Part shown: positions 1-64,000 of the stretch, in pieces
Numbering within the stretch: the first letter of the stretch is position 1
How the letters are laid out: every line of letters starts with the position of its first letter
DNA from: a virus
Taxonomy: Duplodnaviria > Caudoviricetes
Virus record (IMG/VR): IMGVR_UViG_3300036546_000109
Coordinates: 1 to 64,000 of that record
DNA length: 64,000 bases
Reading direction: 5' to 3' (one strand)
Made by a program: the position numbers and the translations under genes
The notes under the pieces: generated by a model
The model's input: the letters and a program-made list of their open reading frames with translations, nothing else
Told to the model about the DNA's origin: nothing
Databases searched by the model: none

Positions 1-240
1 ATGGCCGTCGTAGTACCCCTGTTCGACCTTGTGAGCATCTTTGGGGAGATCAACAACTGCGTGCTTGGGAACCAAAACAGTCTCGCCACAATTGACGTAG
101 CGCCGACCGGGCAGCATGACGCCGCCCGGCGTGAGAACACGAACCCGCGATTTCTTGGGAGTCTCGCCAACCAACTCGACGGCGTAATAGCGGCGGCCTG
201 CCCAAGTATCAAGAACGAGAGACTTGATTTCTGCACTCAT
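1..240 (-). CDS. hypothetical protein, runs off the window start (MSAEIKSLVLDTWAGRRYYAVELVGETPKKSRV...)
   Basis: Manually translated; ATG at 240, open to base 1; noticeably more GC-rich than the neighbouring genes; not in the ORF track because it has no stop in the window. Confidence 0.65.
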   Translation of the reverse strand, partial: MSAEIKSLVLDTWAGRRYYAVELVGETPKKSRVRVLTPGGVMLPGRRYVNCGETVLVPKHAVVDLPKDAHKVEQGYYDGH

Positions 241-309
241 TGCCAACACCATTTTGCGATTTTTCATGGTGCAACTATACTCCGTCTTTCAGCAGAAAAC
301 AACACTATT

Positions 310-621
310 TTACGAATGTTTATACCTGTGCATCGGCAGGCAGCAGGGCGCTCTACAACCCACTTTTACGAATACCCTAAATGCCTCGTAAGATATTCGG
401 TGAACCATCTTATCTCGTATGTCTACTTTTATCTGACCATATCCGCAATTATGGCGTCGCCCAGTCCAAAGCCAACAGCCCATTGAGTTTTCAACACTAT
501 TCCGAAGTATGGCCTCAGCCTCACCGCCGCTACCAATGATCTTAGGTAGCCCAGTAGATGTATAAGCTAGCAATTTTAAAACTCCTATAGTCAAGTCACC
601 AGTTAGTCGCAACAGGGACAC
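310..621 (-). pseudogene. truncated HNH homing endonuclease
   Basis: CWLWTG..YGQI..VHRISYE is the N-terminal half of HNH_3-type phage endonucleases; the catalytic DHLC..N..H part is absent. Confidence 0.6.
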
Positions 622-729
622 GCAAGCCCTACTAAAAGGTAACTTGCTATAAGAGTCTCTATTGCGTGTTTTTATCGGCTGTTGCGCAGCCGTGATAAGT
701 ACAGAAAGTTTTCTGTCTTACTCGGGTTC

Positions 730-759
730 ATTATAGATCACATTATTGCTCATTGTCAA
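730..759 (-). promoter_or_regulatory. sigma70 promoter
   Basis: TTGACA-N18-TATAAT with AT-rich upstream DNA. Confidence 0.8.
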
Positions 760-778
760 GCATTATTTAACTTAAATG

Positions 779-958
779 TTAAAAATCTTCATAAAATGGC
801 AATATTTTCCTAAATTGTGTATCTTTTTGAGTTATCGACTCATGTCCGTATTCCCATACAAAATCTTTACGCAAATCAATATGCTCATCGGAGCAAGTAT
901 AGCAATTGCCTTCTTCGTCTTTTAAATCGCCACAAACGTGGCATACATCATCGCTCAT
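779..958 (-). CDS. small hypothetical protein, 59 aa, two CxxC pairs
   Basis: AAGGAGG RBS; MSDDVCHVCGDLKDEEGNCYTCSD...; below the ORF-track cutoff. Confidence 0.65.
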   Translation of the reverse strand: MSDDVCHVCGDLKDEEGNCYTCSDEHIDLRKDFVWEYGHESITQKDTQFRKILPFYEDF

Positions 959-1040
959 GGCGACCTCCTTCCTTTGTTTGGTTATGTGGGAGAGAATACC
1001 ATAGATTTTCTATTTGTCAAGAGTCTTTAATAGAATTTCT

Positions 1041-1292
1041 CTAATTATTTAAAGAATTATCTTTATACCCAATATAATCTATCACCCCTTTACCAAACTC
1101 TCGGCTACAACGCTTGATGGTATGTGGCTTTTCTCTACTTGTCCCACGCCCCAATACCTCATAACCCTCCAGAACATCCTCATCCACAACAAACAGATGT
1201 TCCGATGCAGGCGAATACCAAGTAAGAAGTTTCTCTGCCCACAAAAGCCCCTCCATCCACTCAGTCCGCTTGTATTTCTTTTTGAAAATCAT
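1041..1292 (-). CDS. hypothetical protein
   Basis: 83 aa ORF, GGAG RBS, operon context. Confidence 0.65.
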   Translation of the reverse strand: MIFKKKYKRTEWMEGLLWAEKLLTWYSPASEHLFVVDEDVLEGYEVLGRGTSREKPHTIKRCSREFGKGVIDYIGYKDNSLNN

Positions 1293-1374
1293 TTTATTTC
1301 TCCCATTTTACTGTTGAAACAGATTCTTTCTTCTCACCCTTCTTATCCACCCAATGTGCAATTGTCACAACAGC

Positions 1375-1518
1375 TCAATTTCCATTGCGATCAACAAATT
1401 CCTCAGAAGAGTAATGTGAGCATTTTGCACCATCCTTGCACCACGGAGGCAGTGTTGGTTTGAGGGTCTTCAAATATTTGTCAAACTCTTTGTCTGTCAT
1501 TTCTGAAATTGGTTTCAT
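1375..1518 (-). CDS. small hypothetical protein, 47 aa
   Basis: Manually translated MKPISEMTDKEF...; ATG overlaps the upstream TGA. Confidence 0.5.
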   Translation of the reverse strand: MKPISEMTDKEFDKYLKTLKPTLPPWCKDGAKCSHYSSEEFVDRNGN

Positions 1519-1688
1519 TCATCTATCTCCCATTCTTCTACAAAATATTGATAAGCGCTATCAAAGTCCAAATACTCATCAGACCCTTGAAGCTCAGTCC
1601 TCCAAGCAACCGCATCAGCGGCTTTAACAAACACCTTCGAGATTCTTGTGCCTCTTGGGCTTTGTTCCAGAACAATGTAGATTTTCAT
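1515..1688 (-). CDS. small hypothetical protein, 57 aa
   Basis: MKIYIVLEQ...; ATG abuts the stop of the upstream gene; GAGGAG RBS. Confidence 0.6.
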   Translation of the reverse strand: MKIYIVLEQSPRGTRISKVFVKAADAVAWRTELQGSDEYLDFDSAYQYFVEEWEIDE

Positions 1689-3050
1689 TTATTTCTCCTC
1701 AATGTAGCAGAACTTATCATTGCCCATCACTTCCTTATAGGCTTCTCTCATATACTGCATAACCCTCTCTTTGACTTCCTGCTTCACAATAACGCTATCA
1801 TGCTCTGGAAGCAAGGGTTCTTTTTCACAAATCAGTCGGTTAATCACATCGGCGATAATCTCACTGTCAAGATACTGGAGCTGCACACCTCTATCACTGA
1901 AGAAGTGGTGAGCTATTGGTTTATTGTGGGCTACAACAGCCTGACACACAGTGTGCCCCGGAAAGCGATCAGAGACATATAAACCAAAGAATTTAGAATC
2001 TTTCTCTTGATCTGTCCCCCACATCTCTTTGTCTCTAACCACCTCGCCAGTGACTTGCGTGAATGCACCACGATAGCTGTCTTCGTTCAAGCACACCATC
2101 AATGAGTGCTTACACAAATTCCTGATTGGATCATAAGTAGGCTTGTCATACTTCTCCCTGAAATAATTCACTTTACTCTGGTCAACTTCAAGGAACGGCA
2201 TCTTGGCACCATAAGGGTTGTATATCCCACCCCATTCATCTTCAATCCAAGAATCAATAACATCCGCATTAAATTCATATTCCTCTTCATACAAAAGAGA
2301 TGCGTGCATTGCTTTGAAGTCAAGCTCTGCTACAGGACTACCATCTAATTCCAATTTCTTTCTCTCATCGCTGTTCATAACCTGCACACCTCCGACAGTG
2401 TTGTAATGCCGACCACCAAAACCAATCTTATCCGAAAACACGCGCTTGTATTGCTGTGCTGAATAGACAAGGCTTCCTTTGGTAATCGTTGTGTTTTGCA
2501 AAATAGTGTTGAATGCTTCCATGTACGCACCAATCTTCTTGACGCCGGTATGCCCTCTCGTCGATTTTAGTGTTCCCGACGAACGATCTTTAATTTCCAC
2601 AAGCGGGAGTGGATCAACCTCATCTGACACATCTACACCAAAGAAAAGAGATAACCAAGCCTCTTTGAACATGCAAAGAGAGCCTACCATTACACCTTCT
2701 TTCCAGTCAGCAATACCGCCTATGAGTAGATCAACGTACCCACCAGTTTCAAGGATATCCAACAAAGCCACCATACGTTTATGAGAAATCTTCTGAGGAT
2801 TCCCTTTGTACGGGGCAAAGTCTCTAGGTACAGACAGACCAATGGCTCTGTACTTGATAGCACGAGCTGTGTTGGTGATTAGAGCAAGAATCTCTTTTCT
2901 GTAACCAAAGCCTATCTCATCCTCTAGCTTGGTAAGGATGTGCTTATACTTAGACCTCTGGTTGTAGTGGATATTGAAGTGAGTGGTAGTGGATTGTATT
3001 TCACTTCTTTCTCTCTTCTCTAATCTCCATAAATCTCTCTTCATCCACAC
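1689..3050 (-). CDS. family-A / T7-RNAP-like palm-domain protein (TV-Pol-like), paralogue 1
   Basis: GGRHY, ELDFKAMH (motif A Asp), RNLCK (motif B-like), LQYLDS, LPEHDS (motif C His-Asp); no exonuclease domain seen. Confidence 0.6.
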   Translation of the reverse strand: MWMKRDLWRLEKRERSEIQSTTTHFNIHYNQRSKYKHILTKLEDEIGFGYRKEILALITNTARAIKYRAIGLSVPRDFAPYKGNPQKISHKRMVALLDILETGGYVDLLIGGIADWKEGVMVGSLCMFKEAWLSLFFGVDVSDEVDPLPLVEIKDRSSGTLKSTRGHTGVKKIGAYMEAFNTILQNTTITKGSLVYSAQQYKRVFSDKIGFGGRHYNTVGGVQVMNSDERKKLELDGSPVAELDFKAMHASLLYEEEYEFNADVIDSWIEDEWGGIYNPYGAKMPFLEVDQSKVNYFREKYDKPTYDPIRNLCKHSLMVCLNEDSYRGAFTQVTGEVVRDKEMWGTDQEKDSKFFGLYVSDRFPGHTVCQAVVAHNKPIAHHFFSDRGVQLQYLDSEIIADVINRLICEKEPLLPEHDSVIVKQEVKERVMQYMREAYKEVMGNDKFCYIEEK

Positions 3051-3157
3051 CTCATTACAAGATAGTCAACCATAATACCCCTCTAAGCCCCGTGGCACTA
3101 AGGCTGGAGCGTTTTCATTCTCAAATGTTAAGAGCTGTTCTTTGCTCTGGTCTACCA

Positions 3158-3187
3158 ATAGTAACCCCACATCTCCCATCCTGTCAA
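3158..3187 (-). promoter_or_regulatory. sigma70-like promoter for the polymerase-palm gene
   Basis: TTGACA-N18-TACTAT. Confidence 0.6.
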
Positions 3188-3222
3188 CACACAAAACAAA
3201 TAAATTTTCTTGAAGAAATTGC

Positions 3223-3252
3223 TTGACGTGCAGGAGCAAAGGGATGTATTCT
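3223..3252 (+). promoter_or_regulatory. sigma70-like promoter, divergent from the previous one
   Basis: TTGACG-N18-TATTCT. Confidence 0.55.
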
Positions 3253-3285
3253 TCTCCTAGATGTTCAATAAAGAGGAGAGATGGA

Positions 3286-3471
3286 ATGAAAGATTACGGA
3301 CTACCCAAAGCAATTCCTCCTGTAGAGGTTAAGTGCTTTGCTGATGTGTTTGAGAATATGATTCGTGAGTTCGGTGTTGTAAACGCTTGTGAATGGTTTG
3401 GTCACCAATCAGACAGTGAATTTACGAAAGAGACAATTGCAGTCCTTCTGGAGAGGAGTGGGTTGAAATGA
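3286..3471 (+). CDS. hypothetical protein
   Basis: GAGGAG RBS before ATG 3286 (start adjusted from the ORF track). Confidence 0.6.
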   Translation: MKDYGLPKAIPPVEVKCFADVFENMIREFGVVNACEWFGHQSDSEFTKETIAVLLERSGLK

Positions 3472-3623
3472 AAGAACACCTTACAGAGGGTGGATGGGAG
3501 TGGTATCTGAGGCAGCTAAAAGAAAAGCTTGAACGTCCCTTGACGCAGAAAGAATACTCAGACATAATGAGGCTCTACATCGTTGGAACACCTGTTGATA
3601 AGACATTGGAGAAATTGAAATGA
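3468..3623 (+). CDS. small hypothetical protein, 51 aa
   Basis: ATGA overlaps at both ends; manually translated. Confidence 0.55.
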   Translation: MKEHLTEGGWEWYLRQLKEKLERPLTQKEYSDIMRLYIVGTPVDKTLEKLK

Positions 3624-4057
3624 CAATTGAAACACTGAATGAAATTAAAGCTGATGCTACAGCTCTACGCGCTGGCCTGCTTGATATGGCGGATAAGGTT
3701 AGTCTGGTTGAGGCGGAAGGGGTGGTGGTGCCAGCAGATGTGGATGTTGCTCTAGATGCAATTCTTGTTAATCTGGGTACTGTCCTCAGTTGGGTCGAGC
3801 AAGCTCTGCAAGCAATTACAGACGGAACGGAGGAACCAACTATTACTGCAATGCAAGCGTTTCTGAATGAGCTTAAGGCTGTCTTTGATAAATACTCTGC
3901 TGTATTTGAACGAATTGATGGTAGTGCTTACGGAACCAGCTACGGTGGTGCAGATTTCTTCCGTGTCACTGTAACAGACCCTGTTTCTGGAGATGTAGAG
4001 ACAAAAGATATTGTTCCTGCTGTAGCTGATACAATTACTTCAGCAGATTTGGTGTAA
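3620..4057 (+). CDS. hypothetical protein
   Basis: 145 aa ORF, GGAG RBS. Confidence 0.7.
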   Translation: MTIETLNEIKADATALRAGLLDMADKVSLVEAEGVVVPADVDVALDAILVNLGTVLSWVEQALQAITDGTEEPTITAMQAFLNELKAVFDKYSAVFERIDGSAYGTSYGGADFFRVTVTDPVSGDVETKDIVPAVADTITSADLV

Positions 4058-4161
4058 TTAGACATCAACGTGACATCTTTAGTGGGAAAAATGAGGGGTT
4101 AAATCAACGATCCCTCTTAACTCTCTAAGTTGTGCGTCTAAACAGAAAAGGAGACAAATGA

Positions 4162-4509
4162 ATGCTTAAAAACATTACTAAAGAAGAACGAGCTTTAATG
4201 CTTGAGAAGGCCAAAGCTAAGCGTGAAGAGAAAAAGAAAGCTGGTGAATCCCTTCGTCAGAATTATGCAGATGAGAATTACCACCGCGCATTGGCCTCAG
4301 AGCTTGGTGTACGTATGCCAGCCAGTTATATTCCTAACACTGAGACTAAATACTTGAAGCGAGCAGCTAAGCATTTTGGGGTGGATATCAAGGAATATTT
4401 GGAAGATTGTGGTGTCAAAACGTTGAAACAGCTTGTAGCCATGAATCCCGATATGAATATGGTGTGTGAGCTTGGCCTCTTTCTTGAATATGTAAAGGAG
4501 AAGAAATGA
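4162..4509 (+). CDS. hypothetical protein
   Basis: 115 aa, AAGGAG RBS. Confidence 0.7.
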   Translation: MLKNITKEERALMLEKAKAKREEKKKAGESLRQNYADENYHRALASELGVRMPASYIPNTETKYLKRAAKHFGVDIKEYLEDCGVKTLKQLVAMNPDMNMVCELGLFLEYVKEKK

Positions 4510-4611
4510 CAAAAGAGGAAAAGCTTGCAATTGTAGTTGAAGCCGTCTTGAAGCTATACGGACATATTGAAATACGAACGCGGCGCGATGATGAGCTTAT
4601 AAAGCTTCTTT

Positions 4612-4869
4612 ATGAAATTAAGAGAGGAGATGAGAAGAGTGAATCAAATCCAGATTGACTTCATCAAAGAGCTTGACCCAGAATCCCAGTCTGGTACGAT
4701 TCAGAGCATCCTTCTGCGTGATGATTTAAACATGTGCAACTACACAAAAACCTTGGAGCACTTGTTGCAAGTTACGATTGGGGAGCGTAAAATGCTAATC
4801 GAAGAGAATATGAAGCTTAGCAAAATTCTCAAAGATAGGAATTTGTATCATTTGATTTTGGAGGAATGA
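4612..4869 (+). CDS. hypothetical protein
   Basis: ORF in a tightly packed operon; true start may be slightly downstream. Confidence 0.55.
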   Translation: MKLREEMRRVNQIQIDFIKELDPESQSGTIQSILLRDDLNMCNYTKTLEHLLQVTIGERKMLIEENMKLSKILKDRNLYHLILEE

Positions 4870-5066
4870 AATTGAGCAATAAAAACATTTATAAAGAATC
4901 ACACTTTGTTGACTTTTACAAAAATCTAGAGAATTATGCTTATCTGCAAGGACTAGATTTCTCTGATGTGTCACGTATGCGTAGCGAAGTGATGATTGCT
5001 TTTATGGCGGGGCTTGGTGTAGAAGAAACATTCGATGCTGTTTTTCATGCAGAAGGGGAGCTTTAA
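4866..5066 (+). CDS. hypothetical protein
   Basis: ATGA overlap, GGAGG RBS. Confidence 0.6.
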   Translation: MKLSNKNIYKESHFVDFYKNLENYAYLQGLDFSDVSRMRSEVMIAFMAGLGVEETFDAVFHAEGEL

Positions 5067-5068
5067 TT

Positions 5069-5863
5069 ATGGGCGGTCGTACAGTTGAGGTCTGTGTGGA
5101 CGGGGAAACTATCGTTATCCCACGAAAGAAAACTCGTAGCACGCGCAATGGTGGTGTTCGTCAGGAAGTTAAGGAGAAATTTAAGGAGGAGCGAGAAGCA
5201 CGAATTATTCCAGTTGTAGCAAAGAACGAAAACCAGAAAAAGTATCTACACAGCTTGCAGTTTGACACAGTATCTGTAGGCAAGGGTAGTGCTGGGACAG
5301 GCAAGAGCTTCTGTGCCGCAGCAGTTGCTGCAAACAAATACCTGAAAGGGGAGATTAGTCAGATTATTGTCACACGTGCATACGTTCCGATGGGTAAAAC
5401 GACAGGATTTTGGCCTGGGTCGGTTGAGGATAAAATGCTGCCATTCCTGATGCCAATTCTGAGCACTATTAAAGAGCGACTAGGTGCTGGTCGGTATGAA
5501 GCAGAGTTCGGTAAGACTATTAAAATTCAACCGTTGGAAGCAATTCGTGGGATGAGTTTCCCCGCAGGAACTTTTCTGATTTGTGACGAAAGCCAAAACC
5601 TAACTGTTGAGGAAGTTCGATCAATTGTTACGCGCTTTGAGCCAGGGGCACAGGTGGCGTTTTGTGGTGATGATAAGCAACGTGATGTCAAGGGTGTTTC
5701 TGGGATTGTGTATCTGACCAACTTGATTAAAAAATACAAGCTACCTGACTGCTCTGTAGTAGAATTTTCATCTGAAGATATTGTTCGTTCAGGACTAACT
5801 AAAGCGTTTGTTGAAATCTTTGAAAAAGAGGGCAGTTCTGAAAATGTAAAGGAGGAAGCATGA
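5069..5863 (+). CDS. phoH: PhoH-family ATPase
   Basis: GSAGTGKS Walker A, LEAIRGMSF, LICDESQN, GDDKQRD, IVRSGL motifs. Confidence 0.92.
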   Translation: MGGRTVEVCVDGETIVIPRKKTRSTRNGGVRQEVKEKFKEEREARIIPVVAKNENQKKYLHSLQFDTVSVGKGSAGTGKSFCAAAVAANKYLKGEISQIIVTRAYVPMGKTTGFWPGSVEDKMLPFLMPILSTIKERLGAGRYEAEFGKTIKIQPLEAIRGMSFPAGTFLICDESQNLTVEEVRSIVTRFEPGAQVAFCGDDKQRDVKGVSGIVYLTNLIKKYKLPDCSVVEFSSEDIVRSGLTKAFVEIFEKEGSSENVKEEA

Positions 5864-6627
5864 ACGAAGATTTTAAAATGATGCCACTTGTGCAACCAAA
5901 GCGGGTGCTGACCAGGACTTTCCAGAACACCGAATATAAAATTCGTCTCGCTCGACCTATCACGGAGATTGATGACTTCGAGGAAGAGATTATGGTGTTT
6001 GAGGAAGCTTCTGAAGGGGATTTGGTTTCAATCCAGCTATCGAGTCCAGGTGGTTCCCTTGAGACGTGTGACTTCATCTGCCGACGAATGCTGGAATGCC
6101 AAGCGCCAATTGTTGTGGAGATTGGAATTACTTGCGCTTCGGCTGCATCCGCTATCTGTCTTCATGCCGATGAGTGGGTGATCCACGACAGCAGTACGAT
6201 GATGATCCACGCATGTTCGTACTCTCCTGGGTGGGGTAAAGAGGTTGATGTGTTTGCTTCTGCAACTTACACTAACCGCATCAATCGAGAGTGGTTGGAA
6301 CGGACTTATAAAGGGTTCCTTAGTGATAGCGAGATGCAATCGGTGTTGGACGGAAAGGATTTGTACTTCTACGCAGATGACCTGCGTGAACGCCTCCCAA
6401 AATACAAGGAATATCGTGAACAGCAGATGATGGGTATGTGTGAATGTGGTGATTGTGAAAAACAAGAACCACCACCATCCATTGAAGACATGATGTTCGA
6501 AGCTGCCAAGAAAGCTCTCGCTGCTCACGAAGCAGAGAAAGCTAAGAAGGAAGCTAAGGCCCGGAAAGCTGCTGAACGTAAACCGAAGGACACACCTTCC
6601 GAACAAAAACCGGAAGATGTTTCATAA
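5860..6627 (+). CDS. ClpP-like protease subunit
   Basis: LSSPGGSL, CASAASAI, MMIH motifs; charged C-terminal tail. Confidence 0.8.
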   Translation: MNEDFKMMPLVQPKRVLTRTFQNTEYKIRLARPITEIDDFEEEIMVFEEASEGDLVSIQLSSPGGSLETCDFICRRMLECQAPIVVEIGITCASAASAICLHADEWVIHDSSTMMIHACSYSPGWGKEVDVFASATYTNRINREWLERTYKGFLSDSEMQSVLDGKDLYFYADDLRERLPKYKEYREQQMMGMCECGDCEKQEPPPSIEDMMFEAAKKALAAHEAEKAKKEAKARKAAERKPKDTPSEQKPEDVS

Positions 6628-6634
6628 AATATCG

Positions 6635-6669
6635 TTGACACAGGGGCTAGCCTGATTTATCCTAGCCCC
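6635..6669 (+). promoter_or_regulatory. sigma70-like promoter overlapped by an inverted repeat
   Basis: TTGACA-N17-TATCCT; GGGGCTAG (6643-6650) / CTAGCCCC (6662-6669). Confidence 0.6.
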
Positions 6670-6695
6670 ATCAACACAGACAAGGAGATTCACAA

Positions 6696-7084
6696 ATGGC
6701 TAAACAAGAGTTTTCACCAGAATTTGAACTATTCGTAGCTTCCTACTATGCAAACAAAGTGGAATCGTGTAAGAAACGAGGAATTGATTTCAAGCTGAAT
6801 CTTGTTTCCGTTCGGAATCTCCTCCGCACTCGTAAATGCCCTTACACCGGTGTGGAGCTAACCGTCCCTCGTATGGGAAAGCCGGGCTGAGTACAGATAT
6901 TACCATTGATCGGATTGATAACACAAAACCATATGTGAAAGGTAATGTGATGGCTGTATCAAAGAAGATGAACAATTTGAAGAGCATTTTTGAGAATCCT
7001 GAGTATGGTATGGACTTTGAACAAGCTGCTAAAGTGATGAGTAAGATTAGTAAACGTGTTAAGAAAGTGAAGGAGAATAATTGA
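6696..7084 (+). pseudogene. HNH-like endonuclease split by a -1 frameshift
   Basis: Frame 1 KKRGIDFKL..CPYTG joins the -1 frame TIDRIDNTKPYVKGNVMAVS near 6875-6890. Confidence 0.7.
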
Positions 7085-7536
7085 TGGCAATCCGTAAAGT
7101 AAAAGGAAAGTGGGAAGTTGGGTATAAGGATACTTATTCTCTGAGCCATTCACTCAGCCCAATCATCTTCGCAGGACTAAAGAAGTTCCACGATGTTCTG
7201 GTTGAACGTAATCAGAGCGGAAAAACTATGGGTATTCCTCATGGTTATATGAAAGATGAAGACCAGTGGGTAACGGATTCAGATGTTCAAGGCTGGCTAG
7301 ATGATGTCAAGAAAATGATGTATGCGTTCGACCAAGATTCGGAGCCTAATATCAAAGATTACAATTTCAGCTACCCAAACGCTTTCAAAGATCGGGAAGA
7401 AGGATCGTCTGTAGATTTGACCTGTTCCAACCCAGCTGAGCAAGAGAGGTATCATAAAGATATGAAGGAGTGGCAGGAAAAGGTGGAAGAGGGTCTGAAG
7501 CTCTTCGGAGAAAAATATCAAGATTTGTGGTGGTAG
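7081..7536 (+). CDS. hypothetical protein
   Basis: 151 aa ORF ending QDLWW. Confidence 0.7.
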   Translation: MMAIRKVKGKWEVGYKDTYSLSHSLSPIIFAGLKKFHDVLVERNQSGKTMGIPHGYMKDEDQWVTDSDVQGWLDDVKKMMYAFDQDSEPNIKDYNFSYPNAFKDREEGSSVDLTCSNPAEQERYHKDMKEWQEKVEEGLKLFGEKYQDLWW

Positions 7537-7537
7537 T

Positions 7538-7816
7538 GTGGCTTGGTTTGTATTTGAATCTGAAGAAGTTATAATGGGGCCGTATCTGACCCGTAAAGAA
7601 GCAGAGCGTGATTTAGACATACAAATGACGGAGTGCTATTTGGGTGAAGATTACCCATCACCATACATTGATTTTGTAGAGCACGAAGATGATTGGTTTA
7701 ATTGGGAAGAGATGGACTTTACTGAGAACAGACTGTATTATGAAAGCGGTGTGAGGGGCTTAGATAATCTGCCCTTCAAACAAAGAATTAAGAAAAAATT
7801 TAAGGCTGTTGAGTAG
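7538..7816 (+). CDS. acidic hypothetical protein
   Basis: 92 aa ORF, operon packing. Confidence 0.6.
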   Translation: MAWFVFESEEVIMGPYLTRKEAERDLDIQMTECYLGEDYPSPYIDFVEHEDDWFNWEEMDFTENRLYYESGVRGLDNLPFKQRIKKKFKAVE

Positions 7817-7828
7817 GAGATTGGAGAA

Positions 7829-8047
7829 ATGAATCGCTACGCTCTTGTATACGGTCCAAGTGGTCAAAATATCTATCTACCTGTAGAATGTGATATGGAG
7901 CCAAGCTTCTGCGAGAATCCCTTTTGTGACAGCCCGTGTAATTGCGGCTACACATTCGATGAAGCAAAGGATGCGGTGATTCGTTATTACGAAGAAAAGA
8001 TTGAGCGCCTGAAAACATTGTCTGAGGAAGAATGGGAGAACATTTGA
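7829..8047 (+). CDS. hypothetical protein, Cys-rich
   Basis: GGAG RBS, 72 aa. Confidence 0.6.
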   Translation: MNRYALVYGPSGQNIYLPVECDMEPSFCENPFCDSPCNCGYTFDEAKDAVIRYYEEKIERLKTLSEEEWENI

Positions 8048-8048
8048 A

Positions 8049-8342
8049 ATGACAAGCATTAAGAAAGGACTTATCTGCAACCTAAGCCCACACAAATTCA
8101 ACCGCCTGAAAGAACGTGATGATGCTGTAATTGGACAAGCTTATTACACACCAAAAGGAGTGTTCCAATACAAATCAGAAGTGGCTCTTGAGTCTTTCTA
8201 CATCTGTCCATTTCTTTATATGAAGATTAAATGTAAGAAGCAACCAGAGAATCGTCTCAAAACTGTTTGCATTCGTGTAGACAGGTCTACAGGCTATGAC
8301 AATCTCTTCACTTGCTTTGTTGAAGACAACACTGTTCTGTAA
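8049..8342 (+). CDS. hypothetical protein
   Basis: 97 aa ORF. Confidence 0.55.
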   Translation: MTSIKKGLICNLSPHKFNRLKERDDAVIGQAYYTPKGVFQYKSEVALESFYICPFLYMKIKCKKQPENRLKTVCIRVDRSTGYDNLFTCFVEDNTVL

Positions 8343-8356
8343 TAAGGAGTCGAAGT

Positions 8357-8641
8357 ATGACTAAAAAAGAAGTAAGAGTCACGGTAGTATCCTTTGAAGA
8401 ATTTTCTGATTACGAGTTTAATCCACCAGCCACCTTCTACATTATGGATAGCCTACAGCAATATTATTTTGTTCACACATCTGACAGAAAGGTTGCACAG
8501 GATTGGGTTGATGAGACATTCGGTAAAGGGCGGTACACAGTGAAGGCTTCTAAGATTCAGAAAACAAAATTTAAGAGTGAATCAGGCACCTACTCGGCGG
8601 TCGGGGTTGCTACCCGAAAAGGCCAGAAGAAATATAACTGA
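8357..8641 (+). CDS. hypothetical protein
   Basis: TAAGGAG RBS, 94 aa. Confidence 0.65.
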   Translation: MTKKEVRVTVVSFEEFSDYEFNPPATFYIMDSLQQYYFVHTSDRKVAQDWVDETFGKGRYTVKASKIQKTKFKSESGTYSAVGVATRKGQKKYN

Positions 8642-8652
8642 GGAGGTAAATA

Positions 8653-9375
8653 ATGAAATACATGGGATCAAAAGCGCGTCACGCAAAAGAGCTTCTTCCA
8701 ATTATCTTGAAAGATCACACTCCTGATATGTGGTATGTAGAACCCTTTGTTGGTGGTGCTAATATGATTGATAAAGTGGACCCCAAGGTAGCACCTAAAC
8801 GTCTTGGTTGTGATTTCAATGAATACCTTATTGAAATGTGGATTTCTGCACAACTCGGGGAGCTGACTTATGATTATGTTACACCGGAACTGTATAAACA
8901 GGTGCGTGAAAATAAAGAAAATTATCCTAAAGGCTTTGTAGGATGGGTTGCTCACTGCTGCTCATACAATGGGAAGTGGTTTGGTGGTTTTGCTGGCAAG
9001 TTGGTTACAAAAGAGGGTAACGAACGAAACTATCAGACGGAAGCTGCCAATGCTGTCAAGAAACAGGTTGCGGTTATGCGGGATGTTATCTTCAAACATA
9101 AATCTGTATTTGACCTGACTTTTCCAAAGCCTTGCACTATTTACTGTGATCCGCCCTACGCAGGCACTACAAAATACAAAGATGACTTTAACCATGAAAG
9201 ATTCTATGATTGGTGTGTAGATCGTCACAAAGAAGGTCACAATGTATTTGTTTCGGAATATTGGATGCCAGAAGATGGTTTTGAGTGCATCTGGTCAAAA
9301 GAGGTTAACAACTCATTGACTAAAGATACTGGCAGTAAGAAAGGTGTTGAGAAGTTGTTTATCCCGAGGGCTTAA
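8653..9375 (+). CDS. Dam/D12-class N6-adenine DNA methyltransferase
   Basis: KYMGSK, EPFVGGA (motif I), YCDPPY (motif IV), VFVSEY. Confidence 0.88.
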   Translation: MKYMGSKARHAKELLPIILKDHTPDMWYVEPFVGGANMIDKVDPKVAPKRLGCDFNEYLIEMWISAQLGELTYDYVTPELYKQVRENKENYPKGFVGWVAHCCSYNGKWFGGFAGKLVTKEGNERNYQTEAANAVKKQVAVMRDVIFKHKSVFDLTFPKPCTIYCDPPYAGTTKYKDDFNHERFYDWCVDRHKEGHNVFVSEYWMPEDGFECIWSKEVNNSLTKDTGSKKGVEKLFIPRA

Positions 9376-9378
9376 ATA

Positions 9379-9657
9379 ATGAACTACATTTACGACTACC
9401 AAGAAATTGTTCGTGTAGATGGGATTGATGGTCTTTACATTGTTTCTTCTCGTAAGACAAAATCTCTTCCATCTGGCGTAGTAACACGTTATTATTCTCT
9501 TACTGGGGCTGTTACAGGAAAGCCGCTTATTAACACAGGAGGGATTTGGTGGCCTTCTTCAAGTCTTAGGAAGAATTACAGTGAGAGCTATATGACATTC
9601 CATGAGCTTATGGATGTATTGAAGAATGATGTTATTCAACAGGATGATTTTGAATAG
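9379..9657 (+). CDS. hypothetical protein
   Basis: 92 aa ORF. Confidence 0.6.
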   Translation: MNYIYDYQEIVRVDGIDGLYIVSSRKTKSLPSGVVTRYYSLTGAVTGKPLINTGGIWWPSSSLRKNYSESYMTFHELMDVLKNDVIQQDDFE

Positions 9658-9666
9658 GAGAAAACA

Positions 9667-10083
9667 ATGGCACACAATAAAGAACTAGCAAAGAAACAAA
9701 GGTTGTCTGAAGAAGATTGTATTGCAATTGACGTGCTTCATAAGATGCGTGAGCAGATTGTTTCACGTCCAGATATGTTTTTTGATAATACAGAGGATGC
9801 TGTAGAAGCTCTACATGGAATCTCTTTTGCTCTTCAGTGGATTTGGGGATTTCCTCTTGACAAGAAAATGCACAAAGATGTAGAAGATTTTGAGTTCAAA
9901 CAGTTGTGGGCAGGGTTGAAGTATAGGTGCACTAAGACTGGAGAAATCTTTACAATCCCGGAAGATGTGAAGGAGTGTGATTTCTTCTCGTTTGGCGAAG
10001 CTTTTGTTGATGTGGGGCGACTTGGGGCATATTGTCGTTTGAGTGGATGCGTTAGCGTAGGAGAGAAAATTGAATCACATTAA
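9667..10083 (+). CDS. hypothetical protein
   Basis: AGGAG RBS, 138 aa. Confidence 0.7.
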   Translation: MAHNKELAKKQRLSEEDCIAIDVLHKMREQIVSRPDMFFDNTEDAVEALHGISFALQWIWGFPLDKKMHKDVEDFEFKQLWAGLKYRCTKTGEIFTIPEDVKECDFFSFGEAFVDVGRLGAYCRLSGCVSVGEKIESH

Positions 10084-10747
10084 AGTTTTAGATTTTACAA
10101 AACCCAAAGGTCGCGTGTTCTTCACTACTGACCTACACGGACACTACGATTTGCTACACGACAAGCTGCGTGAAGTTGCCTTTGATAGCACTAAAGATAT
10201 TCTTATCTCAGGGGGTGACTGGTGCGACAGAGGTCCGGATAGTCAGCACGTTCTGGACTACTTGAACGAGCCTTGGATTTATTCTGTACGTGCAAACCAC
10301 GAACAAATGTTCATTGAAGCTTATGAAGGAGATTTTAAGAATCAGGCTTGTCAGATGCTTGTGGCGAATGGTGGCTCTTGGGTAGCGTTTTGTGAAGATG
10401 CCCATCTAACTGCAATCTACGAGAGTTTCAAGTCTCTGCCGCTAGCTATTGAGCTGCACACACCAACAGAGGTTATCGGTATCATCCACGCTCAAGTGCC
10501 GTATAACAACTGGAATGAGTTCAAGAAAGCTTCTGAAACAGAATTGGTTTGGAATGCTGAGGCCACTGCAATGTGGTCACGTCACAACTATGACTATAAG
10601 ATAGCAGTGCAAGTGGAAGGCGTTGATCGTGTTTTGGTTGGTCACACTCCGACAGAATCTGGAGAGGTTGAGGTGCTAGGTAATGTTTGGTATTGTGATC
10701 TTGGGTCTTTCTTCCGAAACAAAATTTCTTTTATTCAGTTGGTATGA
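10070..10747 (+). CDS. metallophosphoesterase, lambda NinI-like Ser/Thr phosphatase
   Basis: TDLHG, GDWCDRGPDS, RANHE, VGHTP motifs. Confidence 0.88.
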   Translation: MNHIKVLDFTKPKGRVFFTTDLHGHYDLLHDKLREVAFDSTKDILISGGDWCDRGPDSQHVLDYLNEPWIYSVRANHEQMFIEAYEGDFKNQACQMLVANGGSWVAFCEDAHLTAIYESFKSLPLAIELHTPTEVIGIIHAQVPYNNWNEFKKASETELVWNAEATAMWSRHNYDYKIAVQVEGVDRVLVGHTPTESGEVEVLGNVWYCDLGSFFRNKISFIQLV

Positions 10748-11187
10748 TGTCTATGAATAAGTGGGATAAGCGTTATCTTGACCTTGCACTTGAAGTGGCA
10801 TCTTGGTCTAAAGACCCCTCTACTAAGGTTGGGTGTGTGATTATTGATTCGTTTGGTCGTCCTGTCTCTTTCGGTTTCAACGGTCTTCCGAGGGAGATGG
10901 AGGATACAGATGAACGACTAAATGACCGTACATTCAAATATGCACACACAACTCATGGGGAAATTAACGCTGTATTGGCTGCTGGACGACACTTGAATGG
11001 TTGCACTGTCTACATTACACATCCACCATGTTCAATGTGTTTGTGCCAACTAAAGCAGGCGTTTGTAGATAAGATTGTTTGCTACGACGGAGGAAAAGAT
11101 TTTCAGGAAAGGTGGAATACCGATTCTGTATTGAAGCTCGCAGATGAGTTGAAAATTTCAATCAACATCTATGAGAAAAACGATTGA
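10744..11187 (+). CDS. dCMP deaminase
   Basis: SKDPSTKVG, GFNG, HGEINA, PCSMC zinc motifs. Confidence 0.9.
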   Translation: MMSMNKWDKRYLDLALEVASWSKDPSTKVGCVIIDSFGRPVSFGFNGLPREMEDTDERLNDRTFKYAHTTHGEINAVLAAGRHLNGCTVYITHPPCSMCLCQLKQAFVDKIVCYDGGKDFQERWNTDSVLKLADELKISINIYEKND

Positions 11188-11212
11188 CACACAGGAGCCA
11201 CTGGCTTATTCT
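11184..11212 (+). promoter_or_regulatory. sigma70-like promoter
   Basis: TTGACA-N17-TATTCT. Confidence 0.65.
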
Positions 11213-11286
11213 CTTTACATAGAGATTGGTTAGTGGCTTTTCTTCATTCTGAAGAACGCCTTTTCTTGTTTATGGAGGATGAAAAT

Positions 11287-11847
11287 ATGAATAACAGGAT
11301 GACTTCTCTTGAGTTTATCTGCTGGAGTGTTTTCTTAGGTGGCGTTTTGTTCTTCCTGGATGTGTGGTTATCTGATATGTACGAAGGCCGTCATAAGATT
11401 AAGCAGCTTCCACCAGACCCCAAGGGTTTTGAACACACACGAGAAGAGAAGGCTATTTTGTGTACAGGGTGGCCCACTTGCATGAAACTCTCAGAAGCTG
11501 TAGTGTGGGAATCTCGATCCGAGCCTTTGGAAGGACGACGCCTTGTTGCTCAAGTGATTATGAATCGTGTGCATCACAAGAACTGGCCTAATACAGTGGA
11601 AGAGGTGATTCATCAGCGTAAGCAATTCAGTTATTTGCAAGATAAACACAAACAGCGAACACCAACACAAAAAGATTGGACAGAGGCTCGTGCTACAGCT
11701 TACAATGTGCTTCATGGGTTGGTTGCTGATGAGTCTCAAGGGGCCACACACTACACAGAGAAGAGTATTCAACGTAGCTGGATGAAGAATCTTGAATACG
11801 TGACAACCATCAACAACCACAAGTTTTACCGGGAGATAATTAAATGA
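11287..11847 (+). CDS. SleB-like cell wall hydrolase with N-terminal membrane anchor
   Basis: AVVWESRSEP..G..VAQVIMNRV, QFSY, GATHY, HKFY; start set at the ATG after GGAGG. Confidence 0.85.
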   Translation: MNNRMTSLEFICWSVFLGGVLFFLDVWLSDMYEGRHKIKQLPPDPKGFEHTREEKAILCTGWPTCMKLSEAVVWESRSEPLEGRRLVAQVIMNRVHHKNWPNTVEEVIHQRKQFSYLQDKHKQRTPTQKDWTEARATAYNVLHGLVADESQGATHYTEKSIQRSWMKNLEYVTTINNHKFYREIIK

Positions 11848-12734
11848 CTAAACCTTTTCGACCAATGCTGGCTGTAGCCTGCGAAGATTTGAGTAAAGTG
11901 AAGTACCCTTGCTTGCTTTCAGAGAAGCTTGATGGTATTCGCGCCAGTATTCACAACGGAGTGGTAATGTCGCGGAGCATGAAACCAATTCCATCTCAAG
12001 CTATCCAAGATAAATTTGGTAAGCCTGAGTATGAAGGTTACGATGGCGAGATTATCTATGGAAATAAGAACGCTCCAGATGTATTCAACAAGAGCACACG
12101 GGCTTGTATGAGCCACCAACTCCCTGAAGAAATGAATGTAAGTGATCTGCATTTTTATGTGTTTGATGTTATCAGCGAGGGTGGATACGAAATTCGGTGG
12201 GACAACATCGAGCCAGACTCAGGTAATAATGTTCACAGGCTGTGGATTGGGCAAGTTAACTCTGCCGAGGAAGTGCAGAAGTTTGAGTCTGAGTTCCTTG
12301 AAGCAGGTGCAGAAGGTGTAATGCTCCGTTCTCCAACCGGACCTTACAAACAAGGTCGTAGTACACTTAAAGAGGGGTATCTACTTAAGGTGAAACAATT
12401 TTCTGACGCTGAAGCTATTGTAATTGGATTTGAAGAAAAGATGCACAATGCTAATGAGGCAGAAGTGGGGGAGCTTGGTCAGACTAAGCGTTCGTCTTGT
12501 ATGGAAAACCTTGTCCCGATGAACACACTTGGTAGTTTACATGTGCGAGATATCGAGAGTGGAGTTGACTTCCACATTGGAACAGGCTTTAATGATGGTC
12601 AGCGTAAAGAGATTTGGGAATCTCGTGAGGATTGGCTAGGAAAGATTGTAAAATATAAAAGCTTCAAGGTGGGTGTAAAAGAGAAGCCCCGCCATCCAGT
12701 TTTTCTAGGGGTTAGAATGAAGGAGGACATGTAA
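11844..12734 (+). CDS. lig: ATP-dependent DNA ligase
   Basis: SEKLDGIR (KxDG), DGEI, FDV, EGVMLR, LLKVK motifs. Confidence 0.92.
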   Translation: MTKPFRPMLAVACEDLSKVKYPCLLSEKLDGIRASIHNGVVMSRSMKPIPSQAIQDKFGKPEYEGYDGEIIYGNKNAPDVFNKSTRACMSHQLPEEMNVSDLHFYVFDVISEGGYEIRWDNIEPDSGNNVHRLWIGQVNSAEEVQKFESEFLEAGAEGVMLRSPTGPYKQGRSTLKEGYLLKVKQFSDAEAIVIGFEEKMHNANEAEVGELGQTKRSSCMENLVPMNTLGSLHVRDIESGVDFHIGTGFNDGQRKEIWESREDWLGKIVKYKSFKVGVKEKPRHPVFLGVRMKEDM

Positions 12735-13009
12735 TGATAGAACTACCTGTAGAATATAAATCGTTGGTTTATCTGCACCGATATGTCGGCTGTGTAAAGA
12801 CTGTGGAGTTTGCGTGCAAAATCTGGAACGAGCTTCATCAGATGGACAGCTTGCACATAAAGTGTGTGAAAGAACCTGAAAGTACAATTATAGTGACAGG
12901 TAAGTGCCGAGATTTAGGATTCTTCCTGTCCATCTGCCGATACCTCACAGCCCTTGGTGTTGATGTGCAGCACGAGAAGACTATTATGAGAGTAGAACTG
13001 GAGGTCTAA
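12734..13009 (+). CDS. hypothetical protein
   Basis: TAATG overlap, 91 aa. Confidence 0.6.
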   Translation: MIELPVEYKSLVYLHRYVGCVKTVEFACKIWNELHQMDSLHIKCVKEPESTIIVTGKCRDLGFFLSICRYLTALGVDVQHEKTIMRVELEV

Positions 13010-13010
13010 G

Positions 13011-13211
13011 ATGACAGAACAAATTGAAGAAAATGTTGTAGAAGGCTGTGTCCAAAATCCTTCTCAAATTGCAAGACTGTTCACCAACCTAGATGCACTG
13101 CTTGACTTTGCTAAATGGACACGTCCCGCTGCTTTCACTGTGCAATCTGGTGTAGATGAGAATGGTAAGGCTGTATGGCAGATTATCTATCATGCACAGA
13201 ATCGAGGATAA
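13011..13211 (+). CDS. hypothetical protein
   Basis: GGAGG RBS. Confidence 0.6.
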   Translation: MTEQIEENVVEGCVQNPSQIARLFTNLDALLDFAKWTRPAAFTVQSGVDENGKAVWQIIYHAQNRG

Positions 13212-13215
13212 AGAG

Positions 13216-13461
13216 ATGAACACACATTACAATGCAGCTTCTCAAGTGGAAGCTCTGAGCTATGTTCTTAACACTCTCATACAATCTTCAGCTAAAGAGT
13301 CTGAAGGGTGTGTAAGGCATGTTCGTCAGAAAGAACTTCTCATCAGCATCCAGCTCACTAAAAAGCTGTTGCAACAGGCTGAAGAGCTTGCTATGATGGA
13401 GGCAGAAGTTGAAGCGTTGTTTGAAGGAAATGCTTCTCTTGGAATTCACAACGAACAATAG
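13216..13461 (+). CDS. hypothetical protein
   Basis: Start adjusted to the ATG after GAGG. Confidence 0.55.
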   Translation: MNTHYNAASQVEALSYVLNTLIQSSAKESEGCVRHVRQKELLISIQLTKKLLQQAEELAMMEAEVEALFEGNASLGIHNEQ

Positions 13462-13472
13462 GAGAATAGAAA

Positions 13473-13670
13473 ATGCAAGAACAAAAACAAGAAGACATTC
13501 TATTGAATTCAGAGCGTAGAGCTTTGATGGATGAAATAGCAGAGCTTAAGCAAAAGCTTGATGCTGCTTGGGCCACAAACAATCGTCGGATGAACAGGAT
13601 TATTCTGACAAGTGATTACCTCAGTGTAGACCAGAAGGATAAAATCTTGTCTGCTATATGGGAGAAATAA
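13473..13670 (+). CDS. hypothetical protein
   Basis: AGGAG RBS. Confidence 0.6.
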   Translation: MQEQKQEDILLNSERRALMDEIAELKQKLDAAWATNNRRMNRIILTSDYLSVDQKDKILSAIWEK

Positions 13671-13671
13671 G

Positions 13672-13860
13672 ATGACTGAGTGCTTAGAAATTACAGAGAA
13701 TTACAAATCTCTTTTGAATATGTGTGACACAAATACAGCAGCAGATGTTATTATGTTCCGTAGTGATGAGCTTACAGAGCAAATGCTTGTAGACATCATG
13801 TATTCAATGAAAGGGGAGCTTATGCTTCGACAAATGGAGGAAGATAGTGAAAGAAATTGA
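13672..13860 (+). CDS. hypothetical protein
   Basis: 62 aa, operon packing. Confidence 0.55.
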   Translation: MTECLEITENYKSLLNMCDTNTAADVIMFRSDELTEQMLVDIMYSMKGELMLRQMEEDSERN

Positions 13861-13988
13861 AGATGCTGTTTCTGCTATCATCCAGAATATTGAAGACTGC
13901 ACAAACGAAGATTTGGAACGTCTGAGCTTTGCTATTTGGGTGGAGCAGCACAATCGAGAGTTTGAATTTATGTATCAGGAGGATGAGC

Positions 13989-14309
13989 ATGAGTAAAGAA
14001 TTTTGTTATGTTGTAGCATTTCAAGAGAATGCAAAAGAGCTTTATGCTGGGCTTGTGCTTGATGTGGTGTATTATCATAAACAAGAGGCTGATTTCTCTG
14101 CTGATAATCCTGATGATTTCTACGGATACACAGAAATTGAATGGAATGTTGCACGAGCTGATATTTTCGATGATAATACTGACGAGCTTGTTGAGGCTCT
14201 AGAGAGTCCCACAAAAGAATATTGTGAAGAACGCTTCAATGTTGACATAGATTATCTTGAAGCATGGCTTATTGAACAAATTGAAATGGAGAAAGAAGAT
14301 GAGCAATAA
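13989..14309 (+). CDS. highly acidic hypothetical protein
   Basis: AGGAGG RBS; about 30 D/E versus 7 K/R in 106 aa. Confidence 0.7.
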   Translation: MSKEFCYVVAFQENAKELYAGLVLDVVYYHKQEADFSADNPDDFYGYTEIEWNVARADIFDDNTDELVEALESPTKEYCEERFNVDIDYLEAWLIEQIEMEKEDEQ

Positions 14310-14541
14310 AATTCGTGTACGTGTTCCAAATGGGAAGCCTATCTTCTACCTTGACACAGGCGTAATCCTTGATAATATTCGCTTTGTCAAATACAGCACA
14401 GAAGATGATGCTCCAGCTTTCACTGTTGTAAAACGAGATGGGACGTTCTACACTCAAGCCCCTGTCAACGGAAAGAACATCCATTGCACACTAGAACAAG
14501 CCATCAATCGTTATGGATTGTCTGTATATTTGGTGAGCTAA
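14299..14541 (+). CDS. hypothetical protein
   Basis: Start adjusted to MSNKIRV. Confidence 0.6.
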   Translation: MSNKIRVRVPNGKPIFYLDTGVILDNIRFVKYSTEDDAPAFTVVKRDGTFYTQAPVNGKNIHCTLEQAINRYGLSVYLVS

Positions 14542-14555
14542 ATAAGGAGAGCATT

Positions 14556-15341
14556 ATGTCTGATTATAAAGATGAAAATATTTGGTTGATGCAAGGTGAT
14601 TGTCTAGAACGTATGAAGGAGATTCCTGATGGGAGTGTTGACATAACTGTTACAAGTCCACCATACGATAATCTGCGCACTTATAACGGAAATAATGCGC
14701 TATGGGGCGAGCATGTTTGGAAATCGGCCATTAAAGACCTATACCGTGTTACTAAAGATGGTGGCGTGGTCGTTTGGGTTGTTGGTGATGCCACTATAAA
14801 GGGCAGTGAGACAGGCACATCTTTTAAGCAAGCGCTTTGGGCTATGGAGTGTGGCTTTAGGTTGCATGATACGATGATTTACCAGACAAACAAGCCGCCA
14901 CAAACACACAGACGTTATGAGCAGCAGTGGGAATATATGTTTGTTTTTTCCAAGTGCTCCCCAAAAACTTTTAATCCCATACTTGAGCCATCTGAAAATG
15001 CGGGACAAAAACGAACGTCAACGATGAGGCAAGACGGTGACAACCTGTCAAATAGAAGTGCGAGGGGTGTCGTGAAAGCCATGAAGCAAAAAGGCAACAT
15101 TTGGTATTTGCCTAGAGGTGCGCGGAAATGTAAGCTTGAGGTTTTGCACCCTGCAACATTCCCAGAACAACTAGCACACGACCATATCATTAGCTGGTCA
15201 AACGGTGGTGATGTTGTGTTCGATCCGTTCACAGGAAGCGGTACTACAGGAAAAATGGCTAAACTGACAGGTAGAAAATTCATTGGAATTGAAATGGATG
15301 AAAATTACTTCGAGATTGCAAAGAAAAGGATTTTAGGGTGA
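14556..15341 (+). CDS. N4-cytosine/N6-adenine DNA methyltransferase (beta class)
   Basis: GDCLE, TSPPY, HPATFP, DPFTGSGTT, FIGIE; TAAGGAG RBS before ATG 14556. Confidence 0.9.
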   Translation: MSDYKDENIWLMQGDCLERMKEIPDGSVDITVTSPPYDNLRTYNGNNALWGEHVWKSAIKDLYRVTKDGGVVVWVVGDATIKGSETGTSFKQALWAMECGFRLHDTMIYQTNKPPQTHRRYEQQWEYMFVFSKCSPKTFNPILEPSENAGQKRTSTMRQDGDNLSNRSARGVVKAMKQKGNIWYLPRGARKCKLEVLHPATFPEQLAHDHIISWSNGGDVVFDPFTGSGTTGKMAKLTGRKFIGIEMDENYFEIAKKRILG

Positions 15342-15347
15342 GCTAAT

Positions 15348-15641
15348 ATGGACGTACATGTAGTAAATATCAGGAATGATGTAAGGGTTTTCTCTACATT
15401 TGAGAAGGCTCTTTCTTTCGTCTCCAAGCACAACAACAAAGTGGGACGTGTAGCCCAATTCATTGCAGTAGATAAAGAGATGTTTGATGATATGATGGAG
15501 GAGCATCTTGGGAATATTTGGGCTGATTCGGCCTCTTACGAACAATGGCGAGAAGATAAGATGCAAGAGCTTGGCATTGAAGAGGATGATCTGCTAGAAT
15601 ACACGGACACGATATTTATTCATACGGTGGAGGTGGAATGA
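15348..15641 (+). CDS. hypothetical protein
   Basis: 97 aa ORF. Confidence 0.6.
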   Translation: MDVHVVNIRNDVRVFSTFEKALSFVSKHNNKVGRVAQFIAVDKEMFDDMMEEHLGNIWADSASYEQWREDKMQELGIEEDDLLEYTDTIFIHTVEVE

Positions 15642-15973
15642 TGTCTCCTAAAGAGAAGATTGACAGCGTGTGGAATAGCATCTGGAAAGATATTCTAGAG
15701 AATCCTGATGGCACACCGGACATGGACAGTATAAAACGTGAGCTGCATGACTACGTTGTCTTGTTCAAGAGTGTCCAGACAGCTTATTCTCGTTTGACAG
15801 GAGGAGAGATTAATCACCCCTTTACACAATTGGATGTTCTTATCTCCTATGTTGATTTGTATTATGAGGAGATGATGTCTGTAGGCTATCAGGAAGAACA
15901 AGAGGAAGAAGTGTTCCAAGAGGAAAGAGCTTCGCTCTTTGATGTTCCATATTCAAAAGCAACGATCCACTGA
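15638..15973 (+). CDS. hypothetical protein
   Basis: ATGA overlap, GGAGG RBS. Confidence 0.65.
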   Translation: MMSPKEKIDSVWNSIWKDILENPDGTPDMDSIKRELHDYVVLFKSVQTAYSRLTGGEINHPFTQLDVLISYVDLYYEEMMSVGYQEEQEEEVFQEERASLFDVPYSKATIH

Positions 15974-15983
15974 GGAGAAATAA

Positions 15984-16247
15984 ATGACATTCCTAATTAC
16001 ATACTACGTTATCGGCCTTTTCCTCTCTGCCCTGCTTCTGTTGGCAACATGGAAGTTTCTTGGACAGCAAGGGGTATATCAGCTCTATCGTGAGGAATAT
16101 CGCAATACAAAGCTTTCTGTAAAGGAAGTGTATGTGTATTTCCACATTGCTGTGCTGGTTATCCTGCCCATCGCCTATGGTTGGTGGATCATCGAGAGTA
16201 TCATTGATTACGCCTTCAAAAAACTTGCACCAAAGAAAAAGAGTTGA
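15984..16247 (+). CDS. small membrane protein
   Basis: Two hydrophobic segments; GAGGAG RBS. Confidence 0.65.
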   Translation: MTFLITYYVIGLFLSALLLLATWKFLGQQGVYQLYREEYRNTKLSVKEVYVYFHIAVLVILPIAYGWWIIESIIDYAFKKLAPKKKS

Positions 16248-16306
16248 TATGATAGCCTGACATTTAACGATGTTGGGCTATTTTTGTTTACAGAGGAGAA
16301 GAGAAA

Positions 16307-16564
16307 ATGAATGACAAAACTAAAGTGAATGTTTCGTTTGACGGAGAGAATCAGGTCGTAGAGGTTCCTGTGAACGCCAATGGGACAATCAACAACCGCA
16401 TGATTGAGCTTGAGATTATGGAATATGACTACAAGATTCTTGCAAAGCTTGTTGAAATGACTTATGATGCTGTGATTGGCGGTGATTCAAAACACCCAGT
16501 TAGCCAGATGAGCGAACTTCAAAAGCTTCTGGTATCTGGTCAATCGGATAAGACTTTTCATTAA
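16307..16564 (+). CDS. hypothetical protein
   Basis: GAGGAG RBS. Confidence 0.65.
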   Translation: MNDKTKVNVSFDGENQVVEVPVNANGTINNRMIELEIMEYDYKILAKLVEMTYDAVIGGDSKHPVSQMSELQKLLVSGQSDKTFH

Positions 16565-16573
16565 GGAGTAGTT

Positions 16574-17605
16574 GTGGCAAATCTTGAAGATGTTATTGAT
16601 CCTGAGTATGGCTTGCAGCAAGATGAATGGAGTATGACTCGTCCTCGATTTGGTAAGGATGGGCAACTAGAAGTTATTGGGTGGAGTGGTAAGGAAAGGT
16701 ATCACAAACTTTATATTGTAACCTGTGGCGTTTGCTCGGGTGACCCGGAGCTTTTCGGGGACGGTTACTTCAAATCATCTAAGGGAAATATAAATAAAGG
16801 GCAAACACCCTGCGGTTGTGCTAAAAATCCACTATGGGACTCAAGTCAAATGGGTATTAGACTTCACAGAAAGTGCTCTGAAAGGGGTTATACTTTTATT
16901 GGCTTCTTGGGGAGTTATGAGACAGTAAAATCTACTAGGTGTCTAGTCAATTGTGAACTTCACGGGGATTGGGAAACCTGTCCAGATAAAATTATTCAAA
17001 ATCGCGGGTGTCCCCAGTGCCGTATGTCCAAATTGAAGAAAACTCTCAGCACTCTAGGGAACCGACAGGGCAGAGAAAGGGAGGACGATTCCAGCCATAT
17101 AAAAACATTTGTGGATACCGGAGGTTTCGCAGAAGGTACAACTTTCACAAGGAGCCTCGAAAGAAAAACCAGTCAAGGTAGGAGCACCTATTGGGATGTG
17201 TACTGTCCAGAGTGTGAACAAACAGCGTCAGCATTTATTGGACAGCTGAAGGAAGGCCACCGTCCATGTCACTGCGGACCTTCCCGACAAAGAGAGGCTT
17301 ACATTAATTTTGTAAAAGAAGCTCCGAATTTTTTAGCAATAAAGTTTGGTGTAGCAAATCAAACAGGAGTCAGAATTAAGCAACAAGCAAGGGCTTGTAT
17401 CTACGAAGTAGAAAACTTTGGCGTGTGGGAGTTTGAAACAAAGGAGTCTTGTCTTGCAGCAGAAAGGGAATGTAAACAAACTCTTGAATGTGGTGTGCTG
17501 ACAAAAGAAGAGATGCCGGATGGTTTCACCGAAAGTACGTGGGTATATAATTTAGACAAAATCATCTCTATTTATGAAAAACACGGAGGAAAGAGAATCA
17601 AATGA
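16574..17605 (+). CDS. putative homing endonuclease, zinc-binding repeats plus GIY-YIG-like C-terminus
   Basis: CELHG..GCPQC, CPEC..PCHC repeats; AYINFV..IKFGVA..RIKQQ..AERECK. Confidence 0.6.
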   Translation: MANLEDVIDPEYGLQQDEWSMTRPRFGKDGQLEVIGWSGKERYHKLYIVTCGVCSGDPELFGDGYFKSSKGNINKGQTPCGCAKNPLWDSSQMGIRLHRKCSERGYTFIGFLGSYETVKSTRCLVNCELHGDWETCPDKIIQNRGCPQCRMSKLKKTLSTLGNRQGREREDDSSHIKTFVDTGGFAEGTTFTRSLERKTSQGRSTYWDVYCPECEQTASAFIGQLKEGHRPCHCGPSRQREAYINFVKEAPNFLAIKFGVANQTGVRIKQQARACIYEVENFGVWEFETKESCLAAERECKQTLECGVLTKEEMPDGFTESTWVYNLDKIISIYEKHGGKRIK

Positions 17606-17684
17606 GAAAACTAAAATCTATTGAAGAGATAATGGCTTGCTTGCACAATAGAAAGAATACAGAAGAATATGGAGGACGTGTTCG

Positions 17685-17894
17685 GTGAATTTCCCAGCTA
17701 AACTTTACGTTGTAAACACAGTGTCTTATGATGGGTATAACTCATGGGAGAGTAGCTACCACCTAACACGTAAAGGTGCATTGAAGATGATAATGCAAAC
17801 ACAATACACTAATTGGGAAATGTGCAGATATGTTCAGCCCGATAGCTACGAAGAACTTCGTATGTACATTACGGAAAAGGAGTTGTTTGAATGA
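17685..17894 (+). CDS. hypothetical protein
   Basis: GGAGG RBS, GTG start. Confidence 0.55.
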   Translation: MNFPAKLYVVNTVSYDGYNSWESSYHLTRKGALKMIMQTQYTNWEMCRYVQPDSYEELRMYITEKELFE

Positions 17895-18121
17895 TCTTAA
17901 AAACTAATCCATATCCAGCAGAGCTTCTATTACGCCTGTCTGGTGTTAATGGATATAAGCCAATCCATCCTCGTGATGGTACGTGGATTGCAGAGCTGAT
18001 TAAAGATTATTACAATCAAATATCCAATCTCCAACGTGAGGTGATAACGTTGACACAAGAGAAAGGGATGCTTGAACAGGAGAACAAGTTTTTGATTGCA
18101 CAGATGCAGGAGGAAGAATGA
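17891..18121 (+). CDS. hypothetical protein
   Basis: ATGA overlap. Confidence 0.55.
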   Translation: MILKTNPYPAELLLRLSGVNGYKPIHPRDGTWIAELIKDYYNQISNLQREVITLTQEKGMLEQENKFLIAQMQEEE

Positions 18122-18312
18122 AGAATAGATTGATTGGTATTACAGTTTTGCTGCTATTGGGCTTTGTGGTGTTTGTATGCCTTGCAGGATTTGGAACGTT
18201 GATAGCTGTTATGTTCCTGACAATGCACCCAGTAATGATTATCCTTGTGACAGTGGTGTCATCTTGTTTGGTGTTGTTGCATTTGATGACTAAAGATAAC
18301 AAAGCCTCTTAA
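18118..18312 (+). CDS. small membrane protein
   Basis: Two hydrophobic helices, GAGG RBS. Confidence 0.6.
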   Translation: MKNRLIGITVLLLLGFVVFVCLAGFGTLIAVMFLTMHPVMIILVTVVSSCLVLLHLMTKDNKAS

Positions 18313-18534
18313 TTGGGGCTTCTTTTATTGGAGAAGAAAATGAAGGACGATGAATACAAACTCTTGACTGACCCTGAATACACAAAGGAATGGGCGGAGC
18401 AAGAACTAGCACGAGGAACATTCTATTTCTACGAGCAATTTGGAGTGGAAGACTCCTACATTTGTGATTGTCGTAGAGCACACGGGAAGAAGTGTAAGTA
18501 TCCAGAGAAATATCGAGAAGGAGGGTGTAGGTGA
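18313..18534 (+). CDS. hypothetical protein
   Basis: True start probably ATG near 18340; Cys-rich C-terminus. Confidence 0.5.
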   Translation: MGLLLLEKKMKDDEYKLLTDPEYTKEWAEQELARGTFYFYEQFGVEDSYICDCRRAHGKKCKYPEKYREGGCR

Positions 18535-19772
18535 CAGACATTAAAGTAGTAGATGCAATCTGTGGCAGCGGAAAAACAACGTGGATATTTGAACATATCA
18601 GGCAACACCCAGAACGTAAGTGGGTGTTTGTCTCTCCATACTTGGATGAGGCTGGAGATGGGAACGAGAAGGGGAGAATTCAGAAGGAATTACCTGAATT
18701 CAATTTCAAAGCCCCGTCAGGAACTCCCAGCAAAACAGCAGACTTCTTACGTCTAGCCAAGAAAGGACACAACATAGCCATCACCCATAAACTCTTCACT
18801 GGGTTTACTGTGGAGGTGGCTTCTGTGCTTGCAGAACAAAAATATCATTTGGTGATTGATGAAACAATTGACCTCGTTACTTTCTTTGAAGGAATTGGAC
18901 ACGAGGATGTTAAGTTTCTCATATTGGCGGGGATGGTGGTGTGTGCCCCTAATGGACAACTGCACTGGAATGAAGAAAAATGGCCCAACTATACAGGGCG
19001 CGATGTTCACATAAAACAGTTGTGTGAACTTGGTTGCTTATGGTTATATGGGGAGGATGTGATAATACAGCGCATACCACCAACTTGTATGAAAGCTTGT
19101 GAATCGGTAACAATCCTAACCTATCTGTTCGAAGCAAGCCTTATGCACTGCTGGATGCAGCTAAATGAGATGCAATGGGAATACTATTATCCAGACACAC
19201 TAAGAAAACCAGAGGAGATAAAACAAATACTCAGGGACAAGCTTCACTTTGTAAAGCACCCCAAGCTGATAACTGATCTCCAGAGGACACACCAAGGGTT
19301 GTACAAAAGTAATGTCTTCAATGTTGGCTGGTATCAGAAATCAACCAAAGATACGCTTGAAAGAGTGAAGAAAAGTATTGAGACAACGCTCAAAGAACAG
19401 ATGCCAAAAGGAGAAGTATTTTGGACTACATTCAAGGATTATGAAAAAGATTTGGAAGGTGTTGGATACACCAGAGCAAAGAAGATAAACGGAGTGCTAA
19501 GAAAGCCTTTTGTCTCTAAGAATATGAGAGCTTCTAACGAATACAAAGACTGCACCAACTGTATCTACGCGGTGAACATCTACCCACACGGTAGCCTAGA
19601 CTCACACTTACGTCAGTTTGATGTGCAGATAGACAAGGACTTGTTTGCTTTGTCTGAGGTGATTCAATTCATATTCAGAGGAAGCATTAGAGAGCACAAA
19701 GACATGTATGTGTACATCTTGTCGGAGAGGATGTTGAAGCTTGTAAAGGATTGGTTGGCACTGGATACATAA
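18531..19772 (+). CDS. SF2 DEAD-like helicase/ATPase-family protein
   Basis: DAICGSGKT Walker A, LVIDE Walker B, QFIFRGSIR. Confidence 0.75.
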   Translation: MTDIKVVDAICGSGKTTWIFEHIRQHPERKWVFVSPYLDEAGDGNEKGRIQKELPEFNFKAPSGTPSKTADFLRLAKKGHNIAITHKLFTGFTVEVASVLAEQKYHLVIDETIDLVTFFEGIGHEDVKFLILAGMVVCAPNGQLHWNEEKWPNYTGRDVHIKQLCELGCLWLYGEDVIIQRIPPTCMKACESVTILTYLFEASLMHCWMQLNEMQWEYYYPDTLRKPEEIKQILRDKLHFVKHPKLITDLQRTHQGLYKSNVFNVGWYQKSTKDTLERVKKSIETTLKEQMPKGEVFWTTFKDYEKDLEGVGYTRAKKINGVLRKPFVSKNMRASNEYKDCTNCIYAVNIYPHGSLDSHLRQFDVQIDKDLFALSEVIQFIFRGSIREHKDMYVYILSERMLKLVKDWLALDT

Positions 19773-20704
19773 CTCTACATCGAATAGTTGTTGAAATGGA
19801 GGGCACCTCCTCAACACCTTATAAATCGGGACTTGTATAGGTGCTGTCCTTAAAGAAATTATAATTACTAAATATCTATTTTCAAATCCCCTATATTTCG
19901 GTGTAGGGGTGTTTTCTTGTGTCTGAAATATCTGTGTAGGAAATATCCTTATGAGGGTGGTGAAGCACATACACTTCCAGAATTCTATGGGTATCTATCA
20001 GGGTGTTTGTGTTTGAGTATTTACCAGCTCTATGTCCTAGGGGCTTAACAGCCCAGCCCACCACCAATAGACCCTCTCTATCAATATCAAAATATCCATA
20101 GGCATCCTCTATGTTACTGTATAGCACTATCTAACGGGTCGTCTACCGACCAGAAAGAGCTATAGTATAAGACTATTGAAAACACTGTATGTAAGCTTGA
20201 CTGTACATAATCCGATTTATGTTCAATGGAATACCAGAATGACCATAGGGAAACCTAATAACTCAATACTTCGTATTGGAATGATATTTGCTAGAGGATA
20301 GCTGACGCTATCGAGTATGGAGACAGTCTTTAACTGACGTTAAGGGATGATACAGGGTAAAAAGTACCATGAAGATGGTAATTAGTACCGTTCATGCTTA
20401 ACCACATATGTGGTCTCGCATTCACTCCAAAGGTATTAGAGGGGATATTTATATGGATAGTTTGAAGGGGAAATGGTGTTAGAGGGAGGTTTAGAGATAG
20501 CGTATACGCTGGCTTGTGTGCTTTCTCATGCTATCGCATGAAGAGGCAGTGCAAGGGGTGATAGTAAGTGATGCCTGGTAAGTGTAGGAAGAGACTAGAG
20601 AAAGGATTAGCGGGGCTGTATTGGGGGTTTAGGGGGGAGGCTAAGAAGGTTTTTAGATGTTTATGTGTTAGACAAAGAAAAGCCCCTGTTAAGGGGCTTT
20701 GTTA
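19773..20704. other. non-coding gap between convergent operons; candidate origin or genome-terminus region
   Basis: No credible ORF; several short palindromes; pronounced local skew. Confidence 0.45.
20670..20704 (-). terminator. intrinsic terminator, possibly bidirectional
   Basis: AAAGCCCC-TGTTAA-GGGGCTTT stem followed on the minus strand by TTCTTTGTCT. Confidence 0.7.
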
Positions 20705-21097
20705 TTAGTCTTGATTGTTAACAGTCTCGAGCATCACCATTTCCATTTCCTTTAGATATTGCTCTTTATCCTCCTTGCTGGCGGGGTCAATATGGGGATG
20801 ATCTCCCCACTTTTCTAGCATGATCTCGAAGTAGGCAGCCATCTGCTTTTCATACTTCTGCTTTGCCTTGAATCGCTTTATCGCAAGCTTCTCACCGGCA
20901 ATCAAGCCCGAATCGCCGGTCTTTTTGACGCATTCGCAACCAATACTAGAAACCTTCCCATCGCTGCTCTTAACGATGCTGACTTTTTTGATACCACGAC
21001 CACAGAAAGCGCAGCCAGTCGAACGTTCCTCATAACCAATAACCTTGAAGGGGGCCTGTCCTAGACCTGCTTCGGTGAAGACATGGGATGCTTTCAT
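20705..21097 (-). CDS. early hypothetical protein with a Zn-finger-like motif
   Basis: CAFC..GCEC; TAGG RBS; own promoter. Confidence 0.7.
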   Translation of the reverse strand: MKASHVFTEAGLGQAPFKVIGYEERSTGCAFCGRGIKKVSIVKSSDGKVSSIGCECVKKTGDSGLIAGEKLAIKRFKAKQKYEKQMAAYFEIMLEKWGDHPHIDPASKEDKEQYLKEMEMVMLETVNNQD

Positions 21098-21196
21098 GGT
21101 CTTGCCTACCTATTGTGTTTTGATGTGACCATCATATAAAAACCCGAGCCACGAGGCCAATTGAACTTTCCTATCGGCTAACCGGGAGTCATAAAT

Positions 21197-21379
21197 TCAA
21201 TCAATTGGCGTGCCGATAGCTTTAGAAACGTCCGAGGCATACCAATAGCCTTTAGATGGTTGCTTCATGCTTTCCAGCTTATTACTGGCTGCAATCAACT
21301 GCTGTTCGGTTGTGTGTCCAGCATCCCAGAACATGCGAAGGGCTGTACGCTTGTTTACTGCCAGTTCGTTAACGTTCAT
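21197..21379 (-). CDS. early hypothetical protein
   Basis: GGAG RBS before MNVNELAVNK. Confidence 0.55.
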   Translation of the reverse strand: MNVNELAVNKRTALRMFWDAGHTTEQQLIAASNKLESMKQPSKGYWYASDVSKAIGTPID

Positions 21380-21564
21380 ACTATACGCTCCCAAGCTTCG
21401 CCGTTGTCTGTAAACACTCGCACTTCGCCAGTCAATTCATTCTCAACCCGGACAGTTTGCCATTTACCATAGATGTTAGAGATAAAATCGACATATTCCG
21501 CTTTGCTCAGACGTTCACAGTTGGTCAGTGTTCCGTTGGTTTGAACAAGGTGGCAAGTGTACAT
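21376..21564 (-). CDS. early hypothetical protein
   Basis: GAGGG RBS, own promoter. Confidence 0.65.
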   Translation of the reverse strand: MYTCHLVQTNGTLTNCERLSKAEYVDFISNIYGKWQTVRVENELTGEVRVFTDNGEAWERIV

Positions 21565-21636
21565 TTTGAAGCCCTCGGTTTGCGTTTCGTTGGTGTAATT
21601 CTAGGGCTTTTTATCCACCTTGTATAATTGAAGTTT

Positions 21637-21942
21637 TTAATAGTCTGTATTAATTCGATAGCCGTTTTCTATGGCCCACTTTTCGGCATCTTGCCTTGTA
21701 TTAAAAACAGGACTCGTAATTCCTACCATATAATTCTCATGATTGTTTTGATAAACAGTACAGGACGGCCTTGTCTGCAATTCGAATACGCACGGACTGC
21801 AAGGTAAAGGTTTGCCATTATCTGAGTATTTAAGCTGTTCATTAAACTTATTACACAAACTTAGTACAGCACCGTCTTGATAATACTTACAATTATAAGA
21901 GCAATGTCTGCCATTTAGTTTTTGGTCTACTGTTTTATTCAT
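21637..21942 (-). CDS. hypothetical protein, Cys-rich
   Basis: 101 aa ORF. Confidence 0.55.
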   Translation of the reverse strand: MNKTVDQKLNGRHCSYNCKYYQDGAVLSLCNKFNEQLKYSDNGKPLPCSPCVFELQTRPSCTVYQNNHENYMVGITSPVFNTRQDAEKWAIENGYRINTDY

Positions 21943-22093
21943 TTTTGATCTACCACAAGAATTAGGACTTGTGCGTCTTTTCTACACTCATCGTAGGGTA
22001 TGCTCATGCCACTTTTACTATCAATTTTCAGATGAATCATTCCAAACTTCGAGATGTTTGCAATTCTCGGAGCAAAACACTTTTGCAGATTTA

Positions 22094-22402
22094 TTAGTCA
22101 TTCTTATTATCTCCATGCCAATATTGATCATATTCAGGATTAGCTTGCATAAGAATATAATTCATTTGTGAGTCAATTTTAGAAAGCTTTTTTCTTAGTT
22201 CTCTGATCTCATCTATGTGAGGATGCGGCTTGCATGTATTATAATTCATTGTACGCAATACGTACAAGCGGTCTTCCCAGACTTGCGCACGTTTGTCCAG
22301 CTCTTTCCATTCATCAGGATATACGGCAATTTTGGGGCTGTTCAAAAGCTTAGACATTTGCCCGCTTTTAATGTATCCACTGACTGAAATGTGCGTTTTC
22401 AT
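22094..22402 (-). CDS. hypothetical protein
   Basis: CAGG RBS after the promoter at 22440-22468; start adjusted. Confidence 0.6.
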   Translation of the reverse strand: MKTHISVSGYIKSGQMSKLLNSPKIAVYPDEWKELDKRAQVWEDRLYVLRTMNYNTCKPHPHIDEIRELRKKLSKIDSQMNYILMQANPEYDQYWHGDNKND

Positions 22403-22482
22403 GGCTTTTGGTTCCTGTATTTGCTTGTCTGATGTGCAAATAGTAAAGCCCTCAACGTATGCTGTCAAGGGCTTTTAAGAGA

Positions 22483-22737
22483 TTATTTACTGTTGTCTGC
22501 ATCGTCCATATACACACGACCGGAAGGGGTGATGGCAATCACAACGTTAGCCAGTTCAGAGGGGCCATAATTCAGGCCATAGACAAAGCCAGCATTGGGG
22601 CGTGTCTTGCCACGATAGAGCTTGCCGTTCTCATCTGTCAGAGTGAAGCTGTAAACAGAGTTGCCGTATACAGTGTTACGCTCGCGGTTCCAATCAAGGA
22701 TGGTTGCTTTTGCGATGGCGGTTTTGGTGGTTTTCAT
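22483..22737 (-). CDS. early hypothetical protein
   Basis: TAAGG RBS in a CA-rich leader; start adjusted to MKTTKTA. Confidence 0.65.
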   Translation of the reverse strand: MKTTKTAIAKATILDWNRERNTVYGNSVYSFTLTDENGKLYRGKTRPNAGFVYGLNYGPSELANVVIAITPSGRVYMDDADNSK

Positions 22738-22824
22738 GGTGTTTTCCTTAGCCTTTCTGGCTGTTTCGTTTGCTGTTGGTGTTATTCTAGCGCCCCTTTC
22801 GAGGCGCTGCAAGCTTTATTTTCC

Positions 22825-23064
22825 TTATTTTGTGCTCCAAAGCTGCCCAGCGTTTGCTTCTTTTGCACAATGCTCGGCTGCGGCGTTCACCAGCTTACAA
22901 ACAGCCTCAACCACGTTAGGCACTCCCATCGACAATGCTTGCATTGTAAGCGCCTCGGTTTGACCGTTAGTCTTAGCGACCACTTTCACGGCGTCCTCGA
23001 TGGCAATTTTAAGGAATGCAGGGGATGCTTTAAAAGCTTCGGCGGTGTAGGTTGTCTTAGTCAT
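22825..23064 (-). CDS. early hypothetical protein
   Basis: CAGG RBS, own promoter. Confidence 0.65.
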   Translation of the reverse strand: MTKTTYTAEAFKASPAFLKIAIEDAVKVVAKTNGQTEALTMQALSMGVPNVVEAVCKLVNAAAEHCAKEANAGQLWSTK

Positions 23065-23275
23065 GGCTCTGATTCCTGTCTATCTTTGGTTGGAAGCTTG
23101 TCTCGCTTCGTTGGAGATATATTAGCATTCTGAGCTATGGAGTCAATAGGGGAAGTGAAAATAAATTGAGAAATTTTAGAAAGAAAAAGCTTGTATCCTG
23201 TGCAGGGCTGTGAGAATATAGCCACATGGAGACACGTCCGAGAAGGGATGGTGCCTGTTCGTAAACTCACAGGTC

Positions 23276-23307
23276 AGACAAAAGAAAAGGGCCTTTCGGC
23301 CCTTCCT
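23276..23307 (-). terminator. intrinsic terminator
   Basis: AAGGGCC-GAAA-GGCCCTT stem followed by TTCTTTTGTCT. Confidence 0.75.
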
Positions 23308-23442
23308 TTACACTTCCTCTAGCTTGTAGTCGAAGCGTCCGCGCAGCCCTTTGGTGTTGATGAGGGTGAGAACATCTAGAGCCGCTTGCTTGTCGCTGTA
23401 GAGGGGGAAGACGCGGATGCTGTCGAGGGTGATAGCGTACAT
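23308..23442 (-). CDS. small early protein, 44 aa
   Basis: TAGGAG RBS, strong promoter, terminator; manually translated MYAITLDSIRVF... Confidence 0.65.
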   Translation of the reverse strand: MYAITLDSIRVFPLYSDKQAALDVLTLINTKGLRGRFDYKLEEV

Positions 23443-23631
23443 GATGTTTCTCCTAGGTGGTGTTTGCTTTGTATGGGTTCATTATACACCGGCTGGAAAG
23501 CGCGTCAACGCTTTTCTTCATTGGAATTTTCTATCGATTGGTTGACCCTGATAGGCTACTAAATTTAAGGCACATCCCTGCCTCGTAGTGTGTCCCCGTG
23601 ATTCATATACTACGCAAAAGAAAAAGCCGGG

Positions 23632-23754
23632 TCAAGCCCCGGCGAGAAAAATTTCCAGCATTTTTGTGCAAGCCAAGAACATTCCGCCAGCGAAAACGAG
23701 GCCCCCTGCAATTGTTGCTGCTGCAATGAGGGATATATAGGCTTTATCGGACAT
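23632..23754 (-). CDS. small hydrophobic protein, 40 aa
   Basis: GAGG RBS; MSDKAYISLIAAATIAGGLVFAGGMFL... Confidence 0.55.
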   Translation of the reverse strand: MSDKAYISLIAAATIAGGLVFAGGMFLACTKMLEIFLAGA

Positions 23755-23805
23755 TTTAAACCTCGGTTTCAAGAGACATGAATTGGCTATGCCAATGTTG
23801 GACGA

Positions 23806-23934
23806 TTATTTTACAGACAGCACCCAGAAAGCGCCGTCATGCTCAAGCTTTACGCTTTCTTTCCAGTCTTTACCGTATACGCGCTTAGCTTCAGTGATAG
23901 CGTCATTGCGGGAGAAGTGGCGAGTGGTTTGCAT
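23806..23934 (-). CDS. small early protein, 42 aa
   Basis: GGAG RBS behind the promoter at 23973-24000. Confidence 0.6.
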   Translation of the reverse strand: MQTTRHFSRNDAITEAKRVYGKDWKESVKLEHDGAFWVLSVK

Positions 23935-24157
23935 GGTTGTCGCTCCGTTGGCTGTTTTGCTTTCTTGTGTTTAGTATACACCAGCCACAAACAGAGTCAA
24001 CGCATTTATCCAATGAATGTTTCAATCGATCACAGCACATCAATAGATTTTCTTAGGATAGCGACCACACTCCCCGTTTGTCTTCCCGTTCTAGCCGTCT
24101 TGTGGTCATCTTAGCGACCTTCGATGAACATGTCAATAGCTCATTTCATCTTCTTAC

Positions 24158-24192
24158 AGACAAAAGAAAGCCCCGCTCGAAAGCAGGGCTTG
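24158..24192 (-). terminator. intrinsic terminator
   Basis: AAGCCC...GGGGCTT stem followed by TCTTTTGTCT. Confidence 0.7.
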
Positions 24193-24205
24193 TGTAATTT
24201 ATTGA

Positions 24206-24457
24206 TTATTCCTCGTCTTCCTCTCCGCTTACCAGCTCCTCAAGGATAGCTTCTGCACGCTCTACCACCTTCACCATATCCTGACCGTACAAACCATTGT
24301 CAAAGCCTGTAGCACGACAGTCAGTGTTCTGGTATTTGCCGGAGTAGTCGCCGCACCAGATGTTGAAATAAGCGCCGTTAACAGTGATGAGGATGTCAAA
24401 ATCTTCGTTGGTAGCAACGATATAACCGTATTCGATAACTTCGTGGATGCTGTTCAT
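24206..24457 (-). CDS. early hypothetical protein, acidic
   Basis: TAAGG RBS in a CA-rich leader. Confidence 0.65.
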   Translation of the reverse strand: MNSIHEVIEYGYIVATNEDFDILITVNGAYFNIWCGDYSGKYQNTDCRATGFDNGLYGQDMVKVVERAEAILEELVSGEEDEE

Positions 24458-24806
24458 TTCGTTTTTTCCTTAGCCTTTGGGCTTTTCGTTTGCTGTTGGG
24501 GTCATCCTAACAGCTTGGTTTGTGGTGTCAACAGCTACTTCGCTTTATTTTTAATCTTTCTGTTTGACGCTATCTGTTTGAGTATTGGCCAGACTACAGC
24601 CTGCATACATTCTTCGATGATAAAATCGGCCATAATCAGTAGCCAAGCCAGATCAGAACAGCCTGAGCTTCGTAGCTGTTACGCAGCCCCATGTCCTGCA
24701 CAAACTCTTCCCAGCTAGCCCCATCAGGAAGCCTAGACAGGTTGCGAAAGCTTCCATAGCTGCCATTTGTGTGCTGTTAGGGAGCCATTCGTTAGGGGGC
24801 TTCATA

Positions 24807-25046
24807 TCACAGCCCAACCATTGCAGCACGGATGCCAGCCTTAGACCACTTTACGCCATCGTCAGTGTGGGTAATTCCACGGCTGTGCAGTTCGTCAAGG
24901 ACATTCTGAGCTGCTTTGTCCTTCGTACCAGAGCAATTATTTACATGTTCAACCATCATCTGATACAAGCCGTAATCGTTATTCAGCCAAAGCGATTGAT
25001 TCCACTGGGCGTAGTTCTTGTGGCCGTTGTAGGATTTAGTGGTCAT
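24807..25046 (-). CDS. conserved phage hypothetical protein
   Basis: YNGHKNY..WN.SLWLNND.GLY motif seen in many phage early genes. Confidence 0.7.
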   Translation of the reverse strand: MTTKSYNGHKNYAQWNQSLWLNNDYGLYQMMVEHVNNCSGTKDKAAQNVLDELHSRGITHTDDGVKWSKAGIRAAMVGL

Positions 25047-25148
25047 GTCTGCGATTCCTGTTCTATCTGGAAGACACTGTGTCTTCTATGTTGTGTTCAT
25101 TCTACAACATACAGCTTTGATGGCAAATTAATTGTTTCTATCAGAAAA

Positions 25149-25529
25149 CTAGTAATTAATAGAGCCAAGCCTGTCCATGTATTTCTTACCTGCTAATTTT
25201 GGCTCAAGAACGTAAACTATTTTTGATTTATAAGACCCATCCCTAAAATCATCCTCACTTGGCGGATAATAGGCAAAGTATTCCCATTCTCCTATCTTGT
25301 TCGCTTTGTACAGCTCATTAACCTTATCATCGTCGATTGGATTGTTGCCTTCTTTTTGCATCTGCCAGTTTACGCGCTCTTTATAACCTTTTAGTGTTAG
25401 TTTTTGCAATTGGGCGCTGTTGAGTGTTTTTGCTAGTGGTTGGAAGTCCTTGACAAACCCATTCCACACCATAATTTCGGGGTTTCCTTTCACACTCTCT
25501 AGCAATGCAATTAATTCATTTTTTCTCAT
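25149..25529 (-). CDS. hypothetical protein
   Basis: Start adjusted to MRKNELIA. Confidence 0.6.
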   Translation of the reverse strand: MRKNELIALLESVKGNPEIMVWNGFVKDFQPLAKTLNSAQLQKLTLKGYKERVNWQMQKEGNNPIDDDKVNELYKANKIGEWEYFAYYPPSEDDFRDGSYKSKIVYVLEPKLAGKKYMDRLGSINY

Positions 25530-25719
25530 AAACACCCCACGATTTGGAAAGTTTAAAATTTTGTCTGTAATATGATAAATCACTAACGTGAACAATGCTC
25601 ACAGTTTCACTCATGTTCTCATAACCACTATCAAAAATGAATGCTTGACCGTTTTCGATCTTATACCAACGAGATTGCTTCATGTTCTTTGGTTCCAAAT
25701 TTAATTTCTTGGTAATCAT
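25516..25719 (-). CDS. hypothetical protein
   Basis: ORF track; true start probably further in. Confidence 0.5.
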   Translation of the reverse strand: MITKKLNLEPKNMKQSRWYKIENGQAFIFDSGYENMSETVSIVHVSDLSYYRQNFKLSKSWGVYEKK

Positions 25720-25963
25720 CTGACATATATGACATTTCAGGTAGTTCGTACCTGTAGCACCATGTTCCGCATGGCCACAAGATTATGTCTTCGTGGTCTG
25801 CTAGATTGCTTGAACAATCAGGGCAAAGTTCCACAGGACTCCAATGCTCGCACATAATCCGCCCCATGTCAGTACCACACCTTGCCATCATTCGACCATT
25901 GTTTGATGAGTCGAGCACGTTGTTTGCACCAATAGACGCCACCAATCTTATCGTTTCCTGCAT
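25661..25963 (-). CDS. hypothetical protein, Cys-rich
   Basis: CEHW..CPDC..CGTWC; start uncertain. Confidence 0.5.
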   Translation of the reverse strand: MQETIRLVASIGANNVLDSSNNGRMMARCGTDMGRIMCEHWSPVELCPDCSSNLADHEDIILWPCGTWCYRYELPEMSYMSDDYQEIKFGTKEHEAISLV

Positions 25964-26105
25964 CGTATGTATAGAAGATGCCTTTATTTGCTTTAGCGGC
26001 TTTGCAAGCTTCTTGATAGGTCATTTCGTGTTGCTCCGTGTTTGTTTCTGTTGTGCTCATTATACGGGAATCTAAAACCACCACAAATTGATTATTTCTA
26101 TAGCT

Positions 26106-26294
26106 TCAATGCTTTGCGATAGATTCTTCCAATGATTCCTCCTTCATTTCCTCACAATAACTATGAATGCCTTGCTTGCGCTGATATGAGCTTTCCATAA
26201 CACAAGTCGTCATGTCTTCGTACAGCTCAGGGCTAAGATCGTGGCATTGCCCATTAGACAGACATACACTCACCACAAGAGCATAGAGAATCAT
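26106..26294 (-). CDS. small protein with a hydrophobic N-terminus
   Basis: MILYALVVSVCLSNGQC..C..C; start adjusted. Confidence 0.55.
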   Translation of the reverse strand: MILYALVVSVCLSNGQCHDLSPELYEDMTTCVMESSYQRKQGIHSYCEEMKEESLEESIAKH

Positions 26295-26608
26295 TATCAA
26301 ACAACCCCATATTCTTCGTTTTGTGTTTCGATTACAGCAAGGCTCCAAACTACAAGAAGCAAAGGAACCAAAGCCAATATAGGATGTTGTATAACAGCCC
26401 ACCCAAGCATTAGAAAGCCCATGATGTTCTCCTTTGTCAGTTTATCCGACTACCGCCAATCGTAAGAAATACGCTTGTTTTGTGTGCTAACAGCGGCCTT
26501 TACATATGCTGCCATTCCATACGGAAAGCTTGTCTGTGTTTCCATTGTAGCCGCCTTGTTCACAGAAAGCATCAGGCGTTGACGGAGAGATAAGGGCTTT
26601 TTCATTTC

Positions 26609-26884
26609 TCAGCCCTCAAAATCTTCGATTTCTGACCCTTCGATGTAACTTACCAGTGTTTTCAGTACTGGTAACACTTTATCACGGTTTTCTAGAAGAT
26701 GTAGGCACATTCTAAATTGATCGTTTCGCGTTACATTGCCGTTCGTTGCTTTCATGGCCTCTAGTAACAACCCATCAAATTCCTCTCCGATGCAATCCAG
26801 GTCATGCTTTTTACAGTCTTTCTCATTTGTGAAAAGTTTACCATCTACAGCTTCAAACATAGATACCAATTTCATCTTCTTCAC
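26609..26884 (-). CDS. hypothetical protein
   Basis: FEAVDGKLF.NEKDC motif; own promoter. Confidence 0.65.
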   Translation of the reverse strand: MKKMKLVSMFEAVDGKLFTNEKDCKKHDLDCIGEEFDGLLLEAMKATNGNVTRNDQFRMCLHLLENRDKVLPVLKTLVSYIEGSEIEDFEG

Positions 26885-26979
26885 CTTGCTGTGTTAGGTT
26901 TTCGTTTCTGTTGGGGTTATTCTGACCCAATGCGCCTGTGTCGTCAAGAGGTTTTAAAGGAAAACCCACACAAAAGATT

Positions 26980-27195
26980 CTATTGGTCTTGGCTCTTCAA
27001 TAGCTTTAACTTATCAGCAGCCTCTGTATGCGCCACTAAGCGCTCCATAGCTTCTAGCTGGCGTTGCTGTTGTGCATATTCAAGCTTCCTGTTGCTATGA
27101 GCGTTAGCTAATAGACGCCAAATATAGATGATGACCCACAATCCGCCCGTTAGGAAGATCATCAAGATATGCAGGATGTGCCATGTCGATTTCAT
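26980..27195 (-). CDS. small membrane protein
   Basis: HILHILMIFLTGGLW TM segment; GAGGAG RBS. Confidence 0.65.
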   Translation of the reverse strand: MKSTWHILHILMIFLTGGLWVIIYIWRLLANAHSNRKLEYAQQQRQLEAMERLVAHTEAADKLKLLKSQDQ

Positions 27196-27207
27196 TGTGT
27201 ACGCTCC

Positions 27208-27951
27208 TCAAAACAAAATTACAAACGTTATAAAGCTTAGGACAACACCCCCAATATAAGGGCTAAGCTTTTCTTTGTCAACAGACATTTTCTTATTTAC
27301 TACTGATTTCACTATGTCTTTTAGCTTGTTGTGTGTGAGGATGAAAACGTTTCCACCTTCCCACCATTCGCGTTTTTCTACGATGTTTTTCCCTACTATC
27401 TCTGCCCGATCTTGCCATTCTGGCAGCATTTCTTCGTCTTCTTCTGCGTCAGGATCAACCCCGAGGGCTTTACAGCGAGATTTCCATGCTCTATGCCTCT
27501 TTTGCTCCAAAGCGAAGATAAGCTGTTTAAATTCTTCCTCGCTTATCTCTTCATTCTCAAAAGCTCTATAAAGCTCCGCCTCTTGCTTATCCAGACGATC
27601 CAATGTCTTCTCTTGTGGAACAATTTGATGTGCAATTGGAATTGTTTTCTTAGCTGGGGTTTTCTTTTGATTAAGACCCAAAGCTTCATCACTAAAAGCT
27701 TTAATGTTCGGCTTTCCGTCTTTTGTCCAGACTTTATCGGTCGGAAGCTCACCTGCTACAGAAAGCTTGTTCGGCAATTCTTTACGCATAGCCCAATAGT
27801 CTGACCCTTGCAAGTCATTTATCTGACCAGTGATAGACGACCGAAACTGGCGTCCGTTTCTCGACAGACCTTTCCATTCGTCCTGTGTCCCGTCTTCGCA
27901 CGTAGCACCTATGCCAGACCTAAATCCGTAACCCCTTGGGATGCTAATCAT
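27208..27951 (-). CDS. hypothetical protein with a C-terminal membrane anchor
   Basis: 247 aa, GAGG RBS, own promoter. Confidence 0.7.
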   Translation of the reverse strand: MISIPRGYGFRSGIGATCEDGTQDEWKGLSRNGRQFRSSITGQINDLQGSDYWAMRKELPNKLSVAGELPTDKVWTKDGKPNIKAFSDEALGLNQKKTPAKKTIPIAHQIVPQEKTLDRLDKQEAELYRAFENEEISEEEFKQLIFALEQKRHRAWKSRCKALGVDPDAEEDEEMLPEWQDRAEIVGKNIVEKREWWEGGNVFILTHNKLKDIVKSVVNKKMSVDKEKLSPYIGGVVLSFITFVILF

Positions 27952-28172
27952 TTTCCTTTTCCTCTAGTCGTATGCTTTCCAAGATATTAGAGCAAGGTAG
28001 ACACGTTCGTCAAGAAGATTTTTATAAATTTCTGCGACTTCCTTCACAACACGTTCTTTATTTTCCGCATACCACAGAACACCTTGTTCCCGGCTTTTAA
28101 AATAAGGTACATCCGACCTACTGAACCAGACATTTTCTTTTCCTCTTACAGCTAAATTGCTTTGATGTGCCT

Positions 28173-28211
28173 AGAATAAAAGAAAAGCTCCGAGGAGTCA
28201 ACCAAGGAGCT
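28173..28211 (-). terminator. intrinsic terminator
   Basis: AAGCTCC...GGAGCTT stem followed by TTCTTTTATTCT. Confidence 0.6.
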
Positions 28212-28374
28212 TATGAAAAGAATCTATTGATCTTAGTCAGCCGATTGCCAACGGTTATTACGATTCTTGCGAAGCTCACGGAAGTTTTTATGTTCCTTGC
28301 GCTCTTTCTGCTTGCTGTTGCTATATTCGTTGTGTTGATCTTGTGCATTCATACGGATTTTCATTTCTCTCTCC

Positions 28375-28626
28375 TCAATACATTTTCGTCTGTTTAAGCT
28401 GCTTTTCTCGGGCAGTTGAGATATTCTGGATCAGGATTAATCCCTTGTCAAAAGCTTTCTTTGCTTTTTCTTCATCTTTGAACATCTCTCGAACATCGTG
28501 GGAAAGCTGAGCTGTTGCCCATGCTCGCCAATATCCCAAATCATAAGCGTTGATGGCTTTAGAAACGTATTGTAGATTTTTGTATACGTTCCAAGCTGCT
28601 GAGAGGTGTTGGTTATAGCCTAGCAT
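28375..28626 (-). CDS. hypothetical protein
   Basis: CAGGAG RBS. Confidence 0.6.
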   Translation of the reverse strand: MLGYNQHLSAAWNVYKNLQYVSKAINAYDLGYWRAWATAQLSHDVREMFKDEEKAKKAFDKGLILIQNISTAREKQLKQTKMY

Positions 28627-28644
28627 AGCTATTCTCCTGAAAAA

Positions 28645-28887
28645 TTACACAATTTTGGGATGTGTCTCACACTGCATCTTAACATCATACCCACGGCCAT
28701 CAAGTTTAAGCAACTTTTTACCTGTATCTACCCATATGTAGCCGTATTCTTTCTTGTGAAAGCTGCACATATACGGGCCTTCCGCATAAACTCCCGCGCC
28801 CTTCTTTAGCCAGTAATTGCACATACCCATTTGTTCGTTGGTCAGCCACTCGGCGTCAAGTTTTTCAATCTGAGACATGGTTTTCAT
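28645..28887 (-). CDS. hypothetical protein
   Basis: GGAG RBS. Confidence 0.6.
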   Translation of the reverse strand: MKTMSQIEKLDAEWLTNEQMGMCNYWLKKGAGVYAEGPYMCSFHKKEYGYIWVDTGKKLLKLDGRGYDVKMQCETHPKIV

Positions 28888-28955
28888 TTCGCAACTCCGG
28901 TCGGTTTATGGTTATTAGTATAGACTTGACATTTGCTTGTGTATAATTGGAATTT

Positions 28956-30566
28956 TTAATCGCCACATAAAGCTGATAAGATTTTCTCAATGACAGGAAC
29001 TGTCCAACCATTTCCCAATACCCTATATCGCTGATTATCTGATATTCCCGCAGTGTACCCATCATACAGGCTCAGAGATAAACAGGCTTTCCCCGTTTGC
29101 ATTGGAATGTATCCAGTAATGACACTCTCTGCAAACCAGTAGCAAATTCTCAAAATCTGATCTGTACTCTTCATAGATAAACGGGACAATGTGGTGAATG
29201 TGGAACTGCTGTCCATCATCATGTTCAAAATGGATTCCGCATCGTTGACATGTAGCATTGTCTCGTTTCCAAACAAATTTAATTGCATCTTTCCAAGTGT
29301 CTGTTGAGTAAAAAGACTGTCTTTCTGAGGTAACTCCCCCCTTCCAATTTGCGCTATTTTCCCCTCTATTATACAAATAGAAACACCCTGAACTACAGAA
29401 ACCTCCCCTGTTCTTTGAAAGAGGCACGGTTGTTTCTGTTCCGCACTGTCTGCACTCAAAAACTGTTCTATTTGTTGGTTGCGAGGCTTTGTTTGTAGCG
29501 GTATCCCCATACCTACACTTTCTGGAGCAGTATATTTTGTTAGCAGAAACTTTTGATGAGTATTGTACCCCACAGCCTTTACAAACTCTTGTAGTTCTGT
29601 TTCTTCTACATTCAAAACAAGTTTTAGCAACTTGGGATTTTTCTTTACCACACTTACAAAGTTCTTTGCTTGGTCTAAACATGTAAAAATTTCTACCTCT
29701 TTCTTAATAAATCCAAAACCCTGCGCCCTTTCGCACTCGATCGGTGTAAACTTTCTACGTTCTCCGTTTTCCTTTTCAACTAGGAAATTATGCTGCCAAC
29801 TGCTTGTAGTAATACAAGGCATTTTGTCCACTAATCGAGTACCGCCTTTGTTATAACCTCTCGGCCAAGTCCACACCCCTTTATAATCTTTATCTTCCAA
29901 AATGTCTACAATCTTTGGCGAATGTTCCAAATCTTTTATATCTTTTTCGCCGTAAGTTGTTGTTTGCAGGAACGAGGACCAGTAGTAACGCTCTCGATTT
30001 TGAGCCGTAAAAGCCCTTGAATTAATTTTTACCGGCCAAGTCTTAAGATGGTGTGTTATTACGTCTTCAAATTCCGCACGCATTTTTACATTCTCGAGTA
30101 GAAAATCAACGCTTCCTTGGTAATCCTCAATTTCTTTTTTAATCCTCACGAACTCAAAGAATAGTGCAGATCGAGGGTCATTGAAATTCAATTCACTCCC
30201 AGCAAAGCTAAAGCCCTGGCAAGGTGAACCTGCCAAAATAAGGTCAACCTTCTGGTAGTAATTCTCGTCCCCCAATCGCCATTTACCATTTTCAGACTCA
30301 ATATAATTTCCACTAATTTTAACTGTCCGAACGTCACCAAGCCGAATGATATCAGGATGATTTTTCTCGCTAATCTTAATTGCGTTTGGTTCAATTTCTG
30401 AGGCAAAATACTTTATATTACTAAATCCAAGATTTTTAAGCGCTTGCAAACCACAGCTTATACCGTCAAATAAGCTAATAACTACGATTTCACGGGATAG
30501 CAGGTTTTGTTTGTTTGTTTCAAAACAACTAATATTCTCTAAAAATTCACACTCAAATCGACTCAC
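28956..30566 (-). CDS. dcm: C5 cytosine DNA methyltransferase carrying a 217-codon in-frame insertion between motifs IX and X
   Basis: FDGISCG (I), GSPCQ (IV), ENV (VI), QNRER (VIII), FTPIECERAQGF (IX) ... DGYT..YRVLGNGWTVPV (X). Confidence 0.9.
   Translation of the reverse strand: MSRFECEFLENISCFETNKQNLLSREIVVISLFDGISCGLQALKNLGFSNIKYFASEIEPNAIKISEKNHPDIIRLGDVRTVKISGNYIESENGKWRLGDENYYQKVDLILAGSPCQGFSFAGSELNFNDPRSALFFEFVRIKKEIEDYQGSVDFLLENVKMRAEFEDVITHHLKTWPVKINSRAFTAQNRERYYWSSFLQTTTYGEKDIKDLEHSPKIVDILEDKDYKGVWTWPRGYNKGGTRLVDKMPCITTSSWQHNFLVEKENGERRKFTPIECERAQGFGFIKKEVEIFTCLDQAKNFVSVVKKNPKLLKLVLNVEETELQEFVKAVGYNTHQKFLLTKYTAPESVGMGIPLQTKPRNQQIEQFLSADSAEQKQPCLFQRTGEVSVVQGVSICIIEGKIAQIGRGELPQKDSLFTQQTLGKMQLNLFGNETMLHVNDAESILNMMMDSSSTFTTLSRLSMKSTDQILRICYWFAESVITGYIPMQTGKACLSLSLYDGYTAGISDNQRYRVLGNGWTVPVIEKILSALCGD
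29062..29682 (-). mobile_element. Zn-finger HNH homing endonuclease gene nested out of frame inside the C5 MTase
   Basis: Multiple CxxC/YCSxxC repeats, GENSANWKGG, RDNATCQRCG..HIHHI..NLLLVCRECH; GAGGT upstream of the ATG. Confidence 0.88.
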
Positions 30567-30766
30567 AATAATCCTCCCACTGTAAACAATTTATCTTCAA
30601 AATCTTTAAGGGCTTGGAGATATCCCTTGTCCTCATCATCTTGGGATGGACAGCCCTCCCAATGCTTCAAATGCTGCACAAGAGCGCTATAACCAAGCTT
30701 TATTGCATATTCACAATCCTCGACTCCCAATTGATACCCTTCGTTGTATTCTGTAGAGGTTTTCAT
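30563..30766 (-). CDS. hypothetical protein
   Basis: 67 aa, TAGG RBS. Confidence 0.6.
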   Translation of the reverse strand: MKTSTEYNEGYQLGVEDCEYAIKLGYSALVQHLKHWEGCPSQDDEDKGYLQALKDFEDKLFTVGGLL

Positions 30767-30767
30767 A

Positions 30768-30944
30768 TCACATTCCTAATTCAATTTCAGCTTGTTTTAG
30801 AAGGCTTCCCAATGAAGCTGACCACAGAATAGGCTCTTTCTTATCAGTCGTCAAGCTAAAGACTGTCCAGAGTCTATCAATCTTTTCTATGGAAAACCCC
30901 GATTCAATAAGCATGTTGTATAGCTTAGATGAATATGTGTTCAT
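30768..30944 (-). CDS. small hypothetical protein, 58 aa
   Basis: Manually translated MNTYSSKLY...; fills the gap between neighbours. Confidence 0.45.
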   Translation of the reverse strand: MNTYSSKLYNMLIESGFSIEKIDRLWTVFSLTTDKKEPILWSASLGSLLKQAEIELGM

Positions 30945-30953
30945 TTAGAGTCG

Positions 30954-31295
30954 TTACTCGTTGAATGCTTTCCACATATTCAACACCTTTTGTTCCAACT
31001 TGTCAAGAGAATCCTCAACCTGTTTTCGTGTCAGGGAGTAGATTTTAAGATCGCACCACTCGCCGTCTTTGTTCTCATGGCACAAGCTCACTTCAAATGA
31101 TTCACTCTTATACCCATGAATCAATAAATCTGAATGCAAGATATTCAACAAGGTCTTGTTATTGCATTGACACAGCGGGATGGAGAATTTTAGGATTTCA
31201 TCCTCTTGCAAACGCCTTTGGTAGTGCTTAACCACACCATAGCTTTCGTTGTCCGTCTTCCAGCATTTGTAGCCTTTTTCTTCTAGAATTTTCAT
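30954..31295 (-). CDS. hypothetical protein
   Basis: GAGG RBS; upstream TTGCAA-N17-TAACAT. Confidence 0.65.
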   Translation of the reverse strand: MKILEEKGYKCWKTDNESYGVVKHYQRRLQEDEILKFSIPLCQCNNKTLLNILHSDLLIHGYKSESFEVSLCHENKDGEWCDLKIYSLTRKQVEDSLDKLEQKVLNMWKAFNE

Positions 31296-31367
31296 CTATT
31301 CCTCACGTTCTTGCGGATATTGTTAATTTTCAAGGATGTTACATGCTTTTCCTTACGATTGCAAGGG

Positions 31368-31643
31368 TTATTTTAAGCTCTGAAGAAATTCCTCGCAGTA
31401 AATACGCAGGGCTTTCAGCACGTCTTCACAGCTCCGACCTTGTGCAATCTCAATAAATTCTTCTGGGTTGCCATCTTCATTTTCTAATCCTGTATCAGCA
31501 TATACAACAAAATCACCACCAAGTTCTTCCATGCTAATTGTAACACCGTTAGCAATAAAGAACTCCTCATCTTCTTGATTGATTTTTGTAATATTAAGAA
31601 TTTCTTTGTAACCATTTGGTGCTTTATAGAGTGTAACTTTCAT
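31368..31643 (-). CDS. hypothetical protein
   Basis: ATGA overlap, AAGGAG RBS. Confidence 0.65.
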   Translation of the reverse strand: MKVTLYKAPNGYKEILNITKINQEDEEFFIANGVTISMEELGGDFVVYADTGLENEDGNPEEFIEIAQGRSCEDVLKALRIYCEEFLQSLK

Positions 31644-32101
31644 TGGGATAGCTCCTTAATCTCTTCAGCAAGCCACACCGCCTTGCGTTGTAGGTATTCA
31701 ATTTCACTTTTTACGTCTGCGAGTTCCCGTTCTTTCTTGGCGAGAATGGCTTTCTTACTTTTACATACGCCCTTATCTACAGCAAAAAGCGGGTAACAGT
31801 GGTTCTGGTGGCTCAAATTATATACTTTGTCGTACTCGTCTGTATCTGATTTGTGAATAAATTCAACATCGTCAAGATTGCAAACAAACTCAAGGTCAAT
31901 TTTTTCTTCGTCTAGAATTGTTGCGTGGGATGATAGGTATTGACCAGAAAGACCAGACCAATAGGTGTCTACAAGACCGATACCCTCCCAGTATACACAC
32001 TGATTGTCTAAACACCAGTATGCCGTGCCAGAGCCAGCATGTTTTGCTCGGTATTCAGTATCATTCTTAAAATACCACCGGAACACATCACCATTTTTCA
32101 T
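31640..32101 (-). CDS. hypothetical protein
   Basis: GGAGG RBS, 153 aa. Confidence 0.7.
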   Translation of the reverse strand: MKNGDVFRWYFKNDTEYRAKHAGSGTAYWCLDNQCVYWEGIGLVDTYWSGLSGQYLSSHATILDEEKIDLEFVCNLDDVEFIHKSDTDEYDKVYNLSHQNHCYPLFAVDKGVCKSKKAILAKKERELADVKSEIEYLQRKAVWLAEEIKELSQ

Positions 32102-32102
32102 C

Positions 32103-32444
32103 TTATTCCTCCAAAAACTTCAGATAGTTGGTGTAATGCTTACGAATATTCTCTGCACCAACAGGATTTTGAGAATGGACCAAAACTTCAGGTAAAAGTA
32201 TACCACCATCCATTACAAAATCAAGCATTCTCAGAAAACATGTGTACCCTGTACGTTCTTCTCCCTGGCCTGTAAAGTCTTGGATATCGTGGTCAAAAGA
32301 AACAATATCGTAATTAGACAGTAGCAAAGCATCTTCAAATTCTCTATAAGTCCTTACAATTTCCCAAGACATATCTAGTGGATATTTGATCCACGTAACA
32401 TCTTGAGGGTTACGCTCATCATCTAGAAACAGACCTTTCACCAT
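32103..32444 (-). CDS. cyclic-phosphate-processing receiver (REC)-like domain protein
   Basis: LFLDDER.P, VSFDHD, TGY, VHSQNPVG pattern. Confidence 0.7.
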   Translation of the reverse strand: MVKGLFLDDERNPQDVTWIKYPLDMSWEIVRTYREFEDALLLSNYDIVSFDHDIQDFTGQGEERTGYTCFLRMLDFVMDGGILLPEVLVHSQNPVGAENIRKHYTNYLKFLEE

Positions 32445-32524
32445 TTATCCCGTGCCTCCAAAAGCATCAGTTGTTTGGCATACTTTACAATGCGTTTTGT
32501 GTCGTTGTCAACACCTATTTCTTA

Positions 32525-32842
32525 CTAATTTTTCAGGATTTTCTCGATAAAGTCGTCAAAACCTTCACACTGCTCTGAAGGTTTCTGGGTATTTGTGGTC
32601 CACTTACGGGTGGATGGGAAATAATACAGGTCGTCAATAAACCACATCCCCGGCTTTCTTAGTTCAGCATGACCAAATCCTTTATCAACTAACTCCTTCG
32701 CAAAAAGGATATCGTTCTTACCTGCCAACTTGTAAGCATTCTTGTGATGTCCGTGTGATTCCGCCAATACCTCCCTGTAAATCCTATCCTCTTCGACTCT
32801 ACCAAGACCAACCCTTACAATATCATTTGCTGTAATAATCAT
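32525..32842 (-). CDS. hypothetical protein
   Basis: GAGGG RBS, 105 aa. Confidence 0.6.
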   Translation of the reverse strand: MIITANDIVRVGLGRVEEDRIYREVLAESHGHHKNAYKLAGKNDILFAKELVDKGFGHAELRKPGMWFIDDLYYFPSTRKWTTNTQKPSEQCEGFDDFIEKILKN

Positions 32843-32850
32843 ATATCCCT

Positions 32851-34119
32851 CTACGCCAAAATGTGATTCTTGTACACTGTCCCGTCTTGTTTGAAGCTTA
32901 CAGTCACAGGAATCATTGTGTCAATACCAAATCTTGCACGGAAACAATCTCCCATCGTCTGAATGAGAAGTTCTTCATATTTTTCTGCCACTACGAAGCT
33001 ATCATGCACAGGGAGGATAGGAATTTCTTTCTCCACAAATACAGAAAGGATATCTGCCGCCAGATTGCTGTCATCATTCTGTAGACGACGCCCGTAGCTA
33101 TCCCCATTACAGAACAATTCCACAAAATCGGGGTAGCTATTGCAGATAGCATCAAACACACCACTCGCACGACCAAGTGTATAAATCAGTTTTTCTTCGT
33201 CTGGCAGTTTATTTATCTCGCTCTGAATAGCTTTGATAGCATCTTTGTCATCATAAGAGTTGAACATAATGTTTACAGCGAGCTTGACAATTTCACGATC
33301 AACGTAGTTCTCTGGATCATCCACAATTCCAGAATAAACATCAGCCGGTAGCTCGTGCATATCCAATCCTTCTTTGGCTGCTGCTATGCGAAAATGAAGG
33401 TTACGAAAATCTACCTCTGTCACTGCCTCACCATTGATTGTCACACCAAACCGCTCTTGATTTTTCTTATGCTTGAGGCGAAGGATGTCAGCTTTGTAAA
33501 ACCTACCCCCATACTCAAAACTTTCGTTGAACACTCGGCAATAAATGTTGGTCAAAACATTACCATTCTGGTCACGAATATCTGATTGTTCATTAATTTT
33601 GTTCAGTTTGCGGATAAGTGTTTCCATTTCTTGCGTCATCTCTGTACTCCTAAACGGGATAGGCTTCTTTTTGGGGTTGCGCAGCTCAACAACCGAACAC
33701 GTATCTAGATAAAATTCTTCATATGTCGGGTGCATGGCTTGCACGTCAAAAAAGGAAAAGAATTTCTCTGTGGGGAGGATGTAGCTCACACGCCTTTTAT
33801 CTGGGTCGGGGTGAGCCTGTCCCTTAACGTTGCTAATGTACCCTTTCTCAACCAGAAAATCAATTGCTTTTATCACCCTTCTAGGGTTAATCTTTTTCTT
33901 TGCACTGCTACTAGCAGATGTGTTACGGGAATAGACAAGCAACTGACCCTTACGAGCACAAGCCAATAGGTTAGCAAAGATGACATTTAGTGTTCGTATA
34001 TCCGAATACCCAATACCTCTTGTCTTAGCTATGATGTCTACCCTGACCTTAAGATCATAAGTCAACAACCTTGTATTAACCACCCTATACTCTAGGTATT
34101 CTTCCTCCTCTGTATCCAT
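32851..34119 (-). CDS. family-A / T7-RNAP-like palm-domain protein (TV-Pol-like), paralogue 2
   Basis: GGRFY, EVDFRNLH (motif A Asp), REIVK, LQNDDS, LPVHDS (motif C). Confidence 0.65.
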   Translation of the reverse strand: MDTEEEEYLEYRVVNTRLLTYDLKVRVDIIAKTRGIGYSDIRTLNVIFANLLACARKGQLLVYSRNTSASSSAKKKINPRRVIKAIDFLVEKGYISNVKGQAHPDPDKRRVSYILPTEKFFSFFDVQAMHPTYEEFYLDTCSVVELRNPKKKPIPFRSTEMTQEMETLIRKLNKINEQSDIRDQNGNVLTNIYCRVFNESFEYGGRFYKADILRLKHKKNQERFGVTINGEAVTEVDFRNLHFRIAAAKEGLDMHELPADVYSGIVDDPENYVDREIVKLAVNIMFNSYDDKDAIKAIQSEINKLPDEEKLIYTLGRASGVFDAICNSYPDFVELFCNGDSYGRRLQNDDSNLAADILSVFVEKEIPILPVHDSFVVAEKYEELLIQTMGDCFRARFGIDTMIPVTVSFKQDGTVYKNHILA

Positions 34120-34234
34120 CCTCCTCTCCTCTCTATCATATAACGCACTAAAAACAGCTCCAACCCAGGTGGCACTAAGGCCGTAGGCCGATTTGATGAA
34201 AAATATTAGCTTTATAGGTTAATTTCTACCACCA

Positions 34235-34263
34235 ATTCTCCACCCTCCTCCCCTAAATGTCAA
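34235..34263 (-). promoter_or_regulatory. sigma70-like promoter for paralogue 2
   Basis: TTGACA-N17-GAGAAT. Confidence 0.55.
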
Positions 34264-34306
34264 CACACCACCCACTACAATTTCTTCTATCATTCTCTGC
34301 ATTCTC

Positions 34307-34351
34307 GATAGAAATTTACAATTGTATTTATCCCTAATCAAAGCCTAAGAT
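34307..34351 (+). promoter_or_regulatory. divergent promoter with an upstream GATAGAAA box
   Basis: GATAGAAA (34307), TTGTAT-N18-TAAGAT. Confidence 0.45.
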
Positions 34352-34384
34352 AGTCGTATCGAATCCAACCAAGAGGGTGTGTAA

Positions 34385-34867
34385 ATGAAAGCTATGTATG
34401 ATAAGGATGGTGTTGCTCCTTTGCAAGAGGTTGAGCTGATCGCTTATGACTGGGATAAGTATGTCACATTCAAGACTAAAGATGGTGAAGTGCTCACTGA
34501 GAAGCTTTGGAAATTCAATGTAAAGCGCAGTAACAAGCTTTACCATCTTCCTCGTGGCTATGATGAAGATGTGCAAAAGCTGAGCCGTAAAGCAGTTTCT
34601 AAGCTCCTAAAAGAAGGACGTAAAGCTAAAACCAAATACTCTGTAAAGCTTGAAAGCGGAGAAATTCGTAGATTCAAAAGCTTGAACAAAGCCCTCAATT
34701 TCTGTAAGAGTTTTCACGGTGCCCTAGACCTTCACGGCAGCCACAATGCTAAACGCTGGTCGTGTTCCACTGGGATTATAACCAAAGAAGACGGTTTCTG
34801 GTACTACTTCACCCGTCAAGTGTTCGTAAGTGAAGCCACACTCAGTCGGTTTTGTAAAGATAATTAA
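34385..34867 (+). CDS. hypothetical protein
   Basis: AAGAGGG RBS, 160 aa. Confidence 0.7.
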   Translation: MKAMYDKDGVAPLQEVELIAYDWDKYVTFKTKDGEVLTEKLWKFNVKRSNKLYHLPRGYDEDVQKLSRKAVSKLLKEGRKAKTKYSVKLESGEIRRFKSLNKALNFCKSFHGALDLHGSHNAKRWSCSTGIITKEDGFWYYFTRQVFVSEATLSRFCKDN

Positions 34868-34951
34868 TAAATACAATTATGCTTTCTGAGATGTTGATGT
34901 AGAATATGCCCAACACAAACAAATGCAAGAGAGCTTGCGAGGAGAGAAGAT

Positions 34952-35425
34952 ATGGGAATGTACACAGGGCTTCGTGGTAGGATTCTTCTGAAGGACAATG
35001 AGCTGACTTCCGTTTTGATCGAAAAAGATTTTCAATGGGAAGAAGTTGCCTCTGTTTATTTTGATGAGACTATCTCAGCTTGGGCAAGCGTAGGACGTTG
35101 CAATTTCATCCCGAATGGAGCTGTCTGCTATATGCCTGCAAACTGGTCAGAGGGTTGGTCTGTTGAGGGCAACGTGCTATCCTTCACATGCTCTCTCAAA
35201 AACTACAACAATGAGATTGAAATCTTTATCACCTACGTGCTGCCTCATATAGCAGAGGCTTGGAACCTTGAGAAGCTATATGAAGAATCTGCATATAGCA
35301 CACTTATTTCCAGTGCTCAAGGGGTAGTTGATAATCTTAATAGTTGTAAGTATTATGATGACTACACAGGAGAGGAGCTTGAGCAGCTTCCGTATACAGA
35401 TGTATTCTCATTGGGGCTAAAATGA
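34952..35425 (+). CDS. hypothetical protein
   Basis: GAGGAG RBS, MGMYTGLR start. Confidence 0.7.
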   Translation: MGMYTGLRGRILLKDNELTSVLIEKDFQWEEVASVYFDETISAWASVGRCNFIPNGAVCYMPANWSEGWSVEGNVLSFTCSLKNYNNEIEIFITYVLPHIAEAWNLEKLYEESAYSTLISSAQGVVDNLNSCKYYDDYTGEELEQLPYTDVFSLGLK

Positions 35426-35564
35426 AACAACGTAACATTGTCAAGAAACACACATTCTCCTTCAACAAGCCTAAAATTGAGCTTGACAAGAAAAAGGAAA
35501 TGCGTAAGAATGGATACACAGAGCAAGAAGCTCTTAAACAAATGAAATCTTTGGAGGAAGAAGA

Positions 35565-36122
35565 ATGACTAAGTTTAAGATTGGGGATGAGGTGGAGTTG
35601 GTGGTAGTATCCTACGAACCATCCGTCCCAAAAGGCTCTATCCTAAATGTTGTAAAAGACGGCTCCCTTGGAGCTTACTGGATCACTAAGGATAGCGTCG
35701 AGGTTTCAGCGCTCAACGACTACTCAGAGGAGTTTAAGCTTGTGAAAGATACCCCAAAAGCTCAAGACAATTCGTGGTATGAAAATGGTGAGCTTCCTCC
35801 TGTCGGAGCTAACATCGAATATAAGCTTGGAGCTGGCCCTTGGTATGCAGCTACGGTGAAATACGTGCTGGACGTTCTCGATGGTGATGAGGGTGAGATT
35901 GTTATCGCTTGTCCACATCTAGGATTTGAACAGCTTTTGACGTTGAATAAGCATACAAAGATTCGTCCAATCCAAACACCTGAGCAGATTGCAGCACAAG
36001 AGCGAAAGAAGGTTATTGATGCTATCTCGGACGTGTTGATTGAAACCGAACGTATGTCTAGTTATACTGATGTGGCTGCACACCTTTATGAGTCAGGTCT
36101 TCGTTTTGTGGAGGAGGAATGA
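35565..36122 (+). CDS. hypothetical protein
   Basis: WYENGELPPVG motif seen in Pseudomonas phage proteins. Confidence 0.7.
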   Translation: MTKFKIGDEVELVVVSYEPSVPKGSILNVVKDGSLGAYWITKDSVEVSALNDYSEEFKLVKDTPKAQDNSWYENGELPPVGANIEYKLGAGPWYAATVKYVLDVLDGDEGEIVIACPHLGFEQLLTLNKHTKIRPIQTPEQIAAQERKKVIDAISDVLIETERMSSYTDVAAHLYESGLRFVEEE

Positions 36123-36123
36123 A

Positions 36124-36333
36124 ATGAAAGAGCTTAACATTTACAGCACAGTTGTGGGCGCTCTTCCTAAAATGGTGTCGAAGAAGGAAGCTAAAACTTT
36201 CATTCCTTACTCGGAGGTGCTAGAATTGAAAGACAAGCTTTGTGAGATTTATTCTAGTCCCAATCATACGCAATATCAGAATAAATGCTATGCTGATTTC
36301 TTGCTTCGTAAGGTGGGGCTTAAAAATGAATGA
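36124..36333 (+). CDS. hypothetical protein
   Basis: GAGGAGG RBS; start adjusted. Confidence 0.6.
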   Translation: MKELNIYSTVVGALPKMVSKKEAKTFIPYSEVLELKDKLCEIYSSPNHTQYQNKCYADFLLRKVGLKNE

Positions 36334-36508
36334 CGATATGTCTCTCTGGCTTCCTGTAGCAGAGCATCTAAAGAATATTTCTTTGTCTGGCCTGTATACA
36401 TTCAAAGATATTATTGAAACGGAGATTGTTATGAGGCAGGAATCGTTTTATAATGAACCTGAGCCTACGGAAAAGAAGCCAGCTATTAAATTGGAGGTGG
36501 TGAAATGA
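36326..36508 (+). CDS. hypothetical protein
   Basis: Start adjusted to MNDDMSL. Confidence 0.55.
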   Translation: MNDDMSLWLPVAEHLKNISLSGLYTFKDIIETEIVMRQESFYNEPEPTEKKPAIKLEVVK

Positions 36509-36903
36509 ACACAAAAGAAAAGATTCTGCAAGATGCTCTTGAGGAACTTAAGCAAAAAGCTGGTGATGTGCTTGAAGACATTATGTCTCGTCTTTACACT
36601 GATTATCTTCCATATGTAGAGACAGACACAGAATGCAATATTTCCTATCGTGTTGCTGGCTGCATTGAGAACATCTTGCAAGGGAAAATTACACAAGTGA
36701 GTGAGCAATCGTTCACTGTAAGTGATACATATGGTGCAGAGCATCTGATTAGTGTACGGGGCTGGCGGATGGATATGAAGCAACTGGCTGTTGCTCTGCT
36801 TCCTAGCATGGGAGAGACAATCCTTGAGGAACGAATCAAAGAGCTTGAGGAGCAGAATCAACGTCTTGTAGAAGAGATAAAGCAAGTATATCGTTCCTAT
36901 TAA
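36505..36903 (+). CDS. hypothetical protein
   Basis: GGAGG RBS, ATGA overlap. Confidence 0.7.
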   Translation: MNTKEKILQDALEELKQKAGDVLEDIMSRLYTDYLPYVETDTECNISYRVAGCIENILQGKITQVSEQSFTVSDTYGAEHLISVRGWRMDMKQLAVALLPSMGETILEERIKELEEQNQRLVEEIKQVYRSY

Positions 36904-36915
36904 GGAGAACAAATA

Positions 36916-37098
36916 ATGCAACAGTCATCCCATAAATCAAAATCCTCTCTTCTTCGTGAGATTGATATGTATTTGAAGAACGGAGGAACACAGATTACTG
37001 CGTGTATTTCAGAGGATGAGAAAGGAGCTACAGGCTATTTGTTTTCTCGTCCATTTGTTGTTAAGATGGTGGAACAAATTGAATATATGGAGGAATAG
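36916..37098 (+). CDS. hypothetical protein
   Basis: TAAGGAG RBS. Confidence 0.6.
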   Translation: MQQSSHKSKSSLLREIDMYLKNGGTQITACISEDEKGATGYLFSRPFVVKMVEQIEYMEE

Positions 37099-37100
37099 AG

Positions 37101-38072
37101 ATGACTTGGGTTGATAGCGTTGATAAAGCCTTTGATACTCTGAAGGCACAAGTGGAGCTTTTGAAGAAGAAAGCTGAAGATGCTTTTCCTTCTCCTATGA
37201 AGATTAGTGATCTTCCACGAGCAGAGAGTAGTAAATGGGCTGTTGCTCATGGATGGAAGATTGAAGGTGGTTATTGGTCTTCTACTCGCGACCCTAACAC
37301 TGTTGAAGAAGTGGACAAGCTTCTAGAAAAGGCTCTCTCTGTTCTTACAGAAGATATTCAAAAGCTGAAAGATGCACACGAAGTAAACGTCCCGGCTATC
37401 GAGAATAACCTTAAGATTCACGAGAAAGTGACACTGCTAATGCGGGACACTCTCAAAATCCCGTCTGGTTACAGCACTTACGAATACAAATCAAGTCGTA
37501 GTCGAAACAAGACAGAAACACGTCATACGGCAGGCTACATCGGTGATTTACAGCGTAATGTCAAGACTTCTGACGGTTATGAGCAAAAGCTGCGCGACCT
37601 CAACAGCTATCCAGAAACCTTTAAGCGAATTGCAAACGATTTGAAAGGAAAAATTCGTTCTGCTGAGGCTGAGAAAGCGAAAGCAGAAAAAGCTAAGAAA
37701 GAAGTGCTCGCTAAAGCTCGCTTGCAGGTGAAGTATGGGTTGACAGAGGACAGTGATTGGTCTGATGTGCTTGACATCCTCGACAGCAAGTGTAAATATT
37801 TCAAGCTTGCGCGAGCAATGGAGGACACCCGTAATGACTGGAACGAAGGGTATGGTCGTGTACAATACGCCATTTCTTCGTTCTCTGTAGAAACTCCAGA
37901 AGATCAGGAAATCTACGATGAAATCTTTGAGCTTGCACACGAATATGGTGATATCGATGGTCGAGTGTTCCGGGACACATGTCACAATTATTCGGTTCTT
38001 TACGGGAAGGTTGACGCTGAGTTGATGAGTGACTACAACACCCTGAAAGAATACTATGACACTTCTTGGTGA
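37101..38072 (+). CDS. hypothetical protein, coiled-coil rich
   Basis: 323 aa, GGAGG RBS. Confidence 0.75.
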   Translation: MTWVDSVDKAFDTLKAQVELLKKKAEDAFPSPMKISDLPRAESSKWAVAHGWKIEGGYWSSTRDPNTVEEVDKLLEKALSVLTEDIQKLKDAHEVNVPAIENNLKIHEKVTLLMRDTLKIPSGYSTYEYKSSRSRNKTETRHTAGYIGDLQRNVKTSDGYEQKLRDLNSYPETFKRIANDLKGKIRSAEAEKAKAEKAKKEVLAKARLQVKYGLTEDSDWSDVLDILDSKCKYFKLARAMEDTRNDWNEGYGRVQYAISSFSVETPEDQEIYDEIFELAHEYGDIDGRVFRDTCHNYSVLYGKVDAELMSDYNTLKEYYDTSW

Positions 38073-38421
38073 GGAATGATTTATGTTTGAAGCCTTCTTG
38101 ATTACGTTGATTGTTGTTGGGTGGTGTGTTGTCTCCGGCTTCCTGTTGTGGGGATTTTTCATTGAGTACGATTGATATTTTAAAGGGCTTCCGTCAATAT
38201 TCTCCAGAATCTCTCAGAGATTACACTTATCGGGGGTTGATTACATGCGGCTCCTATGATATGACCGATTTCCTTGAGCACATCTTTCAAGGGATGATTT
38301 CTGAAGCTGAGGCTGAGAGAATTGCTTTGGCTGAAGGAGAAAGGGCTTATGATGAGGGGTATAGTGAGGGCTGGAATGCCTGTGAGATTGATCGAGATTA
38401 AATATTGATAGGGGGTGGGGG

Positions 38422-40140
38422 GTGAGCGACTACGTTGTAGGAAAGAATCCTTGCAAACGTTGCAGGGCGAGAGGCAATGACCACAACGGAGACAATTTCC
38501 ACTTCTACGGAGAGGGTCTGGGTGGGCATTGCTTTGTTTGTAATTATACGCTGCCTTCTGACGATTGGTTGGCAGAGCATGGGGAAGTTAAAGAAGAGGA
38601 GTATGATCTAGTGGGAGCTGATTTTAACGATGACATCCACAAGAAACTGAAAGAGACGACGGGCGTAGATAGTAAAAACTATCGCAGCGTTCGTACAGAT
38701 GTGAGCAAACCGTTTGGCGTTCGTTATGCCTATTCTCAGGAAGATGGTAGCGTTGTTGAGACTTACTACCCTTGCACAAAGAATGGTGAGCTTTCGGGTT
38801 ACAAAGTTCGTCACCATGTAAAACGCTTTGAGGCAATTGGTGAAACAGGCAAAGATTGTGAGATGTTTGGGCAGTTTAAGTTCAAGACAAACAGTCATAC
38901 TGTAGTTATTACAGAAGGAGAGCACGACTGTCTGGCGGCATTCCAGATGCTGTCTGATGCACAGAAAAACAAACAATTTGACCCTGTGGCTGTGGTCAGT
39001 ACAACAATTGGTGGAGCAGGCGCCTACAAGCAAATTAAAAACAACTACGACTTCTTTAATCAGTTTAAGAAGATCATTGTTTGTATGGACGCGGATGCAG
39101 CAGGGGACAAGGCGACAGAAAGTGTCGTCGATGTTCTCCCTAAGGGGCGTGTATTTATCTTGAAGATGCGTTACAAAGACCCAAACTTTTACCTAGAAAC
39201 AAACAAAGCGACTGAGTTCATCTCAGATTTTTGGTCAGCTAAGCCTTACACACCTGCTGGAGTTAAAAGTGCGGCTGAGGGTATTGATGAGATTCCAGAT
39301 GAGTTGCGTAAACCACGGATTACCCTGCCGGAATATATGCACGTTATGCAGGACATGATGGGCGGGGGTATTATTCAGGGTCGCATAGCTAACGTGATCG
39401 CAGATACCTCGTGCGGCAAATCGACGCACGTTAATCGCATGGTATATCACTGGATTTTTAATAGCCCAGTAACCCCGACCATTGTAAGTCTTGAAGCCAC
39501 CGCTGCACAGTATATGTTGGAAATGTTGTCGATACATCTTGAGAAAAATCTTTTGTGGCGTATGACAAGTGAGCAGATTATTGATTTTCTTGGCACCGAG
39601 GAAGGACAACGGGTTAAGAACGAACTGGCCTACAAAGAAACAGGTGAGCCACGGTTCTTTATCATCGATGAGCGTGCCGGAAGTATCAAGGACATGGAAG
39701 CAGAAATGGAGATGCTTTTCCGTAAACACGGCAGTAGGCTCTTTGTTATTGACGTTCTTACAGACTTGCTACGCGGAAGCAGCGAACAGTTTTCCGAGGA
39801 TCACATGAATTTTCAGCGCAATATGGCAAAGAACGGGGTAACTACCGTGAACGTCCTGCATACACGAAAGCCACCACAAAATGCTGAAGGTAAACCACGT
39901 AAAGTTAGTGAATTTGATGCACTTGGGACGGGCAGCTTCGTGCAGTCGGCTGCCTACAACATTGTGCTAAATCGAGATAAGCTTTCGGAGTCTGAGATTG
40001 ACAAAAACACTACAGAAGTGGACTTGCCAAAATGTCGAGGCGGAAAAACGGGTTCAGCAGGTAAGTGGTTCTATGAATTTGAGAAAAGTAAGTGCCACGA
40101 CCTTGATGATTGGCTTCGTAACAACCCACAAGATTTTTAA
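38422..40140 (+). CDS. T7 gp4-like DNA primase-helicase
   Basis: N-terminal CxxC..CxxC Zn finger, TOPRIM (ITEGEHD, DADAAG), ADTSCGKST Walker A, KCRGG. Confidence 0.92.
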   Translation: MSDYVVGKNPCKRCRARGNDHNGDNFHFYGEGLGGHCFVCNYTLPSDDWLAEHGEVKEEEYDLVGADFNDDIHKKLKETTGVDSKNYRSVRTDVSKPFGVRYAYSQEDGSVVETYYPCTKNGELSGYKVRHHVKRFEAIGETGKDCEMFGQFKFKTNSHTVVITEGEHDCLAAFQMLSDAQKNKQFDPVAVVSTTIGGAGAYKQIKNNYDFFNQFKKIIVCMDADAAGDKATESVVDVLPKGRVFILKMRYKDPNFYLETNKATEFISDFWSAKPYTPAGVKSAAEGIDEIPDELRKPRITLPEYMHVMQDMMGGGIIQGRIANVIADTSCGKSTHVNRMVYHWIFNSPVTPTIVSLEATAAQYMLEMLSIHLEKNLLWRMTSEQIIDFLGTEEGQRVKNELAYKETGEPRFFIIDERAGSIKDMEAEMEMLFRKHGSRLFVIDVLTDLLRGSSEQFSEDHMNFQRNMAKNGVTTVNVLHTRKPPQNAEGKPRKVSEFDALGTGSFVQSAAYNIVLNRDKLSESEIDKNTTEVDLPKCRGGKTGSAGKWFYEFEKSKCHDLDDWLRNNPQDF

Positions 40141-40242
40141 GGGGCTTTTTGAACATTGTTTATAAGCTAACAAACCTTGATCGCGAAAGCGGTCGAAGGT
40201 TTATGTGTAGATTTTCTGCCGAAGTTTTGGAGGAATTGTTAA

Positions 40243-41121
40243 ATGACGATTGATTGGGCAAAGCATTTTGAGTACGACGAGAACAGCTTAACCTGTTTGG
40301 TGTGGAAAGATAAGTATAGGCTGGGTAGAGGGGGTAAACCTGTGCGTAGAATTAATGATGGACATGCCGGTAATCTTTCCCCGTCTGGTTACCCTGTTGT
40401 TACTTTGGACAAACGGCCATACTCCGCACAGAAGGTTGTATGGGAGCTATTTAATGGTCCCGTACCGGAGGGCAGGGACATATTGCCAAAAGATGGGAAT
40501 GCGTTAAATTGTAAAATTGGAAACTTAGAGTTGAATTTCGAGATACCTAAAGACGTTTACAAATATGGGAGCTACCTAGCTGAGTTTTTCGAGTACGACC
40601 CAGAATCCCCTAGCGGATTACGTTGGAAACGTATTTACAAGAAGGGTAGTACTAGCAAGCCAGGGGATGTGGTAGGCTCTAACGACAATGGGTATTGGCG
40701 CGTGCACGCTCTTGGCTCTCACTACAAGGCGCATAAAATAGTATGGGCATTGCATAATAACTTTGAAAGGCAAGAGGGCCTACATATAGATCACATTGAC
40801 GGCAACCCATCCAACAACAGAATTGAAAATCTGAGATTGGTGAGCGAGCACTTAAATGCGAGAAACAAGCCTATGATGAAAAACAATAAATCGGGTATAC
40901 ATGGGGTTTGTTTTCAAACCGTTAAGACAAAAGCTGGTAACTATATTGAGAGGTATGTGGCAGGGTGGCGTGGTCTTGACGGGAAACCAAAAACAAAGTG
41001 CTTCTCTGTAGGCAAATACGGCGCAGAGTTGGCTGAGTTTTTGGCGCAAGAGTACCGTCTCCACCAGATTGATTTGTTAAACTTAATGGGCGCTGGCTAC
41101 ACTGACAGGCACGGGACATAG
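40243..41121 (+). mobile_element. free-standing HNH homing endonuclease with a duplicated N-terminal module and AP2-like C-terminus
   Basis: AHKIVWALH..IDHIDGNPSNNRIENLRLV..N..N; FSVGKYG. Confidence 0.85.
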
Positions 41122-41126
41122 GGGGC

Positions 41127-41157
41127 TTGACGCCTCCTGCTTTTTCTGAAACAATAC
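41127..41157 (+). promoter_or_regulatory. promoter, TGAAACAATAC class
   Basis: TTGACG-N17-AACAAT with extended TG. Confidence 0.65.
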
Positions 41158-41184
41158 GTAAGATAAAGAAAACTAGGAGGTAGT

Positions 41185-43740
41185 ATGCAACCTTGGCATC
41201 TGGTGTGGGACATTGAAAGTACAGGACTGCTAAACAGCTCAAGCATTGACTACACAAGCGTTCCTTATAAGCTTAAGGATTCGTTTCGTATTCACTGTAT
41301 TGTTGTAAGCGTCGTTATGAACGGGAAGGAATATATTTACGGCTTCCATAATGGGGAGAAATATATCTTCGATGGTCGTGCATACTCCCTCACCGTTGAG
41401 GGTGTTGAATATAAGCTGGATGAAGGATATGAACCAGTGGATTATATCCATAAACCGTTAGAGGATTTTCCCAAGTTTGTGAAAGCCATCCCTGAAAATA
41501 GTGTAGTTGCCGCACACAACCAGATTAATTTCGACTTACTTGCCGTGAAGCTTTACTACGGTATTCCATACGAAGTTGAGAGAGATGTTTCGATGGGGTG
41601 TGATCTTGGTGATGACTATTGGGATGGCAAAAAGGTTGTGTTTGACGATACTTTAGTTCGCTCCAAAACACTCAACCCGGATCGATTCGGGGGACACTCT
41701 CTGGACGCACTCTCCGAGAAGACTGGCGTGCGTAAGATTGCATTTCGCAAGCATTTGCCGCAAGACGAACGCTTTAAACATTTCGGCCCAGACATGCTGT
41801 ACTACAACATTTATGACGTTAAGGCAAACCGGAGCATTCTGCCGATGCTTGATCTTGAACAGCAGGCTTACGGTTGGGGAAGTAAATGGAATCATGCCAT
41901 CAAGCTTGAAAAGGCTGTTGCTGAGCTGATTACCCGACAAGAGCACCGAGGGTTTAAGTTCGACCTTGAATTGGCGTATAAGAATCTGGATCGCTTGGAT
42001 GCGATGATGGAAGAGCGGAAGATGAAGATTGAAGCTATTCTTCCTAATCGCCCTGCGACTAAGAAAGTTATGGATGACAGCACACCTTGTAAAATTCAAT
42101 TCAAGAAGAACGGCGAAATTTCCGCGAACCTTGAGAAATTTGCTGAAAAGATGGGGGCTACATTAACAGAAGATAAGAAGTTTATTTACTCTGGACAGGT
42201 GTATGATCTACCACTACCTTTGGAGCCTCTTATCACAGAAATGAAGGCAACCGTAAACGACACTACGCACATCAAGGAGTGGCTAATTAGTCTAGGCTGG
42301 AGTCCTTCGGAATATAAAGAGAAAGACCTTACGGTAGATACAAAGAAGAATAAGCTTGCGCCTGAGAAGTTAAAAGCTGCCATAGATCGTTATGTGGAGC
42401 AGACGGTTGGAAGTAACTTCTGTAAAGATCGTTGTGAGCATTTGGGTATTGTAGTCGGTCCTCGTATGACGAAACAAACCATCAAGGATAAACTCAAACG
42501 CGAACTTGAGAAACGTGCAGAACGTCGTGGTGGCATTAAGGTACTGACTAACCCAAGCTTCACTGTCGGGCAAGAGAAAGAGATTTGTCCAGATTTGGAG
42601 AGGCTTGCTAGTTCTTCGGAAAAGCTTCGTTGCATTACAGATATTACCGAATATCTCACTTACCGCCATCGGCGTAACAGTATTCTCGGTGGTGGTGCTG
42701 ATTGGGACGACGATGAAGAGCCAGAAAAGGGTTATCTGTCTGCTGTACGGGAGGATGGGCGTATCCCTACACCGGCAGATACTTGCGGCGCTGCTACTTC
42801 AAGATTCAAGCACAGGCTTGTGGCAAATATTCCCCGTGTAACATCGCTGTTTGGGTATGAAATGCGAGCTATGTTTGGTGTTGATGAGCATTGTTACCAA
42901 ATCGGTTACGATTTTGATAGCCTTGAGGCGCGAGAAGAAGCAAACTTCTGTTGGCCCTTTGAAGTTGGAGAAGTTAAGGAGTATTGCAACTCCTTGCTTT
43001 TGGACAAACCGAACGATGTACATACGAAGATGGCAGAGAAGATTTCTGCTATTATTGCAAGGGAATTTACACGATCCCCTGCGAAGTCGGTTAAATATGG
43101 GGCAACCTACGGGGCACAGGGGCCGAAGATTGCAAAAACAATTGGTTGTGATGTCGAGACAGGGAATCAAATCTTTGAAGCTTTTTGGGAGGCCGCTGCC
43201 CCGCTTAAGAAGCTGAAAGATGCTCTGAATATTGAATGGGGGAAGTTTGATAAGAAACGTATTATTGGGATTGACGGTCGCTTGGTGCCTACACGCTCAG
43301 CTCACGCAATTCTAAACAGTAAGTTTCAAAGTGCTGGTGTTATCTGTGCCAAGCGTGCTATGGTGTTGCATGACCGCAAGCTGAGAGATGCAGGATTGTT
43401 GGTGGATTTCTTTAGAGACGATTGGACTAAGAAAGATTTTTGTCAGCAACTTATGGCCTATCACGATGAGGCTCAGTTGGAGACGAATAAAGGCTCTGTA
43501 GTCTTCAAGCGCTTTGAGACAAAAGAACAGGCGCAGGCTTTTAAAGATCAGCAGACGGAGCAGCATGGAAAGATTTGGAGTGATATCAAAGATTCACCCA
43601 AGGGGGGTGTTTACGTGGCTTATTGTTTGGGAGGGCATCTTGCGGTAGAGTCTGTGAATCAGTCTGGACGTGATTACGGAATGGTTATTGACTTGACTGC
43701 GGGGTATATGGTGGAGCGCTCGTGGGCAGGATGCCACTAG
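41185..43740 (+). CDS. polA: family A DNA polymerase with 3'-5' exonuclease
   Basis: WDIES, HNQINFD, YNIYD exo motifs; YDFDSLE (A), AKSVKYGATYG (B), YHDE (C). Confidence 0.93.
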   Translation: MQPWHLVWDIESTGLLNSSSIDYTSVPYKLKDSFRIHCIVVSVVMNGKEYIYGFHNGEKYIFDGRAYSLTVEGVEYKLDEGYEPVDYIHKPLEDFPKFVKAIPENSVVAAHNQINFDLLAVKLYYGIPYEVERDVSMGCDLGDDYWDGKKVVFDDTLVRSKTLNPDRFGGHSLDALSEKTGVRKIAFRKHLPQDERFKHFGPDMLYYNIYDVKANRSILPMLDLEQQAYGWGSKWNHAIKLEKAVAELITRQEHRGFKFDLELAYKNLDRLDAMMEERKMKIEAILPNRPATKKVMDDSTPCKIQFKKNGEISANLEKFAEKMGATLTEDKKFIYSGQVYDLPLPLEPLITEMKATVNDTTHIKEWLISLGWSPSEYKEKDLTVDTKKNKLAPEKLKAAIDRYVEQTVGSNFCKDRCEHLGIVVGPRMTKQTIKDKLKRELEKRAERRGGIKVLTNPSFTVGQEKEICPDLERLASSSEKLRCITDITEYLTYRHRRNSILGGGADWDDDEEPEKGYLSAVREDGRIPTPADTCGAATSRFKHRLVANIPRVTSLFGYEMRAMFGVDEHCYQIGYDFDSLEAREEANFCWPFEVGEVKEYCNSLLLDKPNDVHTKMAEKISAIIAREFTRSPAKSVKYGATYGAQGPKIAKTIGCDVETGNQIFEAFWEAAAPLKKLKDALNIEWGKFDKKRIIGIDGRLVPTRSAHAILNSKFQSAGVICAKRAMVLHDRKLRDAGLLVDFFRDDWTKKDFCQQLMAYHDEAQLETNKGSVVFKRFETKEQAQAFKDQQTEQHGKIWSDIKDSPKGGVYVAYCLGGHLAVESVNQSGRDYGMVIDLTAGYMVERSWAGCH

Positions 43741-43755
43741 TCTCCAAAAATCCCC

Positions 43756-43785
43756 TTGACAATCACTAAAACATGCTTCACAATG
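43756..43785 (+). promoter_or_regulatory. sigma70-like promoter
   Basis: TTGACA-N17-CACAAT. Confidence 0.55.
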
Positions 43786-43862
43786 TATGTACATTAACAG
43801 GAGCGGGACGTAACCCGCTAACGTTCAAACGCCACTGGGGCTTTTAAAAGAGGAGAGAAGAG

Positions 43863-44189
43863 ATGGCATCTGTAACTAAAACAATCACTGAAACAATCGG
43901 AGAAATTCAGAAAACAACATCCATGTATTTCAGTTCCTTTGAAGATTTCATGGAATATGAGCGTGTTGCTAATAAGGAGGGCCAACAAGACAACAAGACA
44001 GCTTTGAAAGAGCTTGTAGTAGGAAAGCAATACCGGGTTGTAAAAGATATCTCAGACCACTGTCAAGATATCGGAGACATTGTAACGGTCACGGAATATG
44101 ATGAAGAGGACTACCGTCTTCCGTATCGTGTGGAAGATGCTCTTGGTAATGGTAGTTGGCTTAAACCAGAAGAAGTGGAGGAAATTTAA
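43863..44189 (+). CDS. hypothetical protein
   Basis: GAGGAG RBS, 108 aa. Confidence 0.7.
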   Translation: MASVTKTITETIGEIQKTTSMYFSSFEDFMEYERVANKEGQQDNKTALKELVVGKQYRVVKDISDHCQDIGDIVTVTEYDEEDYRLPYRVEDALGNGSWLKPEEVEEI

Positions 44190-44546
44190 ATGAACATTGA
44201 AAAGATTAAAGCATGGGCTACAACAGATGAGAAAGGAAATGTAATTGCTTTGTGTGAGACACGCGATCAAGCGCGTTCTCAGCTTCGTTATGCAAAGCGT
44301 CATGGACACACTAAATTTAAGCTTGTTAAGCTTTCATTTGACAGTTTTCAACGATAAGGAGGGTGTATAAGATGTGGTTCATTTTGGGAATGATGTTTCT
44401 GATTATGTTTGGGCTGAAGCTTGCGGGAATTGCTACGATTAGCTGGGCTGTTGTCACTGCTCCTTTGTGGGCACCAGTGGTGATTGTGGGCCTTCTGTTC
44501 GTCTGCTCTACGATGTATTTTAAGAGCAAATAATTGAATTATTCTC

Positions 44547-44577
44547 TTGACGAAAAGAGAAAAGTTTGAAACAATAC
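44547..44577 (+). promoter_or_regulatory. promoter, TGAAACAATAC class
   Basis: TTGACG-N17-AACAAT. Confidence 0.65.
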
Positions 44578-44697
44578 AAAGCTTCAACGGAGGAGGAAAT
44601 TATGGAGGTAATAAATTTGACTGTCTAAATCTGATGTAAACGCACGCAACAAACGTAACAACAAATGTATTTTCAAAAGAAAGAGGATTTAAACATT

Positions 44698-45321
44698 ATG
44701 GCAACTGTAAACAACTGCACCTTCATCTACACCAAAATCCAATCTCCGGTTAAGGCTTATAATCAAGTCGATACCGAGTGGTCTGTAGATGTTGTGATGA
44801 GTAAAAAAGACGCGAAGGCTATCAAGAAGGAGTTTCCTAAGACTTCGCTGAAAGAGTTTGAAAACGATGAGTTTCAAGAAAAGTTTGGTTTTGCTGCTCC
44901 TTTCCCAGATCAGGACGAGCAGTATATTCTCAAGTTCAAGAAGTCTCATGTTAAGAATGGCAAAGAAACTCCTGAAAAGTACCGCCCACGGGTGATTCAA
45001 CAGCTTGCAGACGGTACTCGTGAAGACATCACCTTCACTAAGCTTGTTGGTAATGGTAGTAAGGGTGTTCTTTCGTATCGGATTAAGGAGACTTCTACCT
45101 ACGGCAATTTTGTAGAGCTGCAAGCAATCCTCGTAACTGATCTTGTTGAGTATCAGTCCAAAGGTGGTGGCGTTACAGACGACTTCGGTGATGTAGCCCT
45201 TGCCCCGGCACCACAATCTGAACAGGTTGTAGAGATTCAGGGTGATCCGAAGGCAAAGGCTAAGTCACGTCAGCCTACCCCTGAGCCTGACTTCGAAGAA
45301 GACCTAGACATTCCCTTCTGA
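44698..45321 (+). CDS. single-stranded DNA-binding protein, T7 gp2.5-like
   Basis: LVGNGSKG motif, acidic tail ending EEDLDIPF; lies in the replication module. Confidence 0.7.
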   Translation: MATVNNCTFIYTKIQSPVKAYNQVDTEWSVDVVMSKKDAKAIKKEFPKTSLKEFENDEFQEKFGFAAPFPDQDEQYILKFKKSHVKNGKETPEKYRPRVIQQLADGTREDITFTKLVGNGSKGVLSYRIKETSTYGNFVELQAILVTDLVEYQSKGGGVTDDFGDVALAPAPQSEQVVEIQGDPKAKAKSRQPTPEPDFEEDLDIPF

Positions 45322-45389
45322 TTTGTCTTTGTAAATCAATAGCTTACAAGCCCGTCTGAAATACGGCGGGCTATCTTAGGGGAAATGAG

Positions 45390-45599
45390 ATGAAAACCAT
45401 TAGCCTAACAGATGAAGAGGCTTACATCCTTGCTTGTATCATTGGCTATATGAAGCCAAACAGTAATGTATATGGTCTTTTAGGGAAGATGGATGCTCTT
45501 GTTGATAAAGAACTTGACTGTGATGACTTCGACCGAGTAGCTTTTCAGATAGACATTGAGAAGGGTCAAGTAAGTAACGTAGAAATCGTATTTAATTGA
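45390..45599 (+). CDS. hypothetical protein
   Basis: 69 aa ORF. Confidence 0.55.
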   Translation: MKTISLTDEEAYILACIIGYMKPNSNVYGLLGKMDALVDKELDCDDFDRVAFQIDIEKGQVSNVEIVFN

Positions 45600-45618
45600 T
45601 TGAGGAGAAAATAAAGAT

Positions 45619-45879
45619 ATGAGTATTTCCCAACGCGAATTGTTTGATCGTCTTGTTGATCTTGAGTCTCAGAAACTGACTATTGCTGACGATATCAAGC
45701 AGATTAAAGACGATGCTAAATATGATGAGGATGAGAATCCTCAAGGTATCAGCAAAGAAGATATTAAGCTGATTGCAGCCGCAGCAAAGCTTGAGGCTAA
45801 GCGTGATTACGAAGAGAAGCGTGAAGCTGCAACTGCCGTCTTCCGTAAATACGAAGAGCTTACTTGCTACAATAGCTAA
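45619..45879 (+). CDS. small DNA-binding protein, GapR/DUF2312- or T4 DsbA-like
   Basis: RLVDLE..K..IADDIKQIK helix pattern. Confidence 0.45.
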   Translation: MSISQRELFDRLVDLESQKLTIADDIKQIKDDAKYDEDENPQGISKEDIKLIAAAAKLEAKRDYEEKREAATAVFRKYEELTCYNS

Positions 45880-45885
45880 TTCAAA

Positions 45886-45911
45886 TGGGGCTGATTTACA
45901 GCCCCCCTTCT
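45886..45911 (+). terminator. intrinsic terminator-like hairpin
   Basis: GGGGCTG-ATTTA-CAGCCCC followed by a pyrimidine run. Confidence 0.55.
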
Positions 45912-45924
45912 TTTAGGAGGGAGG

Positions 45925-46557
45925 ATGACAAAGAAATATAAGTCCAGTTACTACAACTCGGGCGGGGTGTATAAGACACGACATTCCCCTCCTAGTAATG
46001 CTAAGACAAAGGCTTGTCAGTTGTGGGAAAATATCAAGAACAGGTGTGAGTATTTGCCATATAAAGACCCTGTACGTTTTGCTAACTATATAGATGTAGA
46101 TTGTTGTCCAGAGTGGAAAGATTTCCAAAACTTCGCACAGTGGTTTGAAAGCGTTGTTGAAAATGGATATTTTCACGAAGGTTGGCATTTGGATAAAGAT
46201 TTGTTGGTCAAGAATAATAAAATCTATTCCCCGGCGACCTGTGTATTTCTTCCAGAGGGAATCAATAAAGCACTCAGCACGAGGAGTGGGGATCGAGGGA
46301 AATTTCCGGCGGGATTGTGTTATGGGAAATTTTCTAAAGCTTTAGGTGAGATGACGTTGCAAGTTACTTTTAGTTGCAAGCATCCAGACTTCTATCTAAA
46401 AACGGTTGTTCCTATTTCTAGGCTCGAAGAGTGTTTTAAAATGTACAAAGATGCGCGGGAGAGCTACATCCGGTATCTTGCAGGTGTCCATAAAGAACAA
46501 CTTGACCCAAGAGCCTACGATGCACTTATGAAATATGAAATAACAATGGAGGACTAG
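45925..46557 (+). mobile_element. HNH-type homing endonuclease
   Basis: W..IKNRC, W.DFQNFA.W, LDKDLL..NKIYSPATCVFLP..IN. Confidence 0.75.
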
Positions 46558-47517
46558 ATGAGTTTATGTGTGATAGATGGTGACTTGATTGGGTTTAAAT
46601 CGTCTGCTGCTTGTGAGAAGCGATTTATTAAAGCTGTCCACAAAGCAACGTCTCGTAGCAAAGACTTCCAGCATCGGACAGCTTTCCGTGATTGGTTGAA
46701 AGAGCAAGATAAGTGGGAAGAGTCCGAGTTTGAAATTGTTGATGATAGGACTGTTGACCCAATTGAAAATTGCTTGCATACTGTGAAAGTGATGATTGAT
46801 AATATCTGGAAGGCTTCTGGTTGTGCTGAGTTTAAGATTGTTGTGCAAGGAGAGGGGAATTTTCGTGATAGCCTTCTCCTTCCAACAAAATACAAAAGTA
46901 ACCGAACAGACAGCATCCGACCCTTCCATCTGAAAGAAGTACAGAGCTATTTGATTGGTAAATACAAGGCAGAAAAAGCAAACGGCAGAGAGAGCGACGA
47001 TGTTCTTTCTTCTTATGCCTACGAAGGTTTTAAGACTAAAAAGCGCATTGTTCAGGCCACAATCGATAAAGACGCCAAGCAATGCGCTGGCTGGCTGTAT
47101 GATTGGGATAAGATGCAAGAACCGCGCTTTGTTAGTGGTCTTGGGGAACTGTTTCTGAACGAGAAAGGGAAGGTCGATGGTTATGGTAGAAAATGGCTGT
47201 ATCTTCAAGCTACAATAGGTGATCCAAGTGATGCTTATAAGCCAACGGAACTTTGTGGCATCAAGTATGGAGAGAAGGCAGCGCTGAAAGATTTTGCCGA
47301 TCTTAAGACAGACAAAGAGTGTTGGTTAAAGATGCAAGAGCTGTACAAGACTTGGTATCCAGAGGAAATCACTTATACAGCTTGGAATGGCCAAGACATC
47401 GTTGCTTCTTACCTCGATCTTATGCAAATCTATCTTGATTGCGGTCACATGCAGAGGTGGGAAGGAGATAGGGTCAATGTTCGAGATGTATTTGACAAGA
47501 TGGGAATTAGTGTATGA
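46558..47517 (+). CDS. 5'-3' exonuclease / RNase H, T7 gp6-like
   Basis: IDGD, NFR..YKSNR, ESDD, DKD..Q, GDPSDAY. Confidence 0.85.
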   Translation: MSLCVIDGDLIGFKSSAACEKRFIKAVHKATSRSKDFQHRTAFRDWLKEQDKWEESEFEIVDDRTVDPIENCLHTVKVMIDNIWKASGCAEFKIVVQGEGNFRDSLLLPTKYKSNRTDSIRPFHLKEVQSYLIGKYKAEKANGRESDDVLSSYAYEGFKTKKRIVQATIDKDAKQCAGWLYDWDKMQEPRFVSGLGELFLNEKGKVDGYGRKWLYLQATIGDPSDAYKPTELCGIKYGEKAALKDFADLKTDKECWLKMQELYKTWYPEEITYTAWNGQDIVASYLDLMQIYLDCGHMQRWEGDRVNVRDVFDKMGISV

Positions 47518-48047
47518 AAGAGCCTTGGGAGGAATACCCACACATATTCAAAACCAAGTCTGCTTTCTTCACATTCCTTCGTGGTAAGCTTCGACAAGCT
47601 CTTTGGAATCATTGGCCCGGAAAGATTGAGTTTAAGAAAGAGATGGCTTTTCTTCCACCAGAGGGTTACACTGGAAGGGCTAAGAAACTTGGGAAGTGTG
47701 CATTGACAGGAGAAGTTGATGCAATCTCTAAAATGCAGGTCGATCATATCATTGGCAATGTCAGCTTAAGAGATTGGGAGGATGTTCTTCCTTTTATTCT
47801 CCATCTCTGCGCAAGCAAAGAGAACATGCAGCTCGTAGCTGTAGAGGCGCACAAAATTAAGAGCTTCGCTGAGAAGAAAGGAATCAGCTTTGAACAGGCT
47901 GTCATTGAAAAGGAAGCGATTGCAATTTGTAAAGCTAAGCAGGATGTGGATTGGCTGAAAGAGCGAGGAATCAAACCAGATAAAAACGGTTTGAAGAGAC
48001 GAGGGCAAATTATTAAAGCTCTGATGGAGGAGAAAGAAAATGAATAA
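47514..48047 (+). CDS. HNH-fold endonuclease
   Basis: KCALTG..QVDH..NMQLV..H motif. Confidence 0.65.
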   Translation: MKEPWEEYPHIFKTKSAFFTFLRGKLRQALWNHWPGKIEFKKEMAFLPPEGYTGRAKKLGKCALTGEVDAISKMQVDHIIGNVSLRDWEDVLPFILHLCASKENMQLVAVEAHKIKSFAEKKGISFEQAVIEKEAIAICKAKQDVDWLKERGIKPDKNGLKRRGQIIKALMEEKENE

Positions 48048-48316
48048 ATATGAAGAGATGCTTGAGCTAGACAAGGATAATTTCTTTGCTTGTTGGTTCT
48101 TTGCAGAAATTGTTCAGTTTGGTGTGTTTGCTAATGTGTTTATGAGCCAGATTGGTGTGGTGTGATGGAATGCCAATATAAGCTTGGGTATGAGGATGCT
48201 CTTATCCAGTGTCTTGTAAATACAAAAGAGCTAATCAATGAGCTTGGAGAAGAGCAAGGGTTGAAAGCTCTTCGAGATTGGCTTAAACATGAGCTTAAGA
48301 ATATGGGAGGTGAAGA

Positions 48317-48499
48317 ATGAACACTTTAGTTTTACATAGACCAGTAGCAGGGGATTGGACTGTAGCCTACCTGAATGACAAACTCATTTATGAGGGACAC
48401 AGTGGTTTGAATGACCTTTCTTGGGAAGTATTGTGTTCACTTGGGGTGGAAGTTAAGACAGTAGAATATTCTGATGAAGAGTTTCAGGAGAAGTTCTAA
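48317..48499 (+). CDS. hypothetical protein
   Basis: GGAGG RBS. Confidence 0.6.
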   Translation: MNTLVLHRPVAGDWTVAYLNDKLIYEGHSGLNDLSWEVLCSLGVEVKTVEYSDEEFQEKF

Positions 48500-48697
48500 A
48501 TGAAAGAAGACATTTATTATACAAATCTAATGATAAAGCTTGAGAAGCTTGAAGATAAGATTGAACGTCTTGAAAAGATTCTTCTTTCTCATCCTATTGA
48601 GCTGAAGACAAACTTCACCATTGAGAAGCCAATTACACCAGAAGACTTTAGCAGCTTTCTGGAATTTGGAGAAAACTTCCGCACTAACGCTAATTAA
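48500..48697 (+). CDS. hypothetical protein
   Basis: Abuts the upstream stop. Confidence 0.55.
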   Translation: MKEDIYYTNLMIKLEKLEDKIERLEKILLSHPIELKTNFTIEKPITPEDFSSFLEFGENFRTNAN

Positions 48698-48709
48698 GGA
48701 GATTAAATT

Positions 48710-49486
48710 TTGCGACACCTATTTCTACCAGACGTACAGGCAAAAGAGGGAGTTCCACTGCAACATCTTGAAGCAGCAGGAAACTATATCGTAAAGAAGC
48801 AACCAGAAGTGATTGTGTGTATTGGTGATTTTGCTGATATGCCGAGCTTGAGTTCTTACGATGTAGGTAAGAAAAGCTTTGAAGGGCGTATGTACACCAA
48901 GGATGTTGAAGCTTCTCGTAAAGCTATGGACATTCTTCTTGGCCCCCTGAAGCAATACAATATGCAGCAGGCTCTTAACCGCAAGAAGCAATATAAACCT
49001 CGTATGGTTATGTGCTACGGTAATCACTGCCAAGGTCGTATTGAGCGTGCTATTGAGAATGACCGTAAGCTTGAAGGTTTGATTTCAGTAAACGATCTTG
49101 GTTTTGCTGAGGCGGGATGGGAATGTCACAACTTTCTAGACATTGTGAATATTGATGGAATTCGTTACAGCCATTACTTCGTAAACCCAAATAGCTTGTT
49201 GAAGAATTGTGTTGGTGGTAACATTGATGCAAAGCTCAAGAATCTTGGTTGGTCATTCAGCATGGGTCACCAACAAACTTTGCAATACGGTGTACAATAC
49301 CTTCCAGACGGTGAATGTCGTCAAGGTCTTGTTGCAGGAGCTTTCTATCTTCACGACGAGAGCTATATGGGTGGTCAAGGTAATAAGAGTCATTGGCGCG
49401 GTATTGTGATGAAGAACCAAGTTGAGAATGGTAGGTACGATCCTTGCTTTGTCTCTATGAAGTATCTTTTGGACAAATACCTGTAA
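48710..49486 (+). CDS. calcineurin-like metallophosphoesterase
   Basis: LPDVQ, IGDFADM, GNH, MGHQQ. Confidence 0.8.
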   Translation: MRHLFLPDVQAKEGVPLQHLEAAGNYIVKKQPEVIVCIGDFADMPSLSSYDVGKKSFEGRMYTKDVEASRKAMDILLGPLKQYNMQQALNRKKQYKPRMVMCYGNHCQGRIERAIENDRKLEGLISVNDLGFAEAGWECHNFLDIVNIDGIRYSHYFVNPNSLLKNCVGGNIDAKLKNLGWSFSMGHQQTLQYGVQYLPDGECRQGLVAGAFYLHDESYMGGQGNKSHWRGIVMKNQVENGRYDPCFVSMKYLLDKYL

Positions 49487-49490
49487 CCGC

Positions 49491-49521
49491 TTGACAGACA
49501 AAAGAAAAGATGAAACAATAC
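49491..49521 (+). promoter_or_regulatory. promoter, TGAAACAATAC class
   Basis: TTGACA-N17-AACAAT. Confidence 0.65.
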
Positions 49522-49581
49522 GCAGCATGGACGACAAGGAAGGGAAAGGATTCCCAAAGAGAAATTAGAGAGGAGAACGAA

Positions 49582-50013
49582 TTGAAACTGAAGGTAAAAC
49601 GTTTGTATCCAGAAGCTAAGCTTCCAACTTATGCAACTGAAGGAGCTGCTTGTTTTGACATCTCTACATATCTTAATGGGGATGTAGATCATGGTGAAGC
49701 ACATGTATTTTCTACAGGACTCGCATTTGAAATTCCAGAAGACCATGTTATGCTTGTCTTCAGTCGTAGTGGTCACGGGTTTAAGAATGATGTGCGGCTT
49801 TCCAACTGCGTTGCCGTGATCGACAGCGATTTTCGTGGAGAATTAATGATTAAATTAGCTTGTGATAAGCCGGGCTGGGGTCTTGAGGTTAATGCCGGGG
49901 AGAGGATTGCTCAGGCTATGGTTATCCCTGTCAAGCAAGTGCAGTTTGAAGAAGTAGATGAGCTTAAGTCTACGAAGCGTGGTGATAAAGGGTTGGGATC
50001 GACGGGACGTTAA
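49582..50013 (+). CDS. dut: trimeric dUTPase
   Basis: ACFD, SRSG, VIDSDFRGE, RIAQ, RGDKGLGSTG; TTG start after GAGGAG. Confidence 0.92.
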   Translation: MKLKVKRLYPEAKLPTYATEGAACFDISTYLNGDVDHGEAHVFSTGLAFEIPEDHVMLVFSRSGHGFKNDVRLSNCVAVIDSDFRGELMIKLACDKPGWGLEVNAGERIAQAMVIPVKQVQFEEVDELKSTKRGDKGLGSTGR

Positions 50014-50076
50014 ATGTCTAACATTCGTTACATCTAAGCAAGATTGTTATGTAGACGTAACAGAGGAGGAATGGAA

Positions 50077-50505
50077 ATGAAAGTTCGAGTGAAGGTTGCT
50101 AATTATGAGTATATGGGGTTGATGAAGGGTTCTGTACATGATGCTTTTGTGTACACAAACTCTTTGGGTAATGTGGAATATCACTTCACACTAAATGGCA
50201 GGAAGTGGGCATTGGCTGATGTGGATTGTGAAGAAGTGCCAGTACCAAACGAAAAGCTTCTTGATGTGATTAATACAGACTTGAAGCAAGACTCAGTTCT
50301 TGATATTCAGCACGGCGGCAGTCACTACAAAGACAAAAAGATTCAGCCAATTGAATACATCACGGCAAACAATCTTGATTTCTGCCAAGGAAACATTATT
50401 AAGTATGCGACACGTCACAAGGACAAGAACGGGGCTGAGGATATCCGTAAAGTTATCCACTACGCACAGTTTATTTTGAAGTTTCAATACGGGGAGGAGA
50501 TTTAG
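50077..50505 (+). CDS. DUF3310-family protein
   Basis: GGSHY..IQPIEYI..GNIIKY..R..KNG..DI.K..HY. Confidence 0.8.
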   Translation: MKVRVKVANYEYMGLMKGSVHDAFVYTNSLGNVEYHFTLNGRKWALADVDCEEVPVPNEKLLDVINTDLKQDSVLDIQHGGSHYKDKKIQPIEYITANNLDFCQGNIIKYATRHKDKNGAEDIRKVIHYAQFILKFQYGEEI

Positions 50506-51054
50506 GTGGCTAAGTTTGCAGATATGCGTGTCGATTACGTTTGTCACATGGGGTCTGACGTTAATGTGGTGAAATCGGTCAGTATTCGTGTTAAAGCTCC
50601 AATCTTCATGGCGCGTCAATTCGTAAAGCATCAGATTGGTTTAGTATGGAACGAAGAGAGTCGGCTGTACATTGACGATGAACCAGAATTCTATCTTCCA
50701 GAGAAGTGGCGCTATCGTCCAGAGAATGCCAAACAGGGCAGTAGTCACGAGTTTGAGTATGATCAAGATATCGTTTCCGAGGCGGCTGACATTACTCGTG
50801 CTGCACTGGCAACCTACGAATACCTGCTGGATCGTAAGGTTGCTCCAGAACAAGCTAGAATGGTCTTACCACAGAACACTATGACAAATTGGATGTGGAC
50901 TGGCTCTCTTGTTGCTTTCGCTCGTGTGTGTAAGCTTTGCCTTGACAACCATGCGCAAAAAGAAGCACAAGAACTTGCTCAAAAGATTCACGATGTTGTT
51001 GCTCCGCTGTACCCTGTGTCATGGGCTGCTCTGATGGGGCATATGAAAGTTTGA
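50506..51054 (+). pseudogene. thyX: ThyX flavin-dependent thymidylate synthase, internally deleted and probably inactive
   Basis: HMGSD, KAPIFMARQ, NEES, APEQARMVLP, WTGSL, HAQKE present; about 40-50 aa missing; SRLY and KLCLD replace SRRY and KLRLD. Confidence 0.7.
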
Positions 51055-51070
51055 TTGAGGAGTAAATAAA

Positions 51071-51268
51071 ATGATAGGCTTTCGAGAAGAGTTTCCTCTT
51101 GAGGATTGGATTGAGGAGCTTGCTGTTCTAATCAAGCACGTTGAAGGTATTAAAAAGAATGAGGCGTATCGTCGATTCATTGACAACGCCACGGAGTTCG
51201 TAGGCTACTATCAAGTTGGTATGAGCCCTCGCGCTGCATTGGATAAGTTGTGGGGAGGTAGTAAATGA
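51071..51268 (+). CDS. hypothetical protein
   Basis: GAGGAG RBS. Confidence 0.6.
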   Translation: MIGFREEFPLEDWIEELAVLIKHVEGIKKNEAYRRFIDNATEFVGYYQVGMSPRAALDKLWGGSK

Positions 51269-51615
51269 GTGGTGTACATTACGCAAAGAGTTTTTATGAT
51301 TTGATGCAGAACGAAGAGTTTAAGAGTTCTGTAGTGAATGAAGATAAAAAGAAAATGGAAGAGCTTTTGTTTTCTATTGGCTTCGACATTTCACAAGGGT
51401 ATGATCTTGTTTCTGTTTTACATCGTCCAGAGACGACTAAGCAACCTTGGATGGGGCTTAGGGTAGAAGGCTTTGAACGTACAGACAAAGCTTGGATTCG
51501 TAGTCCTTATGCAAGCCTTGAGGCGCACATTGCAGCTTGCCCAGATGCGAGTAAACGAGTACACTTGGCGATGCTCAACCCCCGTGGAGCGATTAGCTCT
51601 TGGGAAGATGACTGA
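51265..51615 (+). CDS. hypothetical protein
   Basis: GGAGG RBS, ATGA overlap. Confidence 0.65.
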   Translation: MSGVHYAKSFYDLMQNEEFKSSVVNEDKKKMEELLFSIGFDISQGYDLVSVLHRPETTKQPWMGLRVEGFERTDKAWIRSPYASLEAHIAACPDASKRVHLAMLNPRGAISSWEDD

Positions 51616-51641
51616 TAGAAAAGAATTTTGAGGAGAGGAAA

Positions 51642-53828
51642 TTGCTTAAGAATGTAATTAAGAACAACGGTGTTGTAGAAGAATTTAGTGCAGAGAAGCT
51701 TAATAAGTGGGCACAATATGCCACCAAGACAGGCGGTAACTGGTCTGAGATTGCAATGGAGACGTACAAGCGTCTCCCTGAGACAGCAAAGTCCTCTGAC
51801 ATTCACCAGATGATGATTAATGTTTGTCTGGACAAAGAAGATATTAACTACTCCCGTATTGCTGCACGTCTTGAACAAGCAAACCTGCGTAAGAACATGG
51901 AGCGTGTTCTTGGTGTCTCTGATCGGGACAGTTTTAAAGCAATCTTTGAAGCAATGATTCGTGGTGGTGTTTGGGATGAAAAGACTATGCCTGAATACAA
52001 CCCGGTATGGGAAAGTTGGTATGAGGAGATTTATCCAACTAAGCTTGAATACTGGCAAATTGTTCAGTGGGGCGATAAGTATGCTATTCGTAAGGATGAT
52101 GTACCTGTAGAAACTCCTCACATTGGTTGCATTGGCATTGGTCTTGGCTTGCATGGTGATACGCAAGAAGCTTTTGATCTTGCTAAAGCTTTGGTAGAAG
52201 GAAAAGTAAATCTTCCAACCCCTGCACTTAACGGTATTCGCACAGGAGATTTTGATACCATTAGTTGCTGCATTATCACCGGAGGGGATAGCGTAGACAG
52301 TATTGGTGTTGCCGAACACATTGCTTATAAGATGACGGCAAAGAAAGCAGGCATCGGTATTGAGTTTGATACGCGCTCGAAAGGGGCACCAGTTAAAGGT
52401 GGGGCTGTAAAGCATTTGGGTAAACACCCGATTTATTCTACCCTCGACAAAGCTGTAAAGATGTTTACTCAGATTAGCCGTGGCGGCAGTGCTACAGTTA
52501 CTTTTAAGTGTATTGATCCTGAAGTAGAAAGTATTGTTCTTTGGAAAACTCAGAGGGTAGATATCGAAACTCGTCTGGATAAGATGGACTACAGCTTTGC
52601 TTATAACGATGCTTTCTTGCAGGCTGTTATCAATAATGAAGACTGGTATCTGTTTGATTTGACTGAGGCACCAGAGATTCACGAAGCTTTCTATGTGCTG
52701 AAGGCGGATAAATATAACTCCGTAGTCAAAGGTTGTATTGAAAAGGGTAAGAAGTTTAAGAAACTAAAAGCCCGTGATCTACTAAAGAGTGTGTTGATTG
52801 CTCGTAATGAAACAGGGCGTATGTACTCCATTAACGTGACTCGTGTTAATGAGCATACGCCATTTATTGACGTTATCCGACTGTCAAATTTATGTCAGGA
52901 AATATGCCTCCCTACAAAAGCTTACAAGAATATGCAAGACTTGTATGCCGAAGAGTCAGAAGCTGAAACTGCTTTTTGTACACTTTCAGCAATTAATGTT
53001 GGTAAAGTAAGTTTTGAAGAGTATGAGTATGTGGCCGAAGTTGCTTTGCGTGCTGTAGACAAGATGATTGACAAAGCGCCAATGATGACAGCTTCAATGA
53101 AGAACAGCATCATGCGTCGTCGTAGTGCAGGGGTTGGTATTACGGGGTTGGCTGGAGCGCTGTATCGTGAAGGTCTTGATTATGATGGTAGCGAAGAGTC
53201 TTTTACCTTTGTGAGCAAAATTGCTGAAACCCATTACTTTTATCTTCTGAAAGCTTCTCAGAAATTGGCAGAAGAAAGTGGCTATGCTGTTGAGGGTATT
53301 AAGAAAGATTGGTTGCCTGTTGACACTCGCGTGAACAAAGGCTACACTCTGACGCTTGATTGGGAGTCGCTTCGTGGTAAGCCCCGTAAGCATTCTGTGC
53401 TAGCTGCACATATGCCTACAGAGTCAAGTGCTGTGTTCTGTGATGCAGATAACAGCTTGTACCCACCACGGCAGAAAGTGATTAACAAGAAATCTCGGAA
53501 AGGTATCATTCAGTATATCTCGAAAGATTGGACGCCGGGTAAGAAACTGGCTTGGGACGTGGACAACATTACTTTGTCCAAGTATTATTCCAGAGTACAG
53601 GATTTTACTGACCAAGCTATCAGTGCTGATTACTACTTTGATCCGAGTAAATATGAAGATGAGAAGAAGCCGCTAAGTGAGCTTATGAAGGAATGGGTAG
53701 CACAGGCTAAGGCCGGGAATAAGACCCAGTACTACATGAACACCCGCGACTACAACGGAGGTGGTGTTCAAGGTATCCTTGGTGCTACACAACCTGAAGA
53801 GGAAGCTTGCGAAAGCTGCAAACTTTAA
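51642..53828 (+). CDS. nrdA: class Ia ribonucleotide reductase alpha subunit
   Basis: N-terminal ATP cone, PTP, ISCC, SNLCQEI, HMPTESS, C-terminal CESC. Confidence 0.93.
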   Translation: MLKNVIKNNGVVEEFSAEKLNKWAQYATKTGGNWSEIAMETYKRLPETAKSSDIHQMMINVCLDKEDINYSRIAARLEQANLRKNMERVLGVSDRDSFKAIFEAMIRGGVWDEKTMPEYNPVWESWYEEIYPTKLEYWQIVQWGDKYAIRKDDVPVETPHIGCIGIGLGLHGDTQEAFDLAKALVEGKVNLPTPALNGIRTGDFDTISCCIITGGDSVDSIGVAEHIAYKMTAKKAGIGIEFDTRSKGAPVKGGAVKHLGKHPIYSTLDKAVKMFTQISRGGSATVTFKCIDPEVESIVLWKTQRVDIETRLDKMDYSFAYNDAFLQAVINNEDWYLFDLTEAPEIHEAFYVLKADKYNSVVKGCIEKGKKFKKLKARDLLKSVLIARNETGRMYSINVTRVNEHTPFIDVIRLSNLCQEICLPTKAYKNMQDLYAEESEAETAFCTLSAINVGKVSFEEYEYVAEVALRAVDKMIDKAPMMTASMKNSIMRRRSAGVGITGLAGALYREGLDYDGSEESFTFVSKIAETHYFYLLKASQKLAEESGYAVEGIKKDWLPVDTRVNKGYTLTLDWESLRGKPRKHSVLAAHMPTESSAVFCDADNSLYPPRQKVINKKSRKGIIQYISKDWTPGKKLAWDVDNITLSKYYSRVQDFTDQAISADYYFDPSKYEDEKKPLSELMKEWVAQAKAGNKTQYYMNTRDYNGGGVQGILGATQPEEEACESCKL

Positions 53829-53831
53829 GTA

Positions 53832-53862
53832 AGATAGGGGCTGAAATATGCCCCTTTATTTA
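53832..53862 (+). terminator. terminator-like hairpin
   Basis: AGGGGC-TGAAATAT-GCCCCT followed by TTATTT. Confidence 0.5.
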
Positions 53863-53872
53863 GGAGAGAAAA

Positions 53873-54946
53873 ATGTCTGTATTTAATGCAAATAACAAAG
53901 GTTATGAAAGTAACAAATACCCACTATTCCTTGGGGAAGATTTGGGATTGTTTGACACAGTAAATATTGCTTACCCCGAACTTGAAGACTTGTATCAAAA
54001 GCAGGTCAGCCAGATTTGGAACGAGAATGAAGTGTCTCTGACACAAGACAAACAGGATATGATGAATGCCCCTAAAGATGTTGTTGATCTTATGGTGAAA
54101 ACAATCTCATGGCAACATCTCGCAGACAGCGTGGCTTCTAAGTCTATTGCTGGTTTGCTTATGCGTTATGTTACTAACTCTGAACTTGAGGGATTGATTA
54201 ACGCTTGGTCTTTTTTTGAGACAATTCACGCCAGGACATACAGCCACATTGTAAAGCAGACGGTGGTTAATCCGAACCAAGTGCTACGTGACACGTACAA
54301 CAACATGGATATTGTCTCCCGTAGTGGTGCTATTGTTAAAGCTTTTGACCAACTTGAAGTCCTACCAGTGGATGCAACAATTGAGGAAAAACGCAAAGCT
54401 ATTGCTCTGGCATTCGCTGCACTGTTTGCCCTCGAAGCTATTGCATTTATGAGTAGCTTTGCTGTCACGTTTGCCATTGCAGAGACTGGAATCTTTCAGG
54501 GCATTGGTAGTTTGGTAACTCTGATTGCTCGTGATGAAGTGCTGCATACCCGAATGGACTACGCAATTCTTAATATCCTAAAGCAAAGTCCTGAGTGGGT
54601 GAACACTTTTAAAGAGCTGGCCCCAGACATTAAATCTGTTTTGGATGCTATCACAAACCAAGAGCTGAGTAATGCTGACTACTTGTTTAGTGAAGGTCGT
54701 CAAGTGATCGGTCTTACATCTGGGCTACTTAAAGAGTATACGCTTTACATGGCACGCCCTTTGTATGTTGCTCTGGGTATTCCCTTTGACTTTGAAGTGA
54801 TTGAAAAGAATCCTTGCAGTTACATGGATAAATACATCGACAGCTCCAAGATGCAAGTAGCTCCACAAGAGATTCAGATTACTTCTTACAAGATTGGGTC
54901 GGTGAAAGACGATACTGAGAATCTTGATTTGGATTTTGATTTTTAA
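53873..54946 (+). CDS. nrdB: class Ia ribonucleotide reductase beta subunit
   Basis: W...E, ETIHARTY, EAIAFMSSF, RDEVLH, APQE. Confidence 0.93.
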   Translation: MSVFNANNKGYESNKYPLFLGEDLGLFDTVNIAYPELEDLYQKQVSQIWNENEVSLTQDKQDMMNAPKDVVDLMVKTISWQHLADSVASKSIAGLLMRYVTNSELEGLINAWSFFETIHARTYSHIVKQTVVNPNQVLRDTYNNMDIVSRSGAIVKAFDQLEVLPVDATIEEKRKAIALAFAALFALEAIAFMSSFAVTFAIAETGIFQGIGSLVTLIARDEVLHTRMDYAILNILKQSPEWVNTFKELAPDIKSVLDAITNQELSNADYLFSEGRQVIGLTSGLLKEYTLYMARPLYVALGIPFDFEVIEKNPCSYMDKYIDSSKMQVAPQEIQITSYKIGSVKDDTENLDLDFDF

Positions 54947-54961
54947 TAAAAAGGAGAGAAG

Positions 54962-55246
54962 ATGTTTATTGTATACGGTGGGGAGAAGTGCAGCTATTGC
55001 ACTAAAGCTAAGATGCTGCTTGACATGCGAGAGAAAGATTATCAATACTACGATATCTACGATCAATGCAACGGAGCAGAAGAGGGATGTGAGACACCTC
55101 TCACATATCGTGACCAGCTATTCACTCTAATGCAAGATATGGGACTTCCTCTTCCACGCAGTATTCCTCAAATCTTTGTTGTAAATGGAAATGAGATGGA
55201 GTATATTGGCGGCTTTGATAATCTGAAAGAGTATTTGGGAGAGTAA
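54962..55246 (+). CDS. glutaredoxin
   Basis: CSYC, SIPQIF, YIGGFD; follows nrdB. Confidence 0.88.
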   Translation: MFIVYGGEKCSYCTKAKMLLDMREKDYQYYDIYDQCNGAEEGCETPLTYRDQLFTLMQDMGLPLPRSIPQIFVVNGNEMEYIGGFDNLKEYLGE

Positions 55247-55286
55247 GGTTCCGGTGTAACTCTTTTACCCGTTGCCATTATTTTTC

Positions 55287-55329
55287 ATATAAGCTACGCT
55301 TTGCACAAACAAAATATAAGCTTCGCTTT
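55287..55329 (+). repeat. 16-bp imperfect direct repeat ATATAAGCT(A/T)CGCTTT
   Basis: Copies at 55287-55302 and 55314-55329, upstream of an AT-rich tract. Confidence 0.75.
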
Positions 55330-55531
55330 TAAAAGCAGAGCACCAATACGGAGTATTGTGTGAGCGTAGCGAACATTCAGGAGAGAGAAGATAAATTGAA
55401 ATAAAACTAAGCTCTTATATTTTTACTTAATCATTTTTAATATATCATTTTTACTATTGTAACTATGGTTCCCAGTGGTAGGGGTATTTGGGTTACTCCG
55501 GCTGGAATTAAAGTTACATTGGGAGGATAAA

Positions 55532-55708
55532 ATGCAGAAAGTCCGAGTGACTTTGAGTGAGGAAGCTTCGATGAATCTGATTGCCACAATGCAGAGAATG
55601 GGTCATTCGTCCCCTACGCATACGGCAAACCTAATCATCACTAAATTTAGTAAACTACTATCCCCGAGCGAGGAAAGCAATGCACGAGACAAACAAAGAA
55701 ACAGTTGA
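55532..55708 (+). CDS. small ribbon-helix-helix-like DNA-binding protein
   Basis: KVRVTLSEE alternating strand then helices; GGAGG RBS. Confidence 0.5.
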   Translation: MQKVRVTLSEEASMNLIATMQRMGHSSPTHTANLIITKFSKLLSPSEESNARDKQRNS

Positions 55709-56180
55709 CAGTTATTTTCCGACATACCATAATGTTACGAAAGCAACACACCTTCTCAACTTAAACACGGGAGAATATGAGAAGTTCCCTGATGTGCAGA
55801 AGCTTGTCTTTCATTACATGCTTGATAGATGGAAGTTCTTCAAAGGACAGGGTAATGGCTATTTTGATAACCAAGAAGACATAGCAACTGCTTGTTGTGT
55901 CGTGCGTAAGACTGTCGGCAAAGCTATTAAGCTTCTTGCTGACTGCGGCTATTTGTCAGTGAAAGGTAAAATGTCATTCAACCATCGAAGTAATTCCTAC
56001 ATCTTTGACAGAGAATTAAATCTTGCTATTCTTGATAAAGAGGGTAAGATTATGGAGTCTTTCAGGACAAATATAGTTGGTTCTACAAAGCTTGACAAGA
56101 AAGTAGCTAAAAAGCCTGTCCCACAAAAGAGCTATATTCCATCTCCGAGTTGGGACGATGAAGAAGGATTACCATTTTAG
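55680..56180 (+). CDS. winged-HTH protein, Rep-initiator-like
   Basis: QEDIATAC.V.RKTVGKAIKLL.DCGYL helix-turn-helix; acidic tail ending GLPF. Confidence 0.6.
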   Translation: MHETNKETVDSYFPTYHNVTKATHLLNLNTGEYEKFPDVQKLVFHYMLDRWKFFKGQGNGYFDNQEDIATACCVVRKTVGKAIKLLADCGYLSVKGKMSFNHRSNSYIFDRELNLAILDKEGKIMESFRTNIVGSTKLDKKVAKKPVPQKSYIPSPSWDDEEGLPF

Positions 56181-56190
56181 GAGGTGTGTT

Positions 56191-56817
56191 GTGAAGAAAA
56201 AGAAATTGGTGTGTGGTGTCGGGATAAACGATGCAGATTATATTGTGATGATAAAGGAAACGATCGGATATGAGAATGGTAAACAAAAACAGAAGTTTGT
56301 GTGGATTTGCCCATTCTACTCCAGATGGCGGCTGATGATTCAGCGTTGCTATTCTGTTAAATATCAAGAGAAATTTCCTACCTATAAAGGGTGTTTCGTT
56401 TGTAAAGAGTGGCTAACCTTTAGTAAGTTTCGACAGTGGATGCAAAACCAAGATTGGGGAGGGAAGCAGCTTGATAAGGATATTCTTGTTCCTGGGAACA
56501 AAGTGTATAGTCCTGACACCTGTGTGTTTGTAGAAAAAAGAGTTAATGTGTTCCTGACTGAGAGTACCGCATCCCGTGGACAGCATCTCATTGGGGCGAG
56601 CTTGGATAAGACTCTCAATAAATTTCACGCATACTGCAACGACGGTTCTGGGAAAAAGAAACACCTCGGTCTGTTCGACACAGAACTAGAAGCCCACAAA
56701 GCATGGCTTGCTTTTAAACTTGAACAAGCTAAGATTCTGGCTGCTGAACAATCAGACCCTCGTGTTGCCAAAGCTTTGATTGAACGCTATGAAAACTACG
56801 TCATTGAAGAACACTAA
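56191..56817 (+). mobile_element. HNH-type homing endonuclease with AP2-like C-terminus
   Basis: GVGIND, W..MIQRC, W..FS.F..W, LDKDIL..NKVYSPDTCVFV, LG.F.T..EAH; start set at the GTG after AGGAGG. Confidence 0.78.
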
Positions 56818-56822
56818 ATCGC

Positions 56823-56872
56823 AGACAACAAAAACCCCGGAGAGCCAGTTAAGGTTCTACCGGGGCATATTT
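56823..56872. terminator. terminator between convergent operons
   Basis: CCCCGG..CCGGGG stem with an A-run on one side and an AT-rich run on the other. Confidence 0.6.
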
Positions 56873-56915
56873 ATTCTTATTGTAATCTAATAGTCGCTTC
56901 TAACAAAGACACTAG

Positions 56916-57338
56916 CTATGGCACATCTCTCTTTGTTTCACTTGTTGCCTCAGATTTCTTAACTTGAACATCAGTACCATTGATAGTGAGCGAGTTGTGC
57001 AGGCTGTTATTATTAATCAACCTCTGCTTAGGCTCTTTCTTAGACAACTGCTCTACTTTATTCTCCAGCAATGTGATCTTTCTGGATGTAGAGAATTGGT
57101 AGTCATTCTGAACTTTAGCAAGGGAGTTTATCTTTTGTTCTAAGAAGGTGGTGTTGTTTCCAATCACCTTCCTATTCTCATCCCTCACCATCTCTATCTG
57201 TTCAAGTAGATTATTGGCTGCTACGTTATCTTGTGTGCTGCCCCAAAGAATAATCAGTAAGGCGACAGCTAAGAGCAGAAAAACAAAATTTACAACATTC
57301 TGTAATAGCGTCCCCACAGGAATCCCCTTACACGCCAC
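56916..57338 (-). CDS. membrane-anchored coiled-coil protein
   Basis: N-terminal TM segment; lysis-cassette context. Confidence 0.6.
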   Translation of the reverse strand: MACKGIPVGTLLQNVVNFVFLLLAVALLIILWGSTQDNVAANNLLEQIEMVRDENRKVIGNNTTFLEQKINSLAKVQNDYQFSTSRKITLLENKVEQLSKKEPKQRLINNNSLHNSLTINGTDVQVKKSEATSETKRDVP

Positions 57339-57640
57339 TACGGCTTCTGCTTAAAGTAGACATCGAGTCTGGAGATGATGCTTGCTTGTAAAAGGTCTTG
57401 TCGGGCTAGGATATCGCTCTTTAGAGCATCCATTTTTGAATTAAGGCGCTCTTCCAATTCCTTCAGATCACCCCGATCAACTTTCACCTTGTCCATTGCA
57501 ATTACTTTGGCTTCAAGGTTTTCAACCCTTTGACCTTGTTCCTTGAATGCCCACACTGTAAGAGACATGACAATAGCCAATAGTCCAATTGCAGCCCTCT
57601 CCCAATATGAATTAATTCTACTTTCAGCACTATGGGACAT
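57338..57640 (-). CDS. membrane-anchored coiled-coil protein, lysis region
   Basis: Single TM segment plus coiled coil. Confidence 0.65.
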   Translation of the reverse strand: MSHSAESRINSYWERAAIGLLAIVMSLTVWAFKEQGQRVENLEAKVIAMDKVKVDRGDLKELEERLNSKMDALKSDILARQDLLQASIISRLDVYFKQKP

Positions 57641-57908
57641 TGTAAAGCTCCACTATCTGTTGCTTGTGTTTCCTCTGCTTCTCAAGCAAGAGTTTATATT
57701 TCCCGATGCAAGATGTGTTCTCTATGTAGCCCTTTGCAAGACTCCTCACAGACCACCCAGCCTCTTTAGCCTCGCAAGGATCAACAAGAAGACTATCGGG
57801 GGTTAGGTGTAGATTGTTCTTGTACACTGTTGTAGGATTGTTGGAGCAACTTGATAAGCTCATCAGGCAAGCGACTATCAAGGTGTACAACACCACCATC
57901 TTCAACAT
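57630..57908 (-). CDS. o-spanin lipoprotein (Rz1-like)
   Basis: Signal peptide with LSSC lipobox; overlaps the i-spanin 3' end in another frame. Confidence 0.75.
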   Translation of the reverse strand: MLKMVVLYTLIVACLMSLSSCSNNPTTVYKNNLHLTPDSLLVDPCEAKEAGWSVRSLAKGYIENTSCIGKYKLLLEKQRKHKQQIVELYNVP

Positions 57909-58230
57909 ATGAGGATTCCTTATCTGTTGCCTTCTTAGGAGCTTTACTTTGAATGCTTGGTAAGCTGTCAACTTTCTCAACAAGCTCTTCTTTCTTCTCA
58001 TCCAAGGCTTTCTGTTCTTCGTTGTGCTTTCTATTGATTTCATCAACGATAAGACAGGATTTAGTAGCCTTTTCTACATCAGAAACAAGCGTTGCATTAG
58101 CTTTCGCTAAACGATCCACATCAGCTTTAAGCGTTGCTTTATCACTGTAAAATGAGTAGGATAGGTAGCCAAACAAACACATTCCACTAAAGAGGACAGC
58201 GATTACAAGCATCAGTGGTTTTGATAGCAT
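57793..58230 (-). CDS. i-spanin (Rz-like)
   Basis: N-terminal TM segment, coiled coil, downstream of the holin. Confidence 0.75.
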   Translation of the reverse strand: MLSKPLMLVIAVLFSGMCLFGYLSYSFYSDKATLKADVDRLAKANATLVSDVEKATKSCLIVDEINRKHNEEQKALDEKKEELVEKVDSLPSIQSKAPKKATDKESSYVEDGGVVHLDSRLPDELIKLLQQSYNSVQEQSTPNPR

Positions 58231-58240
58231 GTTGTTCTCC

Positions 58241-58507
58241 TTAATCTGGAATATTGCGTTGTTTGATGAGTCGTCCCAACCCGCCGAGCACGTTCAATAC
58301 AAACATCGTCACACCATAAGCTGCTGGGGTGAACATAGGTTCAATCAGAAACATATGCGGGAGGATGATTTCTACGAATGTCAAAAGCGCAGACAGAGCA
58401 TGGAAGATGAATGAATAGCTTTTAAGAAGCTCACGCCAGTTATCGAGAAGCTTTGGTTTTACTACGTCCTTAGTTGTGCTAACAACCACTTCCTTTACCT
58501 TTTGCAT
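58241..58507 (-). CDS. putative holin
   Basis: Two TM segments, LLDNWR..LKSYS motif, directly after the endolysin. Confidence 0.6.
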   Translation of the reverse strand: MQKVKEVVVSTTKDVVKPKLLDNWRELLKSYSFIFHALSALLTFVEIILPHMFLIEPMFTPAAYGVTMFVLNVLGGLGRLIKQRNIPD

Positions 58508-59151
58508 TACACTACTCCCAAAGCTTTCTTAGCGCGTTCCAATCGCTTCTTACGGTCATCGAGGCCATGTGTTCCACCATTAATCCGTTTTGTAATGGTC
58601 AGAATATCATCCCTGTCAGCAAAGCTATTCAATCCTCTGCTATCCCAGAACCATGCAGCTGCTAATGCAGAGATAAGATTATCTTCTACAAGACGTTCTG
58701 GACGATTAACAAGATCGAAGTTAAGAGATTGATTCAGCTTAGTGTAGTTAGCACGTCCTGTGACTTGCAGAAGTCCTCTTCCGCGAAACTTCCAGCCGTC
58801 TCCGGGCTGAGTGTTCCCAAGGTTCTTTACTCCCCACTCACCACCATATACAATGTTAGCAATTGCTTGTTGGTCTGCTGGTTGTGTAGAAGTACGACCA
58901 TATTTATGAGCATCCATTTCAGAGATACGGGTACGAGAGAATGTTTTAAGAAGCCCATCCACGCTATAATTCAAGCTTTCACTTACAGATTTGAAGCTAT
59001 TGGATTCATGTCCAACCTGAGCAAGAAAATGAGCTTTGCGTAGAGGAGTATTAATGTCATACCGCTGCATAGCATTAGTGATTGGCGACCACCAAAGAGC
59101 CGCCAAGTCTTCACTAATGCCTACAGCTTTAGCTAAGTCGGAAATATTCAT
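58507..59151 (-). CDS. glycoside hydrolase family 19 endolysin
   Basis: FLAQVGHES, ESLNYS, YGG..GN..GDGWKFRGRG..QVTG..NY, INGG..GL.DR. Confidence 0.92.
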   Translation of the reverse strand: MNISDLAKAVGISEDLAALWWSPITNAMQRYDINTPLRKAHFLAQVGHESNSFKSVSESLNYSVDGLLKTFSRTRISEMDAHKYGRTSTQPADQQAIANIVYGGEWGVKNLGNTQPGDGWKFRGRGLLQVTGRANYTKLNQSLNFDLVNRPERLVEDNLISALAAAWFWDSRGLNSFADRDDILTITKRINGGTHGLDDRKKRLERAKKALGVV

Positions 59152-59243
59152 TACTTTCCTATACCATATGCAACAAAAGCAGCCGGGGCACTAAGCCCCG
59201 CTGCAATAAATGCTGCAATCAGTTTATTTTTGATTGCTCTCAT
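59151..59243 (-). CDS. 30-aa SAR-like hydrophobic peptide, probable N-terminal remnant of another lysin
   Basis: MRAIKNKLIAAFIAAGLSAPAAFVAYGIGK; TAA overlaps the endolysin ATG. Confidence 0.5.
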   Translation of the reverse strand: MRAIKNKLIAAFIAAGLSAPAAFVAYGIGK

Positions 59244-59250
59244 TCTACAC

Positions 59251-59307
59251 CATTAGTGATTGGCGACAACTAACCCCGACAGCCTTAGGTAAGTCGGCTA
59301 TACCCAT
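59251..59307 (-). repeat. degenerate copy of the endolysin 5' end
   Basis: CCGACTTA.CTAA.GCTGT.GG..TTAGT and GTCGCCAATCACTAATG match 59073-59141. Confidence 0.75.
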
Positions 59308-59331
59308 TATTTTCTCACTACTGTTGTATAA

Positions 59332-61089
59332 TTACTTGAAAATTATCCCATTAGCTGTGATTGAGTTTGGTGTAATGTTAGTGCCCCCGACCGCCCCGTT
59401 ACCTTGAATGATCGAGCCGTTAATCGCTCGTAAATCTGATGTGGAGTCAACCCCCTCGGTTTTACGAGCCTGGACGTTTAGTGCTGATACATGTGAGCCT
59501 TGTCGAGCGTGAACACAAATACCACCCGCACCCGTAAGGGTGGAGCTGTCTAGATTTATGCGGGAGGATGCCACCCTTACATTATCTACCAAACAGTTAA
59601 CGGCACTTACCAAGTTGGCGTTCACAGATGAGCCAGAAAGTGCTACAATCCCGTCTTTGCAATTGTTGAACTGTCCACCTGAAACATTCACCACCGCAGC
59701 ATTCTGAGAAAAACAGCCGATGGTTGTACAGCTACTACCAACCCCACTAGATGCTGTCAAGAAGGCAGCATCTGCCATATACCCGGTGGCACAGTTTATA
59801 GCACTAGTATTGTTAGCGCTGAGAGTAGCACCATATTCGCTCAAATAACCAATACCTGAGCAATTGTTTGCTGTGGAGTTGTTTGCAGAGACATGGGATC
59901 GTCGAGCCGTTAAGCCATTTTCAACCCCGTTGTCGAACTTACCAAACATGACGTTCACAATAGAGCCTCGGGAAATGTACAAACAAGCACCCCCACCCTC
60001 TGGAACATAGGACTCAGAGCAATCAATCCCCTGCGCATTCAAATGACTACCTGTTGTAACATTTGACCCATTGTTGCACTTGGAAAAATTTGCTGTAGAT
60101 GCTTGCATTTTTGAAGCGTTGTCTAAATAAAATCCAAATGTACCAGCGCGGGTAACTCCCTTATTAGGATTAACTAAGATAAAAGACCCATTTGTTACAT
60201 GCAAGCCCGCACCGTATTGCAACCCCATATCAAAAAGAGTGTCAATTACTGGACCTCTTGCGTTATCTATAACAAATAAGCAATTTTGGAGGGTGGGGAT
60301 GGACGAAGAGGATACGCCAACAAAAGACGGGGATAGGTGTACCACCCCGTCTTCTGATTTTATAGTAAATTTAGAGAAATCTCCATTTCTGAAAATACAA
60401 CCGGACGTCAACGCGTGACCGGCCTCGACTAGCAACGTAATCCCCCTCCCGTTTTTGATTACGGTATCGCTCATCGCATCAACAGCACTAGTGATAGAAG
60501 AATAGTCGGATGGGATTTTGACAATAACTGACTCCTGAATAATAACCCTATCCAGGGTGTATTTAACTGTGCTATTTTTATAACCAATTAAAGCAGAACC
60601 TGTCTCACTAGCTAACTCATATCTTAAATTATCTGTGTATCCTTGGGACTGAGCCTCTGATACATCCAGCTCCGCTTTACTGGCAAAATAGTCTAAGTCT
60701 TGATAAGCTGCTGTACCAAGTTCAGACACAGTAAGCTCAATATCAGCAATTCGACTATTCAGCGATGATGGTGACTCAACAACAGACAAGGAACTTCCGT
60801 CAAACTTATAAACCACCCCCGTCGATCTGATTTGGAACTCGAACCACCTAGGTGTAGGTGTAGAATACCAACTAGAATCCACCCTGAAATACATACGATT
60901 GTCTGTAGTCAGGAAAAACGCTTGACCATTTACGGGACTGGACGGGAGTGTTGAAACAATGGCATCAATATTTCTATCAAACAGGAAAGAGAACTTTGTA
61001 AGGTTCTCATCCATACCAAAATTCCAACCCGACTCCCCGTAGTTCCATCCGTACTTGCTCTCTACAAATGGGCTAATCTTTTGTGGCAT
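59332..61089 (-). CDS. tail fibre / tailspike with a beta-helix C-terminal domain
   Basis: N-terminal YGW.YGESGWN..MDENL module; Gly/Asn/Ser-rich parallel beta-helix-like repeats. Confidence 0.8.
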   Translation of the reverse strand: MPQKISPFVESKYGWNYGESGWNFGMDENLTKFSFLFDRNIDAIVSTLPSSPVNGQAFFLTTDNRMYFRVDSSWYSTPTPRWFEFQIRSTGVVYKFDGSSLSVVESPSSLNSRIADIELTVSELGTAAYQDLDYFASKAELDVSEAQSQGYTDNLRYELASETGSALIGYKNSTVKYTLDRVIIQESVIVKIPSDYSSITSAVDAMSDTVIKNGRGITLLVEAGHALTSGCIFRNGDFSKFTIKSEDGVVHLSPSFVGVSSSSIPTLQNCLFVIDNARGPVIDTLFDMGLQYGAGLHVTNGSFILVNPNKGVTRAGTFGFYLDNASKMQASTANFSKCNNGSNVTTGSHLNAQGIDCSESYVPEGGGACLYISRGSIVNVMFGKFDNGVENGLTARRSHVSANNSTANNCSGIGYLSEYGATLSANNTSAINCATGYMADAAFLTASSGVGSSCTTIGCFSQNAAVVNVSGGQFNNCKDGIVALSGSSVNANLVSAVNCLVDNVRVASSRINLDSSTLTGAGGICVHARQGSHVSALNVQARKTEGVDSTSDLRAINGSIIQGNGAVGGTNITPNSITANGIIFK

Positions 61090-61104
61090 GTTATTCCCCT
61101 CCCA

Positions 61105-61989
61105 TTAAAACCCAAGTGCGAAATATCGGCAAAGGGCGCTACCAGCCCCTGTTGAGCCACTGTCTCTTGCAAAAAGGATAGAAGCCCCGCTGTTAGTTAT
61201 GGTGTCAGAGTTCACTTTCCAACTACTTACAATTGTATCGCTATTACCAACGTCTGTAATATATATTCCAATTACTCCGTTCGGGAAGGCGGTTGGAAAG
61301 GAGATTGGGTATAGTGTGTTTGGGGTAGCGGAGCTGTTAGAATAACCCCCCCACTGCAAAATCAAACCACCCGGAAGATTTTGCCTACCAGATGATGTTG
61401 AGAGAATTTGATTTGCCCCCTTAAAAGCATCAGCTAATCTCAGCGGAGTAAGTAAGACATTGTTGCTTGTCAATGCCTGAGACTGTGCTGCTGATGCAAC
61501 GGTCGTCTTACCATCAACCTCAGTTTTTGTGTAAGTTTCCGCCTTACTGTACACACTTAAATTTGTACGGAAGGTTGCAGAATTGTACTCACTTCCGTTA
61601 TTTGAAATACGGGCATAGCGAGCATCGCTTTCTGTTGCAGTATAAAAGTCTCCAGCAGAAGCAAAAGCAATAATCCAATAGGTGTTACTTACGTCTAGAT
61701 CGGGGTCTTGGTTTGTGTGTGTGAGTACGCAACGATACACAGTACCTGTTGCCCCTTGAACATAGCTTTGGTCTGCTTGATATTCTGTCTCATTATCCCA
61801 AACAGGAATACCGTATTGATTCAAGTGAGCAAGCATTTGATCTTGCTTATAATCAATCTCGTTAAAATACTGACGGGGTGGAATCTCCACTTGCCAACCA
61901 GTTGCATACTTTGTATCGCCGGGGTAAATTCGGTCCCCACCACTAGCCCACACATTGTTTAGATTGCTAGGCTTCAAAAATTGTGCCAT
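61105..61989 (-). CDS. tail fibre protein
   Basis: GWQVEIPPRQYFN, VW...EY, LPGGLILQWG, FPTAF (gp53-like C-terminus). Confidence 0.85.
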   Translation of the reverse strand: MAQFLKPSNLNNVWASGGDRIYPGDTKYATGWQVEIPPRQYFNEIDYKQDQMLAHLNQYGIPVWDNETEYQADQSYVQGATGTVYRCVLTHTNQDPDLDVSNTYWIIAFASAGDFYTATESDARYARISNNGSEYNSATFRTNLSVYSKAETYTKTEVDGKTTVASAAQSQALTSNNVLLTPLRLADAFKGANQILSTSSGRQNLPGGLILQWGGYSNSSATPNTLYPISFPTAFPNGVIGIYITDVGNSDTIVSSWKVNSDTITNSGASILFARDSGSTGAGSALCRYFALGF

Positions 61990-62005
61990 TTGTTTCCTCT
62001 CTTAA

Positions 62006-62800
62006 TTAGTAAAGCGTAGCAAATAGCCCGCCATCGCCAGTAAGCTCGAAGTCTGAGTCACCGTATTCAAGACCATAACCAAGACCATAACCGTATGTGC
62101 CTGTAAATTCCCCAAAACCTTTAGCGCCGGGGGCACCTTGAAATCCAAAGTAATTTCCACCCTCAAACTCTCCGTAATTAATACGGACACCAACAGTCTT
62201 TGGAATGAGTCTTGAAGGGTAGCCTTGAGATGTACTCACATAGTTCAGAAGAGCTTTCTCAAAAGCTGTTAGAATACGTCCAAACATTAATGTTACTTGA
62301 GCATCACCCTCGGAGCTGATTGATATAGGAAGATCAAAGATCGTGTTTACAACGGTGATAAATTCTTCTGGTGTAGATGCTGTTACGTTCTTGAAAATCT
62401 TAGCCTTGATAAATTTACGGTAGGTTGCATCATCCAGTAAGACGTTGCCACCCAAGGGTGTTCCGTAGTTGTAGAACAAACCGCCAATGCTTGAATTACC
62501 AAACTCACCAAAGCTTTGTGCATTAGTTGCACCTTGCAAACCAAAGTATTCATATAGGTCTGCTTCAAGAAGTTCTCTTGGTTGCCCAACAATCCTTCCG
62601 ATTACGTTAAGCTGCTCGCCCTCCGCTGTATCAATGCTACGAAGCTGCATCACTTGTTTTAAAGCTTCTTGAATCTCAACTTGACCAAGGATCAGTAACT
62701 GTAGATACTTATCGAAGATGGGCTTATCGGTGAAAGCGTAGGTTACGCGATTACGGGCTTCTTCTAGGTAGGATACTGTGTCAAACTCATTTACAGCCAT
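62006..62800 (-). CDS. baseplate protein, DUF2612-like
   Basis: IDTAEG.QLNVIGRIVG..R, LDD..YR..IKAKI..N. Confidence 0.8.
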   Translation of the reverse strand: MAVNEFDTVSYLEEARNRVTYAFTDKPIFDKYLQLLILGQVEIQEALKQVMQLRSIDTAEGEQLNVIGRIVGQPRELLEADLYEYFGLQGATNAQSFGEFGNSSIGGLFYNYGTPLGGNVLLDDATYRKFIKAKIFKNVTASTPEEFITVVNTIFDLPISISSEGDAQVTLMFGRILTAFEKALLNYVSTSQGYPSRLIPKTVGVRINYGEFEGGNYFGFQGAPGAKGFGEFTGTYGYGLGYGLEYGDSDFELTGDGGLFATLY

Positions 62801-62811
62801 CAGCACCCTCC

Positions 62812-64000
62812 TTAAGACGTTGTGATTGTGATATTGTTAGGATCAAGAGAGAACAGCTCATTGAAACCAATAGAGATGTTTGCAACTCCAGTAGGAGATG
62901 GGGACGTTCCGATTGTCAAGCTGTTTACAAAGTGTCCTTGAATACTGTTAATCGGCGTGTACAGACGGCTGTAAACAACATCTTCGCCAATACCAAACTG
63001 TGCTTCCGTGTATGCAGCAATTGCATCTTTAATAGCCTGCTCGCCGTTTTGAGGAAACTCGGAGTTGGTGGTAATATCCAAGTCAATATAAATGGTGACA
63101 GGATTTGGACGCTCAAAACCAATATCGTGTGGGAAGCCTTGACTATCGTAGATCGTTACAGATGTGTTTCCATAACTACGAATACCAAGGGGCTTATTCT
63201 CCCAAATACTTTGTGCAATGTTTGTGGAAATACCACCAAGAACAATCGGCATAAAACTGTGAGCAGGGATACCATTAGCATCCGTTACATCTGTATCGTT
63301 CTCATAAATAACCACTTGCTCTACAGTGTCAAGGTTAATCAGAGCAGAGTACAATGCTTCAAGAATGTTAGAGGCACGTTCAAACTTACTTACACGGAAA
63401 CGTTCACGAAGCTCTTCATCTGTCTCAACATACCTGCCAGCAACCGCACTGACAGGGTTTGTAACACTATCCCATCCAAGAACAGGGGTGGAAACCGAAG
63501 TGATTGTATTTGGAGCTTGCTCAATCGGGCCATATTCTTGGGCAATCAAGTCACCGAGCTTATCAACCTTAGTGATCCCAAGATTAGCTGAAGTGCTGAA
63601 AGAGGTTACTTGGAAAATATCGTCAAGATCAATTTCCAAAGTCGTCCCAACAACAGTAGCAATCAATTGAGGATGATTAGCATCAATCTCTGCTTTCAGT
63701 CCTGCAAGAATGCTCGCTGCTGTGGCTCCAACACCACTTGTGTAACTAACAGTGCTTGAGCTGGTAATCCGAGAATAGGTGATGGTGTACAACGTGCTGC
63801 TTGCAACAGTTGGTACTGTAATAGTGACACCAGAAGCAAGAGACGGCGACAACGCCACACTTGCCACAACATTAAAGCTTTGTCCAGTTGTGTCACTAGA
63901 AACAACACTTCCAGAAGGAATCAGGGTTCCGTTGTTGCCTGTGAAGATAGCTTGAGCTGTAGTGTAAGTGTTAGAGAAGCGAGTGATTCCACCAAGAGCT
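62812..64000 (-). CDS. baseplate J-like wedge protein, 5' end outside the window
   Basis: Frame open to the window edge; G...ETDEELRER, YENDT..D..GIPAH, KP.GI..G. Confidence 0.88.
   Translation of the reverse strand, partial: ALGGITRFSNTYTTAQAIFTGNNGTLIPSGSVVSSDTTGQSFNVVASVALSPSLASGVTITVPTVASSTLYTITYSRITSSSTVSYTSGVGATAASILAGLKAEIDANHPQLIATVVGTTLEIDLDDIFQVTSFSTSANLGITKVDKLGDLIAQEYGPIEQAPNTITSVSTPVLGWDSVTNPVSAVAGRYVETDEELRERFRVSKFERASNILEALYSALINLDTVEQVVIYENDTDVTDANGIPAHSFMPIVLGGISTNIAQSIWENKPLGIRSYGNTSVTIYDSQGFPHDIGFERPNPVTIYIDLDITTNSEFPQNGEQAIKDAIAAYTEAQFGIGEDVVYSRLYTPINSIQGHFVNSLTIGTSPSPTGVANISIGFNELFSLDPNNITITTS

Follow-up and report, generated by a model that had tools for sequence, protein, structure and literature searches.

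Two paralogous divPolA2-type polymerases of a phage share a gene-linked leader element and may act as site-targeted primer polymerases

Two genes of the phage studied here, P1 and P2, encode paralogous proteins with a polymerase fold and conserved catalytic residues; each gene stands in a promoter-like context, and the two leaders share a conserved element that, within the genome, is specific to this pair. Both proteins belong to an already known family, the “divPolA2” of Yutin et al. (2024, Virol J 21:200; PMC11348598), and sequence comparison identifies them as old, diverged copies of this stripped-down polymerase. The reading we favour, with a probability of roughly 35%, is that P1 and P2 act as site-targeted initiator or primer polymerase for a T7-like replisome and are possibly autoregulated via the element. 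The positions of all features are collected in Table 1; the window is the whole stretch of DNA that was analysed (64,000 nucleotides), which is part of a complete 87,181-bp genome.

Table 1. Features of the P1 and P2 loci and of the replication genes, in window coordinates
Feature	Position	Strand	Evidence or residues
P1, divPolA2-type minimal polymerase	1689..3050	(-)	ORF; phrog_4756 E 3.6e-69; AlphaFold; PolA/RNAP fold
P1 polymerase core, residues ~148-453	1692..2609	(-)	invariant columns and structural alignment range
P1 N-terminal winged-helix-like domain, residues ~1-145	2616..3050	(-)	domain model pLDDT 91.6
P1 core residues			GGR214 beta-hairpin; motif A E242/D244/H249; motif B R310/K314/N322; Q392/D395; motif C H417/D418/S419
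Leader element of P1	3072..3115	(-)	repeat; exact 13-mer GCCTTAGTGCCAC core at 3092-3104; nhmmer E 3.8e-10
P1 sigma-70-like promoter, TTGACA-N18-TACTAT	3158..3187	(-)	consensus match 10/12; ~42 nt upstream of element
P2, divPolA2-type minimal polymerase, 422 aa	32851..34119	(-)	ORF; phrog_4756 E 1.7e-58; P1 invariant columns
Leader element of P2	34149..34194	(-)	repeat; core GCCTTAGTGCCAC at 34169-34181; nhmmer E 5.8e-9
P2 sigma-70-like promoter, TTGACA-N17-GAGAAT	34235..34263	(-)	consensus match 10/12; ~40 nt upstream of element
gp4-like primase-helicase	38422..40140	(+)	phrog_239 E 1.9e-145
Full-length replicative PolA	41185..43740	(+)	phrog_17 E 1.8e-103

A preliminary description of this DNA had proposed two paralogous reading frames on the minus strand with five ordered motifs in common, and both are present where it placed them. 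P1 (451–453 aa) is likelier to start at the ATG at 3044 than at the GTG at 3050, since a 98%-identical homologue also has 451 residues. The proteins align by BLASTP over ~400 residues with 21% identity (E 8e-13), which is beyond chance and bears out the paralogy; both fall into phrog_4756, and P2 shares all invariant columns of P1. Every one of the five motifs was recovered in both proteins, reading YKRVF..GGRHY, ELDFKAMH, RNLCK, LQYLDS and LPEHDS in P1 and YCRVF..GGRFY, EVDFRNLH, REIVK, LQNDDS and LPVHDS in P2. The complete genome contains exactly two divPolA2 copies, as do four of the five complete relatives, in which the copies lie 26–31 kb apart, and the P1 and P2 genes are syntenic core genes throughout this clade of 85–93 kb phages. 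A 400-aa ORF of phage vB_PsaM_M1 was considered as a second paralogue and rejected.

The AlphaFold model of P1 is confident (pLDDT 94.4) and displays the palm and fingers core of the family-A/T7-RNAP type that had been predicted from the motifs, with VIA Z values from 13.2 to 10.6 to apPol, Aquifex Pol I, Pol nu, Klenow, yeast mtRNAP, T7 DNAP and T7 RNAP; the top Foldseek matches are PolA or POLRMT without exception. Structural alignment to these polymerases spans only residues 148–453, and no 3′-5′ exonuclease domain was found in the model, as the preliminary description had claimed. Its N-terminal region of ~200 residues is more precisely a winged-helix-like domain of ~145 residues followed by a reduced thumb region, where the model has one 16-residue helix (170–185) ahead of the hairpin. 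The best matches of the N-terminal domain model are all winged-helix proteins, but weak ones (Z ≤ 5.6, Foldseek E ≥ 0.08). For P2 an HTH_36 match was obtained, again a weak one; by its predicted fold, the fused domain is a plausible site-specific DNA binder. No Pfam match was obtained at E ≤ 1, DNA_pol_A included, and neither phmmer and hmmsearch against PDB sequences nor hhalign against the phage's own PolA gave a sequence bridge to PolA. Kinship with PolA is visible at the level of the predicted fold only.

The two catalytic aspartates, D244 and D418, are invariant in all 333 homologues. R214, in the β-hairpin formed by E200-206 and E212-219 of the model, is present in 332 of them, while the fingers RxxxK motif retains R310 in 329/333 and K314 in 333/333; the putative template-contacting residues (the R214 hairpin, R230 and R310/K314) are conserved. 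PolA discriminates against ribose through E710 and F762, and motif B of T7 RNAP carries Y639. When residues are equated by motif spacing and predicted helices rather than by superposition, the position five residues after the motif A aspartate (H249) is His in 330 of 333 members where PolA has Glu, the F762-equivalent position is N, M or L where PolA has Phe, and N322 (326/333 members, 98%) replaces the Tyr of PolA and RNAP. Motif C of the subgroup to which P1 and P2 belong is HDS and the O-helix reads R-x3-K-x3-M, both as in T7 RNAP, with a steric-gate position devoid of Glu. We infer a complete polymerase active site that departs from the sugar-gate residues of DNA polymerases.

Membership of divPolA2 is evident from the comparison with the reference AUR84708 (Vibrio phage 1.063.O), which gave a probability of 99.2% in hhalign (E 1.3e-19, 326 columns) and E values of 4e-11 and 3e-8 in BLASTP, and from a structural match in BFVD to a protein of the barbavirus Rheinheimera phage Barba31A (E 2.8e-21). 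As in the published family, for which Yutin et al. (PMC11348598) described the fold, two to three paralogues per genome and the lack of a homologous thumb, and raised the question of repair DNAP versus RNAP, we find active palm motifs A–C, no exonuclease, no canonical thumb, an N-terminal globular domain, two paralogues and a regular replicative DNAP alongside; the architecture agrees, and so do the structural matches (PolA, mtRNAP, N4 RNAP). Among the differences, PolA takes the place of PolB as the regular polymerase here; the P1/P2 subgroup has H at motif A Asp+5 and HDS as motif C, as opposed to E and FDE in the reference; and the N-terminal domain is winged-helix-like, in contrast to the lack of detectable similarity reported in PMC11348598.

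The preliminary description had instead turned to the TV-Pol family (Iyer, Abhiman and Aravind 2008; PMC2579912), a specific assignment that our searches do not support: the homology is to divPolA2 and barbavirus proteins, and the TV-Pol-type replication protein of Zamilon virophage ranks only 50th in BFVD (E 1e-3), level with ordinary PolAs. The record of Microcystis phage Ma-LMM01 in the phage collection gave no tblastn match. P1 and P2 resemble TV-Pol in the minimal exonuclease-free PolA-superfamily core with β-hairpin Arg, two palm Asp and fingers RxxxK, and in their occurrence in mobile elements or viruses beside a regular polymerase. The TV-Pol thumb consists of two antiparallel coiled-coil helices; the P1 model shows a single helix before the hairpin. 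Neither the D5-like helicase nor the all-helical N-domain with resolvase, integrase or transposase is fused to P1 and P2 or found near them. The characterized member, CCPol-MP of SCCmec (Bebel et al. 2020; PMC7581432), is an A-family enzyme with proven primase activity, which initiates de novo at a preferred site adjoining its own operon and uses dNTPs. Unlike P1 and P2, it is recognizable as PolA by sequence and keeps the Glu/Phe sugar gate, and its obligatory small ssDNA-binding (OB-fold) partner is encoded directly downstream; no conserved counterpart of this partner exists at P1 and P2.

Both leaders carry an element of ~45 bp with the core GCCTTAGTGCCAC, downstream of the sigma-70-like promoter. 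In the complete 87-kb genome it occurs in these two leaders only, and each match with E < 1e-3 across ~400 kb of related loci, including one in the isolated phage vB_PsaM_M1, lies 12–86 nt upstream of a divPolA2 gene. The element is present for 11 of 15 gene copies (eight genomes or contigs) and undetectable for the other four, so that a concerted similarity of both elements within a genome, which had been considered, is not general. An RNA hairpin or translational operator in the leader is not supported: single-sequence folds do not outperform shuffled sequences (z 0.18 and 1.97), the RNAalifold consensus amounts to only −1.3 kcal/mol, and a hand-drawn 8-bp stem is at shuffle level and worse than a +1 slide. 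Given this lack of RNA-structure covariation or support, the element is probably a DNA site. On the opposite strand, TGGCAC was considered as part of a sigma-54 promoter and rejected for want of a conserved −12 TTGC at proper spacing, a supposed third copy at 59185 is a terminator-like hairpin behind a tail-fibre gene (z −2.6), and element-like sites at 42530 and 77763 have two mismatches each, which is chance level. The gene-linked element appears to be new and is absent from the account of Yutin et al. (2024). It provides a first candidate cis-acting partner for the very large divPolA2 family, of which ICP1, the model phage of Vibrio cholerae, also has a member.

P1 and P2 are each the first gene on their own strand at a divergent junction with a promoter-like match, and a complete PolA and a primase-helicase are both encoded, in agreement with the preliminary description. 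A scan of ~45 proteins of the window turned up neither an RNAP or sigma factor nor a canonical initiator; a repeat search found no repeated phage-promoter family, and the window shows no enrichment of GTGTTGACA, with 23 copies against 18 expected. The neighbours of both genes are small early genes of no assigned role, none of them conserved across related loci; the gene that directly follows P1 (57 aa) and the one that directly follows P2 (105 aa) also match no family. GC-skew minima coincide with both junctions and are not independent evidence, since skew tracks the coding strand.

In the favoured reading, host RNA polymerase probably transcribes both genes early from the sigma-70-type promoters, the N-terminal domain would dock P1 and P2 onto the leader element, and the polymerase core would start a chain de novo there, giving a short primer, possibly RNA, that the T7-like replisome (PolA and the gp4-like primase-helicase) would extend. 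Each gene-plus-element pair would then be a replication start site, and binding within the own leader could autoregulate the gene as well. We infer these steps (binding of DNA by the N-terminal domain, a de novo start, the kind of product and a role as origin) from several observations: the element occurs at these two genes only and is gene-linked in relatives; a T7-type replisome exists without RNAP, sigma factor or canonical initiator among the proteins scanned; the fold and intact active site are combined with sugar-gate residues not of the DNAP kind; a winged-helix-like domain is fused to the core; both genes sit at divergent junctions; and relatives keep the spacing of the two copies. By analogy, the initiator slot of PLE-like satellites, held by a RepA_N or PolA-domain protein (PMC9410903), and priming by CCPol-MP also suggest such a role. 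The family homologue of the Vibrio cholerae phage ICP1, ORF100 (58,951–60,618 of ICP1_2006_E), for which we found no functional mention in the literature, coincides with the early theta origin mapped “near the 60 kb position” (PMC7145576), a coincidence of low resolution in a strain with an upstream CRISPR-Cas deletion and in a phage where nhmmer found no element. The reading is weakened by the DnaG-type primase-helicase that the phage already encodes, by the four copies lacking a detectable element, by the weakly scored winged-helix assignment, and by a putative recognition helix that shows no clear covariation with the core of the element; the helices of P1 and P2 differ, and their cores are identical.

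The position of the element downstream of the promoter and 12–86 nt from the start codon also weakens it, being the layout of a plain autoregulatory operator, which calls for no origin. This classic operator position suits an accessory DNA polymerase engaged in repair, translesion or recombination-dependent synthesis, for which the element would serve autogenous repression via the N-terminal domain and nothing else. The DNA polymerases among the top Foldseek matches count in favour of such an enzyme, as do the coexistence of the family with a regular replicative DNAP, also noted by Yutin et al. (2024), and Q392, which would match the Gln of DNAPs (Q849 in Klenow) rather than the His of RNAPs. 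We nevertheless consider it improbable, as a repair polymerase has no obvious need for a site-specific DNA-binding domain, the upkeep of two copies, only 21% identical and set at a fixed distance, has no obvious reason either, the Glu/Phe sugar gate and motif B Tyr of PolA are lost, and thumb and processivity elements are absent.

A dedicated single-subunit RNA polymerase, an option raised by Yutin et al. (PMC11348598), would use the element as its own promoter and transcribe its own minus-strand operon after the first transcripts of host RNAP, or else transcribe gene sets from unrecognized promoters. The Z values to mitochondrial, T7 and N4 RNAPs (11.9, 10.6 and 7.8) about equal those to DNAPs, and the O-helix, HDS motif C and missing steric-gate Glu fit this option. 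T7-like RNAPs (T7, mitochondrial, N4 RNAPII and vRNAP) owe site-specific de novo initiation to an added DNA-binding module, an extra N-terminal domain in T7 and N4 RNAPs (PMC7581432). P1 and P2 are less than half their size, though, with an N-terminal domain unrelated to that of T7 RNAP, Asn in place of the near-universal motif B Tyr, and a His at the position after motif A that is Gly in RNAPs. The leader element is the sole conserved motif, with two copies in 87 kb, both before the polymerase genes themselves; operon starts have sigma-70-like promoters, and no genome-wide phage-promoter family was found, all of which makes this option unlikely. Least probable of all is an early nucleotidyltransferase that would serve host takeover or counter-defence and be unrelated to genome replication, making for instance template-independent or decoy nucleic acid: early-type promoters amid small, fast-evolving early genes, neighbourhoods that differ between phages (PMC11348598) and unusual active-site variants are consistent with it, but nothing ties them to known families of defence or anti-defence proteins, both genes are part of the syntenic clade core and not accessory cargo, and the template-contacting residues are conserved.

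The site-targeted primer polymerase favoured here has an analogue, in arrangement only, in the Rep proteins of iteron plasmids (RepE, RepA), where the gene of a winged-helix protein adjoins its own cis site, which can act as autorepression operator and origin both; Rep has no polymerase domain, and a single ~45-bp element stands here in place of an iteron array. T7 RNAP and mtRNAP also synthesize replication primers (at the T7 primary origin and in mtDNA replication), and the present findings bear on how T7-like replisomes start at origins in phages without a T7-type RNAP. More tentatively, divPolA2 proteins may be self-contained, sequence-targeted origin primer synthases that replace origin priming by T7 RNAP where a phage RNAP is lacking, with two origins ~30 kb apart. 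They would then constitute a third, very widespread (> 9,600 clusters) kind of replication initiator-primase and, if site-specific de novo polymerases, a minimal PolA-fold initiating enzyme with ~300 catalytic residues that would be of enzymological interest. With the element, the alternative of repair DNAP or RNAP becomes a set of specific questions of binding, priming and origin mapping, with vB_PsaM_M1 and ICP1 as cultivable relatives.

The divPolA2 profile matched 9,641 clusters at 50% identity, and a protein atlas held nothing but “hypothetical protein” clusters for the P1/P2 family. In a search of bacterial and satellite contexts, the family was encountered beyond phages on four MAG contigs only, all of which resemble phage genomes.

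The window covers the first 64 kb of an 87,181-bp phage genome, which is complete and has direct terminal repeats; among deposited phages, its closest relative is Pseudomonas phage vB_PsaM_M1 (Ounavirinae, 89 kb). The genome carries exactly two copies of the polymerase-like gene, P1 and P2. The preliminary description had placed both as minus-strand ORFs sharing a series of ordered motifs, each first in its operon at a divergent junction; coordinates, strand and all of the motifs hold for both, and the operons that they head consist of small unknown early genes. Close homologues of P1 are 451 residues long, and its start is therefore most likely the ATG at 3044. The two proteins align over ~400 residues with 21% identity (BLASTP E = 8e-13); phrog_4756, which has no assigned function, includes both, and no Pfam family matches either protein. 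In relatives, two copies are retained on the same strand, 26-31 kb apart. GC-skew minima lie at both divergent junctions, but the skew follows the coding strand. In the P2 operon, an exact -35-like motif (GTGTTGACA) within the 80 nt that separate the first two genes downstream of P2 suggests an internal promoter.

Coordinates of the features discussed, in window positions
Feature	Position	Strand	Remark
P1	1689-3050	-	ORF
P2	32851-34119	-	ORF
Leader element, P1	3072-3115		core 3092-3104
Leader element, P2	34149-34194		core 34169-34181
Primase-helicase	38422-40140		gp4-like; T7-type replisome
PolA	41185-43740		T7-type replisome
HNH endonuclease	40243-41121	+	phrog_99, E = 5e-55
Second HNH-like ORF	310-621	-	
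HTH_36 protein	55680-56180	+	166 aa
Cytosine-C5-type DNA methyltransferase	28956-30566	-	536 aa
DNA methyltransferase	8653-9375		
DNA methyltransferase	14484-15341		
26-nt direct repeats	22764-22789, 24484-24509, 26899-26924		20-28 kb region
-35-like motif	32506-32514	-	
Terminator-like hairpin	59148-59260	-	z = -2.6

The AlphaFold2 model is very confident (pLDDT 94.4, pTM 0.87), and its top Foldseek matches in the PDB are all family-A DNA polymerases or human mitochondrial RNAP (E = 3e-5 and up). An independent structure search returned apicoplast Pol (Z = 13.2), Aquifex Pol I (12.8), Pol nu (12.2), Klenow (11.9), yeast mtRNAP (11.9), T7 DNAP (11.4), T7 RNAP (10.6) and the N4 RNAPs (about 7-8), with all polymerase alignments spanning model residues ~148-453. 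The palm fold proposed earlier is thus present in the predicted structure, and there is no exonuclease domain. In an alignment of 47 proteins drawn from the two paralogue groups, the invariant columns (P1 numbering) are R203, F205, G212-G213-R214, Y216, R230, E242, D244, H249, R310, K314, N322, G388, Q392, D395, H417 and D418. Among 333 family members, both palm aspartates, D244 and D418, are conserved in 100%, as had been expected of a catalytic core, together with K314, R230 and H417; R214 and H249 reach ~99% and the HDS triplet 94%. Modelled separately (pLDDT 91.6), the N-terminal ~145 residues match only winged-helix domains (CodY, Crp/FNR, MarR, Fur, Cdc6/ORC and eS10). These scores are weak (Z ≤ 5.6, Foldseek E ≥ 0.08), for which reason we call the predicted domain winged-helix-like and assign it no further.

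Such proteins have been described as "divPolA2": their palm is active, an exonuclease and a canonical thumb are lacking, and the N-terminal domain could not be assigned; their structural matches include DNAPs as well as mitochondrial or N4 RNAPs, and a role as a repair DNAP or an RNAP was suggested (Yutin et al. 2024; PMC11348598). Our family profile matches the divPolA2 reference AUR84708 with an hhalign probability of 99.2% (E = 1.3e-19), and the structure model matches a Rheinheimera Barba phage protein in BFVD (E = 2.8e-21). The paralogy, the fold and the question of repair DNAP or RNAP are therefore already known for this family, of which P1 and P2 are a new member pair. The minimal-core features of the TV-Pol family named in the preliminary description, the hairpin Arg, two Asp and RxxxK (PMC2579912), are common to P1 and P2, but no specific link was found. 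A virophage TV-Pol-type replication protein ranks only 50th in BFVD (E = 1e-3), among ordinary PolAs; the D5-helicase association typical of TV-Pol is absent for P1 and P2; and P1/P2-type neighbourhoods contain no small conserved partner of the kind needed by the characterised TV-Pol member CCPol (PMC7581432).

Within divPolA2, AUR84708 (Vibrio phage 1.063.O, 25469-26761 of its locus, L002) shares with PolA DNA polymerases a Glu at motif-A Asp+5 and F-D-E as motif C, whereas P1, P2 and ~99% of the 333 nearest relatives have His at Asp+5, and the H-D-S motif C of P1, P2 and most of these relatives is the form found in T7 RNAP. The O-helix pattern R310-x3-K314-x3-(M/N/L)-x3-N322 would correspond to R-K-F-Y in Klenow and R-K-M-Y in T7 RNAP; these equivalences derive from motif spacing and predicted secondary structure, since none of the sequence methods used bridges the family to PolA. 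They suggest a sugar selection unlike that of canonical DNAPs and of CCPol, a dNTP-using enzyme that has retained Glu and Phe (PMC7581432). The family may thus hold two active-site types, Glu/F-D-E and His/H-D-S, differing in substrate.

A repeat search revealed a ~36-nt match directly upstream of both genes. Exactly two copies of the 13-nt core of this element (GCCTTAGTGCCAC, gene strand) exist in the whole genome, both of them within the window. Both copies lie ~40 nt downstream of a sigma-70-like promoter (10/12 consensus match, TTGACA-N17/18-TAnnAT-type), and the start codon follows 35-50 nt beyond them, which places the element in the transcribed leader. A 49-position nhmmer profile built from 12 instances was searched against the complete genome and 44 related loci (~400 kb); all matches with E < 1e-3 (two in this genome, about 20 in IMG/VR loci and one in vB_PsaM_M1) lie 12-86 nt upstream of a divPolA2-type gene, and none lies elsewhere. 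Of 15 gene copies in eight genomes or contigs, 11 have the element and four lack it. In 11 of 20 loci, a sigma-70-like match of at least 9/12 occurs within 130 nt upstream of the element, as compared with 13.5% of background windows. The surroundings of these genes showed no other conservation in the related loci compared, and the unit persisting through evolution is therefore promoter, element and polymerase gene.

Upstream of the P1-type genes of two relatives (L054, from genome G001, and L005) the element forms a short, almost perfect palindrome (AGCCTTTAT-C-TATAAGGCT); its flanks in this window look more like a direct repeat (GCCTTAG...GGCTTAG). An RNA structure for the element was not supported. 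The terminator-like hairpin after the tail-fibre gene (GCAGCGGGGCUUAGUGCCCCGGCUGC, then a U-run) matches the core at 11 of 13 bases, probably by coincidence.

What this analysis adds is a conserved leader element specific to these genes, an interpretation of the N-terminal domain as winged-helix-like from predicted structure, and the His/HDS/Asn signature of the subgroup; together they make divPolA2 function directly testable. As had been noted, the phage also encodes PolA and a primase-helicase; it further encodes an exonuclease, ligase, RNR, ThyX and dUTPase, and no sigma factor, RNAP or canonical initiator was found among the ~45 window proteins scanned. For ICP1, an early origin of bidirectional replication has been placed "near the 60 kb position" (PMC7145576), at low resolution and in an experimental strain with an upstream deletion, and the divPolA2 homologue ORF100 occupies 58,951-60,618 of ICP1_2006_E. 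PLE-like satellites exploit ICP1's T7-like replisome, their initiator slot being filled by RepA_N or a "DNA Pol I domain" protein (PMC9410903).

We tentatively propose, with a probability of roughly 35%, that P1 and P2 are candidate site-targeted initiator polymerases: each protein would bind the element through its winged-helix-like domain and, with its minimal core, start a primer at that site for use by the T7-like replisome. A dedicated RNAP seems unlikely, weakened as it is by the sole conserved site standing before the enzyme's own gene and by the missing motif B Tyr. We also regard as improbable an accessory DNAP for which the element is merely an operator, and a nucleotidyltransferase for early takeover or counter-defence would be more surprising still. 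If P1 and P2 are initiators, the element could double as a putative autoregulatory operator.

Lying as it does between the genes for the primase-helicase and PolA, the HNH gene fits the usual pattern of a homing endonuclease inserted into a replication module; near the window's start there is a second HNH-like ORF. Where the block of replication and nucleotide-metabolism genes ends, a protein with HTH_36 above the Pfam cut-off (30.3 bits vs 25) and DUF6945 is a candidate DNA-binding, replication or regulatory protein. Residues 18-284 and 491-534 of the cytosine-C5-type enzyme, one of three DNA methyltransferases, match methyltransferase profiles; the ~200 residues between match nothing and could represent an insertion or an extensive target-recognition region. 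The three 26-nt direct repeats (TTTCGTTTGCTGTTGGTGTTATTCTA-like), in a region of ambiguous gene strand assignment, may reflect small paralogous genes.

Follow-up and report, generated by a model that had tools for sequence, protein, structure and literature searches.

How can a nuclease gene lie inside the coding sequence of a DNA methyltransferase while the methyltransferase frame stays open across it, and is that open frame a matter of chance or of selection? Homing endonuclease genes are thought to persist in useful genes by way of introns, inteins or splitting of the host gene. The window, by which the whole stretch of 64,000 nt of viral DNA analysed here is meant, raises the question because a C5 DNA methyltransferase gene contains, on the same strand and between ...ECERAQGF of motif IX and DGYT... 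of motif X, an insert that is filled almost entirely by an HNH endonuclease ORF (Table 1). This ORF starts at offset 884 of the methyltransferase gene and thus in a different frame, one base behind that of the methyltransferase, so that the host frame is HNH+1. It covers 621 of the 651 nt of the insert, the 33 nt outside it forming a leader within which the GAGGT is located, and its TGA spans the host codons TAT-GAT and so uses the first host codon past the insert. Both ORFs, the boundaries and length of the insert, the spacing of the GAGGT and the overlap of the HNH stop with TAT-GAT had been described in an earlier reading made from the sequence alone (the sequence-only reading), and all of them are borne out by the ORF list and the sequence. 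The start codon of the methyltransferase overlaps the TGA of an upstream 67-aa ORF (GTGA), and 35 codons of the gene follow the insert. A 66-aa ORF in the third frame (28865-29065), which overlaps the HNH stop (ATGA), was rejected as a feature of the family; at the equivalent place 23 other carriers have open stretches of 7-92 codons with no conserved start.

Table 1. Features of the methyltransferase locus, in positions of the window.
Feature	Position	Strand	Basis
C5 DNA methyltransferase ORF, 536 codons	28956-30566	minus	ORF list and sequence
Methyltransferase upstream part, motifs I-IX	29715-30566	minus	Pfam PF00145, motif alignment, AF2
Methyltransferase start codon GTG	30566-30564	minus	ORF list
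GGAGG ribosome-binding site, 6 nt before the methyltransferase GTG	30573-30577	minus	Sequence and ORF list
Mobile insert, 651 nt = 217 codons in the methyltransferase frame	29064-29714	minus	Alignment of occupied and empty alleles
HNH endonuclease ORF, 206 aa	29062-29682	minus	Pfam HNH, PDB profile match, family alignment
Shine-Dalgarno-like GAGGT, 12 nt ahead of the ATG of the HNH ORF	29695-29699	minus	Sequence
Methyltransferase downstream part: DGYT...QRY..GNGWTVPV, motif X, stop	28956-29063	minus	In frame with the upstream part

The host protein is matched by Pfam DNA_methylase (PF00145) over residues 29-226 (4.5e-28). Motifs I (LFDGISCG), IV (PCQ), VI (ENV), VIII (QNRERYYW), IX and X (GNGW), all claimed from the sequence before, are present in order and align with homologues, and the motif columns are invariant in alignments of 15 and 38 sequences. 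Homologues with an empty site read QG-LPDD(H/Y)T at the insertion point, in agreement with the claim that one residue is normally found there. In the AF2 model the core of the enzyme is predicted with confidence, with a pLDDT of 85-95 over most of the upstream part and of 77-94 in the downstream part.

The inner ORF is matched by Pfam HNH (PF01844, 3.7e-10), and a profile matches HNH domains of the PDB (6me0_C, 6e-10; 5h0m_A, 2e-5), so that the description as a complete, out-of-frame zinc-finger HNH ORF holds. The protein carries two Cys4 zinc ribbons in its N-terminal part, while the HNH motif is C-terminal. Nucleotide identity at codon positions 1, 2 and 3 of the HNH frame is 0.615, 0.671 and 0.487, respectively, position 3 being the most variable; by this measure it is the HNH frame on which protein selection acts. 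A GGAG, GGAGG or GAGG is found at the same place as the GAGGT of the window in L001, L003, L008, L010 and L089, and is absent in a second lineage group (e.g. L012-L018), which includes Bacteroidales MAG contigs. The family as a whole is spread over uncultured phages and MAG contigs labelled as several bacterial phyla. A DNA search against cultured phages returned short motif-IV matches only, none with the insert, and a tblastn search with the 536-aa protein and two HNH proteins against 50,697 phage records gave no cultured phage with the element among the matches listed. The stretch of the window itself occurs, as contigs, in metagenome runs labelled as DNA from shale gas, wastewater and sludge. 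Small shares of it are also found as contigs in runs labelled as RNA, where they are probably DNA and include no joint spanning the insert; a contig of an RNA library is identical to 29507-29657, which is not evidence of transcription. A 930-nt contig from a relative passes without a break from the downstream exon across the insert and on into the upstream one, which is likewise not a test of splicing.

On one account the host frame is open by chance, as a consequence of how the HNH ORF is composed. The +1 frame is easy to keep open, because a stop codon can arise in it only where an HNH codon has T as its second base and because Leu, Ile, Val and Met are scarce in the zinc-finger protein (together 13%). 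When this HNH ORF was shuffled synonymously, the methyltransferase frame was open in 19% of the trials, with 1.4 stops expected. The open host frame in the single copy of the window is thus weak evidence (P = 0.19), as the sequence-only reading had itself cautioned.

At the level of the family, however, the chance account is refuted, and the probability left to it is next to nil. Relatives were retrieved with an HNH profile that is blind to the host frame, and of the 25 near-full-length ones (43-60% identical), 24 occupy one and the same position within genes for C5 methyltransferases. The host frame of every one of these 24 embedded relatives is HNH+1 and has no stop across the HNH ORF, the resulting ORFs being 344-892 codons long. 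Where a regex search found both motifs, the HNH is flanked by motif IX (ECERLQGFP or ECERLQT) and by motif X; the two share a single stop-free frame in 21 of the 24, and the other three have an open host frame. Divergent relatives thus keep the host frame open at the same site, and stops, far from being common in homologous inserts, are missing from every embedded one. The probability of an open frame by synonymous shuffling ranged from 0 to 0.21 per sequence, with a summed log10 P of -38 over 22 sequences, and a conservative joint P, for which each of 8 clusters (65% identity) contributed its largest P, is about 1e-11.6. By contrast, 60 more distant relatives of the free-standing type, used as a control, average 4.1 stops per 100 codons in the +1 frame; L062 alone has no stop in this frame, and L062 itself lies within an N6_N4 methylase. 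In the free-standing relative L026 the +1 frame has 7 stops, and in L111, where an intact HNH ORF lies in a methyltransferase wrecked by a deletion and a frameshift, the host frame has 2. At the level of sequence comparison this demonstrates that selection keeps the host frame free of stops in at least eight independent lineages. The constancy of the insert length modulo 3 was dropped as independent evidence, since indels in the HNH ORF have to be multiples of three anyway.

In many methyltransferases that differ greatly from one another, the insertion site is fixed and the relative frame is the same. The window and L109 have inserts that are 95% identical, while their two exons are 74% and 67% identical, and in most pairs of carriers the identity of the HNH exceeds that of the exons (e.g. 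59% vs 23%). Related phages with an empty site were found as well: the empty alleles encode proteins of 318-320 aa and are 86-93% identical at the protein level, and occupied alleles are 86% identical overall. In the empty alleles the sequence at the site is ...CAAGGTTTRCCAGATGAY.... Judged by these comparisons, the element is more conserved than its hosts and moves horizontally. The central proposal of the sequence-only reading, a dual-coding insertion in which the HNH gene is out of frame and the host frame is kept open, is supported by the selection on the frame, the fixed site, the occurrence of empty next to occupied alleles in closely related genes, and the conservation of the insert far above that of its host gene.

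A conserved insertion site is also a feature of introns and inteins, so the insert might be removed by a device that has escaped recognition, be it a compact or novel ribozyme, non-canonical protein splicing or ribosomal bypass, which would leave the mature enzyme without the 217 residues. Splicing of the RNA, however, needs no open frame, yet the frame is under strong selection, and the leader is all that lies outside the ORF. Rfam searches of the window (E<=10) and of 20 carrier loci (gathering score) detected no intron, and RNAalifold on 18 inserts gave no conserved RNA fold (13 pairs, -5.2 kcal/mol over 773 columns). Excision at the protein level would require an open frame too, but Pfam finds only PF00145 in the 536-aa protein and no Hint domain, and the junction residues of inteins (Cys or Ser at the start; His-Asn at the end, before Cys, Ser or Thr) were not found across carriers. 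Instead, the first residue of the insert after QGF or QT[VL] is G, L, P, T or S, and the last residue and the host residue following it vary as well (Y/D, I/D, N/D, S/K, V/E and others), without intein nucleophiles or a terminal Asn. These results agree with the earlier statement that the insert is neither an intron nor an intein. A bypass of 651 nt would be far above the known case, the 50 nt skipped by ribosomes in gene 60 of phage T4.

The peptide that the insert encodes in the host frame is 32.7% identical among relatives, compared with the 28.8% expected for a by-product of the HNH frame, and its sequence is thus barely constrained. AF2 assigns a pLDDT below 50 to residues 320-467 and 488-500 (22-35 over 320-467), and places strands at 287-295 and 494-502, the two ends of the insert, which are paired in the model. 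The read-through peptide is therefore predicted to be mostly disordered, although this disorder is suggestive only, as the alignment in this frame is shaped by the constraints of the other frame. The paired ends and the slight excess of conservation are the points from which removal could be argued, and equally a function of the peptide within the methyltransferase; for the comparable ShiLan insertions of mycobacteriophages, splicing was left formally open by the authors (PMC11855218). The small excess may, on the other hand, merely reflect the relatedness of the sequences. Together with the variable junctions and the missing RNA structure, this makes removal of the insert highly improbable, and it is just as improbable that the passenger is anything other than inert, whether through a novel mode of removal acting on RNA, protein or ribosome or through a role of the peptide in the enzyme.

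If the insert is translated and retained, the frame could still be kept open for a reason other than enzyme activity. The methyltransferase might be dead in carriers, and the frame be kept open against Rho-dependent polarity on genes further downstream, or for the openness or stability of the message and the expression of the HNH. Phage orphan methylases are often dispensable (PMC11855218), and with frequent transfer of the element the conservation of the exons in carriers may largely predate each invasion, so that it does not prove that the occupied allele is active. For the same reason, namely that most of the divergence between exons may be older than the invasion, the conserved motif X of carriers was downgraded as a proof of activity. 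A dead enzyme is nevertheless hard to reconcile with motifs IX and X standing in one stop-free frame in all but three carriers, in which the frame is open too, and with catalytic motifs that are all invariant among carriers just 39-47% identical. With so few codons after the insert, a late stop would cause little polarity, yet no stop is seen anywhere. Furthermore, in the two methyltransferases that are visibly broken, motif X has decayed too, to GNCW in L110 and by the frameshift in L111. A dead host enzyme is thus an unlikely explanation.

Another view, put forward by the sequence-only reading, is that nuclease and methylase form a cooperating unit, for example in the competition between phages, with the nuclease domesticated or the loop having a role. 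The association with methylases recurs across families, namely C5 enzymes, the N6_N4 methylase of L062, and ShiLan and Pacc40, and almost every carrier has an intact HNH ORF. However, its presence or absence among near-identical hosts and its conservation far above that of the host are marks of selfish homing, and decaying copies exist, one with a nonsense codon (L023) and one with an N-terminal deletion (L025). Members of the family also occur away from methylases, such as P0124, which adjoins a DNA polymerase gene, and a barely constrained passenger sequence does not fit a loop with a role. No specific support for cooperation was found, and we regard it as quite unlikely.

The explanation that we favor, and hold to be probable, is that a selfish gene of the homing type, encoding an HNH endonuclease, sits out of frame in the loop between motifs IX and X of the C5 methyltransferase and is read through. 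The minimal mobile unit would consist of the 33-nt leader with its ribosome-binding site and the HNH ORF. Ribosomes would translate the methyltransferase straight across the insert to give a 536-aa enzyme, from which about 217 largely disordered residues would hang at a surface loop on a short β-hairpin stalk, and which would still work. Ribosomes that start internally, at the ATG of the HNH ORF, would produce the HNH protein as a separate product, although the ribosome-binding site of the window is, at 12 nt, rather far from this ATG and is absent in one lineage group. During co-infection, the HNH would then cleave the empty alleles of relatives, into which the element would be copied by repair.

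Other endonuclease genes in phage coding regions share parts of this arrangement. In Aeromonas phage Aeh1 the free-standing homing endonuclease gene mobE lies in nrdA and divides it into two ORFs, the products of which reassemble. There too, an endonuclease gene with neither intron nor intein is found inside a host coding region and the function of the host is retained, but in the present case the host remains one undivided ORF that runs across the nuclease gene in a different frame. Inteins with a homing endonuclease are likewise in-frame inserts at a conserved site within one continuous host ORF, whereas the present nuclease is encoded in another frame, and no Hint fold or splicing residues are seen. 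Group I introns with HNH genes [I-HmuI in the gene for DNA polymerase of Bacillus phage SPO1; I-PfoP3I (PMC3428280)] also place an HNH gene of the homing type at a conserved site of a phage gene and are polymorphic for presence and absence. They differ in that no ribozyme core is found here and the host frame is selected to be open, which would be needless if the insert were spliced.

The closest design is that of the ShiLan domain and the Pacc40 gp60 insertion, in which an out-of-frame HNH is hidden in DNA methylase genes of mycobacteriophages (Arsenault, Gosselin and Gogarten, Genes 2025, PMC11855218; first noted in 2023, PMC9957025). The suggestion that the window reveals another strategy for homing genes, i.e. 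a new one, does not stand, since this design was published, with the same interpretation, in 2025. In both, a phage DNA methylase gene carries an insert of about 200 codons at a conserved site, with the host frame free of stops, and a zinc-finger HNH ORF in another frame fills nearly the whole insert, its stop being in the last bases. No intron or intein is detectable in either, the distribution among related phages is disjunct, and AF2 gives a low-confidence loop or hairpin apart from the enzyme. The HNH start is 18 nt into the insert in ShiLan and 33 nt into it in the window; it is a GTG in ShiLan, for which leaderless initiation was proposed, and an ATG here, with a Shine-Dalgarno site in one lineage group. 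The HNH motif is central in ShiLan, but here C-terminal after the two zinc ribbons. The present lineage has a C5 host and occupies the motif IX/X loop, by which no contrast to the class of the ShiLan methylases is implied, and its hosts are the uncultured phages and multi-phylum MAG contigs named above, compared with the about ten mycobacteriophages from which ShiLan is known (PMC11855218). A tblastn search with two family members against the 50,697 phage records gave no Mycobacterium phage among the matches listed, in a collection that may lack ShiLan. The element of the window belongs to a widespread and probably new lineage of the published ShiLan-type design; new here are also the statistical proof that the open frame is selected for, and the natural controls.

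Beside introns, inteins and gene splitting, a fourth route, in which the nuclease is encoded out of frame and translation of the host would simply run across it, is thus widespread and actively maintained by selection. Such nuclease genes are invisible in protein databases and annotations, because gene callers report the long ORF only. The lineage offers natural pairs of empty and occupied alleles together with decay controls, and thereby makes two questions testable, namely whether an enzyme can function with about 200 unselected residues in a loop, and how an ORF may be translated inside another translated ORF.

The sequence-only reading had described an HNH endonuclease ORF lying out of frame within a C5 DNA methyltransferase (MTase) gene, and all of its sequence details (both ORFs, the 217-codon insert, the GAGGT and the overlapping TGA) proved correct, with ORF calls, Pfam and homologues in agreement. 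In close homologues of 318-320 aa the insert point reads QG-LPDD(H/Y)T, and a profile of the HNH family matched HNH domains among solved structures (6me0_C, 6e-10; 5h0m_A, 2e-5). The ATG of the HNH ORF is preceded by GAGGT 12 nt upstream, while its TGA spans the host codons TAT-GAT. At the other end of the host gene, the MTase GTG start overlaps the TGA of a 67-aa ORF (GTGA) and has GGAGG 6 nt upstream (window 30563-30577), which suggests translational coupling with this upstream ORF. A third-frame ORF of 66 aa (28865-29065, minus strand), whose start codon and the HNH stop overlap as ATGA and which extends beyond the MTase stop, is probably not a gene, since the counterparts of this stretch in 23 other carriers (MTase genes with the insert) are short and variable.

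Features of the occupied methyltransferase gene in the window
Feature	Position	Strand	Basis
C5 MTase ORF, 536 codons	28956-30566	minus	Pfam PF00145, 4.5e-28, residues 29-226
HNH endonuclease ORF, 206 codons, inside the MTase ORF in a different frame	29062-29682	minus	Pfam PF01844, 3.7e-10
Insert, 217 codons in the MTase frame	29064-29714	minus	between ...ECERAQGF (motif IX) and DGYT...GNGWTVPV (motif X)

On its own, the open host frame of this copy is not beyond chance. It stays open in 19% of synonymous-codon shuffles of the HNH ORF, with 1.4 stops expected, which justifies the earlier caution that an open frame alone is weak evidence; the third frame across the same ORF has 22 stops. The question therefore had to be decided on relatives. 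A search with the 536-aa protein, which returns long ORFs only and is thus biased to open frames, gave occupied alleles (86% identity, 544-545 aa), empty alleles without the insert (86-93%, 318-320 aa) and many MTases that are just 34-47% identical, aligned over ~95% of the query. The latter have a homologous insert in the same place with a recognisably similar host-frame peptide. For three of these MTases, one in a prophage region of a Gilliamella MAG and two on metagenome contigs, the DNA contains an HNH ORF of 209-210 aa that begins MFRPSKELC and has the same frame relation to its host. Further matches of this search, including P0051 and P0077-P0087, are related C5 MTases of 550-890 aa with only about half of the query aligned; P0051 contains the intein domain Hint_2 (PF13403), PF23571 is present in several, and such long proteins may carry further types of insertion into this gene family.

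Frame-blind retrieval, in which an HNH alignment was used to collect DNA from viral and genome collections independently of the state of the host frame, yielded near-full-length relatives of the HNH at 25 loci (43-60% identical, the window's own phage coming in addition to this range). In 24 of the 25 loci, the +1 frame relative to the HNH ORF is open over the whole HNH and extends well past both of its ends (344-892 codons); the sole exception is a free-standing relative (L026, 37% identical). This +1 frame is the host frame in every carrier, the HNH starts 11 codons past QGF or QT[VL] in most of them, and, wherever the two motifs were found, motif IX (ECERLQGFP or ECERLQT) stands on one side and motif X on the other. 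In one occupied locus the MTase gene is followed immediately by two tRNA genes (L012, 3244-3389). Under synonymous shuffling, the probability of an open host frame ranges from 0 to 0.21 per sequence, with a summed log10 P of -38 over 22 sequences; a conservative product, taking the largest P from each of eight clusters at 65% HNH identity, is 1e-11.6. The empirical control is a set of 60 more distant, free-standing-type relatives, where stops occur at 4.1 per 100 codons in the +1 frame and at 7.0 per 100 in the +2 frame; the single one with zero +1 stops, L062, is itself embedded.

Composition contributes to this openness: Leu, Ile, Val and Met are scarce in the HNH proteins (13%; 15% in the HNH domain versus 18% in free-standing relatives), so that a +1 stop can arise at fewer positions. 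Nucleotide identity at HNH codon positions 1, 2 and 3 (0.615, 0.671 and 0.487 in a codon alignment) is distributed as in a coding frame. The peptide read from the insert in the host frame has a mean identity of 32.7%, against 28.8% expected as a pure by-product of HNH conservation, indicating that this passenger is constrained mainly against stops.

Decayed loci act as natural controls. In L111 most of the upstream part of the MTase is lost and motif X is frameshifted. The 211-aa HNH is intact there, and two stops now interrupt what was the host frame; the MTase is a pseudogene in which motif I is joined almost straight to the insert (2300-3300), and the N6_N4 methylase immediately upstream, represented by two called ORFs (114 and 128 aa), may also be broken. 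L110 (2150-3200 of an 88-kb contig; HNH 78% identical) has likewise lost the upstream part of the MTase, together with ~40 codons from the start of the HNH; an HNH ORF of 166 aa is left and, after it, a motif X in decay (GNCW). Conversely, the host frame is still open in L023 (854 codons), where the HNH has a nonsense codon, and in L025, where its first zinc ribbon is deleted. The open frame therefore tracks an intact host, not an intact nuclease. The embedded distant relative in L062 (2240-2800) lies out of frame in a 674-codon N6_N4 methylase ORF (1956-3977; PF01555, 7.7e-35), directly past the SPPY motif and with zero stops in the host frame, again HNH+1; this methylase appears to represent a second family of hosts for the design.

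The window and L109 are both occupied and share insert DNA that is 95% identical, while their exons, the flanking MTase parts, are 74% and 67% identical, with sharp boundaries. In most carrier pairs identity is higher for the HNH than for the exons (e.g. 59% versus 23%, 81% versus 46%), and close relatives include both empty and occupied alleles. This contrast and the coexisting alleles are marks of a homing element targeting a conserved site. Separately, the first 300 nt of the MTase gene (window 30267-30566) match, at 100% identity, an empty allele that comes from a different sample (L106, 81-380), beyond which identity drops to 66-83%, a sharp within-gene recombination boundary. A family member with 57% identity (P0124, 259 aa), free-standing and with a NUMOD4-like N-terminal extension, directly follows a family A DNA polymerase gene, so the HNH lineage is not confined to methylase genes.

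The proposal that the insert is neither intron nor intein is borne out by the signatures sought. Rfam detected no intron, whether in the window (E<=10) or in the loci of 20 carriers (gathering score), RNAalifold gave no conserved fold for 18 divergent inserts with flanks (13 pairs, -5.2 kcal/mol, 773 columns), and only 33 nt of the insert lie outside the HNH ORF. RNA splicing is also hard to reconcile with selection for an open frame. Junction residues vary across carriers and lack the nucleophiles and the terminal Asn of inteins, and Pfam detects no Hint domain. An AF2 model based on 38 aligned sequences, carriers as well as empty alleles, is confident for the MTase core (pLDDT 85-95) and mostly below 50 for the insert (22-35 over residues 320-467), with strands at its two ends (287-295 and 494-502); this is only suggestive of a loop on a short stalk.

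The design of an out-of-frame HNH in a methylase is already published. The ShiLan domain, which is inserted into DNA methylases of mycobacteriophages and spans 202 aa without host-frame stops, conceals a 195-aa HNH ORF in another frame that starts 18 nt in and stops within the last four bases; an intron or intein was undetectable and a hairpin-like loop was predicted, and Pacc40 gp60 is a second case (Arsenault, Gosselin and Gogarten, Genes 2025, PMC11855218). In the literature searched, the term occurs only there and in an earlier paper (PMC9957025). Tblastn with two HNH family members gave no mycobacteriophage among the records listed, the presence of a ShiLan record in the collection being unconfirmed, and among the 50,697 phage records searched no cultured phage carries the element; since the domain order also differs, the present family is treated as a lineage distinct from ShiLan that follows the same type of design. 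Relative to the published work (PMC11855218), the host family and site (C5 MTase, motif IX/X loop), the wide spread in uncultured phages and MAG contigs, the formal evidence for selection on the open frame with natural decay controls, and the compositional reason for use of the +1 frame are new. As a whole, the initial interpretation is supported and its observation confirmed. On the favoured reading, a 536-aa MTase would be made by read-through and be active, and the HNH would be translated from its internal start and cut empty alleles. The finding matters mainly as a well-controlled system to test how an enzyme tolerates a selfish gene that is translated through.
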